This document shows, piece by piece, positions 1 to 64,000 of a stretch of DNA of 64,000 nucleotides. The notes under the pieces were generated by a model that worked only from the letters and a program-made list of their open reading frames with translations, searched no databases and was not told where the DNA came from. Position numbers and translations under genes: made by a program. Numbering within the stretch: the first letter of the stretch is position 1; every line of letters begins with the position of its first letter. Origin of the DNA: Phallusia mammillata (taxonomy: Eukaryota). The DNA is taken from assembly GCA_965637545.1 (NCBI GenBank), contig OZ281495.1, forward strand, positions 14,198,001 to 14,262,000, given 5' to 3'.

Positions 1-138
1 CAAAACTCAGCAATGTCAAACATGCGTTGTCAAAATACTAAAGAACGTTAGTTAACATCGATCATAAACGACCGTGTATAAAGGTTTTAGTAATGAATAA
101 CTTGTACCATATTTTAAAGTTGGGTTTGTCATTTGTAG

Positions 139-3100
139 TGTTTGATTCCTGGGCAAAGCCTGAAGGCGGCATTATGGAGGGAAATGTTGGATGGCGGGGA
201 CATTACTACGAATGTTTGGACGCCAAGAATAAAACGACGCCAATCTATGGCAGGTGGTGCATGTCCACGATGGGTTACACGTCCTTGGTGAGCAGCTGAG
301 TTCACATCCATCAAATAATCTTCACAAATAAACGAACTGCCAGCGATAGTGATGAAATGACGAAAAATAAATGAACAACGACTTAAAAAGGCACTGGTGC
401 CTGCTCCTGTAACAATAAATATACGCCATGGCAAGTATTGCAGTAGTTATTTTGCAAATAGGCCTGAAAGAGCTATTGTTTTGACATCCCAGCTTCTAAT
501 AACCCCCGCTAACCCCCTAAGTTGTTTCAATGGGGGTCATTTTTATCGAGTGATGACGCCCGCGTTCCAACGTTTTTTTTTTTTTTTAAGTTTGAACTGT
601 AATATTAGAACACAAAATATACGGGTTTTAAGGAAATTGTGGGATTTTGTACGTCAGCATCATGTATTCGGCTTTTTAACCGGTAAATAGAGTTACATGG
701 AAAGCTTTTGCATAAACAAGCTCAAAGTTAATCCAAATTATGATGGGCAATAAGCAACACAATTTAAAACAATGTGAAATGGCGTCGCAACCCGCAATTT
801 GAACACCCCAGCCCAGGTGTTACATGCGCCTTGTTTAAGAATCCCTGCTCGTGACACTTGTCCCTATTTATAATTTCAAAACTTTTTGTTGAAATTGGTC
901 TTCCATTTGTTCGCTTTTACTCACCAATCTGAGTTACATTTGTATCATTTATTTAATCAGCCGTACGTGTATGGTTATCCAATGGCTGCCACAATCGGAA
1001 CCTGCTTTCCCACTTCATGCTCAGAGAAATCGGTTGAAACAATATTGAGGAGTTTTTACGCAAATCTAACAAACTCACCTTTACTATCGGTGAGCTGCCC
1101 CGTACTTGATCAGACATTCGGTCATATGGAAATTCTTGGCATGTAAGTTCTTAGTTTCTTTTATTAGCCCGCGACAGAAAAATGTGATAAAAAAACGTGT
1201 TATTTTTAACTGTTGCATAATGCTTAAATTAACCATTTTTTCGATTATGCCAGGGGTGTCCAAACATTTTTCAATGGGGACCAATTTATATCAGGTGAAG
1301 ACGCCGCGGGCCAACGTATTTTTGCAAAGTTTTTAACCGGAAAAAAATAACACAAAATTTACGGCATTTAAGGAAATGTTGGGATTTTGTTGCGTCATTA
1401 CCATGTTTACTTCCTTTTTACCGGTATATAAAATTCCATGGAAAAGTTTTCGCGCGAAGTGGCAAGACGCCACAACCAAAAATCAAATTATGATTCAAAT
1501 TATGGCGGGCCATACGCAGCAAAATTTGAAACAACAGCTGCGGGTCACTTCAAATGCCCTCGCGGGCCGCACTTTGGACACCCCTGGATTAAGCAATACT
1601 AATAATTTTCATAAACATAATTAACTCTCATTGTACTTTTGTACAAATCCAAAAAATCAAGGTATTGAAGTCCTAGCAGCTCGTTTTTAACAGTAAAGTT
1701 GTTGCTAAGTCTAATCGAGAATGTTATCTTAGGCTGGTGACGTTGATTTTTCTTCTCCTCGGTCTAGTGGCCACCGTGGCTGACTTGTACTGGCAGCACT
1801 ACAAAACCACAGCGCAAGAAGATGTTCTCAAGCCCACTCGCCCAAGTAACGTTGTTTTTAGCTCAAGACAAAACATGAACAAAAACAGTGATTTTGTATT
1901 TGTTTATATGTAGTTCTGCCGCGTCTTGCTGAATGCTTTTCGTTCGTGTCGAACGGCAAAAATATATTAAGCACTCGACGTTTACCCGGAATGATACCAG
2001 TATTGGACGGAATGCGTGTTATTAGTACGACGTGGGTTATTATGTTTCACGTCTTCTTCGTGCTGCCGTATGCCTCTGGTAGGTAACTTTAAATGCAAGA
2101 AAGTAAAGTTTTAAAAAACACGTCAATAAAACTGTGGTGATAAAACACAAAATCTGTTGATTACACAAAAATTTACTTTGCAAACCTGTTTGACCTTTTA
2201 AACGGTTTGATTTGAGAGTTCAAAATTAGTTCAAATGATACATAGTTTTGTGTTGTGACGCAAAAAATAGCTACCATATTTCTTGCATGGGAATTTGCTT
2301 TCGCTACCAAGTGCAGAACTAAAAACTTGTATTAACAGACAATTCTGTTCGTGCTGCGAAGAATATTAGGGGTGATGCATCCTTGATGGCGATGGTGAAC
2401 GGAATCTTTTGTGTTGACACATTTTTTGTTATTGGTGGGATGCTTGTCGCATACCTGGGCATGAAAAGAATGCACAAGTATAAAGGCCGGTTAAACGTAC
2501 CGATATATTACCTGCAACGCTACCTGAGGTAAGATAGTGTTGTGTAATTTATGTGTTTTCTAATACCGAGTTCGCTGACTAAAATTTCCTAACTGTTTCA
2601 GTCAGTTCGCGAAAGCCTCACGGCATGCAAAAATACTTGCTCCATGATGCAATGTCCTTTTCCATGGAGCCCATATATGGATATGCTGAGACACAAATAG
2701 TCACAGATCTAAAAAAGGTTAAGAAATACTGCCCTAGCAAATGCATATACGAGTGAAATGTTGTTGTAAAGTAGGTCAACGACATCAAATTAACTTGATA
2801 TCATCTCGGCAAAGGGGTCATGCCCCCGCATAAAAATAAATCCACATTTATGGTCCCACAACTGGGTGTTTAAAATCCACTTGTATTGAGCAAGAACATT
2901 TAGGCACCTCCCAAAGTTCTCTTATTGCTACACCACTGGTGCAAAACAAATTAATTATAGGGAAATACTAACAAAACGTTATTTTCAGATTAACTCCAGT
3001 GTACGCCTACGTTATCCTAATATCGATGGGTCTGTATAAATATCTTGGTGATGGTCCTGAGTGGCCAACAAGCTCGGATGATTTCTACGACCAATGCCAC

Positions 3101-5677
3101 GACGACTGGTGGGCAAACTTGCTTTACTTCAGTAACCTATACCCGCTTGTACCCGACGTAAGTAAAATTTCGTAAAAGTCGTCTTCGAAAAGCAAAGTGA
3201 CGCAGTTCTAACTTCTAATTGTATTTTTTTTACAATCAAATTGATAATAAAATGTTTTGCAGTGTTTCCAATGGTGTTGGTATCTGGCAAACGACATGCA
3301 GTTTTATCTACTTTCTCCAATTTTTCTGTTTGTACTTTACAAGTAAGAGCAGCTTCATCCAAACTAGGGCGTTCACATCCAACCAAACCTTTTTTGTGCA
3401 TAGGTCGAAGTTGTGGGGCCATGTGCTACTCGTTGCAGGAACACTTGGAAGCATTTTAACGTCTGCATTACTCACATACTTTGCAGCAGTACAACCTGAT
3501 GCTGTCGTCATATCACTAAACCTCAATTTGTAAGTTTATTTGTTTGTGGATTATTTATTTTTTGTTTAATTCGTTTATTATGCGCTTAAACATAGGCTCT
3601 TAACCAGGACAAACTTTTCGAAACGGTTTTTACGATCACAGTCATTTTTCCTATGTTTGCCGCACCCCAAATGCTAAATATATGTAAGCAAAAGTTAATA
3701 AGCGTGTGTGTTATGGAAACATGAAGATACGGTAGTCTGGAAACATGGCTGGTTGGTTTCAACAGCAACTATTGAAACGTTTACAATAAATATGATTAGC
3801 TGTAAAAAGCTGTATGGTAGTTGTGTATTTAATTATATCACTACAGGTATTCTAAGAATTGGCATTAGTTTGTTTGCATCGCTTAATGGCAACAAAGCAT
3901 TAAAACGAGTAGTGGGATTCAGCCAGCTCACACCGGTTGTGTAGAACCATCTCACGAAATTTTATGAGATCAGCGAACCGGTTACTGTCAATGGACTTTT
4001 CGTAACAGAACAAGCAGAAAAATATGACTTTTGTGATAGAACTGGATGACAAAATATTTGAATCCCCTCACTGATTAAAATCCCAATGCTTAATTACCAG
4101 CCGAACAAAATATTAACTTGTCATGTAGTTAATATTGCTCTTTTGCAGGGCTCGCAGATTTTCTAACCCCAACGCGGGTATTCCAGATTCATTCCCTGTA
4201 AAGTATCAAACCGACACTTATAGAACTCCATGGTGCCGAATTTCGGTGTATCTTATTGGAATGATGGCGGGTTACTTTCTTTTTGAACACAAGATGAGAC
4301 TGAAAATGAACAAGGTTTCATTTGTTTGTTTTTTATGTTAAAATTTAAGTACAACTCCAAGTGTAGCATGATATCTTTGCAATAAATGCTTGCAACGGTA
4401 ATCCACAAAAAATAATTGATCATCGTTTATTTTAGTACCGCTGAAAATTATAACAATTATTTAACACAAAATAAATGCACCAAGAAGTATTAAAAATGCG
4501 CAGCAGCTTTGCAATTTTGAATGAAATATTACCTTGCAAGCAAAACATTTCATGCAATTCCATTCCCCTGACAAATATCTGAAAATATAATGTTTTTTCA
4601 AGATGCTTGTATTCTTCGGTTGGTTAACAAGCGCGGCGGTTGCTTGCACCATCGTTTACGCCCTCTACCCGAGCGTCCAGGTCTCCGAGCCCCTTACCAT
4701 TGAGGCAGCTGTAATGTGGGGAACGTTTTCTCGACCCGTCTGGGCACTGTGCATTGTGTGGGTTATAGTTGCCTGCGTCACCGGTTATGGAGGTAAGTCT
4801 TAATAGAATAACTCTTTTTCGGGCGTAATCGCCTGTTTGGTCTTTGTACAAAGCATTCAGTAATATTTTACATATTTAAAAAAGCTTTATAAAATGTAGG
4901 CAGTGAGATGAAATAGATTCTATCCATAACCAAATGTTAATTTGCGCATAAAAGTTTGACTCTGTTTTTATAAATTTTTATCAGCTAATTTAACCGATCC
5001 AAAAAGTCAAAAAAGTATGTTAAAATTCTTACTTATACTTTATTTAATATTACCAATACCTGTTGATAAGTCTAATATGTCTGTTGAAGACGTTTGGAAA
5101 ACTGATTGGTCTTTTTATCCGATAAAGAATGATGGAAATAGAAACTGATCATCATTTAAAGTTATTATGACCAAAAAATAATAAACCAAAAAAAATTTTT
5201 GTGCCAAGGTCCCGTGAAAGCGTTTCTCGATTGGTCAGCATTCGCACCTCTGAGTCGACTCACATACTCCGCTTACATTATCCACCTAGTGGTCATTTCT
5301 TGGTACTTCGGTGTTCAGGAGCAATTGTTTCATTACTCATATATCAACACAATGTTTATATATTTCGGTAAGAGTTTCAAATACCTCTCTTAGATTTTAA
5401 CCCAAACATGATCTGTTTTACTCTAGGTGTCGTGTTCGTTACATTTGTCTGCTCATTTTACACTACACTTTTGATCGAGTGGCCCATCACTGGTCTGGTG
5501 AAGATTCTTTTCTCCGCCAACCAAGTTTCAAAGACAGAGGAAGAGACGGCGCCGCCCAACGATGTCGAGATCACGATCCAAAACAACCAAAAAAATAACG
5601 ACAGTAAACTGAAAACGATCAGTGGATCAACTAATGATGGTTTTGACGACACAGAAAGTCAGTCTGCTGCATTATAA
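139..5677 (+). CDS. oacyl: NRF-6 / O-acyltransferase-like protein (NRF domain + acyltransferase-3), 12 exons in window, 5' end outside window
   Basis: Phase-consistent GT-AG exons 139-287, 961-1142, 1733-1845, 1914-2078, 2339-2528, 2989-3157, 3263-3342, 3404-3529, 4149-4314, 4603-4792, 5209-5367, 5427-5677. Motifs FDSWAKPEGGIMEGN, GTCFPTSCS, LDGMRVISTTWVIMFH, VDTFFVIGG, RYLRLTPVY, WYLANDMQFY, PLSRLTYSAYIIH are typical of the NRF-6/OACYL family. Confidence 0.9.
1251..1586. mobile_element. hAT-type MITE in oacyl intron
   Basis: TIR CAGGGGTGTCCAAA...TTTGGACACCCCTG; 8-bp TSD gattatgc/gattaagc. A related decayed copy lies at about 590-812. Confidence 0.85.
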
Positions 5678-6035
5678 CAACCTTAACAAGAATAATCTTT
5701 TGTGCGGACTGTCATCAGGAAGCTCTTGCTGGATTGTACATGTGCATTTAAATATAAACGTAAACTTAATTTAAAAACCTAGTTTCGCCGGTCGTTGAGT
5801 AAAATCTATGCAACAAAAAGATAGATTTTTTGTATATGTATTGAACATTGCTACACAAACTATCGCCAAGTAAGTTTCACAAAAAGTTCCTATATACATG
5901 GTTTTCACTACTGCACTATTTTTTGTAAATAAATCTCGTTTTTGTTATTTCATGCATTTGTAATATTTCCCATGAAAAAATATGTACACGAGATCGTAAA
6001 CGTAACAACACAGAAGAAATGCATGAAATTAATGA

Positions 6036-8774
6036 CTATACAGAATGAGTGGCAACTGATCCTTGTAGTTTTGTTGCGCTCGTTGAACACTTCGATGTTT
6101 GTTGATTTCCTTCCGTTGATGACCGTGAAACACGTGGCTTCCTTCTGAAGCAAGAAAGCACGTCTTCGCGCAGAGCTGACCGAAAGTTCTTGTCCAAGAA
6201 TCCATATACAATCACGTTTACTAAACTAATAAATGTATTTAATTTGATGTTTGGTGGTGGCGTACATAAGTTTTCTTAGAGCTTTTTAACTCCAAAAATG
6301 ATGTAAACTGTCATTATTATTTGATTCCTTTATGGGATGTTGGATATTACAAAATAGAGTATCGGCCAAAAAGGGATGCACAGTCACCTTTGTTTACACT
6401 CAGTCCTAGTACAGTAAGTCTGTTTTGTTACTTCTGCAACAACTTACCTGTTTGACATGCTCAAATGAATACATACAGTAAGCGGTGCGGAGATTGTTTC
6501 ACACGTCGTTGCGTCAGTGTAGCTCAAAATGACCACAAACAAAAGCGGTACTGAAATAAAAGATGTAAAGAAAAAAGGAGAGCGATCAAATGTATTCGAT
6601 AACCAATTTTGAAACAACATGCATGATAAAAAACTTGTATCATTTTTAATTAATTTGGATGGTTGTTACTCTGACAAAACAAAACTTAAAATTACAAAAT
6701 TTCTCAAATAAAGTTATACGCAATTGATATTACACAAAAGTGAAAATAACTTGATTTATAACACTGATTGTTCAGAATATCTTGAACCTACCCAGGGTAA
6801 TTGTAAAACCAATCTGCATGATAGCCAGCATTTTGTAGACAGATTTTTCCCGTTTGTCAACTTTGTGAGCTTCCCGTCGTTGTGAAATATCACGAGATCG
6901 CTTCTTATACGAACGCAGGATGACGCCAGATGCTACAGTCAAGACAGTCTGAAACAATCAATATACATACATCAAACTGAAAAATATTTTTAGTTTAAGA
7001 AATAAATGCCTTTTCACCTGCTAAAGCAATTATTTTGTTTATTGCTGAGAAAAACTGCTCAAGAGCAGATCATGAGTAGACCAGGTAAAACTATTTGTAG
7101 TATACCAGGTAAAACTATTTCTATTACCCTGGTTAAATTAATTTGACTTGACTTTAAATATGTTTAATTTATGCTCTCACTTTGGGTACGGCAGACATAG
7201 GAAAAAAGTAGATTAAGGCATAACTTTGACTTACCATGATCAAGTAAGGAACAATGAACTGGAACGTAAAGAGCAGAGCAAGTGGTAACAGGTCTGGGTT
7301 TAATGTCAATTCTTTCAGAGTGAGATTGTACAGAAAAGTCGTGTGAGAATATGTGAAGGTGTAGACAGAAGGGAAAAAAGCTAACAAACAAAATAAGCAT
7401 AAGGTTGAGTTGACTTCAATTTAACAATGAAAACAATGCAAAACAACTTACTTGGAATTACAGACGTAAAAACAGCTATTCCCCAAACAGCAACCAACCC
7501 AACATATACATAGCTGTTAAGCTGGCTTCTGTATCTCATTGGCCACCTAATAGCGAAAAAGCGTTGCTGGCCAAGAAATATCAAATGGTACAAGGAGGCA
7601 GTAAAACCGAGAAAGTAGAAAATTCCGCCAGCAATCGATTGTGGCGAGCCTTCTAATTCCAACTCATGTTGATCAAGTTCGTTGGCTGTTGAATTGAGGG
7701 TCCAACTAAAGTTGTAGATGGAAATTCCAAATATCTGGAATCCTGAGTTCAAAATGAGTTTTTCTTTTTACTGACGTCAGTTGGTAAACTTGATCAGTTT
7801 GGAACTTTTGCCCAGATATAAGTTTTAAAAAAACGTATTATATTGTTTAGTTTGTTTTTTCCAGATTGTTATTACACAAAGTGGAGTAATTTAGTCACAA
7901 ATACATACCTCTGTATTAAACTATTTTTTATGAAAATGTGACTTAGATCTTGCTTTTTACCTCTCAGTTTCTATTGCACAACTTGCAACAAAATGTTGAA
8001 TCTGATTTTATGCGAAATATTTTGGATTTGTACACATTAGTTAACATTTATAACAGGCGAAAACGCAACGAAACTAGCTTATGTTGAAAGTTTACTCGTT
8101 ACAGAGGATTGATTACCTGTCAACATGTCAGCTAGTGCCAACGACGCTTTAATCTTGCTGTACGTCCCAGAAAATCCGCTTTTCTTGGCCACGTTGCACC
8201 AGATGACAAAACCATTGCCCAGCAGGACAAGCAGACCCAGTAAAAATATTAGAACCATAAAAATGGATGCCCCGGCCATGTTACATTGTTGACACTCTTT
8301 CAATGCAATATTGGCGCAATCGAATAAAGCGTTCGATGAACAGAACATCGGAAAACCACAAAGTTGTGAAACAATTAGGGCGCTTGGCTTCGCGGCCTCA
8401 AAATCGTCGTTTGTTGTACTTTGGTTGAAGTGCATTAGATCTGGTAATGTAAAAAGCTGGCTCTGGTTGGACGTATTAGGAAATTCTGGCAAGAAATCTC
8501 TGTAATATGGCTGCGAGGAGCTCTCCATTTGTAAATTCAATGCACTTTCCGTTACGATGTTAAATTCTGAACGATTCCAAGGGACAAACAAACTTTCGTT
8601 AGCCGGGATCAACGCGGGTTCCCCGTAAACAGGTTCCTCAATTTGACTTATTATCATTGGGGGTTCCGTCACATATGCAGCTTTTTCATATTGTATTGTA
8701 GGTATTTTATGTAAAATTCTTACAACCATAAAAGGTAGATGGACCACTGTTGGTTCCGGACTTTCGCCACTCAT
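6036..8774 (-). CDS. Rhodopsin-like (class A) orphan GPCR A1 with long Ser/Thr/Pro-rich N-terminus, 6 exons, apparently intact
   Basis: Exons 8774-8117, 7742-7452, 7380-7235, 6948-6792, 6550-6448, 6225-6036 splice in frame. TM1 GN (LLGNGFVI), TM2 SLALAD, TM3 QQRF (DRY position), TM7 NVIVY, helix-8 NFR. Confidence 0.88.
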
Positions 8775-8920
8775 TGTTATTTAACATTTAGGTCAAGCCT
8801 GAAAAATCTTAAAGTTAATTTTTAAGATAAATATTATTAATCTATATAAAGGCATCAAGTAAACAAATAATATGTAAGTTAGATGGCCAACCTGTCCAAT
8901 ATGACCTATGTCTTGTCACC

Positions 8921-8972
8921 AGCTGCACTAATGAGGCTTCGTAAGTAAAAACAGTGTGCACTGTGTACAGCT
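8921..8972 (+). ncRNA. Degenerate type I hammerhead ribozyme remnant
   Basis: AGCTGCA-CTAATGA-GGCTTCGTAAGTA-AAAA-CAGTGTGCACTG-TG-TACAGCT aligns with the intact copy at 40634-40685; core, GAAA and cleavage triplet are mutated. Confidence 0.7.
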
Positions 8973-9064
8973 TAATTATAATTGATCTTTCAAATTTTAT
9001 ACTGTTGGTTTAGATTTAGATTTCTGGATTTAGTCACACGAATAAATGATTGCGATTATCAAGA

Positions 9065-9218
9065 GAACTAAAATCTTGCAAAATAGTCCAACGCATTATC
9101 TGCGATTTTATGATGGGCGGCATCGTCTGCAGTGAACTAGGAACTAAAATTTTGCAAAATAGTCCGACGCATTATGTGCGATTTAATAATGCGCGGCATC
9201 GCGTGCAGTGAACTAGGA
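9065..9218. repeat. Tandem duplication, 2 x 76 bp
   Basis: Units start GAACTAAAAT(C/T)TTGCAAAATAGTCC at 9065 and 9141. Confidence 0.85.
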
Positions 9219-9569
9219 TAGACCAATCATTAACCTTGTCTCGTGCCCTATCAGTTTGCCACCGTCGCCAAATCTTCTTAGTTAAAAACGTTTGACCAAA
9301 AATCGTACATGCAGTGGTTCCGAATCGTTTTTTACAGGCTACGTGCGTACGTGCTTCATTAACAAGTTCCTGTACAGTCTGGAGCAATGGTTCTCAACCT
9401 TTTTTATGGGATCAGCCCTGAAACGTTCATGCAGACCAGCGATCACGGCCTACTCATTTATAAATCATAGTACGCCTGGCCTATTCAAAGAGTAATGCCA
9501 ATTTAGCCGGTCTTTCGACCATTCCCATAAGACAAGGCATAGGCTAAAAAAACCTAGCCTAGAAAAAAT

Positions 9570-9665
9570 CTATCCTTTGGTGGAATTCAAACCCAAGACA
9601 GGATTCTTCCTGGGAACAAGGCGTTTTAGGGCTGTATGACATTATGCCAGATCCAGCAACCGGCT
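9570..9665 (-). mobile_element. Possible tRNA-derived SINE head remnant
   Basis: Minus strand has a B-box-like GGTTTGAATTCC downstream of an A-box-like TAGCCGGTTGCTGG; decayed. Similar weak B-box remnants near 10850 (+) and 58565 (-). Confidence 0.3.
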
Positions 9666-10586
9666 ACTTATAGCTAATTAAATTTATTTAAAATTATAGA
9701 GAATCTTCGCAATTGTGATGTACTCAGCTCACTCCCATAAGCGTCAGCTACGCAATAGAAAAAAGCAAGGAAGATATACTACATGCTTACGCAAAACGTT
9801 ATCAAACAAATCGAACAGAACACTTTTTTGTTATATATATAAGTTTAAATATAGATAGGGTCTGAGGCAACAAATCGTGCAAAGGAACCATACGAGAGTC
9901 GGCTTTGAAGCACTTAACGCAAGAAAGGTCGCTTTGTGCAAAACCCAAGTAAGAAACATAATATAGTTTAAGCAATTAATACATCCAACGCTGACAAAAA
10001 CTTTTTTTGGTCTCAAGTAGTAAATATAAATGTAACTTTGCGTGACATAAGATGCGTTATATTACATTTGGAGATAAAGCACTTTGCTAAATCGAACCGA
10101 ATAAAATTTTAAAAAAAATTACATGTACAGTATGATATTGGTTACCATACAGCACATCCAAAAAATGTCGCAGGCTGATTACCAATGCTATCGATGTTGA
10201 ATATGTCTGAGATAAGCACACAAACATTTCAAAGTTACATGCCTAAAATACAAACAGCGTTCAACCAACATCACAGTCTGTTCATTATTTTTCGTCTTAT
10301 AATATTGCGCACGGCAAAACAGATTTAACTCGCCTTGAATGCTACCCTTAGCTGGTTATACATCGTTTTGCTTTGTGGACTTTTTAACGCAACAAGCAAA
10401 GGCTAAATTTGAGCTTGGATATATGAACGACATTTCCATAGATAAGAATGACATATCCGTTAAAATATTTAACTCGACTTCCCAATGAACTCTGCGTCTT
10501 GTGACATTTATAAACTTTTTATGTCTAAATACATGCTTATGGTTCTGCTGCTGTGTCAAAAACATACTAGCATTATAAACCAATCA

Positions 10587-13500
10587 CTACACAGAATGAG
10601 TGGCAAGACTTCCTTGCAGTTTCGTTGTGTTCGTTGAACATTTCGAAGCTTGTTGATTTGGTCCTGTTGATGTCTTTTGAACTGGTGGGTGTTTTTGAAA
10701 GCAAGACGGCACGCCTTCGACAAAAGCTGACCGAAAATTCTTGTCCATAAATCCGTAAACAATCACGTTCACCAAACTAGAAGATATATTGACGTTACTG
10801 AAGCAACAATACTAAAAACAATATTAGGGCGAGTTGTGGGTTCTAATCTCAGCCCAGCCATTATTACTTTTCCCAAGACACTTGATATACAACAATGCAC
10901 AGTTCAAGGCAACCATGCTTTGCTCCTCTAACCGTTCATAAAAATGAAAAAACAAGTAAGTGGATTATAACTTAACAATTTTCTTTCAAAAAATGTGTCG
11001 TTTAGTGGAAAGTGAAAAGAGCCTATAATGTTTAATGACGACAACATCATGAAAAGATGCCATAATCATAAACTAAGTACATGGGCGGTTCTCATACGAC
11101 TCCCAACATACACACTACAACCTACCTGTTTGACATGCTCAAGTAGACGCATACAATAAGTGGTGTAGAAATTGTCTCACACGTCAATGCACCAGTGTAG
11201 TTCAAGACCACCACGACCAAAAGAGGCACTGCAATAGAAGTGATCAAATAAGCTACAGTTGATGTTTTGTGGGTTTTTTTAACCAGTCTTATGTCTTTGA
11301 ACACTTTCAAACAAAGGCATAAAATACTAACTTCTCAATGTAAATCCCATATTTACTCTAAGAACTTGTTGTTATGTGGTATTCTGGGACCATTTTTCAA
11401 AAAGCCTATAAAATTAGCAAAACTTCCAGCGATGTGATCATCCGCCCAGGTTGACAAATCTAGGCTTAAGGTTAAAGAAAACTACATAGCAACACGTTTA
11501 CAGAGTAAAAATGGGATTTGAATATAGTTTCAAACAGTATAGACAGGCTACCGCACTCCGCAAACAGCATAAAAAGACTGCAGCTCAGTTTGTTAAGCCC
11601 CAGAGCATATTGTGGTGCCACAAATGTCCATAAACCACAGTAAAATATAAGTTTGTACCACCAATGTCTTGTCACCAGTTGCACTATAAAGACCTTACAT
11701 GTCAAAACAGTGTACGGCTCCCCGCAGCAAGTTGATCAGTATATTGTGATTGATCCTTAAATAGCCGCAATTAAATAGCTTAGTTCGCGATTTGGATTAG
11801 AAACTCGCAAATACAAATCAATTGGTTGCCCTACACCAGGGGTGGGCAAAGGAGTTTATGCGGCCCGCCAAATGTTAGTAAATTTTAAAGACAAAGTTAC
11901 CGAGCAACGCTGAATAGTATTATAAGCACAGGCGTAGAGTTTTAAAAAATACCGAAGGTGCGACTTGCCGATACCTTTACCACATGCAGAATCTGTACCA
12001 GTACCATACTTTGGAACTAAACACAGATACGTTTTACATGTTTTAGCCTGTTGTTTCTGCCACGTTATTATGCAAATCGTCACTTGACACAATTTCTTCG
12101 TTCGATAAAAGTAAAAGCTATTCACGTTTTCAATTACAGCCCACTTTGCACTGTTGACGCCAAAACTTTGGTCATTTTGGATCAAGTTTAGGTCGTTGCA
12201 GTACATTGCAAACGGACATTAAACACGGCAATAGAATCGTTACCACAGACCCGCTCGCTTTGTTTAATGTTGGCGCAAGGAATTTATTAACAAAAAAAAA
12301 CGTGGTGTAGCCTATGTTGCAACAAAAGCCTGTTTGTTTTAAAACAATTACAATTGTAGCGTTTCAACCAATGTTTCTCCAAACAAAGTGACAACGAACG
12401 TATTTGCACATAGCTGAAAATATACTATGTTAATATTTTGGGCTAAATCAGGGGTGCACAACCTGTGGTCGTACGGCCATATACGGCCGCGGAGACGAGT
12501 TTGTGCGGCCGTGACCTTGTATGAAAAAATATATATACTGACTGCCGTGACGTGACTAAAAGTGTTTTGCCAAATATTTCGATTTTCAAACTGCTAAAAC
12601 GAGATTTCGTGAGACTGGCCATATGCGCAAGGCTTTTTATCCGCTTATTGTGTGCAACAATGCGAAAAGAACAGGCACTGCAATCGTCACAATATAGATT
12701 ATGACGTCTTAAACAGTTATCTCCGTTCAGCTAAACTTATACACCTGAGAATTTTAGGCGGCTTTAAATGATATATATATATATATATATGATATAAATC
12801 TAATTTTTTACACCAGTTATTTTTAAAAACAAGTAAGAGGCCGTTGGTGAAATACAATGCGGCCCCATAAAATTATGAACTTTTGAATGTGGCCCTTGCA
12901 CTGAAAAGTTTGCCCATCCCTGCCCTATACCTACCCAGAGTTATTGTAAAACCAATCTGCATGATGGCCAGCATTTTGTACACAGCTGTTTCCCGTTTTT
13001 CTATTTTATGTGCTTCCTGTCGCTGAGAAAGATCACGGGATCCCTTCTTATACGAACGCAGGATGGCACCAGAAGCAACGGTTAAAGCAGTCTAAAGTCA
13101 ACAGTAAAAATTCTAGTAAAATGTAAATATACGTAAGGCCACAGACCATTATATATTGTTAATATGCATTGCTAAAAAGTTAATAATGACGCAATTATCA
13201 TTAAGTTTCAAATACGTTTCCAATTTTCTTCATTTGCAAAAAATAGCTCAAAACGCACTTTGAGAATACGACCTACCATAATCACGTAAGGAACAATAAA
13301 TAGAAATGTAAAAATCAGCGCAAGTGGCCCCAGGTCTTGACTTAATGTGATTTCTTTCATGGTAATATTAAACAGAAATATTGGGTGGGAGTATGTGTAG
13401 GTGTAGACGGAAGGGAAAAAAGCTAAAAAAAGAAGATAATAGTTACAAAAAACGTCAATAAACCTTCATTTACGACACAAAATTAACTTACTTGGAACCA

Positions 13501-15000
13501 CTGACATCAAAACAGCCATTCCCCAAACAGTGATCAACCCCACGTATACATTTCTGTTCCGTTGGCTCCGATATCGCATTGGCCACTTGATAGCGCAAAA
13601 GCGCTGCTGGCCAAGAAATATCAAATGGTACAGGGAAGCAGTAAAACCGAAAACGTGAAAAATTCCGCCTGCAATCGATTGTGGTGAACCCCGTAACTGT
13701 AACTGATGTCGATCAAGTTCGTTTGCTGTTGAATTCAACGTCCAGCTAAAGTTGTAGATGGCGATTCCAAAAATCTGAATTCCTGCAAGCAAAATGTGAT
13801 TTGGAATCCCCTACACGAGAGAAAAAAACTTAGTTGAATACGAACTTAATGTAATATTAATTTGCATGTGTTTTTAGTTTAAAACGAATTGATTTAATCA
13901 AAGTTAGTCGCTGATCTGTTAAAATAAGTTAAGCACGTTTGAAGACAATTTTGTATCCGTCCTTTTAATATTTAGGCACTGAGATCTAATTTATGTTTTT
14001 GTAAAGCAATATTTTATTTATTTATTTTTCATTTAGAATTAAAAGTATAAAAAACCTGACTCTTTAGGTTTACATGCCTAAACTTTGACTACATTTGATC
14101 ATGATGCGAATCTCTTAATGTCACAAGGTAAAGTTTAAAGGTCATTCGTTTCATATCATCACAATCGACGTTACCTGTCAACATGTCAGCAACTGCTAAC
14201 GACGCTTTAATCTTGCTGTACGTCCCAGAAAATCCGCTCTTCTTTGTCATGTTACACCAGATAACAAATCCATTGCCCATCACGATGAGTAGACCCAGCA
14301 AAACTATTAGAGCCACAAAAATGGACGCCCCGGCCATGTTACATTGCTGGCATGCTTTCAATGCAATGTTGGCACAATCATATAAAGCGTTCGATGAACA
14401 AAAGCTTGGAAAACCACAAAGCTGTGAAGTAGGGGTGCTTGGTGTAATCGCCTTCATCACGCTGGTTGTGGTTAAGTTGGAATGCAGAAAAACTGACAAT
14501 GGCGAGGACTCCAGCACACTCGTGGAGGTATAATTATCTGTTATTTGTGTGTAATTGCGGTTAGGTAGCCAGGAATCGTCTAGTTCCTCGGGTCGGCCGC
14601 TGTTGAACGTGCTTAAATTGGATGGCAATAAAGTTTCATTGGACTGATTCAAGTAATTTCCATTTTGTAAATCCAATGCACTTTCTGTCGCAATGTTCAA
14701 TCTTGAACTATTTTCAGGGACGGTTGTAGTTTCGTTGACTGGAAATACACGCTGGACAAATTCAATTGGTATTGGTGGAGCTACAAGTTCGGGTTTCAGA
14801 GGTACGAAATAGACAGGTGTTTCGAAACGATCAATGACCATTGAGTTGAATATGGTAGGGCGAAACGTTGCTGCGGCAGTCATAGTAAAGACTTCATTAA
14901 AGAATTCAGGTTCGGGTGATACGAAGGGCTGCGGACTGACGACTCTATCTATAAGAAAAGGTTCTGCAACCCTAGGCCGTTCTGGACTTTCGCCGCTCAT
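10587..15000 (-). CDS. Rhodopsin-like orphan GPCR A2 (tandem paralog of A1), 6 exons, apparently intact
   Basis: Exons 15000-14175, 13782-13492, 13422-13277, 13091-12935, 11228-11126, 10776-10587; same intron positions and phases as A1; starts MSGESPE and ends THSV like A1. Confidence 0.88.
11677..11729 (+). ncRNA. Strongly degenerate hammerhead remnant in A2 intron 4
   Basis: AGTTGCA-CTATAAA-GACCTTACATGTC-AAAA-CAGTG..., preceded by the same TGTCTTGTCACC flank as the 8921 copy. Confidence 0.55.
11837..12922. mobile_element. hAT-type MITE with a nested truncated second MITE (about 12449-12852)
   Basis: TIR CAGGGGTGGGCAAA...TTTGCCCATCCCTG; TSD ccctacac/ccctatac. The inner segment starting CAGGGGTGCACAACC matches the 39619-40111 element, including its (TA)n tract. 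Confidence 0.85.
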
Positions 15001-16523
15001 TGCTCTATTTAGGGCTTGTGGCACGTGGGTATACGTAAGTGAAATTATGATGTTTATACCTAAGAGGCAAAAACCTGTAATTCAAAAGTGTATTTTATTT
15101 TATCGATAAAAATGCTGTTACGCACACAGTTTAGAGAACCTATAGCTTGATTGATAAACAAATAAGCCAGTAAGTATAAGCACATCTTTTTGACGTTTTG
15201 ACCAATTTTACATGATAAGATAAAGCTCATCTCCGGTATAGATGAAATCATTAAAAATGGGTCTAGGAGTTTTAAAACGTCAATATGTTCCTTACTTACA
15301 AGTGTGATGAGACTGCATACTGGCTAGCTTGTTTATTCTTAATCAAGACTGTTTTTATGCTTAGACTTTTTTAAGTTATGAATGAATCTTTCTGGAACCA
15401 TCCAATTTAAAAAAAATCATTTGTCTTGTATTGTGTAATCATTAAATTTAAATTTTATTTGCATGCAAAATTATACTGTCAAGCAACTGGTAATTTCATC
15501 GAGAATCTCTAAATCATCCTTTCCCCCTTTGGTTATTTTGTCACTCAATTTTCAAAAACAAACAATTGAACTCCATTATAACCGATATCTGCTCTTTAAA
15601 ACCCATTTAACAATGGGTTATTAACAATGCATCGCTCATCTCTCCATGATGATAATACAACACCACAGTCGATGTACACAAAATCCAAATCCTGTAAAGC
15701 AGCAAGTTCAACATTGCTTACGTTCATTTCTCAACAGATGTAATAAAGGGTCACCAATCCTATTTAAGCAGATGAATTGAGCACCAATGGCCCCAGGCAC
15801 GAAAAATATCGTACAGCGTAATTTTGTGACGTATTTATGCTACATCACGGTCTTTGCGCGTGACGTGGCTGCGCAAGGCGATCGTTACAAGCGTGATGAG
15901 ACTATCTCGTGTCTTTTCAAATTTAACCACTTTATTGAAACCGATTTGGCGAAGGAAATTCAACACAGCATGCACATTAGGACTTGTAATACCATGCCTG
16001 GCAGCAAAGAAACGATATTTTCTTTTTATTTATTTTTAAATGTAAATATATTTTTCCGGATGTTTTCAATGGAAATTAAAAAGTGCATTGACTGTGCGGA
16101 TGTGGTACATTTTGAATATGTTTTATGCAAATAAAGCACAAATTAGCAGAAACATTTGCTTGAATGTATTTTACACTAAAATTACTTTTTAGTTTTTTTA
16201 AGTGCAAAGCCAATAATTGTAAAAAAGCAACTAATACCCACAAGCCAAAACAAAAAAGTTGAAAGTTATAGTTTTTACACTGATTTTAAAGATTTCTTTG
16301 TTGACGTTGTAACTTTTGCTGCAACTTTTCATCAAAAAGTGAAGTGATTGGGTTTCGCAAGAAGCTGAAGCAGAAATATACGCAGAACAATAAAATTGCG
16401 GGATTTTTTGCTTTGGTGCAAATAACGTGTCAATGGGTTTCCCTTGTAACTTAGCGTGCAACGGAAACATTAAATGTGACGCATGCTGAAGCATACACAG
16501 AAAATGCACAGATTTTTTTCTCG

Positions 16524-18460
16524 CTATTGGGTCACAACAGTGATGCTAATCTGCTTGTTGACAACGTGCTTGATTCCACTTGTGAAGGGATGTAGCATCT
16601 CTGTCCAGTTGTTGAAACAAACCAGTGTACAAACGAAGTTGATTAATGAGTCGAAGTCCCACATAGCGTTTGTTACCTACCAACAACATAACTTTAAATT
16701 AACGATATACATACCTCACCTAAGTATTGGGCATCATCAGTTTTCTAATTAAATCAAATCTTTATAAACTTGTCAGTAAAAGGTTTTGTGAAACGTCAAG
16801 TTTAAATGAAATATATATATTCCTGTCCGTTTCTTTTCAAACAATTTCAATTTTTTTACCAGCATGGTGGTATGACGTCGCATCGTTGTGGTGATGACGA
16901 CACAAATGACGTCGGTCAGCGCACACACCGCGGCCGAAATGAGACAAGTTCGAACCAGCGCGCGAAGTCGCTCAAGACCGCTCCAAGTAGTTTTGTTGCT
17001 TACACCAACTCCGTCACGTGATAGACTTTGATGCTGACGTAGGATATAAAAGAAAAGACCCAGCATACATCCTACAAATATAAATATCTCGTACAAAGTA
17101 TATTTTCTTTTCTATGTGTATTAAGATGAGCATGCACCAACTCAGTTTCAAACCCAAAAATGTTTAATCAAACCCCTGACATTCATAACCCGTGACAGAA
17201 GTTCTACGAAAAATGTTATTGCAAAAAAATGTAAAACTAAATTAGGAAATTTCGTCAAAGGTAGAGGTCTGGGGTGTTCGTAAAGGTGGAGAGCAGGTAA
17301 CCTAGTGTAAGTGGGGTTTCAAATCTGGGATCGACTATACTGTTGTTCTGGAAATAGTTAAGGCAGCAGCATACCTCATGTCAGTTTCACATTTATTCCT
17401 TATGTACCTTGAACCGCGAAGGCCACGGTATATGAAGCAGCAATCAGATAAGTGACAGAGTGTGTGTTGCTGTAGAGGCAAAATCCTCTTTCGACGTTTA
17501 CGTCAATTTGCTGAGAGGTAAAGTAAGTCGCTACCATCGCCACAACTTCCAACAAGAAGATAATGATCAGCAACGAATAACTAAATCTGAAAATAGACGT
17601 GGTTAATTAGTGCTTAAAATGTCAAAAAGCAATTCTTGTACCTGAGCACAGATTTCTTAGCAAAACGCTTGACCTGCCTGTTACGATACAGTGTGTATTG
17701 TCGCATCCACAAAAACACGTAGAGAACTCCACAGCCTACACGATAAAACACAGTTAACAGATAAGTTACAACTTTGTAGCGTGAAGGTTTCTGACTTTCT
17801 TTGTTCGTTTTCGTTTTATTTATAAGTGATATAATAAGTCCACGGTCACATAAAATCGGTGGCGTATAAGTCATTGCACTTGAATTTCACAAGTCTCTGT
17901 GTTGTGCTTATAGTAAAGATGGAATTAACGGTTTTGCAATCTGCAACTGTTTTTAACCACGTTGGCCAGAATTCTATTGTTCAAGTGAGTGAGAACAAAA
18001 AGAAACATCTCACTGAAAGTATGAAGAACTTGGTGAACAGTGTCAGCAAAATGGCAACGTTGCGTGGTTCTGGCAGCTACAAAAAACACAATTCCAACAA
18101 CCGATTTGGCAATAACCGTTAAGCCGAAACCGATAAAAAGCAGAATAAGAATCGTGCCATAAACACTTCTTTGCTCAGTAGCAGTTGAGCGTCTGCAAAA
18201 AATGAATAAATATCAACGCTAGAACAAAAAAATGAATAAACGTCAAAGCTTGTATAAAAAAAATGGATAAATGTCAACGCTGGAACAAAAGTTTAAATAA
18301 TTTGCTTTTCTTACCTTATGAGCAAAATCGCAATCGAAACAAAAATATATGTACATGCAAAGAGCACAAATATTTCCAAAATAAATGCGGATAGTTCAAC
18401 GGAATGGAAAACGTTTTCACTAAAGCTATCGCTTATATTCCACATTTCAGTCACATTCAT
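16524..18460 (-). CDS. Orphan 7TM receptor C2 (class-A-like fold, FLWMRQ family), 6 exons
   Basis: Exons 18460-18315, 18192-18014, 17735-17642, 17586-17408, 17071-16860, 16676-16524 splice in frame; seven hydrophobic segments; Cys 25 residues before the Arg of WMR; ECL2 Cys (GFCLY). Confidence 0.82.
18197..18295. repeat. About 30-bp minisatellite, about 3 copies, C2 intron 1
   Basis: Repeated AAAAAATG(A/G)ATAAA..TCAA.GCT unit. Confidence 0.6.
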
Positions 18461-19299
18461 TATGCCTGTATGGCTTTACTTTGTTAAACCTTTTCTTTGA
18501 AAAATCCCTGCATTGAAAACATTATTTTTTAAAAACAATTAATTTGCAATAAAAAAAATTGATTAATAAGTTAAATGTCAGTTAAGTTGCTTTTTATGTA
18601 AACGCAACTTCTCAGCGTCGCAAATAATCGCTCAATGACTTGAAATCTAAATTGTGGCTTTCGAATCAATTCAGCTGACAGAAGTGCTGAAATGTTTTGT
18701 CTGCAACCTGATGCATACAATGTGTTGCCTGGTCCTCGTATTTTAATCTTAATTTAATTGCTCTTGACAAGGTAGCGCCATACGTTGGAGACCACTTTAA
18801 AAGCTGACAGAGTTATGCTGACAAAGCGCTTGTGACTATTGATCATCAATAATTTATTATTCCTAATCTATAAGTACAATCCAACTGCACGGTTTGTTTC
18901 TTTTCTGAAATAAAGATCGTTTTTACGCTTGGAGTGTTACAGTAAATTATGTCCATTATACTTCGTGTTAACACAGCAACAAAAGTCATTTAGTAACTAT
19001 TCTTTGGAGTTGTATTATTTAATGCTTTGTTTTTATTGGTTTGTTTTGGTTTATGACTGCATATTTACAAAACTTACCAAGCCCACAGGTTCTTGTTATT
19101 CTCTGTAACTTTACAACAACGGAAAAGACATGTCGGTATATTTCAATATAATATGATATTTGATCTTTTTGTGAATCTCAAAATTTTGGTAAAAAAATCA
19201 TTTTTTAAAAGTGACTAAAAAGATTGACATCCAATTTTGTGTATCCGAGAGTATCGTAATAAAGGCGGCGAAAAATAAAATATTTGTAATAATCAGCCA

Positions 19300-21303
19300 C
19301 TATGTTACAACGTAAACATCAGATCGCCGTATTCTTGAAGAGTCTTTAGAACTCGTGAAAGGGTGAAGCATTTCTTTCCAGTTGTTAAAACAAACCAGGG
19401 CACAAATGAAGTTGATTAAAGAATCGAAGTCCCATATAGCATTCGTCACCTGCAACAGTATACATAATGATTGTATTTGCAAAATGATGTTGTTAAATAA
19501 GAATAGTTACCAGCATGCTCACGCGATATCGTAGGACAGTGGTAATCGCCACGCAGATAATGTCAGTTGCTACACTAACTGTTGATGAAACAAAACAAGT
19601 TTGTACAACCACACGGAGACGCTCGAGTGCGGTTGAGTTTGATCTGCCTCTGGTTCGAATTACCTCATTTGCCATGCTTTCATGCCGACGAAGCATAAAT
19701 ACGAACAGCGCAAGTACGCAACCTGTAAAGAGAAACTGATAAGAATCGGCACGAATCATAAAGTTTATTTCGTTTGGTGGAAGAAAATAAGGTGTTTTAC
19801 ACTAACTTTCAAAAAAGGCAAACGTGCCAGTTATCCAAAGGCGCCAATAGCCTACCTATCGTTTGTAACAAAAACTTTAACGGTCTGTTAAACTCTCACC
19901 TTGCGCTAATATTGCAATTGCATGAAATCCGGCTGCCAGAAGATCTACGGAATGGGTCTGGTCAATGTACAAACATTTCTGGCCAACAGCTATTACGTCG
20001 ACAGGCAGTGACGTAAAATAAACTCCAAATAGTGCCATTGCCACCAGAATGAGCATGACACCGAGCAGCGCGAAGCTGAATCTTAACAAAACGTTTGGTG
20101 AATTAAAAAAAATATTTGAAATACTATTTGCAATTTGATAGTGTGTTTAAAGGTGCATTTTTTCCTGTGTAGTTATTTAAGTTTGTGGACTGTTATTTGG
20201 TCGTGAACTGTAAATGCAACAGTAAACATGTAAATAACAGCTTTCATCGTGGTGGCTCAGAAGATCAAGTCAAATATTTTTTAAACCGGGTAGAATTACA
20301 CGGTAAGATACTTGGAGATTTTACCTGTGCACACATTTCGTCGCTAATCGTTTGAGAAACCGGTTTCTGTACAAAGTGTACTGACGCATCCACAGAAAAA
20401 CAAACAGAAACCCGCCTCCTGGAAAACATAATATATAACACAAACACAATGCAAATCAACCTGTAGTTTGGGTAAACGTATAGCCGGTGAAATTTCTCTT
20501 TGATGCTAATGTTAAATTTGTTTTTTTTTTTCAGGCCAATAGTCCAAATAAAGACCTCATAAGTTTATTGCTGCTGTCGTTATTAGTAGGCCTACATTAA
20601 TTTCAATAAAGTTGCTTTTTATAAGTCAGTCTATTGAAATGAGACCAAGGCTTTTTGTATTTGTCCTATTCCATAAAACTTGTTGTTTTTTGTGTAAATG
20701 TTTTGTGATGTATTGCTGTAAATTTATACGATAAAAGGTAAGAAAATAAAATTTTAGGGTACATACCTATTGTGTGTATAGCTTGATGAACCGTATCAAC
20801 AGCAAGGCATCCAGTCGTATCACGGTGTGTCACGTAAAATACGACACCCATAACAGATTTGGCAAAAACGGTCGTCCCAAAACTAATAAAGAATAGCATG
20901 AGTATCAAATGAAAATTGCAGGTCTGACGATGGCCCGATTTTCGGCGTTTTCTACAAAACGAAGGGATATATATACTGTTTATTGTTTCGTCTCGATTTC
21001 TTATCTACACATTAATCAAAACCACCACAAATTGCAATACATTGCTTATCAGTCAAATAGATAAGTGTAACAGTACTTTTTTTTTTAACTAAGCAACTAA
21101 AATTTATCCCATATTGTTTGACAACTCAGTTTAACTATATGCAGTAACGTGTGAAACAAACCCTACCGTAATAACATGATTGCCAAGTTCACGAGAACGT
21201 AGCAACAAACGATTACTGAGATAAGTTCCATTAGAAAACCGATTACTTCGGGTGAACGGAAAACATTCTCGTTGTCAGTTTTGTTGCCAGTTGTATTATT
21301 CAT
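19300..21303 (-). CDS. Orphan 7TM receptor C1 (tandem paralog of C2), 6 exons
   Basis: Exons 21303-21167, 20951-20767, 20418-20325, 20081-19900, 19722-19511, 19449-19300; same intron layout as C2; TM3 CLAVDTVHQAIHTIGGGFLFVFLWMRQ, TM7 WDFDSLINFICALVCFNNWKEML. Confidence 0.82.
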
Positions 21304-21594
21304 ATCTACATTATTTAATTTGACCTGCAGATTCCATGGAATCAGAAACAAAAAAATCTTTGATTATAGCATCTGAACACATAACATGTGGAACTTTAAA
21401 GTAGACCTATGCCATTTATGTGCGCTCTTGCCGTTTAAAAATTTGTTTGAAAGTCGTGTCTAGACGTTGACGCTTATAAACACATTTTTTTCGGTTTCGA
21501 CTTTAAACAAGTTGTTTGTCCGAGGTCAACGTACTCGGCCACTTTATATCTGCCAACCAAAATTCAACGAGCGTAAATTATTGATACTTTAGAC

Positions 21595-21822
21595 CAGTGG
21601 TCGGCAACCGCCGGTCCGCGAGGAGTTCGTTACCGGGCCGTATACTTTTTCAGGTTAATATTAACCATATGCTATACAACATTTTGCCCATGTATCCCGG
21701 GGGAGAAACTAACTTTGGCGTTTTCATTGCTAAATATTTGTAATTTTTTTTTGAAGACCGGTCCGCGATAAAATTTCAGTTTCATAAACGGTCCGCAGTG
21801 CAAAAAAGGTTGCCGACCCCTG
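21595..21822. mobile_element. hAT-type MITE (228 bp)
   Basis: TIR CAGTGGTCGGCAACC...GGTTGCCGACCCCTG; perfect 8-bp TSD ctttagac. Confidence 0.92.
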
Positions 21823-23637
21823 CTTTAGACCCAAGCAACCTAGTTCGTGATGGAAATCATGTCGTGGTTTGGGTATCTTGGTGTGATTATTACGTTGGTC
21901 AACAAAAATGCTAAAAATTGTAAGAAAATACAAGTTTGATGTAAGATGGTTGGAAACTTTACACAAACAATTCTTTTTAGATTTTAAATCAACTGAAATC
22001 TCTAAAATCCATTTCTAATGCGGAACGGTAGTGCATTGAATAAAAAAAGTACGGTGTGTTACTTGGGTGGTCTTTTAAAAAACACTCAATTTAAGCCTAA
22101 AAAGGAAAGGTTTATTTTACACTAAACGGCCTTGAAGGCCATCAGCCTACCTAAGGTTTGCAATCGTGCAAATGTACCAATTAGGCTAATTATATTGTGG
22201 TTTTGTTTTTGACTGATAAAGCCCAAGTTCTGATAGCAGTTTCCAGCTTCCCATTAGCCTGCCGCGAACTTGAGTACCGGCCTCTCTATTTTTGATGCAA
22301 ACAAACTTCTCGCTATCTTAAATGAGGTACCTGCAGCTAACAAGGCCCCTTAAAAAACTTTTGCGTATAACTGAAAAACCATTTAACAATTTCAGGCCAA
22401 ATTCGGCATGATTGTTGTAGAGGTTGATATTAAACATCCATTAGATTTTGAGGACGTTTGCATGTTTTGTTTTTGTAGGATAATAGTTTAAAAAAAATGA
22501 AAACTTGGGCCTTAATACAAACCTGTGCTGTTAATAAAGCCCAACATTTTTATGTTTTTAAAGATAGTCTAGAAACCAATCAGACTCATTTATACTTTGC
22601 TTCGGTGAAATAAAAGTTCAAACAAGCAACGTTATTAACTCATATTACACATATACTGTTAACTAAGACATATAACTGTTGATCTGAAGGTACTAAAAAA
22701 AGAATAAACGACCCCTCGACATTTGATAACCAAAAATACTAAATGAAAGATTACTTCCACAAACATCTTGTTCGGACTTTTTATCTTCCTAAGAAAGGAA
22801 AAAAGCAAATTTTGTGCAAATCAGTCGCCTTTACTATAAAAGACACTTGAGAAAATAACAAAAAATCGTTGGGCCTTATTGCAAGCAATGGCTGACAAAC
22901 AAAACCGTAATCAAATTTATTTGAAGTAATTCTTTTTTCCAGATCGGATAATGCTCCAATTAAACTAAAATGACCCCATTACTAATATATCTTAATAAGT
23001 TTTCATTTCGACAACACAACCTTTTCATTTTTGTTACCAATTTTTACAAAAAATAATAAAAAGTTGAAAATAAACACTTCTAAATTTGGATTGGTCATGA
23101 TAACAATTACATATAACTTGCAGGTCCAAAACTTTGTAGATCATTTTAAGTACACATATATTTTAAAATTGCATCAAAACGGAAGCATTTTTTCTTGCAC
23201 ATAAAAAAATATGAGCAGTGGGCCTTATTACCTTCCGGGCCTATATACCTTCAGGTACCTTGGTTTAAAATCTAAAGTCAGAAAAGCAAACACATCTTTT
23301 CCCACCAATCAAATTCTATTCACTTTGACAACAAGCAACTTACTTGGACCGTTCAAGACATAACTGCTTCATGCCTAAGCGCCATTTGCGCGTGATTGCC
23401 CAAATTGGTCACATTTGATCTTTACCACACCAAATTGCGCCAGTTTTTTAGTGGCGACAGCTATGCAGTTTCTATTTTCAAAAAACATGCGCAGAAGCAA
23501 TAATTTTGTTGTTGTTGTTGTTTTTTTCATGTAACAATCCATAGTCTATGAATAAACTCAGCCACTCATTAGTCGATTTGTGTCAATGGCAAAACCTAAT
23601 AATTTTTGAACATCTGTGGTGATCCGGATGGGCCTTA

Positions 23638-23647
23638 GTGACGTCAC
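23638..23647. promoter_or_regulatory. Perfect CRE/ATF palindrome upstream of the zinc-finger gene
   Basis: GTGACGTCAC in the divergent C1/zinc-finger intergenic region; function not shown. Confidence 0.3.
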
Positions 23648-23764
23648 CCAGCAACCTAGCTAATGAAAAGTTGTGTTGGGTCATATATGGGTGTTTAACA
23701 TTTTCTATAGGTCATTTTAAATTGTTACGCTTGACCGTTAAAGTTAAACTGATATAAATTAGTC

Positions 23765-24218
23765 CAGGGGTCTCAAACTCAAACTGCTTTGGGGGCCAAA
23801 AACAAACTTTTAAGTAAGTCAGGGGCCGCACTATCAAAAATATTGCAATGTTAAAAAGTAAAATGTTCATTTATGCCATTAGCTACATTAAAAAACAATA
23901 TCGTAACAATTAACAAACAGATTTTCAGTGTAGCAAGTAAAAGAGTCAACTGTGTAATATTGCTTTGTGTGGGAATAATGGCCTACAATGACGCAACAAT
24001 GTATAAAATATGACGCAACAATTGAAATTGCTGAATTTAAAAATGGGCTCGTTCAATCATCATATACCAGCAATAGAGAATGTTTGTATCATGTTAATTT
24101 TCTGGTCTGACATCAGGGTATTCCGCCTAAGTAAAACACGTGACTTCTAAAAGGTACATCGCAGGCCGCACAAAAACCCTTTGAGGGCCGCATGCGGCCC
24201 GCGTGTTAGAGACCCCTG
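23765..24218. mobile_element. hAT-type MITE (454 bp)
   Basis: TIR CAGGGGTCTC...GAGACCCCTG; perfect 8-bp TSD aattagtc. Confidence 0.9.
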
Positions 24219-24360
24219 AATTAGTCGAATATTGCTAAACAGCAATATTGCATGAAGAAGAGCTCTTTTTGCCCTTAACTTTTTAGTAAAGGTAACTGTT
24301 TTTTCCAGTAGGTTATCGTAAGTCGTTTGCTAAAAACACTGTGCTGATACTAATTTGTTT

Positions 24361-25224
24361 ATGATGAACGAGGAGAGTCTAACAGAAATATCCAATTCAG
24401 AGCTTTTTGGAGAAATAAAGCGCTTACGGGTGGACATGAAAGAAATGTATTGGCAAATGTTATTAAAATTTAATGAACAGTTTATGGGAATCCAAAATCA
24501 GTTGAAAATACTAAATCAGAACCTTGTGGTTCTTAACAGTTCCAAAACATTACTAGTTAATTCAAACCCGGAGGATGTTTACTTCGGCAAAGACATCTCA
24601 GAGCACCCTATTGACAACAGCCCAACAGGGTGGTCTCTGACAAATAATAATTCCACACAAGAAAATTTACAAGCAATGTCAAAGGATTTGGACAGTGAAG
24701 ATGCCATGTATGATGATAACGAAGATGATGGACAAATTGCCGAACAAACCCCAGTTGTTCTTGAGGTTACCACATCTCATACTGGAGCTTTAAATGAAAT
24801 GTTAAAAGACAACAATGATCAACATGACAAAAGTGTCAAGGAGGGTCTTGAAAATGTAGAAACTGTGAGCCCTTATACTTGTCTGTCAAGGCATATGTAT
24901 GAAGAGTCAAGTCATATAGCTAACTGCAAGGATCGCCATTGCATGTTGTGCCGAAGCTTGTGTGTGTCCGAACATGACAATTTTAAATTGGGTCAAAAGA
25001 GTCAATGGAAATGTGCAATTTGTTTAAAGTACTTTAGGCGAAAGTACAATTTAAAAAATCACATGAGATGTCACACTGGAGAAAAACCATATCAGTGCAA
25101 AACATGCAAAAGATTTTTTCGGTCCAAACAGGCTCTTAACTATCATGCACACAAGCATGATGGAAACTATCAACAAAAACTTCATAATAAGGTGCAGAAT
25201 GGAGTCTCTCAATCACAGGTTTAA
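24361..25224 (+). CDS. C2H2 zinc-finger protein (2 fingers) with N-terminal predicted coiled coil; single coding exon
   Basis: Open frame from ATG 24361; WKCAICLKYFRRKYNLKNHMRCH-TGEKPY-QCKTCKRFFRSKQALNYHAHKH with canonical linker. Confidence 0.88.
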   Translation: MMNEESLTEISNSELFGEIKRLRVDMKEMYWQMLLKFNEQFMGIQNQLKILNQNLVVLNSSKTLLVNSNPEDVYFGKDISEHPIDNSPTGWSLTNNNSTQENLQAMSKDLDSEDAMYDDNEDDGQIAEQTPVVLEVTTSHTGALNEMLKDNNDQHDKSVKEGLENVETVSPYTCLSRHMYEESSHIANCKDRHCMLCRSLCVSEHDNFKLGQKSQWKCAICLKYFRRKYNLKNHMRCHTGEKPYQCKTCKRFFRSKQALNYHAHKHDGNYQQKLHNKVQNGVSQSQV

Positions 25225-26157
25225 ATTTTGCTTTTATAATTCTTGAATGTGTTTAAATATATACTTGTTTAGTTCTGTAACAACCTATACCATTTTAGAA
25301 GTTTCTTGTCTGAAGGTGGCAATATTTAAAGGATTGTTTCAAAAGGTATGATGTTCATTTTTTTCTTTAATTGTCTTGTATGTAATGTTTGTGTTCATTT
25401 AGATGACAAGATTTGTTGGAGCACATGTCCAAATGAAAGAATGTCAAAATTTGTCCATGTGAGAATGTTGAATTCAAATTTTGCTATGAAATATATTGAT
25501 GCAAAAGTGCTTTGGTTGTCATTTAGCAGCAAGCAAATGTTAGGAATAAGCCAATGCATTCTTAAATTGATATTAGTTTTGTGAAATTGCATTGGAAATG
25601 TGTAAAAACAGCTTATGATCTGTCTGCTCTACTTAATTACAGTTAAAACCTCCACTTAATAGTGACTCCACGAGGGTGGTACTAAATACCAAATGAGATC
25701 GCATGTTATTCCGCTTACAATACTGCATTGTATGGGAAATGTGGAAATACAAGCACAACAAGGGTAAAATAAAACAGATTCTAGCTATTTTATTTACAAA
25801 CCCTCAACCAACCCGAATAGCTCTAACTGTCAGCGCTTTCAAAAGTCCCCAAAATTTATTTTCGTAAAAGCATATTCAAGATTTTTACAACCTGTTGTGT
25901 GACAACATGAGGTAACATTCGATATTATGCGGTATTTAGCACCACCGTCAAGATATGTCAAATTACCAACTAGGGTCTTAGTAATTTAAATTCAGAAATG
26001 TGTACAATAAGCCTTTGTGATCCAACCTATGTGTTGGACGCTAAGTTATACCACTACACTTCAACAAATAATGTGTAGTTAAAAAAACAACAATGATTTA
26101 TTTGACACTGCTTAACTATCTGGTGTAAACAGGATCTTAAATCATCAATCACATGGG

Positions 26158-26669
26158 TCAGGGAGTTTGAACTTTTATGTCACATGCAGTATCATCTCCA
26201 GAGAATGTGTCCAGTTTATCTTCAAATTTAAAAGCTAACACTGGGTCATCAAGAAATATTGCTTCTTTATAAGTGTAAGGCATGTACCCAGAGGCCCTTG
26301 AAACTCGTATTCCATGTATTACCTCTTTATATTTGTGATCGCACAAATCTGTTTGTGGAAAAAAAACATTTCCGATTGGTTTAACTTTTAGCTAGCTATG
26401 GAAACAATTGTCTTACTTGTAGCCTTTTGAGGAAATGGCAATCCAGTTACCGATGACACAAATTGTGACAACAGTTGCACATTTTTGTAGTCAACAGGTA
26501 CTCCGCAAAGTGTGCAGCGATTGGTTCTTTCTTGGAAAGGGTTTTCCATTTCAATAGGCAAATCATCTTCACACAATGCTGTTGTTGTTTGAATTGTTCT
26601 TTTGTGGACCTTTGCAGCATGTGTTTTTGTTATGCATGTTTTAATCCTCAGAAAAGTTCTACCTAGCAT
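26158..26669 (-). CDS. mrps18c: Mitochondrial ribosomal protein S18C (bS18m), 2 exons
   Basis: Exons 26669-26417 and 26348-26158; [26 protein letters not shown]...LCDHKYKEV...[16 protein letters not shown] fits MRPS18C; basic N-terminal transit-like peptide. Confidence 0.9.
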
Positions 26670-28155
26670 CCTTCCCTTATTTGAAACCCAATGCTACCAA
26701 ATGTTTCATTATAACTGTAATGCAAAAAAGTTAGTAGATAATAAATCCATAGTGTGTTCGTGCTGTAACTGACCTCATAGTCAAAGGTGAACATTTTTCT
26801 TTAAGATAAAAATTTTCAAACAAAATGACACAGTATGGCAGGCCCATTAAGAACAGTATGTTCATCAAACAAAATGAAAGCAAATAACTAATAAGAGTAA
26901 AAGAGATGACAAGTTAAGATAAGAATTAAGAACACAGACTAAAATAGCTGCTTTCTGCAAATTTCTTTCGGTCATGGGACATAGTTATTTCGTAGGCGTG
27001 CAATCGAGCAGAAATCGTTGGTGCACTTGGTATTTCCAATGATTGAGGCGTTGAAACGAATAATAACAATTTTTAAGTAAGTAACGTAGAGCTGCTAGGC
27101 TGCAACTCATCCAGATTAAAAATGCGACATTTCTCAATGTTCTTATAGTGCTCTTCAACCTCTTTTGCATGGTTTCGCGAACCATTTAAAGTGTTGTGAC
27201 GAACTCATATACCCTGTTTACTTAATAGGTAAACTGAGTTAAAATGCGATATGAAAAATCATTATGCATATCATCATCTTAATAAAACCAAAACAAGAAT
27301 CAAATTAGATACCAACATTTTTAAAAAATACAGAGGTTCATTTATACATCAGTTAAAACCAACATATTTTTTCCAATATCCTGAAAGTCAAATATTAATA
27401 GTTTATTAAAAGTTTGTGATGCACCCTACTATATTTTTTTGTACTGGTGCACCCCATGCATATTTTGTATTTTTTCGTGATAACCGGTTGAAGAGCACTG
27501 TTATAGCATATCGGAAACATATAGCGGAATATTCATTAATATTATGACATATTTACACAAATATTCGATGTGCGATCGTCATAAACGTCTTTTTCTCAAC
27601 TTGACATTTACACATATCATGCATAACACCACCAACTTAGAAAATGAAATATATGATAATTTCGAAAATCGACTCTACGTTTGATGTGTTGTGGTAATAT
27701 CATTTACCGCATTAACTTAAATTTTACATGTTTTTATCGGTACATACATATCTTCAAAATGAAATATTGCACGATTTTCTAGCAATTCGGGCTTATTACA
27801 AATTACGCTATCAAAGATTTATAACGAAACTCACCCAAAATTAGTCGAAGTGCGCTGGCCTTATATAAATATTACCGCATTAACTTAAATTTTACATATT
27901 TTGTAGCCTACTTTACGTACATGTCTTCAAAATGAGCTATTGCTCGATGAAATCGGTTCTGGCAGATAACACAAGAAAATTTATAACTAAAGTCGAAAAT
28001 CAACCTAAAAACTTAAAACAACATGCATATTCACACAACCATGAACTATTGAGACAAGTATACATTGTTTATAGGGGGCTGGTATTTCTTATAAAGTTGC
28101 ATCGAGTGCAGAAGGATAACCATTTTGGGGTAAGCCTATACAGTTTAGGGCAGTG

Positions 28156-29486
28156 GTTCTCAAGCGGCTTCAAACCACTGTTTAGAAACTCCGTTGATTA
28201 GTTGTCAACACTGCAGGTAATCTTAAGTCTTTATTTTTGAAACTTAGTTTTAAACTGTTTCAATCTGTAGCATTCTTGGTGTTAAAAACTTTTTTGTTTT
28301 GTTTGCAGTTTTACATCCGCTTTCTTCTTATTGTTTTTCATCGCATTTGTTGGATTTTTCGTGGTCATCTCAAATATTTTTGTTATTGCAATAGTTTGCA
28401 AAACAAAACCCTCCGACAGAAGAAAACTGGACTACGTCAAGGCCTCATTGGCTGTGTCCGATGTCATTAACGGTTGGTTGGACACTTTTTTATCACATTG
28501 CAATTGCTTTATTAAACCACCGATCCGAGAATTCATGTGGATTGACATTACTAATGTTGAAGATAATCAACATTAAAACCAATTGACACTTGCTTTTTCT
28601 GTATTTACAGGGTTGTGTGCACTGTTTGTGACTCTCCGGTACGGAGTAATTTTTTTGTATTCGTCGGTTTCCGAAATGCTGGAAATCGAGGTTCAATCAA
28701 AAGGGAGTATCGCGGCAACCATTTTTGGATTTGCTAACTATACAGCATACTCAGTGTGCAACTACCACTTGCTGTACATGAGCATACAAAGATTTGCTGC
28801 TGTTAATTATCCTTTCAAGTATAAAGCACTGCCTGTCCGGTCCGTGTATATTCATATCATTTTTGTCTGGTGTTTTTCAATAGCGTGGGGCCTTTCACCG
28901 CGTGCGTTATGATTGCATATTAGGGATAATAGCTCATATTTAATTTGCTTTGGTTTACACAGTGTACATGTACGATGACGCGGAATTTCAAATGTTGGGC
29001 TTCGCTTTTCAATACTATCCACATGGTACGTTAGCGAAAGAGACAAGACTTTTAGATGAACTTTTGTTTTTGGCGTTTTATTTTATCCCTTTCGCGTTGG
29101 TGGTAAGTTTTTCTGTTTATCTTCGTCTATATTTGACTCTAATACACACAACATTCTTCAGGCAACACTGACCAGCATAACGGCTCGACCAGTTTTACTT
29201 GTAACCGTTTTGACCAGCGTGGGTTTGGTATCTTGTGAGCTTGTTTCTACGTCGTATTTTATCTGTTACACTCTTCTTGTTTCCTCCGGGTAAGTGCGAC
29301 CTTAGAATTGACTTTCCTTATAACATCGTTTACTATTATAATCCTTGCTTACTGGTTTGCAGTTTGATAAACGTGATGGTGTACAGCGCTTATGATGACT
29401 TGTTTCAAAAGAATATGAAGAAATTTTGGAACAAAAAAGAATCGCAAAAACTTTCAAGATCAAGTATCACAACAGTTACCCATTGA
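28156..29486 (+). pseudogene. GPCR alpha-1: start codon deleted and internal in-frame deletion of ICL3/TM6a
   Basis: Versus alpha-3/alpha-4, about 239 bp including the ATG is lost between GTTCT microhomologies; 229 bp (43 codons plus an intron) is lost at GCTCGA|CCAGTT (29188). Confidence 0.8.
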
Positions 29487-29600
29487 GTTTTTTTCATCTT
29501 GATTTTGTTTGCCCGGCTAAATAAAAGTTTGTACATACAATATACTTTAATTCTACACGTGTTATTTAAAAGAGTTGGATAGCTGGTACATCATCTAAGT

Positions 29601-29993
29601 CAGTGACTCTCAACCTTTTTTACTTTGCGACCCCCTTTAGAGGTTATCTTACACTATACGCGACCCTTTCAGGAACACATAATGAAGTTTTACCATTTAC
29701 TACCAGAATGTGATCATTATACATTTACTATCAAATGTCATCTGAACAGTTTGGCTGTTTGTTCTGCAGCAAACCTTTACAATGAGGTCATATAGCTTAC
29801 GTCACCATAACTTTTTCACTTTTTCCTGATTTTTGTGTCAATTAAAAGCCAAAAATCAAATTCATGGAAGTTTGTAATTATGCCATTGTAAGTAACTGTC
29901 GTGTGAGTTACTATGCCAAAGAGAAGATACTGGGAAAGGTTTTTGTCATAAGGATAAAATCATCCTGAGCTGACCCCAGGTTGAGCAACACTG
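29601..29993. mobile_element. Older hAT-type MITE downstream of alpha-1
   Basis: TIR CAGTGACTCTCAACC...GGTTGAGCAACACTG; decayed TSD atctaagt/atcgacgt; 5' end also retained at the equivalent site after alpha-3 (about 36812). Confidence 0.7.
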
Positions 29994-30331
29994 ATCGACG
30001 TATTGCATGAGAACATTTACAATCAAAAAAATTAAGAAAAAAAGACAATTAAAACGTGAAAAAATGACCGTTGAAACAAAACCATTTATTTAAACATGCC
30101 TCTTTAAACAACCAATACAAAGTACATGAGATGGTTTTGTTCATAATAGCCCATTAAGTGTACTTCCAACAAATAATATAAAAGTCGATGGTGCTTGATA
30201 AACTGATATTGTAAATAACCATCGCATTGACGAGAAAATAAAACTTAACAGTTAATCGGCTACAGAAATGGCATAATGCTGAATTCCTTTTTTTGACAAC
30301 AAATCTTTAAATGAGGTACACAATTCACGGT

Positions 30332-30719
30332 TTTAAAGATTCTAACCAGAAACAAACAAGCCAATATATTTGCATAAAGCATGACGTTTCCACAACCCCG
30401 AGGTACTGGCTTCGTCAAAAGATTTTACTCGCCTGCTGATTTTGGAATCGCTCAACATTCAGGAACACAGCCCCGAGCTAAATGTAGACCAAAATTCGAC
30501 CCCCTTATACCTTTTTAACACGTGACTTTTTATCGCCGTTATCTTTACGTTTTAACCTGCCTTTCGCGCTTGTGTTTATTGCCTTTTTTACTGCTTTTAC
30601 TGGTTTTACGCGCTGCTTGATTTTAGATTTATTCATTTGAGAATGACACAAGTTGATGTCGAAACGTCATGCTTTATGCAAATATATTGGCTTGTTTGTT
30701 TCTGGTTAAAATCTTTAAA
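30332..30719 (+). mobile_element. 5'-truncated Penelope-like retroelement: GIY-YIG C-terminus, 3' pLTR with variant hammerhead, inverted pLTR tail at 5' end
   Basis: About 30388-30525 reads FHNPEVLASSKDFTRLLILESLNIQEHSPELNVDQNSTPLYLFNT*, resembling Penelope endonuclease C-termini. 30634-30671 is CAT-TTGAGAAT-GACA-CAAGTTGA-TGTC-GAAACGTC-ATG. 30332-30390 is the reverse complement of 30661-30719 (1 mismatch). Confidence 0.8.
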
Positions 30720-31067
30720 TGGATCCACCAAAGTTTTTGTCAACAGCTTATGTATGTTTTATAGTGCGTGTATAGTGAACTTTTGGAAAATTGACTCAAA
30801 ATAAGTAAGCAATTAGAAGAAGGTCGTCAAAATTTCAGGCACCAGATTTACTTCATGCCATTTTACAAATACAAACGGCGATTAAAGTGCGTTTAGTCAT
30901 TACTGACAACTGTTACATACACTGAAATCTGGAACCTTCTGATTTATCGCTTCGTTCAACCAGTCAGGGTAGGCGACTTCGCCCTTTTTCCCAAACACCC
31001 ACATAACGGGACAAAGCAACAGTAGTGAAGCGTTGCAACAAGTTTCAATATGTAACCGGTGATATAT

Positions 31068-32680
31068 TCAAGCTTGACTTGTGCATGTGCATAATTTGTT
31101 CCAGTATTTCTTCACGTTGTTTTGAAATTGGTGGTCGAATGCACTGTATGCCACCACGTTTACCAAGCTGAGAAAAACAACAAAGGGTAAAAACGCCGAA
31201 ACACGTAGGCTATTTCTGTTTATCATACTTTACCCTGTGGATACTGAAAAACAGTAGCAGATGAAATATGACGATGAGATAAAATCACAAGGCACCAAGT
31301 TCAAACTGGTAAAGATGGACAAAGTTACCACGGGAACTGTGGAATGGAATTTACCAAAACTTTATGTGGTTATATACGTTTTTCATGTTCAAAACAAATA
31401 ACAGATTCTCTTTCGTTACTTTACCTATCCCCACAGATAAGCCAAGCACCATAAACGTTGTGACTTTCAGCAAATGTATCTCCTTGTTTAAAGTATTCTC
31501 TGTGTGAGCTTGCATTAAATCTCTAGACTTTCTACGAAGTTTCCAGACCATTTGAGCCGTTATGCAAGTCAATGTTGTCTGCAAATTTTGACGTATAGTC
31601 AGAGTCAAATATATATAGTTTAAGATTACATTCAAACTTACCACCAACACGTAGGGAATAAGGAAAAAGGCGATAAACACAAAAAATTGTAAAGGTCTCG
31701 ATTGTACAATATCAACGTATAATGAACCAAACGGAAGATATTGAAAAGCGATGCCCAAAACTTGAAATTTTAAGTCAGCGTAAATATAAGCTGCAAAAAA
31801 ACAAATTAGAAATCAGAAAAAATGAGCTGCTATCACTATAGTAACACGTATAACTTAAACTTACCCGGTGCTGAACTAAACACTATTGAAAAGCACCAGA
31901 CCAATACCAGGTGAAAATATACGGAGCGGACTGATTGTGCTTTATACTTGAAAGGATACTTAACAGCAGCAAACCTTTGCACGCTCATGTACAGTAGGTG
32001 GTAAATGGTTAATGTGTAGGTTGAGAAGTGCACAATTCCTCCAATGGTTGCTTCAACGGTACCTCGGGATTTGGTTTCAATTTCAAGCATCTCCAAAACC
32101 GACGAATGTAAAAATGTTGCCCCGTACCTCACAGTCACACACAGAACATCCAAACCTGGCAAAACAAAGGACAAGTTTTGTGTAAAAGACTTGTTGCTTA
32201 TTACTACCAATATCAGGTAACAAAATACACAAGGTCAGTATAATGGTATGTGTCCGAGGTTTTTTGATAACATACACCTCCTCTTAACCAAAGTAATTTT
32301 TAACCAACAAACCACTTATGATATCAGCCATAGCAAGTGAAGCTTTGACGTAGTCCAGCTTTCTTCTGTCACTTGGTTTTGTAATCAAAGTAACCACTAA
32401 GACCAACAAATTGGAGACGGCTACAGAAAATCCGAGAATTGTAAGACAAAACAGTAAGAAAAATGCCGACGTAAAACTGTAAAAAAAATATGAAAATAAA
32501 ACAAACCCGCAATAACTCACAAGGTAACAGTTAAGAAAGATGAGTAAAACCGATAGTATAAACTTACTTGCAGTATTGACAGTCGATGAGTGTGGTTTGA
32601 AGGCATTGATTCGAGGCTGAAAGAGAACAAAAAGCAGGTAGAGCACAAAACGTAGAAAAATTAACAGTCGAATTCTGCAT
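31068..32680 (-). CDS. Rhodopsin-like orphan GPCR beta-1, 7 exons, apparently intact
   Basis: Exons 32680-32568, 32476-32313, 32155-31865, 31790-31642, 31578-31425, about 31337-31235, about 31167-31068; MQNSTVNFSTFCALPAFCSLSASNQCLQTTLIDCQYC...VQRF...LVPCD...NVVAY. Confidence 0.82.
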
Positions 32681-33085
32681 TTCTTACGAGAGTTTTTACC
32701 GTCGCACAGCTAACTCATATATAACTCGTGTATAACAGGCAAGAACTACACCTCAAGAAAACCGATTAAGTCCCAGTTTTGGGGAAGATTAAATAGACAA
32801 TGGTTAATAAAAAGAACTGCCTATTTTTGCCCTTTGTTAGGAAACAAAAAGATATCAATAATTTATCAGTTATTCAGTTTTAACAGTCTTAGTTTTGTGT
32901 AACGGTTGTCCGGACGAAGCCTAAATTGCTGTTAGCGCTTACGAACAAACACAAAACAAATCTAGTGCCTCAACTTTTGATGAACTTGCGATCGCTCTAT
33001 CATTTATAGTGTCAATTTTTGAACGTCGCTAACAAGCATCAAAACATAGATACGCTGATGACGCAAACTTTGATGGATCCGTTTA

Positions 33086-33732
33086 AAGACTTCTTTTCAT
33101 GCTCATGTACAGCAAGTGGTAGGTGCACACTGAATAGGCTGTATAGTTCACAACCCCTAAAATGGTTGTCCCGATACTCCCTCTTGTTTGAAATTCGATT
33201 TCCAGCATTTCGGAAACCAACGAATACAAAAAGATTACTCCGTACCGGAGAGTTACAAACAGGGCATCCAAGCCTGGCAATTACAGAACAAACGTGTGAA
33301 TTAGTTTAAATGTTCATTATCTTTAACATAGTTAATGTCAATGCATTTAAATAAATATGTTTGACTAACCGTTGATAACATCTGCTATAGCCAATGAAGC
33401 CCTAGCGTAGTCCAGTTTTCTTCTTTCACATGGTTTTGTTGTACAAACTATTACAATCACCAACAGATTTGAGATGACCACGGAAAATCCAACAAATGCG
33501 ATGGAAACAAAAAGAAGAAGGCGGATGAAATACTGCAAACATACAAAAAAAATTATTTGACATTAAAGTGTTAACAAAATAAAACTAAGATTAAAGAATA
33601 AAAACTTCAATAAGGTTACCTGCAGTGTTGACAGCTAATCAACGGAGTTTCTAAACACTGATTTGAAGCCGCTTGAAAACAGTAGGCAGGCAAAGCACAT
33701 GTGAAAGTAATATTACCAGTTGAGTTGTCCAT
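33086..33732 (-). pseudogene. GPCR alpha-2: frameshifted and truncated at end of TM3
   Basis: ATG 33732; 1-bp loss in exon 2 (TTTCCATC vs TTTTTCATC); homology stops after ...YMSM and joins the beta-1 upstream region. Confidence 0.82.
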
Positions 33733-33821
33733 AGCTTATGTTTTTACTGAGTCACAAATCAAACCTTTACACCCTGTCACGTCAAAAATGGAATGACGAG
33801 GAACAATGTAAGCCTCAAACT

Positions 33822-34840
33822 CAGTGGCGGCTCGTGCCTAAAATTTCTGGGGGTGCTGGTCCGAATTTTAGTCTTTATTGAACATGTATAAGTTGGCTAC
33901 ATATAGAAAAGCCACATTTCTAGTTTTCTAGCCATTATTTTGTGCAGAAAAAAGTGATACAAATCCTAATTAGCAACTCCATTGTGACGTAATTTTCGTT
34001 ACGCAATAATGTACACGAGTGTAAATAGTAGATGGTATAATTTGTGTAGTTTGTTTACTTGCACAGCGAACTCAATAACATGCGGGAAACGGATTTACTT
34101 GCACAGCGAACTCAATAACATGCGGAAACGGACCGAACTCAATAACATGCGGGAATAATGTGGCACAAAAACACACGTGACATAATCTCGAAACGAAGCG
34201 GTTGTAAATACGTTAAAACACAACAACAAAATCTAGAAAAAAATGGTCGCTATTTATATTCGTGCAATATATTTTATCGAATGCTTTACATGTTAAGTGC
34301 TCAACGTTGCTACCGTTGCAGCAATGAACTCCAAAAAGCAATGAAATGATCGCTATTTTATATTCGTGCAAACGTGCCGACTTAGATAAGGTATGGGCGA
34401 TTATTTGTGAAATGTCAGTGTATATCATGTTCGCACGCTCATGTTTCCACATTATACGTTTAGTTGAGTGGCAAACTGCAAATTCGTGAAAAGATGAATG
34501 TGAATTAATTAAATTTAAATTTGGATGTTAAACAAGGGGTGCAAACAAAAACTGGAAGGTTCAGAATTGAAAATCTTTTACGCTATTGACAGCCTAAAAA
34601 ACAAGGGCTCAAGCAAATGCCGTGCCTGGCATATTTTCGCGGCATGAGTTAAGCACATTGGCAGCGATTAATATGCATACACATTGACGTTGACCACAGA
34701 AGTTTTGCAGCAGCATGGAAATTGGTGCGGTTTCTGCGACCAGAAACAGCTCGTATTCAACTCTAACTATCAGAGTAGAGAGTTGTGATTGTGTACAGAT
34801 TGTTTTGGACTGGGTTTCGTTGCATCGCAGGTACAAGGTT
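33822..34840. mobile_element. Non-autonomous interspersed repeat starting CAGTGGCGGCTCGTG, with an internal 40-bp tandem repeat (34054-34155)
   Basis: Same 5' end at about 36837; internal segments recur at 37860-38050 and 58295-59310. No matching 3' TIR or TSD found. Confidence 0.6.
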
Positions 34841-35072
34841 AACCATTTTGGGGTTTGCCTATATAGTGTATTGCAGCGTGGTTTTTGACTCTTAACCTGC
34901 TTTTGATTGAATTCCGGGTGTTTGACGCACTGGGCTTCGTCAAGTGACTTAGTTACAAATTGGATTTGAATAAAATTAATTGAACGACGAGTGTAAGTTT
35001 ATAAACAACGCGTGTATTTTGACGAGCTATCGTGTAAACGTAGGATTTGTAACAGAGTGAAAAACAAAGACT

Positions 35073-36658
35073 ATGGATAACTCAACTGGTAATATTACTC
35101 TCGCATGTGCTTTGCCTGCCTACTGTTCTCAAGCGGCTTCGAACCACTGTTTAGAAACTCCTTTGATTAGCTGTCAACACTGCAGGTAACCTTAAGCCTC
35201 TATTTTTGGATCTTACTTTTAAACTGTTTCAATCTGTATCATCTTTGGAGTCAAAAACATTTTTGCTTGTTTGTTTGCAGTTTTACATCCGCCTTCTTCT
35301 TATTGTTTTTCATCCCATTTGTTGGATTTTCCGTGGTCATCTCAAATCTTTTGGTTATTGCAATAGTTTGTAAAGCAAAACCCTCCGACAGAAGAAAAGT
35401 GGACTACGTCAAGGCTTCATTGGCTGTGTCAGATGTCATTAACGGTTGGTCGGAAATTTATTTGTCACATTGCAATTGCTTTACTAAACCACCAATCCTA
35501 GAAGTTAAGTAGATTGACGTTACCAATGTTTTGGATAATCAGCATTGAAACTACTTGACATGTTTATTCTGTAATTGCCAGGCTTGGATGCCCTGTTTGT
35601 GACTTTCCGGTACGGAGTAATCTTTTTGTATTCGTCGGTTTCCGAAATGCTGGAAATCGAAGTTCAATCAAAAGGGAGTATCGAGGCAACCATTTTGGGG
35701 GTTGTGAACTATACAGCATACTCAGTGTGCAACTACCACTTGCTGTACATGAGCATGCAAAGATTTGCTGCTGTCAATTATCCATTCAAGTATAATGCAC
35801 TGCCTGTCCGGTCCGTGTATATTCATCTTATATTTGTCTGGTGCTTTTCAATAGCGTGGGGACTTTCACCGGGTGCGTTATGATTGCAAATTAGGGATAA
35901 TACTTATATTTATTTTGATTTGTTTTTTACAGTGTACTTCTACAATGACTCAGAATTTCAAATGTTCGGCATCGCTTTTCAATTTCTACCACAGGGTACG
36001 TTAGAGACAGATCTTTCACAAACAAGAACTTTAGAAGATTTTGTGTTTGTGGCTTTTTATTTTGTCCCATTTGTGTTGGTGGTAAGTTTTTCTGTGTAAC
36101 TTTGTCTATATTTGAGTCTAATACACACAACATTCTTCAGGCAACACTGACCTGCATAACATCTCGAGTTGCTTGGAATCAACGCAAAAACTTTAGGCAC
36201 ATAAGACAGCTTAACACGGTGTCCAATTTTAAAAAAGAAATGCATTTGTTGAAAATGACAGCCTTCATGGTACTTGGTTGTTCTGTGGGAATCGGTAAAT
36301 ATAAAAAATCCTTTTTATTTTCCTACTGCTCTTCCTCCGGTGTTAAATTCACCAAGCTAAACTATTTAACGCTACAATCTACAACTTTTTGCAGTACCAG
36401 TTTTACTTGTAACCGTTTTGACCAGTGTGGGTTTGGTACCTTGTGAGCTTGTCTCTCCGTCCTATTTTATCTGTTACACTCTTCTTGTTTCCTCAGGGTA
36501 AGTGCAATCTTAGAATTGAGATTCCTCATAACATCGTTTACTATTATAATCAATGTTTACTGGTTTGCAGTTTGATAAACGTGATGGTGTACAGCGCTTA
36601 TGATGAATCGTTTCAAAACAGTGTGAAGAAAATGTGGAACAAAAAAGAATCGCAGTGA
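35073..36658 (+). CDS. Rhodopsin-like orphan GPCR alpha-3, 7 exons, 353 aa, the only intact alpha copy
   Basis: Exons 35073-35185, 35281-35444, 35582-35872, 35933-36081, 36141-36294, 36395-36497, 36571-36658 total 1062 nt, all GT-AG and in frame. Confidence 0.87.
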
Positions 36659-37402
36659 CTTTCGAAATCAAGTAGCACAACAATTAGCCCTGACGTTTTT
36701 TTCGTCTTGATTTTGTTTGCCCATCTACTATAAATAAAAGTGTGTACATACAATATACTTTATTTCTATGTGTGTTATTTGCAAGAGTTTGACAGTTGAT
36801 ACACCATCTCAGTCAGTGGCTCATCAAACCGTTTTTCAGTGGCGGCTCGTGCCAAGAAATACTGGGCGTGCTGGTCCTAATTTTCAGCCTTTGTAGAACA
36901 TAAAAACTACCAATATATAGAAAAGCCACCTTGCCAGAATCCTTTCACAATAGCCTTCACATCACTGTTGGAAATTTGTCACATGTGGACTTGAAATAAA
37001 AATAAACTTTCACTTGTTCTCTAGTTGTGTGTGGTATTTGGTCCAAGCTGGTTATTTGAGGAAACCCACTTTGGGTCACTGTAACTCAGAGCTGCTACCT
37101 ACATTTTCTCTCAAGCTCACAGCACAGGTGAATTTGTCATTCCTATCATAAACCTCTGTGTACAAGTAGTTATACAGAAAAAAAACAAGAAGCTATTGCA
37201 CAAAAATACAACGCACCTTAAAATTAAATCCTCTTTGTTGCCAGTTGATTTGGCACATCTTCTATTTAACTCAGATTTTAATCAGTGTGTTGGCCATTTA
37301 GAATATTCCATTTTTACTTGATTTATGTTGGCAAATAGCAGTGTTTTTTGGTAAAAATATGACGGAGTGGAGTTGTGTTGATGAAGTAATGCGAAATTTA
37401 GG

Positions 37403-37728
37403 GGTAGAGCTACTAACACCATACGTTTCTCCTGATCCAAAAGTGCTTAATTTTCGATAAGTGGCGTAAAGAGCTGAATTATTTATTTAGCGGCTATAAA
37501 TGGGTTGGGCTGGGAAATATTTACATAAAATTTTTACATTAGTAACTAATTTTTTGGGTTAGTTTTATTGAATTTTAAGTGCTAACACCTTACCCCAACC
37601 CTAATAGCCCTAACCGTTAGCATTTTTTGAGATATACCGTTTTAAATGAAAAAAGTGCTCTTTGCGCCACCTGTCGAAAATTAAGCACTTTTGGATCAGG
37701 AGAAACGTATGGTGTTAGTAGCTCTACC
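37403..37728. mobile_element. Mutator-like (MULE) / foldback MITE with long TIRs
   Basis: 72-bp TIRs (first 55 bp perfect, GGTAGAGCTACTAACACCATACG...) and perfect 9-bp TSD aaatttagg (37394-37402, 37729-37737). Confidence 0.9.
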
Positions 37729-39433
37729 AAATTTAGGCGTCTAAATTTGCGCGCGTTTGTGCCGTTATGACAACCATAACTGTTGCGTGGTGACACCACG
37801 CGGAAATTTGTGACCCTTAACTGCCCCATTGTTATTCCGGAAAAACAAAGAATACAAATATGAACTAGCAACTCAATCCATTGTGACGTTATTTCGTCAC
37901 GCATTAATCAACATGAGTATAAACAAGAGACAGAAGGTATGATTTGTGTATTTTGTGCACGGCGATGGACCACATTTGACAACACGAAGTGATAATGTAG
38001 CACGAAAACACACGCGACACAGGCTCGAAACGTATCGGTTGTAAATACGCGAAACAAAAATAATGAAAAAAATAACATTGATCGAAAGAGAAAAAAGGAG
38101 CAAGGTTGTAACAATATATCCACTGACTAACACACTTTCCATTCAGCCATTAATATGGTCATGTTTTATTTGAGTAAGTTATAATCACAGTTGACATTTC
38201 AAAAAATACTAAAACAGTGTACAGATTAGCCACACTCAAAATTGGCCATAGATTTTTAATTGAATAATAACTGACAAATTTCACAACCACATATTTTCCT
38301 TAGCACTTGTTGATTGAAACATCCTTACTGCATTCATGAAGTTTTGTATGTAAACTTTCAGTTTCACAACTTATACTTGCTGCTTCATTTTGTGAGAAAT
38401 AGCTTAAACCTAGGTTAAAATATAACTGTTACAACTTAAAACATTTTAAAAAAACACTCTATTTTACACAACAAAACTCCATATCTCCAAATTCACAACA
38501 CTATCACCTAACTCTAAACCACACTATTAAACCTGGCTTGCCTTTTTAACTAAAATGTATCATGGAGTTATAGTTTAGGCAAAATAATTAATTACTTTCT
38601 TCTTGATCATCTAATGATGACTAAAAAACTGTTTTTCTATTGTAAGCACTGCAGGTGCAAGTCTTTTGAGTTCATTGTGTTATTTAAAAAGTCTGTATCC
38701 TTCTTGTTGTTTATCATTTCAGTGACCAGCTTTTCTTTGGCAAAAGTAGGATATATGCTTTCATTGGTATCTCTTCTGTAGGATATGTTCATTCTTAATC
38801 TTAAGACTAGTAAACCATTTCCTGTGAAACGATTTAGCAGCTACTAGGTGTTTATTGAGAGAGTTCTTTAGCTTCATCCATTAATGTTCTGGGATTTGTT
38901 ACATTTTTTGACACAAACGGTTCAAACACTCCAATTTCCTAGAAGTTGCATTTGATTGTAAACATTTTCCATTATGAACGCATACAGTGAGCTAATAATG
39001 TTGTAGTCCGCTACATAGACGATAGCTATGGCAGTACTAAATGCTGGGTATATCGACGCTAAAAAAAACTAAAGGAGAAGAGCTCGCAACTGCTGGAGTG
39101 CAGGATGCTTGTACATTTTTAGTTTACGCAACAACCAAAACAAAAGTTACAGACACACCAGAACTTGGTAGCCTATTTGGCTTCAGTAAAGCAATATTTG
39201 CTTCAACATAAATAGGAAGAAAACTTTAGGCAAAGAACTCCCCGAAAAAGGTCTTCCTCCTGTTCGGAACACTCTTCTTTTTCATGGCTTCCCAAACTAG
39301 CATTGTTATTTAAGATAATGACTGGTTAGGTCTTTTGTCTGCATTGCAAGTTCCCAATTCAATTCAAGTACCCGACAAGCATGACTAGTCTAAAACCAGC
39401 GCACAATATGCGACATTTCTGAATCTTCTAGCA

Positions 39434-40499
39434 CAGTGGTTCTTAACCGGGGTTCGATCGAACCCCAGGGCTTCGGCAAAGCTGAATCAGGGGTTCGACG
39501 AAGGTCTTTTTGAAGTAAAATACAAATACTCGTTTTGGTCAAACTTTGGGGTCTATAGTCGCTAAAAAATGGCATTTCTATTTGCCAAATATCAAAACGC
39601 TGGAAGCTTACACTAAGGCAGGGGTGCACACCCTGCGGCCGTACGGCCGTATGCCGCCGCAGAGTCGAGTTGGTGCGGCCGTAAACATGTTTACTAAAAT
39701 ATATGTACAGGCGGCGGTGACTTAAATAAAACTCTTTTGCTAAATATTTTAATTTTTAAACTGCTTTAACAGTTTTTGTGGTACTAAAAAGAGTATTACC
39801 AGCCTAATAACCATATGCGTCAGCCTTTTTGTACGCCTATTGTGTGCAAACAATGCGAACAAAACAGGTACCACAAGCATCACAATATAGATTATGACAT
39901 CATAAACACTTAAGACCGATCTCCGCGTTGTGCAGCTCAATCTGTGCACCAAGCCAGAAATTAATCTGGGCTTATTGGGCTCTATTAATTTATTATATAT
40001 ATATATGATATAAACCAAGTATTTTCAAACAAAAGAGCAGGTAAATGGCCGCCGTTGGTGAAACAAGAATCTGCGATGCGGCCGTCCCAGCAAAAAGGCT
40101 GTGCACCCCTGAACTGTAGTTTTATTTTCTTTTTAAACGTAACAAAGAGCACTGTGCGCGTTGTTCTCAAGCAGAAAAACAACGAAATTTTGTTGGCAGC
40201 AAAAACTTATTACTTCATCTTTTTCATGTTTGTGTACAGATGTTAAAAATACAATGCTTCATTTTGGTAAAAACTAAAAATTACCGGAATTAATGCAATC
40301 TGGAAACAAGATGCTTGTATTATTATGTCAGAATTTAACAAAAGGACAAACAATAACTGTTGACACTACGTTTGAACAAAATCTAATTACGACCCAGCAA
40401 ACAAAATGGTTTAAAACCTAGGATGTAACTGTGGGGTTCGACCAAAGGCTGAAGAATGTCGTGGGGGTTCGGCCGTTATGAAAAGGTTAAGAACCACTG
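39434..40499. mobile_element. hAT-type MITE with nested complete MITE (39619-40111)
   Basis: Outer TIR CAGTGGTTCTTAACC...GGTTAAGAACCACTG, perfect TSD ttctagca; inner TIR CAGGGGTGCACA...TGTGCACCCCTG without a clear TSD. Confidence 0.9.
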
Positions 40500-40633
40500 T
40501 TCTAGCATATCGGAAAACATCGTAATATTCATTAATATCATAACATATTCACACAAATATATTCGATGTGCCCTTGAAATTTACATGTATTATGCATAAC
40601 ACCACCAATTTAGCAAAAAAAATTAATATGATA

Positions 40634-40685
40634 AGCTGCAGACAGTGCACACTGTTTCGACCTATAAGGTCTCATCAGTGCAGCT
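40634..40685 (-). ncRNA. Structurally complete type I hammerhead ribozyme in a 100-bp insertion (40632-40731) with 13-bp TSD
   Basis: Minus-strand RNA AGCUGCA-CUGAUGA-GACC(UUAUA)GGUC-GAAA-CAGU(GUGC)ACUG-UC|UGCAGCU: perfect core, 7-bp stem I, 4-bp stem II, stem III, GUC triplet. Flanked by AAAATTAATATGA at 40619-40631 and 40732-40744; insert absent at the paralogous site near 27660. Confidence 0.92.
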
Positions 40686-41382
40686 GATGACGAGAGATCG
40701 GCCGCATTGGCTAGTGTAGCCATTCAACGGCAAAATTAATATGAATTTCGAAAATCGACTCCAAAACATTCGATGTACTGTGACCATATCATTTACCGCA
40801 TCTACTTGAATTTTACATGTTTTAAGAACTATTGCACGATGTACTAGCAATTCTGGCTTATTACAATTACCCGATCAAAGATTTATAACGAACATTAATA
40901 ATCCATCGAAACTCAACGAAAATTAGATAATGTGCGCTGGGCTCATATAAGTTATTACCGCATTAACTTAAATTTTACATATGTAATAATACAAAATCAA
41001 AAATTTATAACTATAACATCGAAAATCAACCTAAAACCATAAAAAAAACATGCATATTTACACAACCATGAACTATTGAGACAAGTCTACATTATTTATA
41101 GGGGGCTGGTATTTCTTATAAAGTTGCATCGAGTGCAGAAGGATAACAATTTTGGGGTTAGCCTATACATATAAACTATAGTTTAGTGCAGCGTGGTTCT
41201 TAACCTGCGTTTGATTGAACTCTGGGTATTCGACGCACTGGGCTTCAAGTGACTTAGCTACAAATTTGGTTTGAATAAAATTAATTTAACGATCAGTGTA
41301 AGTTTATGAACAACGCTGTGAATTTTTGACATGCTAGTAGGGTGTAAACGTATGATTTGTGACAGAGTAAAACACAAAGACT

Positions 41383-42300
41383 ATGGACAACTTAACTGGT
41401 AATATTACTCCCGCATGTGCTTTGCCTGCCTACTGTTCTCAAGCGGCTTCAAACCACTGTTTAGAAACTCCGTTGATTAGCTGTCAATACTGCAGGTAAC
41501 CTTATTCAAGTCTTGATTTTTGGATCTTAGTTTTAAACTGTTTCAATCTGTACCATTTTTTGTGTAAAAAAACTTTTCCTGGTTTGTTTGCAGTTTTACA
41601 TCCGCTTTCTTCTTACTGTTTTTCATCCCATTTGTTGGATTTTCCGTGGTCATCTCGAATTTTTTGGTCATTGCAATAGTTTGTAAAACAAAACCCTCCG
41701 ACAGAAGAAAACTGGACTACGTCAAGGCTTCATTGGCTGTGTCAGATATCATTAACGATTGGTCGGACATTTATTTATCACATTGCAATTGGTTTATTAA
41801 ACCACCAATCATAGAAGTGAAGTATAGATTGACGTTACCAATGTTTTGGATAATCAACATTAAAACTCATTCACACGTTTGTTCTGTGATTGACAGGCTT
41901 GGATGCCCTGTTTGTGACTTTCCGGTACGGAGCGATTTTTTTGCATTCGTCGGTTTCCGAAATGCTGGAAATCGAAGTTCAATCAAAAGGGAGTATCGAG
42001 GCAACCATTTTGGGATTTGTGAACTTTACAGCCTACTCAGTGTGCACCTACCACTTGCTGTACATGAGCATGCAAAGATTTGCTGCTGTTAATTATCCTT
42101 TCAAATATAAAGCACTGTCTGCCCGGTCCGTGTATATTCACCTTATATTTGTCTGGTGCTTTTCAATAGCGTGGGGACTTTCACCGGGTGCGTTATGATT
42201 GCAAATTAGGGATAATACTTATATTTATTTTGATTTGTTTTTTACAGTGTACTTCTACAATGACTCAGAATTTCAAATGTTCGGCATCGCTTTTCAATGA
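41383..42300 (+). pseudogene. GPCR alpha-4: exon-2 donor mutated (GT>AT) and truncated in ECL2
   Basis: AACG|ATTGGT vs AACG|GTTGGT in other copies; homology ends at TTTCAA-TGA (42300), joined to the beta-2 3' flank. Confidence 0.82.
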
Positions 42301-42456
42301 ATATACAATCACAAAACTTTTAGTACATGTCATTGTTCAGAGTGGAAGCATCAGATTTATCGCTTCGTTCAACCAGTCATGGTAGGCGACTTCGCCCTTT
42401 TCCCAAACACCAACATAACGGGACGAAGCAACAGTAGTAGAGCGTTGCAACAAATG

Positions 42457-44074
42457 TCAACAATTAACCGGTGATATATTCAAGCTTGACTGTTTGCATG
42501 TGCATAATTTGTTCCAGTATTTCTTGAAGTTGTTTTGAAATTGATGGTCGAATGCACTGTACGCCATCACGTTTACCAAGCTGAGTAAAACAACATAGGT
42601 AAAAACGCCGAAACACGTAGGCTATTTCTGTTTATCATACTTTACCCTGTGGATACTGAAAGACAGTAGCAGATGAAATAGGACGATGAGATAAAATCAC
42701 AAGGCACCAAGTCCAAACTGGTTAACATGGACAAAGTTACCACAGGAACTGTGAATAGAATTTACTAAAACTTTATGTGATTATACCTTTTTCATGTTTC
42801 AAACACACAACAGGTCAACTTTTGTTATTTTACCTATCCCCACAGATAAGCCAAGCACCATGAACGTTGTAATTTTCAGCAAATGTATCTCCTTGTTCAA
42901 AGTACACTGTGTGTGAGCTTGCCTTAAGTCTCTAGACTTTCTACGAAGTTTCCAGACCATTCGAGCCGTTATGCAAGTCAATGTTGTCTGCAAATTATGA
43001 CGTATAGTTAGAGTAAAATATATTGCTTCAGACTACATTCAAACTTACCACCAACACGTAGGGAATAAGGAAAAAGGCGATAAACACAAAAAATTGTAAA
43101 GGTCTCGATTGTACAATATCAATGTATAATGAACCAAACGGAAGATATTGAAAAGCGATGCCCAAAACTTGAAATTTTAAGTCAGCGTAAATATAAGCTG
43201 CAAATCAGAAATCGGAAAAATTGAGCTGCTATCACCATAGTAAAATGTATAACTCAAACTCACCCGGTGCTGAACCAAACACTATTGAAAAGCACCAGAC
43301 CAATATCAGGTGAAAATGTACGGATCGGACTGATTGTGCTTTATACCTGAAAGGGTATTTTACAGCAGCAAACCTTTGCATGCTCATGTACAGTAGGTGG
43401 TAAATGGTTAATGTGTAGGTTGAGAAATGCACTATCCCTCCAATGGTTGCTTCAACAGTACCTCGGGATTTGGTTTCAATTTCAAGCATCTCCAAAACCG
43501 ACGAATGTAAAAATGTTGCACCGTATCTGACAGTCACAAACAGAACATCTAAACCTGGCAAAACAAAGAACAAGGTAAGTGTAAAAGACTCGTTGCTGAC
43601 TATCTTTTACCAGGTAACAAAATACACAAGGCTGGTATAACGGCATGTTATTTTCCTAACTTATTCCAATTATTGATCAAAGTAATTTTTAACCAACAAA
43701 CCACTAATGATATCAGTCATAGCAAGTGAAGCTTTGACGTAGTCCAATTTTCTTCTGTCACTTGGTTTTGTAATCAACGTAACCAGTAAGACCAACAAAT
43801 TTGAGAAGGCTACAGAAAATCCAAGAATTGCAAGGCAAAACAGTAAGAAAAATGCCGACGTAAAACTATAAAAAAAAATATGAAAATAAAACAAACTCGC
43901 AATAACTCACAAGGAAACAGTTAAAACAAAAAAATGAGTAAAACCGGTGGTATAAAGTTACCTGCAGTATTGACAGTCGATGAGTGTGGTTTGAAGGCAT
44001 TGATTTGAGGCTGAACGAGAACAAAAAGCAGGAAGAGCACAAAACGAAGAAAAAATTACAGTCAAATTCCGCAT
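42457..44074 (-). CDS. Rhodopsin-like orphan GPCR beta-2, 7 exons, apparently intact
   Basis: ATG 44074 (MRNLTVIFSSFCALPAFCSRSASNQCLQTTLIDCQYC); same exon structure as beta-1; a small indel changes the C-terminal tail (..CTCKQSSLNISPVNC*). Confidence 0.8.
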
Positions 44075-44441
44075 TTCTTACGAGATTTCTTATCGACGCA
44101 AAGCTAACGTATGTCTAACTCGTGTATAACAGGCAAGAACTATACCTCAAGCAAACCGAATTAGCTCCAGTTTTCGGGAAGATTAAACAGACAATTGTCG
44201 AAAAAGAACTGCTTATTTGTTACCCTTTGTTTGGAAACAATAAGATATTAATAATTTATCAGTGATCCAGTTTTAACAGTATTTTTCAGTGTATGTTTTC
44301 AGGAGTGGGAAAATTTCACTCATATGGTTTATCAAACACTTTGAAATAGAACATAAAGTAATGACATTTTGTGTATTTAATTACAATATCTGGTAAAACA
44401 AATACAAGACAAATTTATAAAACACGGTTTTGCGACAAACG

Positions 44442-46048
44442 TCAATGGTTAACTGAAGTAATATTTGATCTTGTAAGTTTCTGTGGCCTTACTTTGTTCC
44501 AAAGTTTCTTCAGATTATTTTGAAACGACTGATCATAAGCACTGTACACCATCACGTTTATCAAACTGCAAACCAGTAAACATTGATTATAATAGTAAAC
44601 GATGTCATACGAAACGTCAATTCTATAGTCGCACTTACCCAGTGGAAATAGCAAGAGTGTAACAGACAAAATACGACGAGGAGACAAGCTCACAAGGTAC
44701 CAAACCCACGCTGGTCAAAACAGTTACAGTTACGACCAGTGGCGTATCTAGGATCGTTTTTAGGGGGGGGGGGGGGGGGGGGGGGGGCAATAATAAGAAA
44801 TATTTTGCGACACCTGGCGGCGAAAAATGCGCCACCTTGCGGCAGAAAATGCGCCATCTGGCGGTAGACTGTGTAGACCTCTATGTTACTAAACTCGCAA
44901 TATCAACTAAATGCTGGTTAGCCTAAGGCCCTGTGAAGCCCTTACTCTTGCTGTAAGTAATGAACGTATAGTCACGATTCGATCGTATACAATACATGTA
45001 ACACTTTTTAACACTCGACACAGTTGTTTCTAACAGTGGTTGCCTCTTAATCATATTGTGAAATATCTTCACTTGTATGAGTGTGACATAACAAAGCTAT
45101 TATAAAATCCATTGTGACGTCATACACGCAGTTGGACGCCAAGTGGCCTAGATTGGCATTGTTTATTGAGATGTGTGACGAGCATCAATGCGTTACGCAC
45201 ATTGCTATTTACAGTTTTGTCTGAAAGTGCAAGATTCAATACTAAAACAGCCGTTCAAAATTTCTTGAGGGGCGGGCATGGCAACCATAACGCACCTGCT
45301 GAAGAACCACACGCTACTGAAAAGAACCAGACTAAAATGAGGTGAACATATACGGACCGGACAGGGAGTGCGTTATACTTGAAAGGATACTTAACAGCAG
45401 CAAATCTTTGCATGCTCATGTACAGCAACTGGTAGGTGCACACTGAGTAGGCTGTGAAGTTCACAACCCCCAAAATGGTTGCCTCGATACTCCCTCTTGA
45501 TAGAAATTCGATTTCCAGCATTTCAGAAACCGACGAATACAGGAAAATTACTCCGTACCGGACAGTCACAAACAGTGCGTCTAACCCTGTAAATACAGAA
45601 TAAACAAGTGTCAATTAGTTTTAATGTTGATTATCTTCGACATTGGTGATGTCAATATATTTAATTGAATAAATGACTAACCGTTGATTACATCTGCTAT
45701 AGCCAATGAATTAAGCCCTGACGTAGTCAACTTTTCTTCTGTCAGACGTTTTTGTTGTACAAACTACTGCAATAACCAACAGATTTAAGATGACAACGGA
45801 AAATCCAACAAATGCGATGAAAAACAGTAAGAAGAAAGCTGATGTAATACTGCAAACATACAAGAAAACGTTATTTGACATAAAAAGTGTTAACAGTTCA
45901 AAACTAAGATTAAAGAACAAAAAACTTGAATAAGGTTACCTGTAGTATTGACAGCTAATCAACGGAGTTTTAAAGCAGTGGTTTGAAGCCGCTTGAGAAC
46001 AGTAGGCAAATCACATGTGAAAGTAATATTAACAGTTGAGTTGTCCAT
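44442..46048 (-). pseudogene. GPCR alpha-5: frameshifts plus loss of ECL2-TM5-ICL3 exons, replaced by repeat DNA
   Basis: 4-bp deletion in exon 1 (TTGCCTACTG), 4-bp insertion giving TAA at end of exon 2, and 44738-45285 occupied by a CAGTGGCGTATCTAGG element where exons 4-5 should be. Confidence 0.82.
44738..45285. mobile_element. Partial non-autonomous DNA element with (G)25 tract and three 22-bp-spaced GC-rich subterminal repeats
   Basis: 5' end CAGTGGCGTATCTAGG; G-run 44763-44787; repeats at 44807, 44829, 44851; right boundary approximate, no 3' TIR found. Confidence 0.55.
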
Positions 46049-49000
46049 AACTGATGTTTTTACTCAGTCACAAATCAAACCTTTACACCCTGGCACGTCA
46101 AAAATAAAATGCCTAGGAACAATCTAGGCCTCAAACCACTCGTCAATTTAATTTTCGTGAAAAATATATGGGACAATGGCAACTGAGTTTACGAATTCTT
46201 TACGTTTGTTAGGAAACAATAAAAAAATTAATAATTTAAAACGTTATCTTCTCATGAACAATACGGTTTACACTTATGACAGATGTTGTTAGGTTGTTGA
46301 TATAAATACATCATTTGACGGAGAATAGCAACGATTACAAAAACAACAGCACAAAGTTCTGGAGGCTTACTTGAGAAAATTCGACGCTACTTTTTCTTTC
46401 TTTCCAGTTTTTATTAAAATTTGTCAATCAAATGTTTAGGTTAGGTAACGTATGTACGGCTCCCTCTATTTTCGACCATTTTCAAAGATTAAATCTGATG
46501 CAAAATATAACCTGTGTATATAGCTTCTCATCAAAAACGGATTGATTTTCAATTTGTGTTTACCCAGCATCGCTTACCAGCTGCAAATTCAGGTGGCACT
46601 AAAACGCCACAACGACTTTCAAACAAAGGATTGGGAAAATGTGTTTTTCTTTTGTTTACCGTAGGCTTCTTTACAAGAAGAAAACCCATTATGTGTAAAC
46701 TGGAAGTGGAACAAAAACCACCTCCTTATAAATTACACAAAACTAAACCACAACTTTGTTCTCTAAACATACGCTATATTCATGTTTTCTAATCACTTCT
46801 AACGAAGCCCAGTGAGCCGAACACCCGGAATTCAATCAAGCGCCGGTCAAGAACCACTGCACTAAACCATCAACCCCGAAATAGTCAACCTTCTCCCTGT
46901 GATGAAACTTTATGAGAAATATCAGTCGTTTATAAATAATATACGGTTGTCTTGATAATTCGTGGTTGTGTGAATATGCAACTTGTTTTTATAACTTTTA
47001 TCAATGTTTCAACCCACTTTTCTTAACCATGTTGTGTCATGACCCTTATAAAATTTTAACAAACGCTTCGATCTCCTGTTAAAGAAACATGTCCCAAACG
47101 AAACGAATTTCAAAAATATCGCTTTAGGCAGCTATTGTACTACGGAATAAAAGCAGAAAGCAAAAGTGAAAATAGTCATAAACAGGCATTTAAACGCATT
47201 TCTGTAGCTTATTAACAGCTTGATAAACCTCAACCTAGTTTCGATTAATGTACCGTGGTACTGTAGTGTATCGGGAGAGATTTCCAAAATTGTGGTAAAA
47301 ATGTTTTGATAACTACTACCGTTTCTTGTTTCATAACCTGATGCAACGCTACATCTAATTTTTGATATTTGGTGACAAAAAGCATTCCATCCCATCATCT
47401 TCAAATCGCAAATTTCCATCATTCGACTTGTGTTTTTTAACCTATGCAACTTAAAATATTAGAAAACATTGATCTATTGAAAAGGCACCTTATCGACAAA
47501 TTTAACAACTGTTTACGATTAAACAAATTTACATTTTGTCGTATGAAACTTTAATGATAGAACAACTACGGCATTAGAACAACAAAAGGTGAAAAACGGA
47601 AAACTTCAACAACAAAACTAGAAGAAACAGCGGATATAAATTCTTATTACTCGCATAAAATGCGTCACGGAAATAAAACAAACATTAAAAATATTTATGG
47701 TGTGGCTCAAACTATAAGAGAAAAAAAGCCAAATGCCGATAAGATAACCCCAAATAAACGTTGTACATACCATGGCGATTTGGCCTTCTTGACTTCGAAA
47801 TCTACGCGAAAAATATTTTTTGCACACTCTCGAAACCATTTACGCTACAAATCCTTAATTTTGCGAATTAGGGTATGATAAGAATCATGACTACGGTAGT
47901 TTTTGGCACAAACTGTTGAATTTTTAATACACAAGACTGGATTGTATGTACATGCACACAAATGTATACATATATTGCACAATCCCCGCAAAAAGTCCCC
48001 AACAAATCAAATCAAGAGCATTACTTGTGTATACGTTACATTTGTACTCCACCGACATGTTTTATGTTGAAATAATCAATTACAGAAATTATACACTGCT
48101 TTACATTGACCTTTGTCGCGTGCAAATGAAACGCACTTTAGATAACACCTAAAACTCCGATACACACCAAGCTTACATTGTACACCAAAGCAACGATAAA
48201 TAGTAACAGAAATAAGGAAAAATTGGAAGTAATGTGTCGAAAACTAACAGCTCATACAATACGCCGCAAAATAAATTAAAAATAGTTCCTTTTTGGGTTT
48301 GCAAACTGGTGGTCCTCAACTTTTTGTGTTTACGATAACGAAACCCTTTAATATTTCATCCAATTTCTACACCTAAAAATTACTTGAAGCCCTTTTAAAG
48401 ATTTAAGCACATTTCTTCAAATATAATGGGTTTGGCAGAACAATCAAAAATACTTGCTTTTTTGCTTTTACCTACCCCTCGAAACCAACATTCAGGATCT
48501 ACAACTTGCGGTAGGGAGCATGGAAATTGAACATTAAAAAAAATGTCCCAAAGCGCAAGTTAATGTGTACGTAGTTTTTTTGCTGGAAAACTTCGAATAG
48601 GCAAGCTTTGCGACAGGGCAGCTTTCACATACAGTGATTCGATAGGTCGTGCGAGTGTTACGCAACATACCCTGAAAAACATAAACTACTAAGTAAGAAG
48701 AAAACAAACAAAGTGAAAATAGGCGAATGAGTCACAGAAAATCCGCCAGTAAAAGTAAATTAGAGACAGTGACGTGGAAATCGCAACAAACGAACGACGA
48801 CAAAAAAACAAAATCATCGGAAACAATATGAGCAAAAGTTTGTTGTGTTATAGGAAGTACATGCGCTACACCTTACTGCATTAAGACAGCAAGCGGAACG
48901 ATTTTTAACCCGACATACTAGTGTGGTTCTAAATTATTATTAGCCGTTTCGCCAGAGATTTTTTTCAAACGAACTGAAATAGGGAGGATTAGGGAAATCC

Positions 49001-49094
49001 ACAAGCAATGATGTCATCTCTAGAAGCAACCATTCACAACGCGGGGAAATGAGCCGTTCACCACGAAGGGGTTTTCACCGGACTGGGCCAGACC

Positions 49095-52000
49095 CTACGC
49101 ACATGATTCCGCGACCTTGACCTGAGCTTTGATCACCAGCGTATTGTCTTTCACGAAGCCCTGACTGTCAATCATGCGCAGAGGAAAAAAGTCAATATAG
49201 CCGTAGCCCTTCTGGTTGCGTTCGGTCGTCGGACGTTGGAAAGCCATCAGATTGGTTCGCGCCTCGAGGTTCTCGGTCACGTGACTTCGGGCGGATGGCA
49301 GTTCGCGCTGTACACATGGAAATTCCGTGTTTAAATGTCGTAATGTCGTTACATACTAACACATGTTGGTACATTTTAGTTTCCCGGAAACCGCAGATTA
49401 AACGTAGCCTATAATTGCTGTTTTTTAAAACTCTCTCATTAGATTATCATTTAATGTATACTTTCTTCTCTACAAATCTATCGATCCCAACACTGTAATA
49501 CCAACCGCAAAGGGGAAACAAAAAACAAAAGTTTAAAGCCAGTGCAAAAAACCTACAAACGTTTCATACATAAAGGATCTTACCATAATAAGTTTTTTGT
49601 CATGACTTTTTACCACAGTGTGTACTGTGTTGGATAAACGCCAAGTCTTGATGCAGTGGGGTAATAGCTAACACACTAACATAATAAACACTCGTACAAA
49701 AGAGTTTTTAGGCCATATCCTCTATGACAATAGTTTATTTAGACATGACAATATGTTTCAGCAAAAAATAATTAGGCTTAAAGCTAACTCCAATCGCAAT
49801 TTTGTTTTTACTCAAGCAGCTCTTTAATTTCATGTCTCTTAATTTTCTTAAACCTGCAACAAACAAACAAACAAACAAACAGACAGACAGGGTTAATTGT
49901 TTTTGTTTACCTGGTTTAACACGGTGAGAGTAATTGAACCTGAGAAGGGCCATGTCAGGAGGTCATCGTGCTCCCCCTTCATGATGTGGATGAAGAGTGA
50001 GAGGTGTGATCCTTGTGCGTCCTCCACCCCGTCAAGATTCACCCGCATGCACATCCGGTAACCCTGAGGACTCGTGTAGAAACCGGGACTATGAACAAAA
50101 TACGTAGAGTTTAGTGTAAGCTGGAAAATGCTGTTTTTTATTTTGCTGATATTCGTGCCAGGTATCATCCAAAATGTATGCGAAGCATAAAACACAGTAC
50201 GCCAGGGCCATTGAAGCATAAAAAAGATAAAACGTTCACTTATACTTTATGCTTTGAATACCGAACTGTTATCATAATAAATCAGGAAATTTTTCTGAAA
50301 GAAAGAAAAACAGCGCCATTTTTCTGAAAGAAAGAAAAAAAAACAATAAAATTAGAATCCAGTCTATGTGCATCGTGTTGTAAGGTACAGCTCAATGTAA
50401 TTATACGTCATATCAATACAGGTGCTCCCAGTTCCACGCCTTTCATCCTTTAATTCGGGTTATTTACTAACGCCAGCCAGTTCATACCGCAGCGGTAGCA
50501 TTCAAACATTAAACAGTGAGCGTTACGTCGTGCGTGTCACAGGCCACAGATTTTGTCACGAAAAAACCCTTTACGATGCCGCGTACCGCGCATTAGCCTA
50601 GACTGGACCTCTCAAGCAAAGGAGAAAGTCAACTCTCGTTGGTTGGGCGCTAATTTTTACTCAGTTCGTGCGGTTCAGATGTGCCGCCGGCGAAAGGCTT
50701 GTAATGGCGACGTGGTCTCGTTGATGAAATGTATGGGAGGGGATTGTGAATGTAATGATAAATGAGTAGGAAATGAATAATTACTCACGTTCGTAGATAG
50801 GGTTGGGATAAGATTTAAGTGAACCTATAAAATGCGCGTAGTAAGGCACGTTAGTGGGTTCAGGTATAAGACACGAATGGGTTCAGGTATAACGCAATAA
50901 CGCAGCGTTTCTCAACTCTAATTCCACAGACTCGGAACAGAACCGTAAAAATTTTGCATGCGACCATCTTACGACATACAGTACACAAACGGGTAAGCAG
51001 GGGCAAAAACAGTCCTCCGTAAGAAAGAATAACAATACACCCAACCAGTTAGTAAATTTTCAATTCCATTTTGGCTTCTACACCTGAGGTTGTACAGATA
51101 AGCGGTACCAACTACACGATTCTTCGTAGTTATCACTACCAATTACCTGTGGAGGACCGGCGTTTCCCCGGTACAGGCTGACTTCCGCATCTGGGCGTAA
51201 TCTTTGATTCTCCAATAGTAGACGCCGTTACAACACCTGCGAGACAAAAGAGACAAAATTCGGATTATAGCCAACCAAACTAAGATTTTGTATTTTTACT
51301 TAATCACAACAAATAGTAGAGAACGCTTTGGAAATAAAAATGAGTAACAAGTGCATGTAAAATAGATTCTAGTCTAAACAAACCAATGAATGCGCACAAT
51401 AATTTTACAAAATTTAACTGAGGACATCAGGTTCCTAAAAGCAGTATCAACTAGATAAAGGGAAGTGTGGAACAGTTTAAGTTCGCCATTTGATTTCAGT
51501 TTTCGTTCTACGTATTTGAATTAGGTTAAAGTGTATTCTTAGGATAAGGCGTCTACTGTGTATGGAGTTCTAGATAGAATTTGGAGGTGTTGGATTAGTT
51601 TTATTTGCTGCTGACACTTCTCACAGAATCGCTTTTTCAAACAAAATCAAAATCAAAATAACTATTTACTTTTAAAAACAAAACAGGCTAATATACCGGT
51701 TTAGCATGGGAAAAATCGAGTCTTTAGAAGCACGCAATTATGGACTCGAATTCCCCAACCAAACCCATCATAATGCTCCCTAGTTGGTTTAAAACTTAAT
51801 ATAGAAAGAAAATAGAGGTGACGTATGAAAACAGTCGTTTTGCGAAGCTCCAAAGCGTGACGTATTAGTCAATTTTAGGTTGGGCTGAAAATGGTCTTTT
51901 CCGCCACAATGACCCTGTTGTCAAAACATCAGAACGTTAATAATCACAGCGCACCCAGTTTTATGCACAACCGGCGTGTCTATGCGTCGCTACGAAAGCT

Positions 52001-55000
52001 AACAACCGCCGTTGTTCGTTGACTCACGGTCAAAGTCTAAATATATTTGAATTTTTTGCACACGAATCATAGGAAGTCATATTTTACCCACAAGCTTTGT
52101 TTTGAACTTTTTTATACATGCGCCTTGAGTGCGTTTGTTTTTAAAGTATCTGATAGAACCTGCGGCAGATTTCGCAAGTAACTGGCAATACCTGTGGGCT
52201 CCTGATTTCGCAAGCGTTTTTTGTTAATGAAACTGTTTTTAAATAGCTGTCCCATTTTATTGCGGTATGATACCCGATCTATTAAAGTTGTATTGACCTT
52301 AATGGACATTAAATTCGGTCCCAGTTTGGACTCTTTTCACAAATAAGGATTGCTTAAAACGAATAACATAATTAGGCATCGATGGTTAAAATGGTCACAA
52401 ATGCCAACATACACAGTGTTTAAAATAAACAGCCAAAATGATATACACGAGTCACACTACCGTGAACTTAATATCTAGCCATAGGAAACTTATACACGCG
52501 TTACACGACTTGTGTCTTTGTTACAAAGCAACGGTGTTTCCTACAGCGCAATCGACTGACGCATTGCGGTCGGTTTCGAAAGCCAATCGAAACTTTACAA
52601 CCAGTGTAAATGCCAATGTACGATAATGTTTCCGCGCAAAATGTCAACCGAAGCGGAAATCTACGTATAGTAACGTTGTGGGGTTGTAATTGACGCAAAA
52701 GGCAAAGAAGATAGCAACTCTGTTACGCTATAAAGTGATTGAAATCGGAGACTCTCATTACACCTATGGAATTGAATGTTTTGTAGCTACCATAAGAATA
52801 AACAAAGTGTTTGCATCCACGGCTTGGGTAAATTATAAAGAAAGAAAAGTTTGCATTGAATATAAGGAAAAATGAGAACAATTCATTTTCAGGAAACAAG
52901 TTAATTTACCACTACTCTCAATAAACGGATGTACCACAATACCAAATAAAAATGCCGATTGATCTGAAAACCCTTTTCGGACAAGCCAAATGAATGATTG
53001 TTCATTTGTAAGTTTTGTGTTGAAATGGTTGTTCATAAGAGTAGACATGGTAGTTTCGTTGGCCTAAAAAAGATTAGCCCTATACACCAGTATGTATAGT
53101 TTGCTGTCATCGTTTTTAGTCCCTACACGTAGATAGATAGATACAAACAGTATGGTAAATATCCAGTTGCCTTTACACGTAGACGACCGCGGAATTTACG
53201 TGACAATGCACATTCAGGCCACTGGTGTTATCAAAACTCCCCTTTGCACCGGGACATGACAAATCGCGACTTCCTGTTGCCGCTTGATTGGTCACCGGTC
53301 AAAAGGCCAGTTTACTATTAGTTTTTGTTGTTAATTTTTCGGAAAGAATCAGCAGATTTTGCCTGCGGGCCTGAGTAACGAAACAAGTGTAAAATGGAGT
53401 ACTCGATTCTAAGTTCCGTCGAAATTTCCCTCTTGGAAAATTCCAGGCCACTGCGGTGTGGTTTCACAGGAATTGATAGGTATTTATTTGCCTGTATACC
53501 TAATTGCTTTGCAACGCCTGTACCGACACACACATTCACGCATTAGAGCCGCTGCCATTTTTTTAGGTATGCCATTTATAAGAAATTTGAGCAAACATAA
53601 ACATGAAGATTAAAACAAAGGTGACGTATTGCGTCTACGACTGAAAATTAGCTGTTTTTCTACTTTTTCTAAGCTTAAGCTTATTCGTTGCATTTCTTTC
53701 CCATAAACTCTTTCTTTCGACTTTTTTAGTGTTTGCGAAAACCGAAAAATTTTTTTTTAAATCCCTGCTTGATTTAGTAAACACTATTGGGTTCGATAAA
53801 CCAAGCTTAAAAATCCCTCTGTCAGGCATTGTGAAGACCTAATAACAAAACCACACTGTACTTGCCTTAGCTCTTGTTGCTCAAGTTTGCTTTCAACCGA
53901 TATTACTTTATTCGAAATCTCCTTCATTTGAAGCAGTTGGTTGTCCATTTTGGCCGAAAGTTCTCGTACATGGTGGTCAAGGCTGAAATGTACAAATAGT
54001 TTATAATTGGGTTTTGCTTAAAAAATCATTTTTCAAGCTTTATGTAACTAATGGCGTTCAGCGATACATTTTACCAACTTTAAAACAGGGATATGCGAAA
54101 TAAAACTCCATGTTACTTGTTTTAAAGTGTGTTATTTTTTTTATTTTTTTTAAGTGTAAATGCTGTTGGCTTATTTGACCGAAGATGGAAGATAACAAAA
54201 AGGACAGGTCTGTCTGCCTTTTTAATTGAATAAAAACAGGATTTAGCCGTGATGAGGGGCAAGCGTGAAACCAGGGTTGCCGTCAGACCGACGTGGCCCT
54301 GTTTGTAATCAGGCGGCCAAGTGGAACGCGTTAATTTGGCGTGGCTCGATCGGTATATTAGTGACGTTCGCCCATTATTAAGTAAGGATTTTTGGTTCGC
54401 GTTTGGGAAAATGCAATCTGCGTGGCTAAAGCCAAATGAACTTTTCGTTTAGTCAGTCTGGTCTCCCGAAATCGATGTATGCGTGGATACGTGGACGTTA
54501 AAAGTGTTTGTAAACGTGGCAATATGAGCAGAACAGATCACTGATAATCACAATTAGAAAAACAAAATATCTGGGTTGTGTAAATGAAACTTTATTAGGG
54601 ATATACGATCTGATAATATCTTGCGCTTGACGTTATCCCTCCACAACGCGTTAGAATAAATCAAACGTACATAAAATATTCATTAGTCATTGGATATAAA
54701 AGTGGTTGATTCATTAAAAAAAATAACATGGTCATCTTTTTGGTTTGCAACTGCATTTTACAATATTTTTAAGTTAGTTGATGTTTTTTGGCTTACGAAA
54801 ACCCACTATGAAACAGCAAAAACGTATACAAAATGCAAGCGGTCTGGGTACGCGCATAGGCGGAATTTGATAAACATTGGAAGAAATATCCTTCTTAATC
54901 ACGCTACAAAAAGTGATACACACCTGACTATTTTTTGGTCATGGTCGGTGTGCTTTTTCTGGAGGACCTGAAATGTGGTGGAGGTTGTGCACTCCCCTCC

Positions 55001-58000
55001 CGTCCCTCCATTCTGTGTCGCTACTACGGGAGAAGATCCTGATGAGGCGGATGAAGAAGTGATGGGGATGGGGATCTCATTTTCCTCCATGTGCTTGTTG
55101 TAAGCCTTGATCATCGCAATTTCGTCGTATTCCCCATTTTCCTCTGAACGAAAGACACGAATCTTGTTGAAACTAGAAAAGTGGCTTTCTGATATACTTC
55201 AATTTTATATATTCTATACGATATTTACCAATTTACTATACTATACACGATTGTATCTACATGTATGATTGTTTTTGCAAGCAAAAACGAATGGGTCCCC
55301 ACACACGTGTTTATGCAGATATACGGTAAACCTATGTTGCAGTTATTTTTAGATTCTTAAGGACAATTTTTTTACAAAGCATTAACTTAACTTTAAAAGT
55401 TTTTGTCCGTATTCTTTTTGCATCATTATTGTCATATAATTACAAAAAATCGGTGAAAAATGAACAGGGAATATACTTTCAATTTAATCTCTTGCTTTGA
55501 CCTAGATATTGTCGTTCAAGTTCAGTTTTAAACACATATTTTCCTAGAAAGCCTTAACTGTTATATTAGACACTATATAAAAAAGTCGTTTGCTACAAAG
55601 GTATACATAACAACTTGTTTTTCACTTAACATTGTTTCGCAAAAACGACCGTTTAATGACATTTTGACACTGTTTTTAACATCATGCAGTCCTTAGTGTT
55701 TAACAATACCGTTCAGCCTGATTTATACATTACTTAAGTACTGATTCTTGAATTGATTTGTCAAAAATAAAGAAGATACGTTATGACGAAAAATTCTCAA
55801 CTGTGTTGTAATGCCTACAAGTTGACCTTTAGTGACCCGTGGTTATGCGGCGGCCAAGCTGACAACGAGAATTTAAAGACCAATTATCGCGGCGTTTGAA
55901 AAAGTTAAGTTTATTTTTTCATAGTTATGTTGATCAACGACGTTTTGCCTGACATAAACGAAACCGAAGTACGTTTATCGAGTTTAAATTACGTCTTAGG
56001 TTTAAAAACTTCGCCAAAACTGAAAATGCGCGTACTAACTCAATAAAGCGACACAGCATTGCTGCACAAAAAACAGCTGATTTCTAATCACCCAAACGAC
56101 TGTCTCGTAAAACGTCTGTCCGGACGTCCAGCTGAGCACTCCCGCTCTGCCGCCTTAATCGTAAACCAGTGAATTCCTCCCTTGGGACTTATATCTGACT
56201 GATAGCGTACACATATTATGGGTTGTAAAGGTAAATACTTTAAATCAGTGGTTCTTAACCTGTGGGTAATTACCCCCAAAGGGGTAATTTGGCATTTTAA
56301 AAGGGGTAACATACATTTTCTGTTATAGTTATCTTTAGATTCTTGATAATCATTATTGTAACCAGCAAACATTTTGTAATGAGGGTCAAATTTATTCAAA
56401 ATAATTCCATAAAAAGTCAATCTTAATAGATTTCTCGGCGTCATGCCACATTTTCAAAATAAAAAAGAAGTAACTTCGACAGCAAACGTTGTCATGCGCT
56501 TCTACTCCAAAAGTCTCAATTTGTTTCACTCATAACCATGCTATTTGTGATGTCATAAAACTAGAACTAAAGTCTCTCGTAAACATCTGTTTTGTATACA
56601 ATTGAGTCCAGTTAGTGATAGGCATCATAGGCGTGAGGTAGCATTTGTTGTTATTGTAGTAGTAAGGCTAATTTAGACCCCAAAAATATTAGATAATGTT
56701 TTTCTGAAAAGGGGTAATTGATATCCATCAAAACATTTTGTGGGTAACAACAGAAAAAAGGTTAAGAACCACTGGTTTAAAGGGTGGAAAATGGGTGAAT
56801 CCGGAAAAAAGATACAAAATTCTTTAAAAAACCTTACATTGCACCAAGCAACAAAACAAGAAATTCCAAGACGCTGTACTTTAGTCAGTACAGCCGTTAA
56901 AAAAAATTACGTTTTGGGGGCCTGTGGGTGAACCGCTGGGTCAATCGGGGTCAAACTTCAGGAGGATCAAATTTAGATTATTAACTAACATCTCTGTAAA
57001 TTTGAATAAATTTAAAGCACTCTTTCTTGACCAAACGCGTCTCACAAACCAGCGTTAGACAGAAAAAAGAAAAAAGAAAAAAAGAAAAAAAAATACGGAC
57101 AAAAACAATATGTGTCCCCTTCAGGGAAGGGGACCCATAAAAACAGCACAGCATAGTGCAGGTGCACACAGCTACGGTAAAATCACGTAAGTTAGCTGTG
57201 TCGTGGTATAATGCTCCATAACCTGCGGGCAAAATGGAGCACTTCAAACACCAAAATCCGAGCACAAGGTGTACTCGATTACATCATGACTAACCACGTT
57301 TATCCGGTGAAAGCAAGAAACCTGTATTACTTAAGTATTGCAGCTAAGTCGCCACCACCAAATGTGGAATTCAGTTCACTAAATATGACTAAGGGGTATT
57401 CGAGCTGTTTACATGCGTTCACGATTTTGAAACCTCAATAACGAAACTGTTATCACCGAGTATTGTGGGTATCTTTATAGCAGGGTCAAAACAATAGTGT
57501 CCATAAGGGAGTTTACGCCGGTGTATTGTCTGCAGCGATTTCAAAGGCGAGCGGGGGACGGAAGGAAGATAACTTGCGAAAACAATCGAATTTTCGAAAA
57601 ACTTCCAATGAAAACCACTGAAAAGCAGGGCGATGCGGCAATTCTGCCAATTGCATGTGGAATTGGTTTGGTTGTTACAAGTTTTGTTCCAGCATAGATG
57701 CGTCATAGATTGCACCTGGAGTGAAGGATCAAGCATCAGAAGTAGGGCAATGTAGATAAACACCTTTTTTCCCAACTATTTTGGAAGTGCAATATAGCTG
57801 AACACTTTTTCTATGGTGTGCAACAGCATGGTAAAACTTGTAAACATTTGTTTAACTTTTAGATTTCCAGAGTGTGCAAAAAATTGACTTCTGTCTGAAA
57901 AAACATTGGACAGGGCGAGTACCAGCGAGAGTTTGTTTTCAACATGGAATTACTGTGGTCCATTTGCCATCCTGTAGAAATTCAAAACGACTTTGGCCGA

Positions 58001-61000
58001 AATTATGCGGAGAATGAAATACATGGAATCAGAATGTGAATGATATTTCCTACTAAATGTGAATGCCAATGACCGCATCTGATGTAAGCCAGTTTGTCTC
58101 CTGAACAATTTGACATTTGCTACTGAGGTGAAACAAGTTCGGAATAGGATTACGAATACGGTCAAGTAAAGCCTGTACTGTAAAAGTCAAAAGAACGTTG
58201 GAACTGCCAATGACAACCAAAGTTCCTTTGCACTTGCTGTACACTCTGGTTATGCTATGAAATATATTTTATCCAATGCTCTACTAAGATAAATGTTAAA
58301 TGCTTAACGTTGCAACCGTTGCACTCCAAAAAGCAATGAAATGGTTGCTCGTTTATCATTGTATGGTCAACTTTTGTTTATGTTTCACAGCTTCATTGAG
58401 CGTCGAGGCGCTTTTAAATACACGCTTCATGAAACATCTTGCGTTTGTGTTCAGGTTGGTTGCTTGTCAGTTAAGGAACTTGCTAAAAAGCTATCAAGAC
58501 CTTTTCCCACTTTACAGTTACACATATTTCAACACTGTAGAGTTGTAAGTATCTCTGATGTAGGAGTATGAACCCAGCCCCAACCCGAAAGTACACGCCT
58601 GAATCTGGTCAAACCACTTTTTTTTTTAAAATAAGCGTGAATTATGTTCCATTTGCCAATATGAAATTATGCAGCACAAATGTGGTTGAGTACCAGGTCC
58701 GATTTAATAACGCTATTTTTTAAACTTAGGCACAAACCCACCTGGCCCGAATTACATCTGAGATGAACGAATCGAAAAGTTGATTGGCCAAAAATGAGTT
58801 TGTGAAAGATGTATTTTGCGTCATTACTTTGGTTTAAAAAGAACTTATCGACGCTGCATGTTTATATTGCGGTAACAAAACAACGTGCAAACGTGCAGAC
58901 TAAAGATAAGATATGGGCGTTTATTTGTGCAATGTCAACGTATATCACGTTCACACGCTCATGTTCCCACACTATATGATTAGTCGACGCACTGGCAGAC
59001 TACAAATTTGCACAGAATGTGAATTCATTATGTTCAGATTGGGATGTTAAACAAGGCGTGCAAACAAAACTGGCAGGTTCGAAACCGAAAATCTTTCACG
59101 CTATTGACAGCACAGCGCTTCAGCGAACGTCGTGTCTGGCATATTTTCCCGGCTTGAGTTAAGCGCATTGGTAGAGATTCATATGCATACACATCGACCA
59201 CAGAATTTTTGCAGGGCAATCGGTGCGGTTTCTGCGACCAGAAACAGCTCGTTTTCAATTTTAACTACCAGAGCAGAGAGCTTTGAGTATGCGCAGATTG
59301 TTTTGGGCTGGATTTCGTCGGAATTCTTTGCAATTTTTGCTCCGTCTGCCTCAGGTGCGATTGACGGTTTCAATTTCCCGGGTGTGCCGCTTTTAAGGTC
59401 GTGCACGGGCGGTGTTAAGTATTTTTTCGCGACATATCGATCAAACCAGACTTCTTCTATTCAGTGCCCAAGCCGCCACTTTAAAAGGTTGCCTGAATGG
59501 TAGGAAGTGGTATCGTGCACAATGAAGTAAAACCACCACACACTTTCCTTGAAGGCCACAAAGAAACAATTAGGTGGTAAAAGCATTCCGTTGTCAAAAT
59601 ATACCAAAATTTTGACTACAACCTTTTTGACTGAGTCTATTAAGGTCCAAATGTCCTTTTTTTGTCTTGCAATAAGTAATTAAACCAAACATTTTTGATT
59701 ACGAATGGCATTTCATTCTAAAACATAAGCTTGGTGTTTCAAACACTTACGATTGCCCTTGTTTTGTGTGCAGCAACCTTGCGAACAATGGATAGTATTG
59801 CGACTCATAAATAAATGTCACATTTTAAACACGTAATATCATGAATACATATAACCCTTTACACAAAATTTTAGGATTTCCATGAAAACTTGCAACTTTG
59901 ACCAGTACTTCTTACAAGTTAATAAAGGTGCTGAGTTCAAACGCCTACACTTTTCGCGCGCCAAATGTTTTTTATGGGCAAGACATATCACTTGGAGATC
60001 TTATCTGAGCACAAACCGACCAGGATACTCACGTTTAAAAATTCATTAGCTGCGAACTGTCACGACAAGATCGTCCAGCTTGCAAAATTGTCAACCAGTA
60101 TAAACAACCGTGTTCATTGTACTGCATATATTGTGTACAACGTGTGCATTTCGTTTTCTCTTGTTTAAGGCGTTGCCATAGTTACAAAATTGCTAGCTAC
60201 TGAACCAAGCTGCAACTTAAAATTGGGCATGGGGTACGCTTCTATTCAATAAACTAGGGGTGCGGCATACCACAATAACCAGTTACGGCAAAAAACGATA
60301 CTCATTTCTGACAAAAGGTTGTCCAACGGCAATTTATTAACATAAATATTAGCCGATCCGATCACGCGATCCCAAACGCAAATCTACAGTTTTTATGTCC
60401 ATTTTATTGTAATTACTCACAGTCGGGCAACAAAACCAGTATTGACGCATGTGAAATTCGTTTTAACTTGCGGAGAAGCGCAAAGCCATCACATGCAACC
60501 AAAGAAATGCGTCAGAGTGACTTGCTGGTACATAATTCGTGCAATGAGAGATGCTTGCGCAAGAGTAGACAACGATGTTTTGTGAGTGTGTGTGTGGGGG
60601 GCCCAGTTAGATAAGCACAACTTTAAGTGGGTATTTTAAATATCCCACGGTCCCACTGCAACGCCTACAGAGGATCAACAATTGGCGTTTGTGTTGTTTA
60701 CTGCATGGTGAAAAACAAAATCAATCACACAGTGAATCAATAGGAACCGACTAGACCGCGACTCTTCAAAATTAAGAGTACACAGTAATTTGAAGAAAGA
60801 GATGCCAATCATTTCCTCACTGTTACATCGGATGAAACTATTGTGTATTACTAACCCACTAGTTTCAACAGTAGATTAAAAATATTTGCTAACAAGAACT
60901 TCCGCCCCACTGTTTAAACACATATAGAAGATTTTATTTGTTTGTGTAAGCAGCAATTTAAACTCAATTAACTTACTGATCCAAACAAAATAAGAACCAA

Positions 61001-63806
61001 TTACCAATATTCTAGTTTTACTTGAATTTACAGAGAAATCATGTTACATATATATCCTCTTCAGTGATACTTCAACTTCTATGTGTATTAGATTATGTAT
61101 GTATATATATATATGCACAGACTAACTAAATTGTCAATTATGTAATGAGTAAATGAAAATCTGTTTTTTTTTCAAAACTGTATATCTCCAGCAATATGTG
61201 CAAAATTGGACAATGTGGTTTTACTACAACATGTTAACATGATATTCTTGATGGACAAAAAAAACTACAAGAAAAGGAAAAAGTAGCAAATTAGGCCGAG
61301 TAACCATAATATTGTGTTACCTGTTCCTGAAGCACTAGGTGTTTCATTAGTAAGGTCAGCATCGTAAATGTTTACACTGCTCAGTTCATCCTGGTCGTCC
61401 AAATCCAGGCCTGCCATGGATGTCCGTAACTGTACATAAATGTACATGTAAGGGTAAGGAAAAATATAAAATGTATTTTTAATTTAGGACCTAAATACAC
61501 GTTTCCTGTTTCAAATAATGTATCCAGTGTCAATGAAATTCAAGCAAAAAGGCATCAAGCTACTAAGATCTTTTTACGTTTACCACTGACAGATATGGTT
61601 TTTAAACAAAAACAAAACCAGTCTTTTATTGACCTTTTTTAATTTGGAATTGCCAGAACATTCCACAATATATCAGCATGTGGTATTTGTTGGAAAATTA
61701 AAATAGACAAAGAATTTTAGCCAAAAATCTGTTGGAAATACATTTTTAATTGTGTAACAGCACCCCGGGTTTCTGTGCACTCTGACTCACACACAGCAAC
61801 TCAAAGAAGTCCCCCTAATTTCCTGTTTATGAGTGTTCAATTTCAGGCAATTTGTTTCAAAAATATGAACGTCACCACCCACAGCAAGATATGATTAAAA
61901 CAGCAGAACTACATGAAGTATTTGCATCAAATAAGCATTTTTTTAAGTTGTTGCTACAAAACATAAAGAACTGTATGTTCTTTTCATTAGAAACAAATTT
62001 ATCATTATAAGTTTACAAGCGAATAGCCAAAGTTGAACTATTCACTTCAGGGGATAGGTCAGTATATAATTGCTTGCTAATGTGGCAAATTGGTGGAAAA
62101 GTGCTCCTGATGTTTTAAGGTGAACATCCGCTAACTCCCTACATAAGAGGTAATTTACAGAAGCACTAATAGGCAAATGAAAGTCATTTATTTGAATCAT
62201 AACTCATGCCTGGGGCTTTTTTGCCACCAGCTATGTGTTCAATTCAGAGGCTTGTCACTGTAAACAATTGGTTGTCACAACCTGAATCTGAAAGGTTAAC
62301 CAAACATAATGTCACAAATTGCCTTTATAAGCAACGTGGGAGGTCAAAACTGAAATAGTTAAACAGAATTAAATTTTTACACACTTGCAAAAAAGAATGA
62401 TTGTTAAGCAAAACGAACTACTGCTACCATTCATAATACATCAACAGAATTGGTATTGTAATACACAAACTTACCACTTGTTTAATTTCTACATCTATTA
62501 GTGTAAATTTGACGTTGAAACAAGTAAATTTGCAACTTTAATGTATGATCTAGCTACTTATTTTTACACAAAATAGCTGAAAAACATGTTGACTTCATCT
62601 AAATCCCCGCTTTACACAGTTTAACATGAGTGCAGATGTTTCAAAGTGATAACATTTTTGTCAAATCCGATTGTGACAAAAGTCGTGTCAAGTTTAACAC
62701 AAATATAGGAGAAATGGATTACTATGGCTGTCAAACCAGCATCAAGTGTCAAAGACCACCTGTGTTTGTCAGCAAAACATTTTTTTGTTATATTTTAGCA
62801 AGTAAAACAAAAGTATGTCTAGTTTGACAATAAAATTTTGGTTAAAAACAAAAGAAACAAATATCACCATAGGACTTGGTACAAAATAACATTCAAAGAC
62901 CTAAAGGGCAAACAAAGCACAAAATCCATTCACCAGACAGATCTAGTTTCAGTTTCACTTCCTGAATTCTACTTATTTTTTAAAACACACATCTACTTAC
63001 CATAGCAGCTGGGGAAAGATTCATGTTGTTGTCATCGATCTGCTTAATTTTGTCCTTGGCTTCTTGCAAGCTTTTCTGTAGAGCATCGTTGTGTTTTTGC
63101 AATGCACTTACTGTGCTGAGGAGATATTGAAGATGAATTTGTGTTGCACCTTCCATGTGCTTTTGAATGCCGTGCCGGGACAACTGCAAGATATAATATA
63201 TGTTGTTGTAAATTGCCAAAGACAAACTTATGCCTGGAAGGGTAAGTTTTATACTGAGAGGTTTCCCTTCAAATATGCAACATACCCACACATTACAATT
63301 GGGTTAAACTACCACTGACAAAAACATACATTGAATTTTTGCAATTTAGTACACCATATGTCGGTTTTGTAAGTGAAACAAACAAACAGCTTCAGGGCAT
63401 TCAAAACTGAACCACAGCAACATACATATTGAGTATCACAAGAGATTTGATGATAACAGTGGATTAGTTGTGGTTCTGGTAAATTATCCAGAAAATTGAA
63501 TGAATGCATCATATGTTTTGGACTTTTGAGAAAACAGACAAAAAATGATTCATACCCATTACCCATAGCACCCATAATGAAAACCAAACCTTAGCACATA
63601 CATGTAAAGTACTTCCGAATGGAAGCAGCGCAACCTGTTTCAATTGGGACATCATTACCATATAAGATGCTTTACACAGGAAACATTCCAGTCATAACTG
63701 AACAGAAAATCAATAGTTAACAGCTTACCTCCAAATGGCAACCAACTTTGTCAAAAACACAGCGAATTGGAGCTTGAGGACACTCACCACTTACATGCTG
63801 ATTTAG
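49095..63806 (-). CDS. traf6: TNF receptor-associated factor 6 (last zinc finger, coiled coil, MATH domain); 5' exons outside window
   Basis: Phase-consistent exons 63806-63729, 63183-63001, 61429-61321, 55143-54924, 53982-53866, 51236-51147, 50088-49911, 49307-49095. Motifs CPQAPIRCVFDKVGC, CNGVYYWRI, HSPGFYT..GYRMCMR, AFQRPTTERNQKGYGY, FVKDNTL fit the TRAF6 subfamily. Confidence 0.9.
56246..56774. mobile_element. hAT-type MITE in traf6 intron
   Basis: TIR CAGTGGTTCTTAACC...GGTTAAGAACCACTG; decayed TSD ctttaaat/gtttaaag. Confidence 0.82.
58295..59310. mobile_element. Interspersed repeat copy homologous to 34290-34840
   Basis: Shared blocks AACGTTGC.ACCGTTGCA..CTCCAAAAAGCAATGAAATG and ATCGGTGCGGTTTCTGCGACCAGAAACAGCTCG. 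Confidence 0.7.
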
Positions 63807-64000
63807 CTGCAAAACATAAATGCAAATAAGTAGCAGATTTGCAAGGCTGGTGCCTTAATTTGTGTGATTTGCAGACAGGTTTGTTTACAAATCAAATATT
63901 TGTACATGCCTTGATGCTATTTAAATGACAAAGAGAGGGAGCAAATAGAAAACAGGATCAATCGATTAGAACACACATTATAACACATTTAAATAGTGCA

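Follow-up and report, generated by a model that had tools for sequence, protein, structure and literature searches.

A tandem cluster of orphan rhodopsin-type receptor genes with a predicted three-disulfide extracellular cap in the ascidian Phallusia mammillata

A stretch of 64,000 nucleotides from Phallusia mammillata (contig OZ281495.1, positions 14,198,001 to 14,262,000; referred to as the window) was analyzed and found to carry a tandem cluster of five intact GPCR genes (A1, A2, alpha3, beta1 and beta2) and four broken copies. The cluster is likely to be a birth-and-death array of an orphan rhodopsin-type (class A, 7tm_1) receptor family bearing a three-disulfide cap. The disulfide bond between TM3 and extracellular loop 2 (ECL2) is one of the most constant features of class A receptors, which count as some of the best studied proteins, and ascidians form the vertebrates' sister group. 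A lineage-wide exchange of this bond for a juxtamembrane cap would represent an alternative construction of the extracellular face.

The spacing C-x5-C-x7-C-x7-C-x2-C, which the original prediction had described as common to the A and B genes, was detected seven times in a six-frame translation of the window (in A1, A2, beta1, the alpha2 fragment, alpha3, the alpha4 fragment and beta2) versus a mean of 0.0 in 100 shuffles. The module comprised about 27 residues with the consensus L-C-G-[FVL]-P-x-F-C-S-x2-A-x3-C-x-N-x-[TS]-L-x2-C-x2-C and ended 1-3 residues ahead of TM1. No Pfam family was matched by the module region of a relative (P0019:60-125), and a profile of 32 module sequences gave a best E of only 0.64 against the PDB (a TNFR21 fragment). 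Exactly one Cys was present in ECL3 of each intact gene. Position 3.25 was occupied by Ser in the A genes and by Ala in the B genes, and ECL2 was free of Cys. The DRY position read QQR in the A genes, MQR in alpha3 and beta2, VQR in beta1 and IQR in the alpha1 fragment, and the NPxxY position read NVIVY, NVMVY, NVVAY or NVMAY. All these substitutions had been anticipated, those at 3.25 and in ECL2 being borne out in the five intact models and those of the two motifs in the window copies. The core residues N1.50, D2.50, R3.50, W4.50, P5.50, P6.50, N7.49 and Y7.53 were kept, and D3.49, W6.48, P7.50 and Y5.58 were replaced in the genes of the window.

Assignment to class A was based on profile and structure comparisons, with Pfam scores of the window genes obtained from single exons and full-length scores from relatives. 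The TM2-TM4 exon of A2 alone matched 7tm_1 with an E of 1.7e-8 (34.7 bits; cut-off 30.5), and the corresponding exon of A1 scored 24.9 bits against the same cut-off. The full-length relatives P0019, P0035, P0074 and P0098 matched 7tm_1 with 49-70 bits over profile positions 1-260. A family profile matched the beta2AR, D2, A2A, NPFF1, apelin and CB1/2 receptors (1e-18 to 6e-24), in each case beginning with TM1. An AlphaFold2 model of P0019 (pTM 0.79) displayed seven helices and H8, and the pLDDT of module residues 81-100 was 95-98. Foldseek and VIA-align assigned this model to the class A fold; the best VIA-align matches were 5-HT2A, beta1AR and A1R (Z 26, rmsd 2.9-3.5 Å over 281-287 residues). 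Position 3.49, which is Gln in the window genes, was Gln or Glu in the relatives with occasional exceptions, and position 7.50 was Val, Phe or Ile, never Pro. The Cys3.25-ECL2 disulfide is near-universal in class A, but it does not define the class because the bond is likewise absent from MECA and MRGPR receptors.

Like the amine, adenosine and cannabinoid receptors of class A, the family has the 7TM fold (VIA-align Z about 26, rmsd about 3 Å, about 280 residues), a full-length 7tm_1 match and conserved core residues. Unlike them, it is devoid of the Cys3.25-ECL2 bond, carries the five-Cys module directly before TM1, and has Val/Phe at 7.50, a residue other than Trp at 6.48 and Gln/Glu at 3.49. 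Melanocortin receptors and other members of the MECA cluster are also without the canonical TM3-ECL2 disulfide, and MC4R possesses a disulfide from the N-terminus to ECL3/TM7 and an intra-ECL3 bond. The family resembles MC4R in having its extracellular staples displaced towards the TM1/TM6/TM7 side, the bonds being predicted here from co-variation. Melanocortin receptors have retained DRY and an NPxxY-type motif and have neither a five-Cys module nor two intramodule bonds; their sequence similarity to the family was no better than that of the amine receptors. In chemokine, AT1, apelin and P2Y receptors, an N-terminus-ECL3 disulfide, whose second Cys lies where ECL3 meets TM7, exists in addition to the canonical TM3-ECL2 bond. 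The family shares with these a Cys just before TM1 whose partner, as predicted by co-variation, would lie in ECL3, whereas they have a single N-terminal Cys instead of a knotted module. As the canonical bond is absent here, the likeness to chemokine, AT1 and P2Y receptors is one of analogy, not of membership. The structure of CCR5 (5uiw) aligned to the P0019 model from residue 68, with its N-terminal segment overlaying the module region according to the VIA-align ranges.

A HMMER search of 1.84 billion proteins yielded 149 relatives at E<=1e-3. The module was conserved family-wide: within a set of 150 proteins the exact spacing was present in 99, and only Cys1 was missing in 20. All named relatives were ascidian (Ciona, Clavelina, Phallusia), and no orthologue outside ascidians was found among the HMMER relatives and named matches; the family is thus large and, to date, known from ascidians alone. 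The absence of any known domain match for the module and the contradictory automatic names of the relatives (relaxin, octopamine and LPA receptor among them) agree with the proposal of an uncharacterised, lineage-expanded receptor class. The ectodomains of the family included short tails, long glycosylated tails and arrays of 5-9 Sushi repeats, the last being fused to the same five-Cys module in Clavelina relatives (Pfam). The cap, predicted to be stapled to ECL3, would be kept beneath ectodomains of very different kinds. Most of the ascidian rhodopsin-type receptors that count as 'unclassifiable' belong to the family. Since names now span relaxin to LPA receptors, recognition of the hallmarks should improve annotation; it should also correct gene models in which the small module exon is missing, and aid deorphanisation.

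It is possible, if somewhat doubtful, that the genes belong to the clades of the Ciona-specific neuropeptide receptors Ci-LF-R or Ci-YFV-R, and that the Cys module has simply gone unremarked. In Shiraishi et al. 2019 (PMC6475428), Ci-LF-Rs are presented as urochordate-only class A receptors, and receptors for Ci-LF and Ci-YFV were deorphanised in Ciona. By description, the two groups agree in being class A clades confined to urochordates and in their distant vertebrate neighbours; Ci-LF-Rs are given there as 21-26% identical to cannabinoid, adenosine and adrenergic receptors, the neighbours also retrieved by the family profile. Ci-LF-1-R corresponds to KH.C4.122 on chromosome 4, the Ciona family member ci0100154142 is located on chr_04q, and one 8.45-Mb contig carries several of the Ciona members. 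Against this, no database member of the family bears a Ci-LF-R or Ci-YFV-R name, and cysteines, DRY and NPxxY are not mentioned in the text of PMC6475428. Even if true, the identity would cover only some of the Ciona paralogs and would leave the module unexplained. A literature search for the KH identifiers of the Ci-LF and Ci-YFV receptors retrieved no other paper citing them. If the families were the same, the ligands would be short tunicate-specific peptides.

The canonical Cys3.25-ECL2 pair was missing family-wide among the aligned relatives. Position 3.25 was Ser, Ala or Ile and never Cys in the five window genes and every aligned relative, and ECL2 contained no Cys in 43 of 52 rows and one in each of the others. 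In 36 of 36 full-length members, Cys1 and the ECL3 Cys shared one state, present or absent, and an additional genomic case (L007) was concordant, with Ser in place of Cys1 and no Cys in ECL3. Cys3 and Cys4 were lost together in two lineages, P0016/P0152 and P0145. The number of extracellular Cys was mostly even (6 or 4) and odd in a few relatives. Together, the Cys1/ECL3 co-variation and the joint loss of Cys3 and Cys4 lead to the predicted bonds C1–ECL3, C2–C5 and C3–C4, and with the mostly even Cys counts and the high pLDDT of the module in the P0019 model they support the originally proposed lid of six Cys and three disulfides. The assignment of C2–C5 and C3–C4 is based on two lineages, one of which is P0145, a doubtful gene model that violates the Cys1/ECL3 rule. 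The co-variation thus provides a concrete map of candidate bonds which is cheap to test.

A different Cys pairing is unlikely. The bonds might all be formed within the module, with one Cys free or bound to another chain; or else the ECL3 Cys might lack a partner or be palmitoylation-irrelevant, shared ancestry then accounting for the Cys1/ECL3 correlation. On the best tree, six coincident changes of Cys1 and ECL3 Cys were counted, of which only two co-losses were forced by strongly supported (starred) branches; a strict sign test on co-losses was unable to reach significance, and four of the nine 'neither' rows among the 36 formed one clade. Odd Cys counts in some members and single-Cys losses in exon-1 fragments (e.g., P0138, P0139) point in the same direction. 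However, none of the 36 rows was discordant, nor was L007, and opposite Cys1/ECL3 states were found in the sister pairs P0129 and P0141 (support 99) and P0058 and P0098, and between P0015 and its close relatives, the A genes of the window. In addition, the five module Cys are an odd number and require a sixth partner.

With the pairing C1–ECL3, C2–C5 and C3–C4, the bond between Cys1 and the ECL3 Cys would tie the N-terminus to the TM6-TM7 loop, and the other two bonds would knot the module itself. The three bonds together would form a rigid cap over the extracellular face, which may stand in structurally for the TM3-ECL2 bond that was lost and serve as a constant adaptor joining widely differing ectodomains to the 7TM core. 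Signalling through G proteins is plausible because the core residues from N1.50 to Y7.53 are kept, despite the replacement of D3.49, W6.48, P7.50 and Y5.58. In a far-reaching version, which is speculative and to be doubted, the cap would be an undescribed, autonomous trans-loop disulfide cap that took the place of the TM3-ECL2 bond when a superfamily arose which numbers dozens of genes in each genome and is known to date from ascidians alone. This superfamily would supply the otherwise missing repertoire of chemosensory and tunicate-specific peptide receptors, including class A receptors with Sushi arrays, and wherever Cys1 and the ECL3 Cys were jointly lost, as happened repeatedly, the subfamily would be one with the cap released from the helical bundle. 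If so, these losses would be a natural experiment in lid gating.

The intact gene models had complete frames and GT-AG borders at every intron, 28 introns in all. A1 (8774..6036, minus strand) consisted of six exons (8774-8117, 7742-7452, 7380-7235, 6948-6792, 6550-6448 and 6225-6036) encoding 514 aa, with GT..AG at all introns and no internal stop. In its protein, a long N-terminal tail rich in Ser, Thr and Asn was followed by the module and the 7TM region, and the sequence ended with ...THSV; the module (8360-8283, aa 139-164) continued directly into TM1 on one exon, and the ECL3 Cys codon was located at 6503-6501 (aa 434, TTCE). A2 (15000..10587, minus strand) encoded 570 aa in six exons (15000-14175, 13782-13492, 13422-13277, 13091-12935, 11228-11126 and 10776-10587), with the module at 14418-14341 (aa 195-220) and the ECL3 Cys codon at 11181-11179 (aa 490, LTCE). 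The predicted single ECL3 Cys per gene was therefore correct for all five intact genes, but the motif LTCE given for both A genes had to be corrected to TTCE in A1.

The intact B genes each had seven exons. Beta1 (32680..31068, minus strand; 357 aa) comprised exons 32680-32568, 32476-32313, 32155-31865, 31790-31642, 31578-31425, 31336-31234 and 31167-31068, with the module at 32647-32570 and the ECL3 Cys codon at 31289-31287 (VPCD). Alpha3 (35073..36658, plus strand; 353 aa) comprised exons 35073-35185, 35281-35444, 35582-35872, 35933-36081, 36141-36294, 36395-36497 and 36571-36658, with the module at 35106-35183 and the ECL3 Cys codon at 36442-36444 (VPCE). Beta2 (44074..42457, minus strand; about 365 aa) comprised exons 44074-43962, 43865-43702, 43554-43264, 43197-43049, 42987-42834, 42748-42646 and 42580-42457, with the module at 44041-43964 and the ECL3 Cys codon at 42701-42699 (VPCD). 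Five introns were common to the A and B genes in position and phase, as had been claimed: two of phase 1 that follow TM2 and TM4, one of phase 0 where TM5 ends, one of phase 1 ahead of V-P in TM6 and one of phase 2 ahead of xVNV in TM7. The B genes contained one additional phase-2 intron between module and TM1. The A and B genes are one family, as judged from the shared module and introns and from their position within a single ascidian clade set of the tree.

Four of the seven B-type copies were truncated or frameshifted pseudogenes. In alpha1 (28156..29447, plus strand), homology began in the middle of exon 1, Cys1 and Cys2 were missing and exon 5 was deleted. Alpha2 (33732..33092, minus strand) was a fragment of exons 1-3 that stopped past TM3, with an intact module at 33699-33622. 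Alpha4 (41383..42297, plus strand; module 41416-41493) retained exons 1-3 plus 16 exon-4 codons and was cut at a duplication junction. Alpha5 (46048..44481, minus strand) had a frameshift in exon 1 and Tyr in place of Cys5; neither exon 4 nor exon 5 was detected in it. With four of nine copies visibly broken, and with A1 and B exons not found in the (tiny) RNA-labelled runs, the window copies might be taken for decaying relics instead of working receptor genes. This is very improbable, as five copies have complete frames with canonical splice sites at 28 of 28 introns, dN/dS between window paralogs was 0.26-0.32, the hallmark residues are all kept, and ESTs exist for Ciona members.

Least credible is a derivation of the module from an LGR/relaxin-type hinge, which would make the family a degenerate offshoot of the LDLa/LGR-like cluster of Ciona: several members are automatically named 'relaxin receptor 2', FSHR, TSHR and LGR4 were alignable from model residues 49-70 (VIA-align), and Kamesh et al. 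2008 list 14 Ciona receptors that have short N-termini as 'Unclassified LGR-like', but no relaxin-family or LGR chain was among the best 60 PDB sequence matches, Pfam detected neither LRR nor LDLa in seven members (including P0019, P0035, P0074, P0098 and the Sushi-bearing ones), and one Ciona LDLa-GPCR sequence from the supplement of that study had no such module before TM1. In the same study, two recognisable members of the family, ci0100154142 and ci0100142144, were catalogued as unclassified 'Other Rhodopsins', with GPR50 and HTR1A (about 1e-6) and not LGR8 as best human matches. The sequences given there display the module in ci0100154142 and a TM7 of the SLVNV form in both; module, ECL3 Cys and missing disulfide are not described there for the two. 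Compared to the 2008 listing, the module, the ECL3 Cys, the missing disulfide, the size of the family and its Sushi-bearing members are new.

Gene models were built by local tblastn, one exon at a time, and each junction was inspected. The window is free of N runs and has a G+C content of approximately 37%. The module, a stretch of five cysteines (Cys1 to Cys5 in order) with the spacing C-x5-C-x7-C-x7-C-x2-C before TM1, was recovered seven times with exact spacing by six-frame search and not once in 100 shuffles of the window; all seven matches fell at places named in the original prediction. Five complete models were obtained, with GT..AG introns throughout and a reading frame open from ATG to stop. 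These were the A-type genes A1 (6036-8774, minus strand, 6 exons, 514 aa) and A2 (10587-15000, minus strand, 6 exons, 570 aa), and the B-type genes alpha3 (35073-36658, plus strand, 7 exons, 353 aa), beta1 (31068-32680, minus strand, 7 exons, 357 aa) and beta2 (42457-44074, minus strand, 7 exons, approximately 365 aa). The A and B genes had been predicted to share five intron positions and phases, and this holds in the gene models. The B genes carry one additional phase-2 intron, and their start codon and module lie on an exon 1 of 37 codons. A small open frame over the TM7 region of alpha3 proved to be an open intron; the splice choice previously made for this gene, which places VPCE in ECL3, agrees with the splice sites as well as with the A genes. 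The exon-joined models served as input for the alignment, for tree building, for the residue tables and for the dN/dS calculation, and database searches were performed per exon.

Four further B-type copies were found to be broken. Alpha1 begins in the middle of exon 1 and has no exon 5, alpha2 ends past TM3, exon 4 of alpha4 is cut at a duplication junction, and in alpha5 exon 1 is frameshifted and exons 4 and 5 are missing. The B cluster represents a segmental duplication, with 89.8% identity between 30930-32887 and 42343-44280. The cluster (28156-46136) arose from a duplicated unit composed of alpha(+), beta(-) and alpha(-), and its segments 33092-33820 and 45405-46136 are 86% identical. The proportion of broken copies (4 of 7) resembles the birth-and-death pattern of chemoreceptor clusters. 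Purifying selection acts on the intact paralogs, since dN/dS between them is 0.26-0.32.

The TM2-TM4 exon matched the Pfam family 7tm_1. A first profile was constructed from the module and TM1-TM2 of A1, A2 and two metagenomic exon-1 ORFs, and was searched with HMMER against 1.84 billion representative proteins, resulting in 149 proteins at E<=1e-3. The exact five-cysteine spacing was present in 99 of 150 collected proteins, Cys1 alone was missing in 20, and in a subgroup of relatives loop 2 was lengthened by 2-3 residues (x9-x10 instead of x7). All named matches were ascidian (Ciona intestinalis, C. savignyi, Clavelina lepadiformis and Phallusia mammillata). A word-index search with exon 1 of A2 retrieved just two exon-1 ORFs, both metagenomic. 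The same type of search, a weak test, gave no exon-sized relatives of the alpha3 TM2-TM4 exon, and a B-type counterpart elsewhere was not found by it. With a 20-sequence family profile, members scored E<=1e-71 and the next protein, a fish TAAR, 1e-30. The receptor family is real, large and so far known from ascidians alone. Its members bear the database names relaxin receptor 2, TAAR9-like, octopamine receptor beta-like, adenosine A3-like, apelin receptor-like, LPA receptor 3-like, tachykinin-like receptor and uncharacterized; these names contradict each other and are thus automatic best-hit labels. An origin from LGR/relaxin receptors was rejected, as Pfam detected neither LRR nor LDLa domains in seven members and no chain of a relaxin-family receptor or LGR occurred among the 60 best PDB sequence matches.

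Against PDB sequences, the family profile matched the beta2AR, D2, A2A, NPFF1, apelin and CB1/2 receptors (1e-18 to 6e-24); every match began at TM1, and the module was never covered. Comparison of the module with described domains, a check proposed with the original prediction, yielded no family in Pfam for the module alone and no PDB match for the module profile (best E 0.64). The receptors are class A GPCRs with a novel juxtamembrane cap. In four Clavelina lepadiformis relatives (P0056, P0061, P0086 and P0097), all of them 7tm_1 receptors, the ectodomain contains 5-9 Sushi/CCP repeats, which a module variant with a loop 2 of ten instead of seven residues links to the helices; their database names were taken from SVEP1/CSMD3. 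An N-x-S/T glycosylation sequon between Cys3 and Cys4 was observed in 65 of 119 modules of relatives and is absent from the window genes.

The residue tables confirmed the hallmarks claimed for the window genes. Each of the five intact genes has a single ECL3 cysteine (in the contexts TTCE, LTCE, VPCE or VPCD), ECL2 of the intact genes is free of cysteine, and position 3.25, from which the canonical TM3-ECL2 disulfide starts, is occupied by Ser in the A genes and by Ala in the B genes. The DRY site is replaced by QQR, MQR or VQR in intact genes and by IQR in the alpha1 fragment, and NPxxY by NVxxY. The C-termini of A-type receptors follow the pattern S/T-x-V/I (THSV, VSAI, STTV or TKI; A1 6036-6050, A2 10587-10601, and the relatives P0019, P0025, P0074 and P0129) and resemble PDZ-binding tails of class I, an ending that is absent from the B-type genes.

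All full-length relatives were aligned with the five window models, and the key columns were read from this alignment. Cys3.25 was absent from every aligned member. Cys1 and the ECL3 cysteine were both present in 27 rows and both absent in 9, so that all 36 non-redundant complete rows were concordant. The ECL3 site was excluded before a tree was calculated from the 7TM columns; in this tree, each of the two cysteines changed six times, on identical branches every time. Opposite states were found between the sisters P0129 and P0141 (support 99), P0058 and P0098, and P0015 and the window A genes. A seventh concordant case was provided by a metagenomic contig (L007), which has Ser for Cys1 and, in its ECL3 exon, IPYTHI at the family's Cys site. 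A sign test could not reach significance, because a stricter count takes only two of the six pairs, the remaining branches lacking strong support. The co-variation of Cys1 and the ECL3 cysteine is accordingly regarded as strong but not conclusive. In P0016/P0152, Cys3 and Cys4 are replaced in register while Cys1, Cys2, Cys5 and the ECL3 cysteine are kept, and both Cys3 and Cys4 are likewise replaced in P0145. Most rows contain six or four extracellular cysteines. The simplest bond map suggested by these alignment columns would be C1-ECL3, C2-C5 and C3-C4. The idea of a cap that includes the ECL3 cysteine, put forward in the original prediction, thus gains support from the co-variation.

The closest outside relative of A1 and A2 (52% identity; L001 10001-13758, L002 4648-8309) has Phe in place of Cys1. 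It lies on metagenomic contigs of 12-32 kb with exons 1-3 only, corresponding to long introns or a truncated gene; its ECL3 exon was not found on L001 or L002-L004, and the concordance count leaves this relative out. On L005, L006 and L008, this exon was not found or the contig was too short to show it. Within the four-cysteine clade, which lost Cys1 and the ECL3 cysteine, R3.50 is gone in the Ciona proteins P0106/P0187 and P0148, where YTF and DC occupy the place of the expected xQR, and is kept in P0096.

The module is separated from TM1 by 1-3 residues. In the proposed mechanism, the N-terminus would be held against the TM6-TM7 loop by a bond between C1 and the ECL3 cysteine, and the two inner module bonds would stiffen the cap. 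Together, the cap bonds may stabilise the extracellular face and substitute for the absent TM3-ECL2 bond, and the cap could serve as a constant socket beneath variable ectodomains. The core residues R3.50, N7.49, Y7.53, D2.50, P5.50 and P6.50 are kept, which makes G-protein signalling by the family plausible from its sequences. Q3.49, L/I6.48, V7.50 and the absence of Y5.58 suggest an altered switch behaviour.

The Ciona protein P0019, a family member, was modelled with AlphaFold2 from a 92-sequence alignment; the model had a pTM of 0.79 and a module pLDDT of 95-98, with ECL2 folded as a hairpin. Structure search with VIA-align returned generic class A receptors as PDB neighbours (Z ~26). Subfamily typing by this search was rejected, as amine, adenosine and opioid receptors tied. 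In CCR5, an N-terminal cysteine is bonded to ECL3. The VIA-align alignment of CCR5 starts at model residue 68, over the module region; only ranges were compared, and the likeness is taken as a hint.

Two Ciona members, ci0100154142 and ci0100142144, were listed by Kamesh et al. 2008 (PMC2396169) as 'Other Rhodopsins', with best human matches of ~1e-6 and existing ESTs. The module is visible in the sequence file of that study for ci0100154142, and the cysteines are not discussed in the paper. So far, the family is catalogued only as unclassifiable, and a literature search found no paper describing the five-cysteine module. In Shiraishi et al. 2019 (PMC6475428), the peptides Ci-LF and Ci-YFV were identified as ligands of class A receptors that occur only in urochordates. 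The vertebrate neighbours described for these receptors are those of the present family, and an overlap, compared by description only, is a possibility.

Adjoining A1, open frames at 5199-5677 (+) resemble by eye the C-terminal membrane part of acyltransferase-3/nose-resistant-to-fluoxetine proteins; the short pieces gave no match in Pfam. In small RNA-labelled runs of this species (16-34 million letters), the A1 and B exons were not covered, a result that carries no weight for or against expression. When four small runs were compared with 5900-11400, a short repeat at 9407-9470 alone was covered. It occurred in contigs of all four runs, with unrelated flanks every time, and probably represents a repeat that is dispersed or transcribed. 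An open frame of 289 aa (24355-25224, plus strand), located in the interval from the A to the B receptor genes, encodes zinc fingers of the C2H2 type (Pfam zf-C2H2 and related families).

What the first reader, a model, noticed from the sequence alone, without database searches (positions are those of the whole stretch)
40619..40744. Complete type I hammerhead ribozyme retroposed as a 100-bp unit with a 13-bp TSD
Seen: every conserved core nucleotide (CUGAUGA, GAAA, GUC) and all three stems are intact on the minus strand, with predicted cleavage between 40641 and 40640. The insert is flanked by AAAATTAATATGA direct repeats and is absent from the paralogous block near 27660, so it inserted after the duplication. 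It ends 9 nt past the cleavage site and encodes no protein. Stem III (CAGUGUGCACUG) is near-palindromic, allowing a dimeric fold. Established: type I hammerheads occur in Penelope pLTRs and in non-autonomous retrozymes with circular RNA intermediates; long variable TSDs indicate target-primed reverse transcription. Inference: a young member of a possibly undescribed minimal ribozyme retroelement family in this lineage.
Basis: partly seen in the sequence, partly recalled or inferred. Interest (0 to 1): 0.85.

Follow-up and report, generated by a model that had tools for sequence, protein, structure and literature searches.

The report
Truncated hammerhead retrozyme copy, sea squirt
The 100-bp insert is a real, recently inserted piece of DNA carrying a complete self-cutting hammerhead RNA motif, but it is only the 3' third of a 282-bp non-coding jumping element (a "retrozyme") that is present in roughly two thousand near-identical copies in this genome, and elements of this kind are already described in animals.

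Summary
A complete type I hammerhead lies on the minus strand at 40634-40685, with cleavage predicted between 40641 and 40640. The 100-bp insert (40632-40731) is flanked by an exact 13-bp duplication, and the paralogous block near 27650 is uninterrupted.

The interpretation needs correcting. The 100 bp is not a unit. It is a 5'-truncated copy (unit positions 192-282 plus 1-9, counted from the cleavage site) of a 282-bp non-coding element. The genome search gave about 1,939 first-look candidates for the hammerhead end and 653 for the central part. The best 40 copies are 99% identical.

Copies occur in three forms:
- 282-bp tandem arrays;
- solo 5'-truncated copies;
- head-to-head inverted pairs inside a single 11-14-bp duplication.

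Some copies also carry short inverted "tails". This is the published insertion signature of Penelope-like elements, and the element fits the animal non-LTR retrozymes of Cervera and de la Peña (2020).

This genome has many GIY-YIG Penelope elements with their own hammerheads 60-85 nt before the 3' end. None of the 32 sampled loci shares this unit's sequence as its own end, so the autonomous partner is unidentified. RNA cleavage, RNA circles and expression could not be shown.

Earlier notes of this scan already describe the same kind of element elsewhere in this genome. Verdict: a new member of a known kind, of low to moderate interest.

The parts
40619..40631 (.). Left copy of the 13-bp target-site duplication (AAAATTAATATGA on the + strand)
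   Evidence: Exact repeat read. It abuts the insert. The family-wide duplication length is 11-14 bp.
40632..40731 (-). 100-bp 5'-truncated copy of the 282-bp retrozyme unit (unit positions 192-282 plus 1-9, numbered from the cleavage site)
   Evidence: It is 99% identical over its full length to at least 40 other genomic copies, which extend further on both sides. It matches unit 191-282 at 98.9%.
40634..40685 (-). Complete type I hammerhead ribozyme motif; predicted cleavage between 40641 and 40640
   Evidence: Rfam RF00163, 22.8 bits, full model. The minimum-free-energy fold is the hammerhead. Chance expectation is 0.023 per window or less.
40732..40744 (.). Right copy of the 13-bp target-site duplication
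   Evidence: On the element's strand the duplication reads TCATATTAATTTT. Its first 4 bases, TCAT, equal the element's next bases (unit positions 10-13), so there are 0-4 nt of microhomology at the priming site.
27644..27658 (.). Empty (uninserted) paralogous target site
   Evidence: BLAST of the flanks: 40573-40634 matches 27600-27659 and 40739-40823 matches 27651-27734.
8896..8974 (+). Old, decayed 5'-truncated relative of the same family (about 80% identity; core mutated to CUAAUGA, GAAA region degraded). It also ends at ...CAGCTTA.
11661..11713 (+). Second decayed fragment of the hammerhead region of the family (81% identity, ribozyme broken)

Best explanation
The insert is a dead-on-arrival, 5'-truncated DNA copy of a 282-nt non-coding hammerhead retroelement, a non-LTR retrozyme. 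The proposed life cycle is as follows. Genomic tandem or partial-tandem copies are transcribed. The type I hammerhead cuts the RNA at the unit boundary. A reverse transcriptase and endonuclease supplied in trans, most probably from a GIY-YIG Penelope-like element, makes a staggered cut about 12-14 bp wide. It then primes cDNA synthesis from the nicked target on the RNA, in a zone 9-40 nt downstream of the ribozyme. In this copy, synthesis started 9-13 nt past the cleavage site, aided by up to 4 nt of microhomology, and stopped after about 100 nt. Because the copy spans the cleavage site, its template was an uncleaved multimeric RNA or a re-ligated (circular) RNA. Shown here: the motif, the duplication, the empty site, the family structure, the copy-number skew and the presence of Penelope elements. 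Inferred: the RNA intermediate, self-cleavage, which enzyme mobilises it, and whether the template was a circle or a multimer. The copy itself probably has no function.
For: 1) Family. The 100-bp query gives 1,939 first-look candidates, and the 40 scored are 99% identical. The central 153 bp of the unit gives only 653 candidates, which is the 3'-biased copy number expected from 5' truncation.
2) Unit. Tandem arrays have exact 282-bp spacing. No frame is open for more than 44 codons, GC is 49%, and the circular fold is -98 kcal/mol, z = -3.05.
3) Insertion signature. 5' start points are spread across the unit. Head-to-head inverted pairs are joined at variable points and enclosed by one duplication of 11-14 bp in 16 of the 30 loci, which is 14 of about 26 independent events. 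Six events carry short (37-62 bp) inverted 3'-terminal pieces. These are the features listed for Penelope-like elements in PMC8557442.
4) 3' ends. They cluster at unit positions 9-13, 17-21 and 35-40. In a large run of unrecorded type that is probably DNA (X15), at least 226 contigs leave the element at positions 5-10.
5) The empty paralogous site and the exact 13-bp duplication at the window copy.
6) Penelope elements in this genome. There are at least 90 GIY-YIG matches with open frames up to 973 aa. Sampled elements carry hammerheads 135-280 nt (up to about 600 nt in a few copies) after the stop codon and about 60-85 nt before the element's 3' end. The retrozyme has the same end architecture, with its hammerhead 36-38 nt before its 3' end.
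7) Pairwise divergence between copies is about 1.2%, so the burst is recent.
Against: No RNA evidence. All listed runs are kept as contigs and none is on record as RNA. My single read-laying run was laid on a stretch spanning a head-to-head junction instead of one clean unit. No autonomous element sharing this unit's 3' end was found among 32 GIY-YIG loci, and their hammerheads differ: they have a 4-6-nt palindromic helix III. The hammerhead scores below Rfam's gathering threshold. Copies are too similar to show covariation or selection on the ribozyme. Candidate counts come from a loose first look and may include related families.
Confidence: 0.82

Rival explanations
1. It is a 5'-truncated fragment of the 3' end (pLTR) of an autonomous Penelope-like element, not of a separate non-autonomous family.
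For: Penelope elements in this genome carry a hammerhead near their 3' ends and are numerous. Retrozymes are reported to be related to PLE pLTRs.
Against: In about 26 independent events the sequence upstream of the unit is another unit at exact 282-bp spacing, an inverted copy, or unique flank. It is never an ORF. No sampled PLE 3' UTR resembles the unit: local alignment scores were 24 or less. The only BLAST hits are neighbouring insertions.
Confidence: 0.08
2. It is a hammerhead-bearing satellite DNA spread by DNA-level processes (recombination, extrachromosomal circles) and not by reverse transcription.
For: Tandem arrays of 282 bp exist. The classical newt hammerhead repeats were first called satellite DNA.
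Against: Dispersed solo copies have variable 5' ends and a few fixed 3' ends. The target duplications are tight at 11-14 bp. There is a clean empty paralogous site. The 3' end is about three times as abundant as the centre.
Confidence: 0.04
3. One reading: an autonomous class of minimal ~100-bp ribozyme retroposons whose full unit is the ribozyme plus a short leader.
For: L002 is a second copy of almost the same extent, unit positions 190-10.
Against: 5' start points among copies are spread over the whole 282-bp unit. The 100-bp copies are just two points of that spread.
Confidence: 0.02
4. This particular copy has been co-opted as a host cis-acting ribozyme, for example to process a transcript of the neighbouring GPCR-like gene.
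For: It lies about 1 kb upstream of a 7TM-receptor-like ORF at 41646-42198, on the opposite strand. The ribozyme is intact.
Against: It is 99% identical to thousands of copies and absent from the paralogue. It is antisense to the nearest ORF. There is no evidence of transcription.
Confidence: 0.02

Closest known systems
Animal non-LTR retrozymes (Cervera & de la Peña 2020, Nucleic Acids Res, PMC7229834; Li, Clavereau & Pollet 2026, bioRxiv 10.64898/2026.07.22.740005)
   Same: Type I hammerhead inside a non-coding repeat of a few hundred bp (282 bp here; 170-400 nt reported). It forms tandem arrays from dimers upward. GC is below 50%, duplications are longer than 4 bp, it has no LTR, it co-exists with Penelope-like elements, and copy number is high.
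   Different: The host is a tunicate, a group not mentioned in the main text of those papers. Most dispersed copies here are 5'-truncated or head-to-head pairs and not arrays. RNA circles were not shown here. Helix III is 5 bp with a GUGC loop and near-palindromic. Helix I shows no obvious internal loop for loop-loop contacts.
Penelope-like elements and their pLTR hammerheads (Cervera & de la Peña 2014; Arkhipova 2006; Craig et al. 2021, PMC8557442)
   Same: The insertion anatomy matches: heavy 5' truncation, partial tandems, an adjacent inverted 5'-truncated copy, short 'tail' pieces, and a hammerhead close to the 3' end.
   Different: It has no RT or GIY-YIG ORF and is 282 bp long instead of 3-4 kb. 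Its hammerhead has a real helix III hairpin. The PLEs sampled in this genome have minimal hammerheads with a 4-6-nt palindromic helix III.
Newt/axolotl satellite 2 and Schistosoma Sm-alpha hammerhead repeats
   Same: Type I hammerhead in repeats of about 330 bp, with possible action as a dimer through helix III.
   Different: Those ribozymes have a very short helix III and need the dimer. Here the monomer fold is already the minimum-free-energy structure.
Plant LTR retrozymes (Cervera et al. 2016, PMC4918200)
   Same: Non-autonomous, ribozyme-bounded, with a proposed circular RNA intermediate.
   Different: Plant elements have type III hammerheads, LTRs, PBS/PPT, 4-bp duplications and Gypsy mobilisation. 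None of these applies here.

Membership tests
Hammerhead ribozyme, type I (Rfam RF00163) | Conserved core: CUGANGA, GAAA and a UH cleavage triplet | tested here: met
   CUGAUGA, GAAA and GUC are all present.
Hammerhead ribozyme, type I (Rfam RF00163) | Three helices around the core, with helix I open (5' and 3' ends in helix I) | tested here: met
   Helices I/II/III are 7/5/5 bp. The minimum-free-energy fold of the 59-nt and 100-nt RNAs equals this fold.
Hammerhead ribozyme, type I (Rfam RF00163) | Score at or above Rfam's gathering threshold (34 bits) | tested here: not met
   22.8 bits, E 0.0031 in a 361-bp scan. There is no hit at gathering over the window. The shortfall comes from the longer helix III and different loops, not from the core.
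Hammerhead ribozyme, type I (Rfam RF00163) | Self-cleavage activity | not testable with these tools
   This needs in vitro transcription. Only contigs were available, so RNA ends could not be read.
Animal non-LTR retrozyme | Type I hammerhead inside a short (about 150-450 bp) repeat that forms tandem copies | tested here: met
   282-bp spacing in arrays on C3, C4 and C6. L025 holds about 3.6 units.
Animal non-LTR retrozyme | Non-coding and non-autonomous, with no LTR | tested here: met
   The longest open frame is 44 codons or fewer in any frame of a circularised unit. There are no terminal repeats other than the tandem register. PBS/PPT were not specifically searched.
Animal non-LTR retrozyme | Target-site duplications longer than the 4 bp of plant retrozymes; GC below 50% | tested here: met
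   Duplications are 11-14 bp in 16 of 30 loci, and 13 bp at the window copy. GC is 49.3%.
Animal non-LTR retrozyme | Expressed as linear and circular RNA of unit length | tested here: inconclusive
   Runs guessed to be RNA hold the sequence, but only as contigs, and none is on record as RNA. No ends or circular junctions could be read.
Penelope-like element (autonomous) | ORF with a PLE reverse transcriptase and a GIY-YIG endonuclease | tested here: not met
   The unit has no ORF. No copy among 30 loci continues into an ORF.
Penelope-like element (insertion mechanism only) | 5' truncation, partial tandems, adjacent inverted 5'-truncated copy, 30-40-bp tail, hammerhead near the 3' end | tested here: met
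   compared with the description in PMC8557442. The PLEs of this genome have their hammerhead 60-85 nt before the 3' end.

The most novel reading that the evidence does not exclude
This would be a currently active retrozyme family in a tunicate, with about 1.2% divergence between copies. Its DNA copies record how Penelope-type machinery works. Priming would start at a few discrete sites 9-40 nt downstream of a hammerhead that was uncleaved or re-ligated, so the template was a circle or a multimer. Priming would use 0-5 nt of microhomology, and would proceed from both nicks of a 12-14-bp staggered cut, giving head-to-head pairs inside one duplication. If true, the family would be a natural, high-copy read-out of the still poorly understood PLE integration cycle and of whether circular RNAs serve as templates.
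Probability: 0.3. Interest if true: 0.5.

Novelty: new member of a known kind. Interest (0 to 1): 0.28.

Why it matters
On its own the window copy is an ordinary, inert fragment of a transposable element. The family behind it is of modest interest. It looks recently active in a chordate lineage in which I found no published description of retrozymes. Its many young insertions have clean duplications, discrete 3' termini just past the ribozyme, and paired inverted copies. That makes a convenient data set for working out how Penelope-like reverse transcriptases choose and copy their templates, and whether ribozyme-made RNA circles are those templates.

Tried and rejected
1) The Rfam gathering scan of the whole window found nothing. 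Only the permissive scan shows Hammerhead_1.
2) Search for the autonomous partner. I fetched 32 GIY-YIG loci. BLAST of the unit against them hit only a neighbouring family insertion (L033) and an 84% relic beside an inverted PLE pair (L055). Local alignment of the unit's 3' end to 25 PLE 3' UTRs gave only noise. A permissive Rfam scan of the first 12 PLE loci (L031-L042) missed even their own minimal hammerheads. My strict descriptor missed them too, and they were found only by printing the 3' UTRs.
3) RNA evidence. The look-up of sequencing runs returned only contig-kept runs of uncertain type. My single read-laying run used raw locus coordinates L025:1628-1909. In my re-oriented numbering this stretch spans a head-to-head junction, not one clean unit. 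It therefore gave only 3'-end loose-end counts and no information on expression, cleavage or circles.
The tables of 5' and 3' ends and duplications therefore rest on 30 loci, about 26 independent events.
5) Within-array divergence (0.78%) against between-locus divergence (1.2%) does not decide between rolling-circle copying of one circle and copying of a multimeric transcript.
6) Look-up of earlier findings by sequence and by nearby place was blank.
7) The species was not identified. 'Sea squirt' comes from earlier notes of this scan and was not tested.

Full report
**Observation.** The region reads as described. On the minus strand, 40685-40634 forms a complete type I hammerhead:
- helix I is AGCUGCA/UGCAGCU (7 bp);
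- the core holds CUGAUGA, GAAA and GUC;
- helix II is 5 bp with a UAU loop;
- helix III is 5 bp (including A15.1-U16.1) with a GUGC loop;
- C17 lies at 40641, so cleavage is predicted between 40641 and 40640.

Rfam's Hammerhead_1 model aligns end to end at 22.8 bits (E 0.0031 in a 361-bp scan). That is below the gathering score of 34, which is why the whole-window gathering scan was empty. ViennaRNA gives the hammerhead three-way junction as the minimum-free-energy fold of both the 100-nt insert and the 59-nt core. A descriptor of my own finds this motif and no other on either strand of the window. In 300 first-order Markov random windows it found 0.023 motifs per window with loose stems and none with these stem lengths. 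The 13-bp repeat AAAATTAATATGA is exact at 40619-40631 and 40732-40744. The insert is the 100 bp between the two repeats.

The flanks belong to a duplicated block that is about 82% identical. That block is part of a cluster of 7TM-receptor-like gene fragments. Its other copy runs straight through the site at about 27644-27658. The near-palindromic helix III is also real: a homodimer with a 14-bp intermolecular helix III is predicted at -51.2 kcal/mol, against -35.8 for two monomers.

**What it belongs to.** The 100 bp gave 1,939 first-look candidates in the window's own 240-Mb assembly. The 40 that were scored are 99% identical over the whole 100 bp. The window copy differs from the majority by one C-to-T change just upstream of helix I.

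In the other copies the homology continues on both sides. Several loci hold arrays with exact 282-bp spacing. I numbered the unit from the cleavage site. On that numbering the window copy is unit positions 192-282 plus 1-9, which is the 3' third of the element.

The unit has these properties:
- no frame is open for more than 44 codons;
- GC content is 49%;
- as a circle it folds at -98 kcal/mol (z = -3.05 against shuffles).

The central 153 bp of the unit gave only 653 candidates, against 1,939 for the hammerhead end. That is the 3'-biased abundance expected when most copies are 5'-truncated.

**Insertion anatomy.** I looked at 30 loci, which represent about 26 independent events.
- The 5' start points are spread over the whole unit.
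- The 3' ends fall in three clusters, at positions 9-13, 17-21 and 35-40. The last cluster is the junction used in tandem arrays.
- More than half of the events are head-to-head pairs: two copies in opposite orientation, joined at arbitrary 5' points, with both 3' ends facing outward.
- Sixteen loci (14 independent events), including these composites, are enclosed by one direct duplication of 11-14 bp. The window's 13 bp is therefore typical.
- Six events carry a short (37-62 bp) inverted piece of the 3' terminus at the 5' side.
- The duplication often overlaps the element's next bases by 1-5 nt. In the window copy the overlap is TCAT, which suggests annealing of the nicked target to the template.
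- In a large run of unrecorded type that is probably DNA (X15), at least 226 contigs leave the element at unit positions 5-10, most at position 9. The window copy's end point is therefore a common one.
- Pairwise divergence is about 1.2% between loci and 0.8% within arrays.
- Two decayed relatives in the window (8896-8974 and 11661-11713, about 80% identical) show that the family, or a predecessor of it, has been present for some time.

**Comparison with what is known.** Craig et al. 2021 list the hallmarks of Penelope-like element insertions. These are a high degree of 5' truncation, partial tandems, an inverted 5'-truncated copy adjacent at the 5' end, a 30-40-bp tail, and hammerheads within pLTRs near the 3' ends (PMC8557442). 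Cervera and de la Peña 2020 define animal non-LTR retrozymes. [quoted passage not shown] The present family meets every structural criterion that I could test.

This genome has many GIY-YIG elements: at least 90 matches, with open frames up to 973 aa. In the copies I sampled, a minimal hammerhead with a palindromic 4-6-nt helix III (AUUAAU, AUAUAU or ACGU) lies after the stop codon, usually by 135-280 nt, and about 60-85 nt before the point where copies diverge. The retrozyme has the same end architecture, with its ribozyme 36-38 nt before the canonical 3' end. None of the 32 sampled loci shares the unit's sequence as its own 3' end. That test is not met, but the partner element remains unidentified.

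**Mechanism.**
- Shown: the motif, the duplication, the empty site, the 282-bp unit, the truncation skew, the paired inverted copies inside one duplication, and the presence of PLEs.
- Inferred: the element is transcribed and its RNA is cut by the hammerhead. A PLE-type endonuclease makes a staggered cut 12-14 bp wide. Reverse transcription is primed from the nicked target a short distance downstream of the ribozyme, sometimes from both nicks.

Every copy, including the one in the window, spans the cleavage site. The template must therefore have been uncleaved at that ribozyme, or re-ligated. That means a multimeric transcript or a circle, and I could not decide between them. The window copy is most probably an inert fragment.

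**What could not be done.** All sequencing runs offered were contig-only and of uncertain type. My one read-laying run was laid on a stretch that spans a head-to-head junction instead of one clean unit. Expression, cleavage in vivo and circular RNA are therefore untested. Further copies could not be fetched. Earlier notes of this scan call it a sea squirt, and I did not test that.

The same notes show that the scan has already met this kind of element many times in this genome. They include a 282-nt unit, and follow-ups that reached the same conclusion of a retrozyme with a Penelope-type insertion signature. In the held literature I found no description of retrozymes in tunicates. The only related item was a count of nine type I hammerhead loci in the Didemnum genome paper.

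**Verdict.** Its claim to novelty fails, because the insert is a truncated copy of a 282-bp non-LTR retrozyme, which is a known kind. I rate it a new member of a known kind, with interest of about 0.28.

Noticed in passing
window 41646-42198 (+), 43232-43573 (-), 45255-45614 (-); paralogous blocks at 27.5-29.0, 33.1-36.0 and 45.3-46.9 kb: This part of the window is a cluster of diverged tandem and inverted duplicates holding rhodopsin-type 7TM receptor (7tm_1 / Srx-like) ORF fragments. The retrozyme insertion lies in the duplicated upstream flank of one of them.
   Followed up: partly
L039/L041/L042/L043/L046, L047/L058/L059/L060, L045/L048/L032/L034, L049/L054/L056/L057, L044/L052/L062, L053/L036: At least six sequence types of GIY-YIG Penelope-like elements occur here. 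Each has a minimal hammerhead whose helix III is only a 4-6-nt palindrome (AUUAAU, AUAUAU or ACGU). It lies after the stop codon, usually by 135-280 nt, and about 60-85 nt before the element's 3' end.
   Followed up: partly
L055 (G000:C1:20100200-20108100): Two GIY-YIG open frames of 523 and 537 aa face away from each other around a symmetric centre near 3930. Each of the two arms carries a hammerhead-like core. An 84% relic of the retrozyme lies beside one arm.
   Followed up: no
L020:2270-3100, L011:1631-2423, L017:2013-2729, L018:1599-2210: Another repeat family, 84-95% identical between loci and with an internal tandem of about 159 bp, directly abuts the 3' end of the retrozyme in L011 and L018. 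It may be a preferred target or a linked element.
   Followed up: no
L025 flanks (oriented about 1001-1050 and 2505-2570); L036:2326-3098: tRNA-like sequences flank the L025 retrozyme array. L036, beside a PLE, holds a cluster of four tRNA matches.
   Followed up: no
family unit, positions about 243-275 (window 40680-40648, minus strand): In the fold of the whole 282-nt unit, UGCACUG (the end of helix I plus the start of the core) pairs with CAGUGUGCA (helix III). This is an alternative inactive conformer that could damp self-cleavage of circles.
   Followed up: no
30 family loci: The 5' ends of arms are about three times enriched in the 16 nt just before the cleavage site (8 of about 45 arms). 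Two of them (L003, L005) start within one base of the cleavage site. This is as expected if some templates were RNAs whose 5' end was made by the ribozyme.
   Followed up: partly
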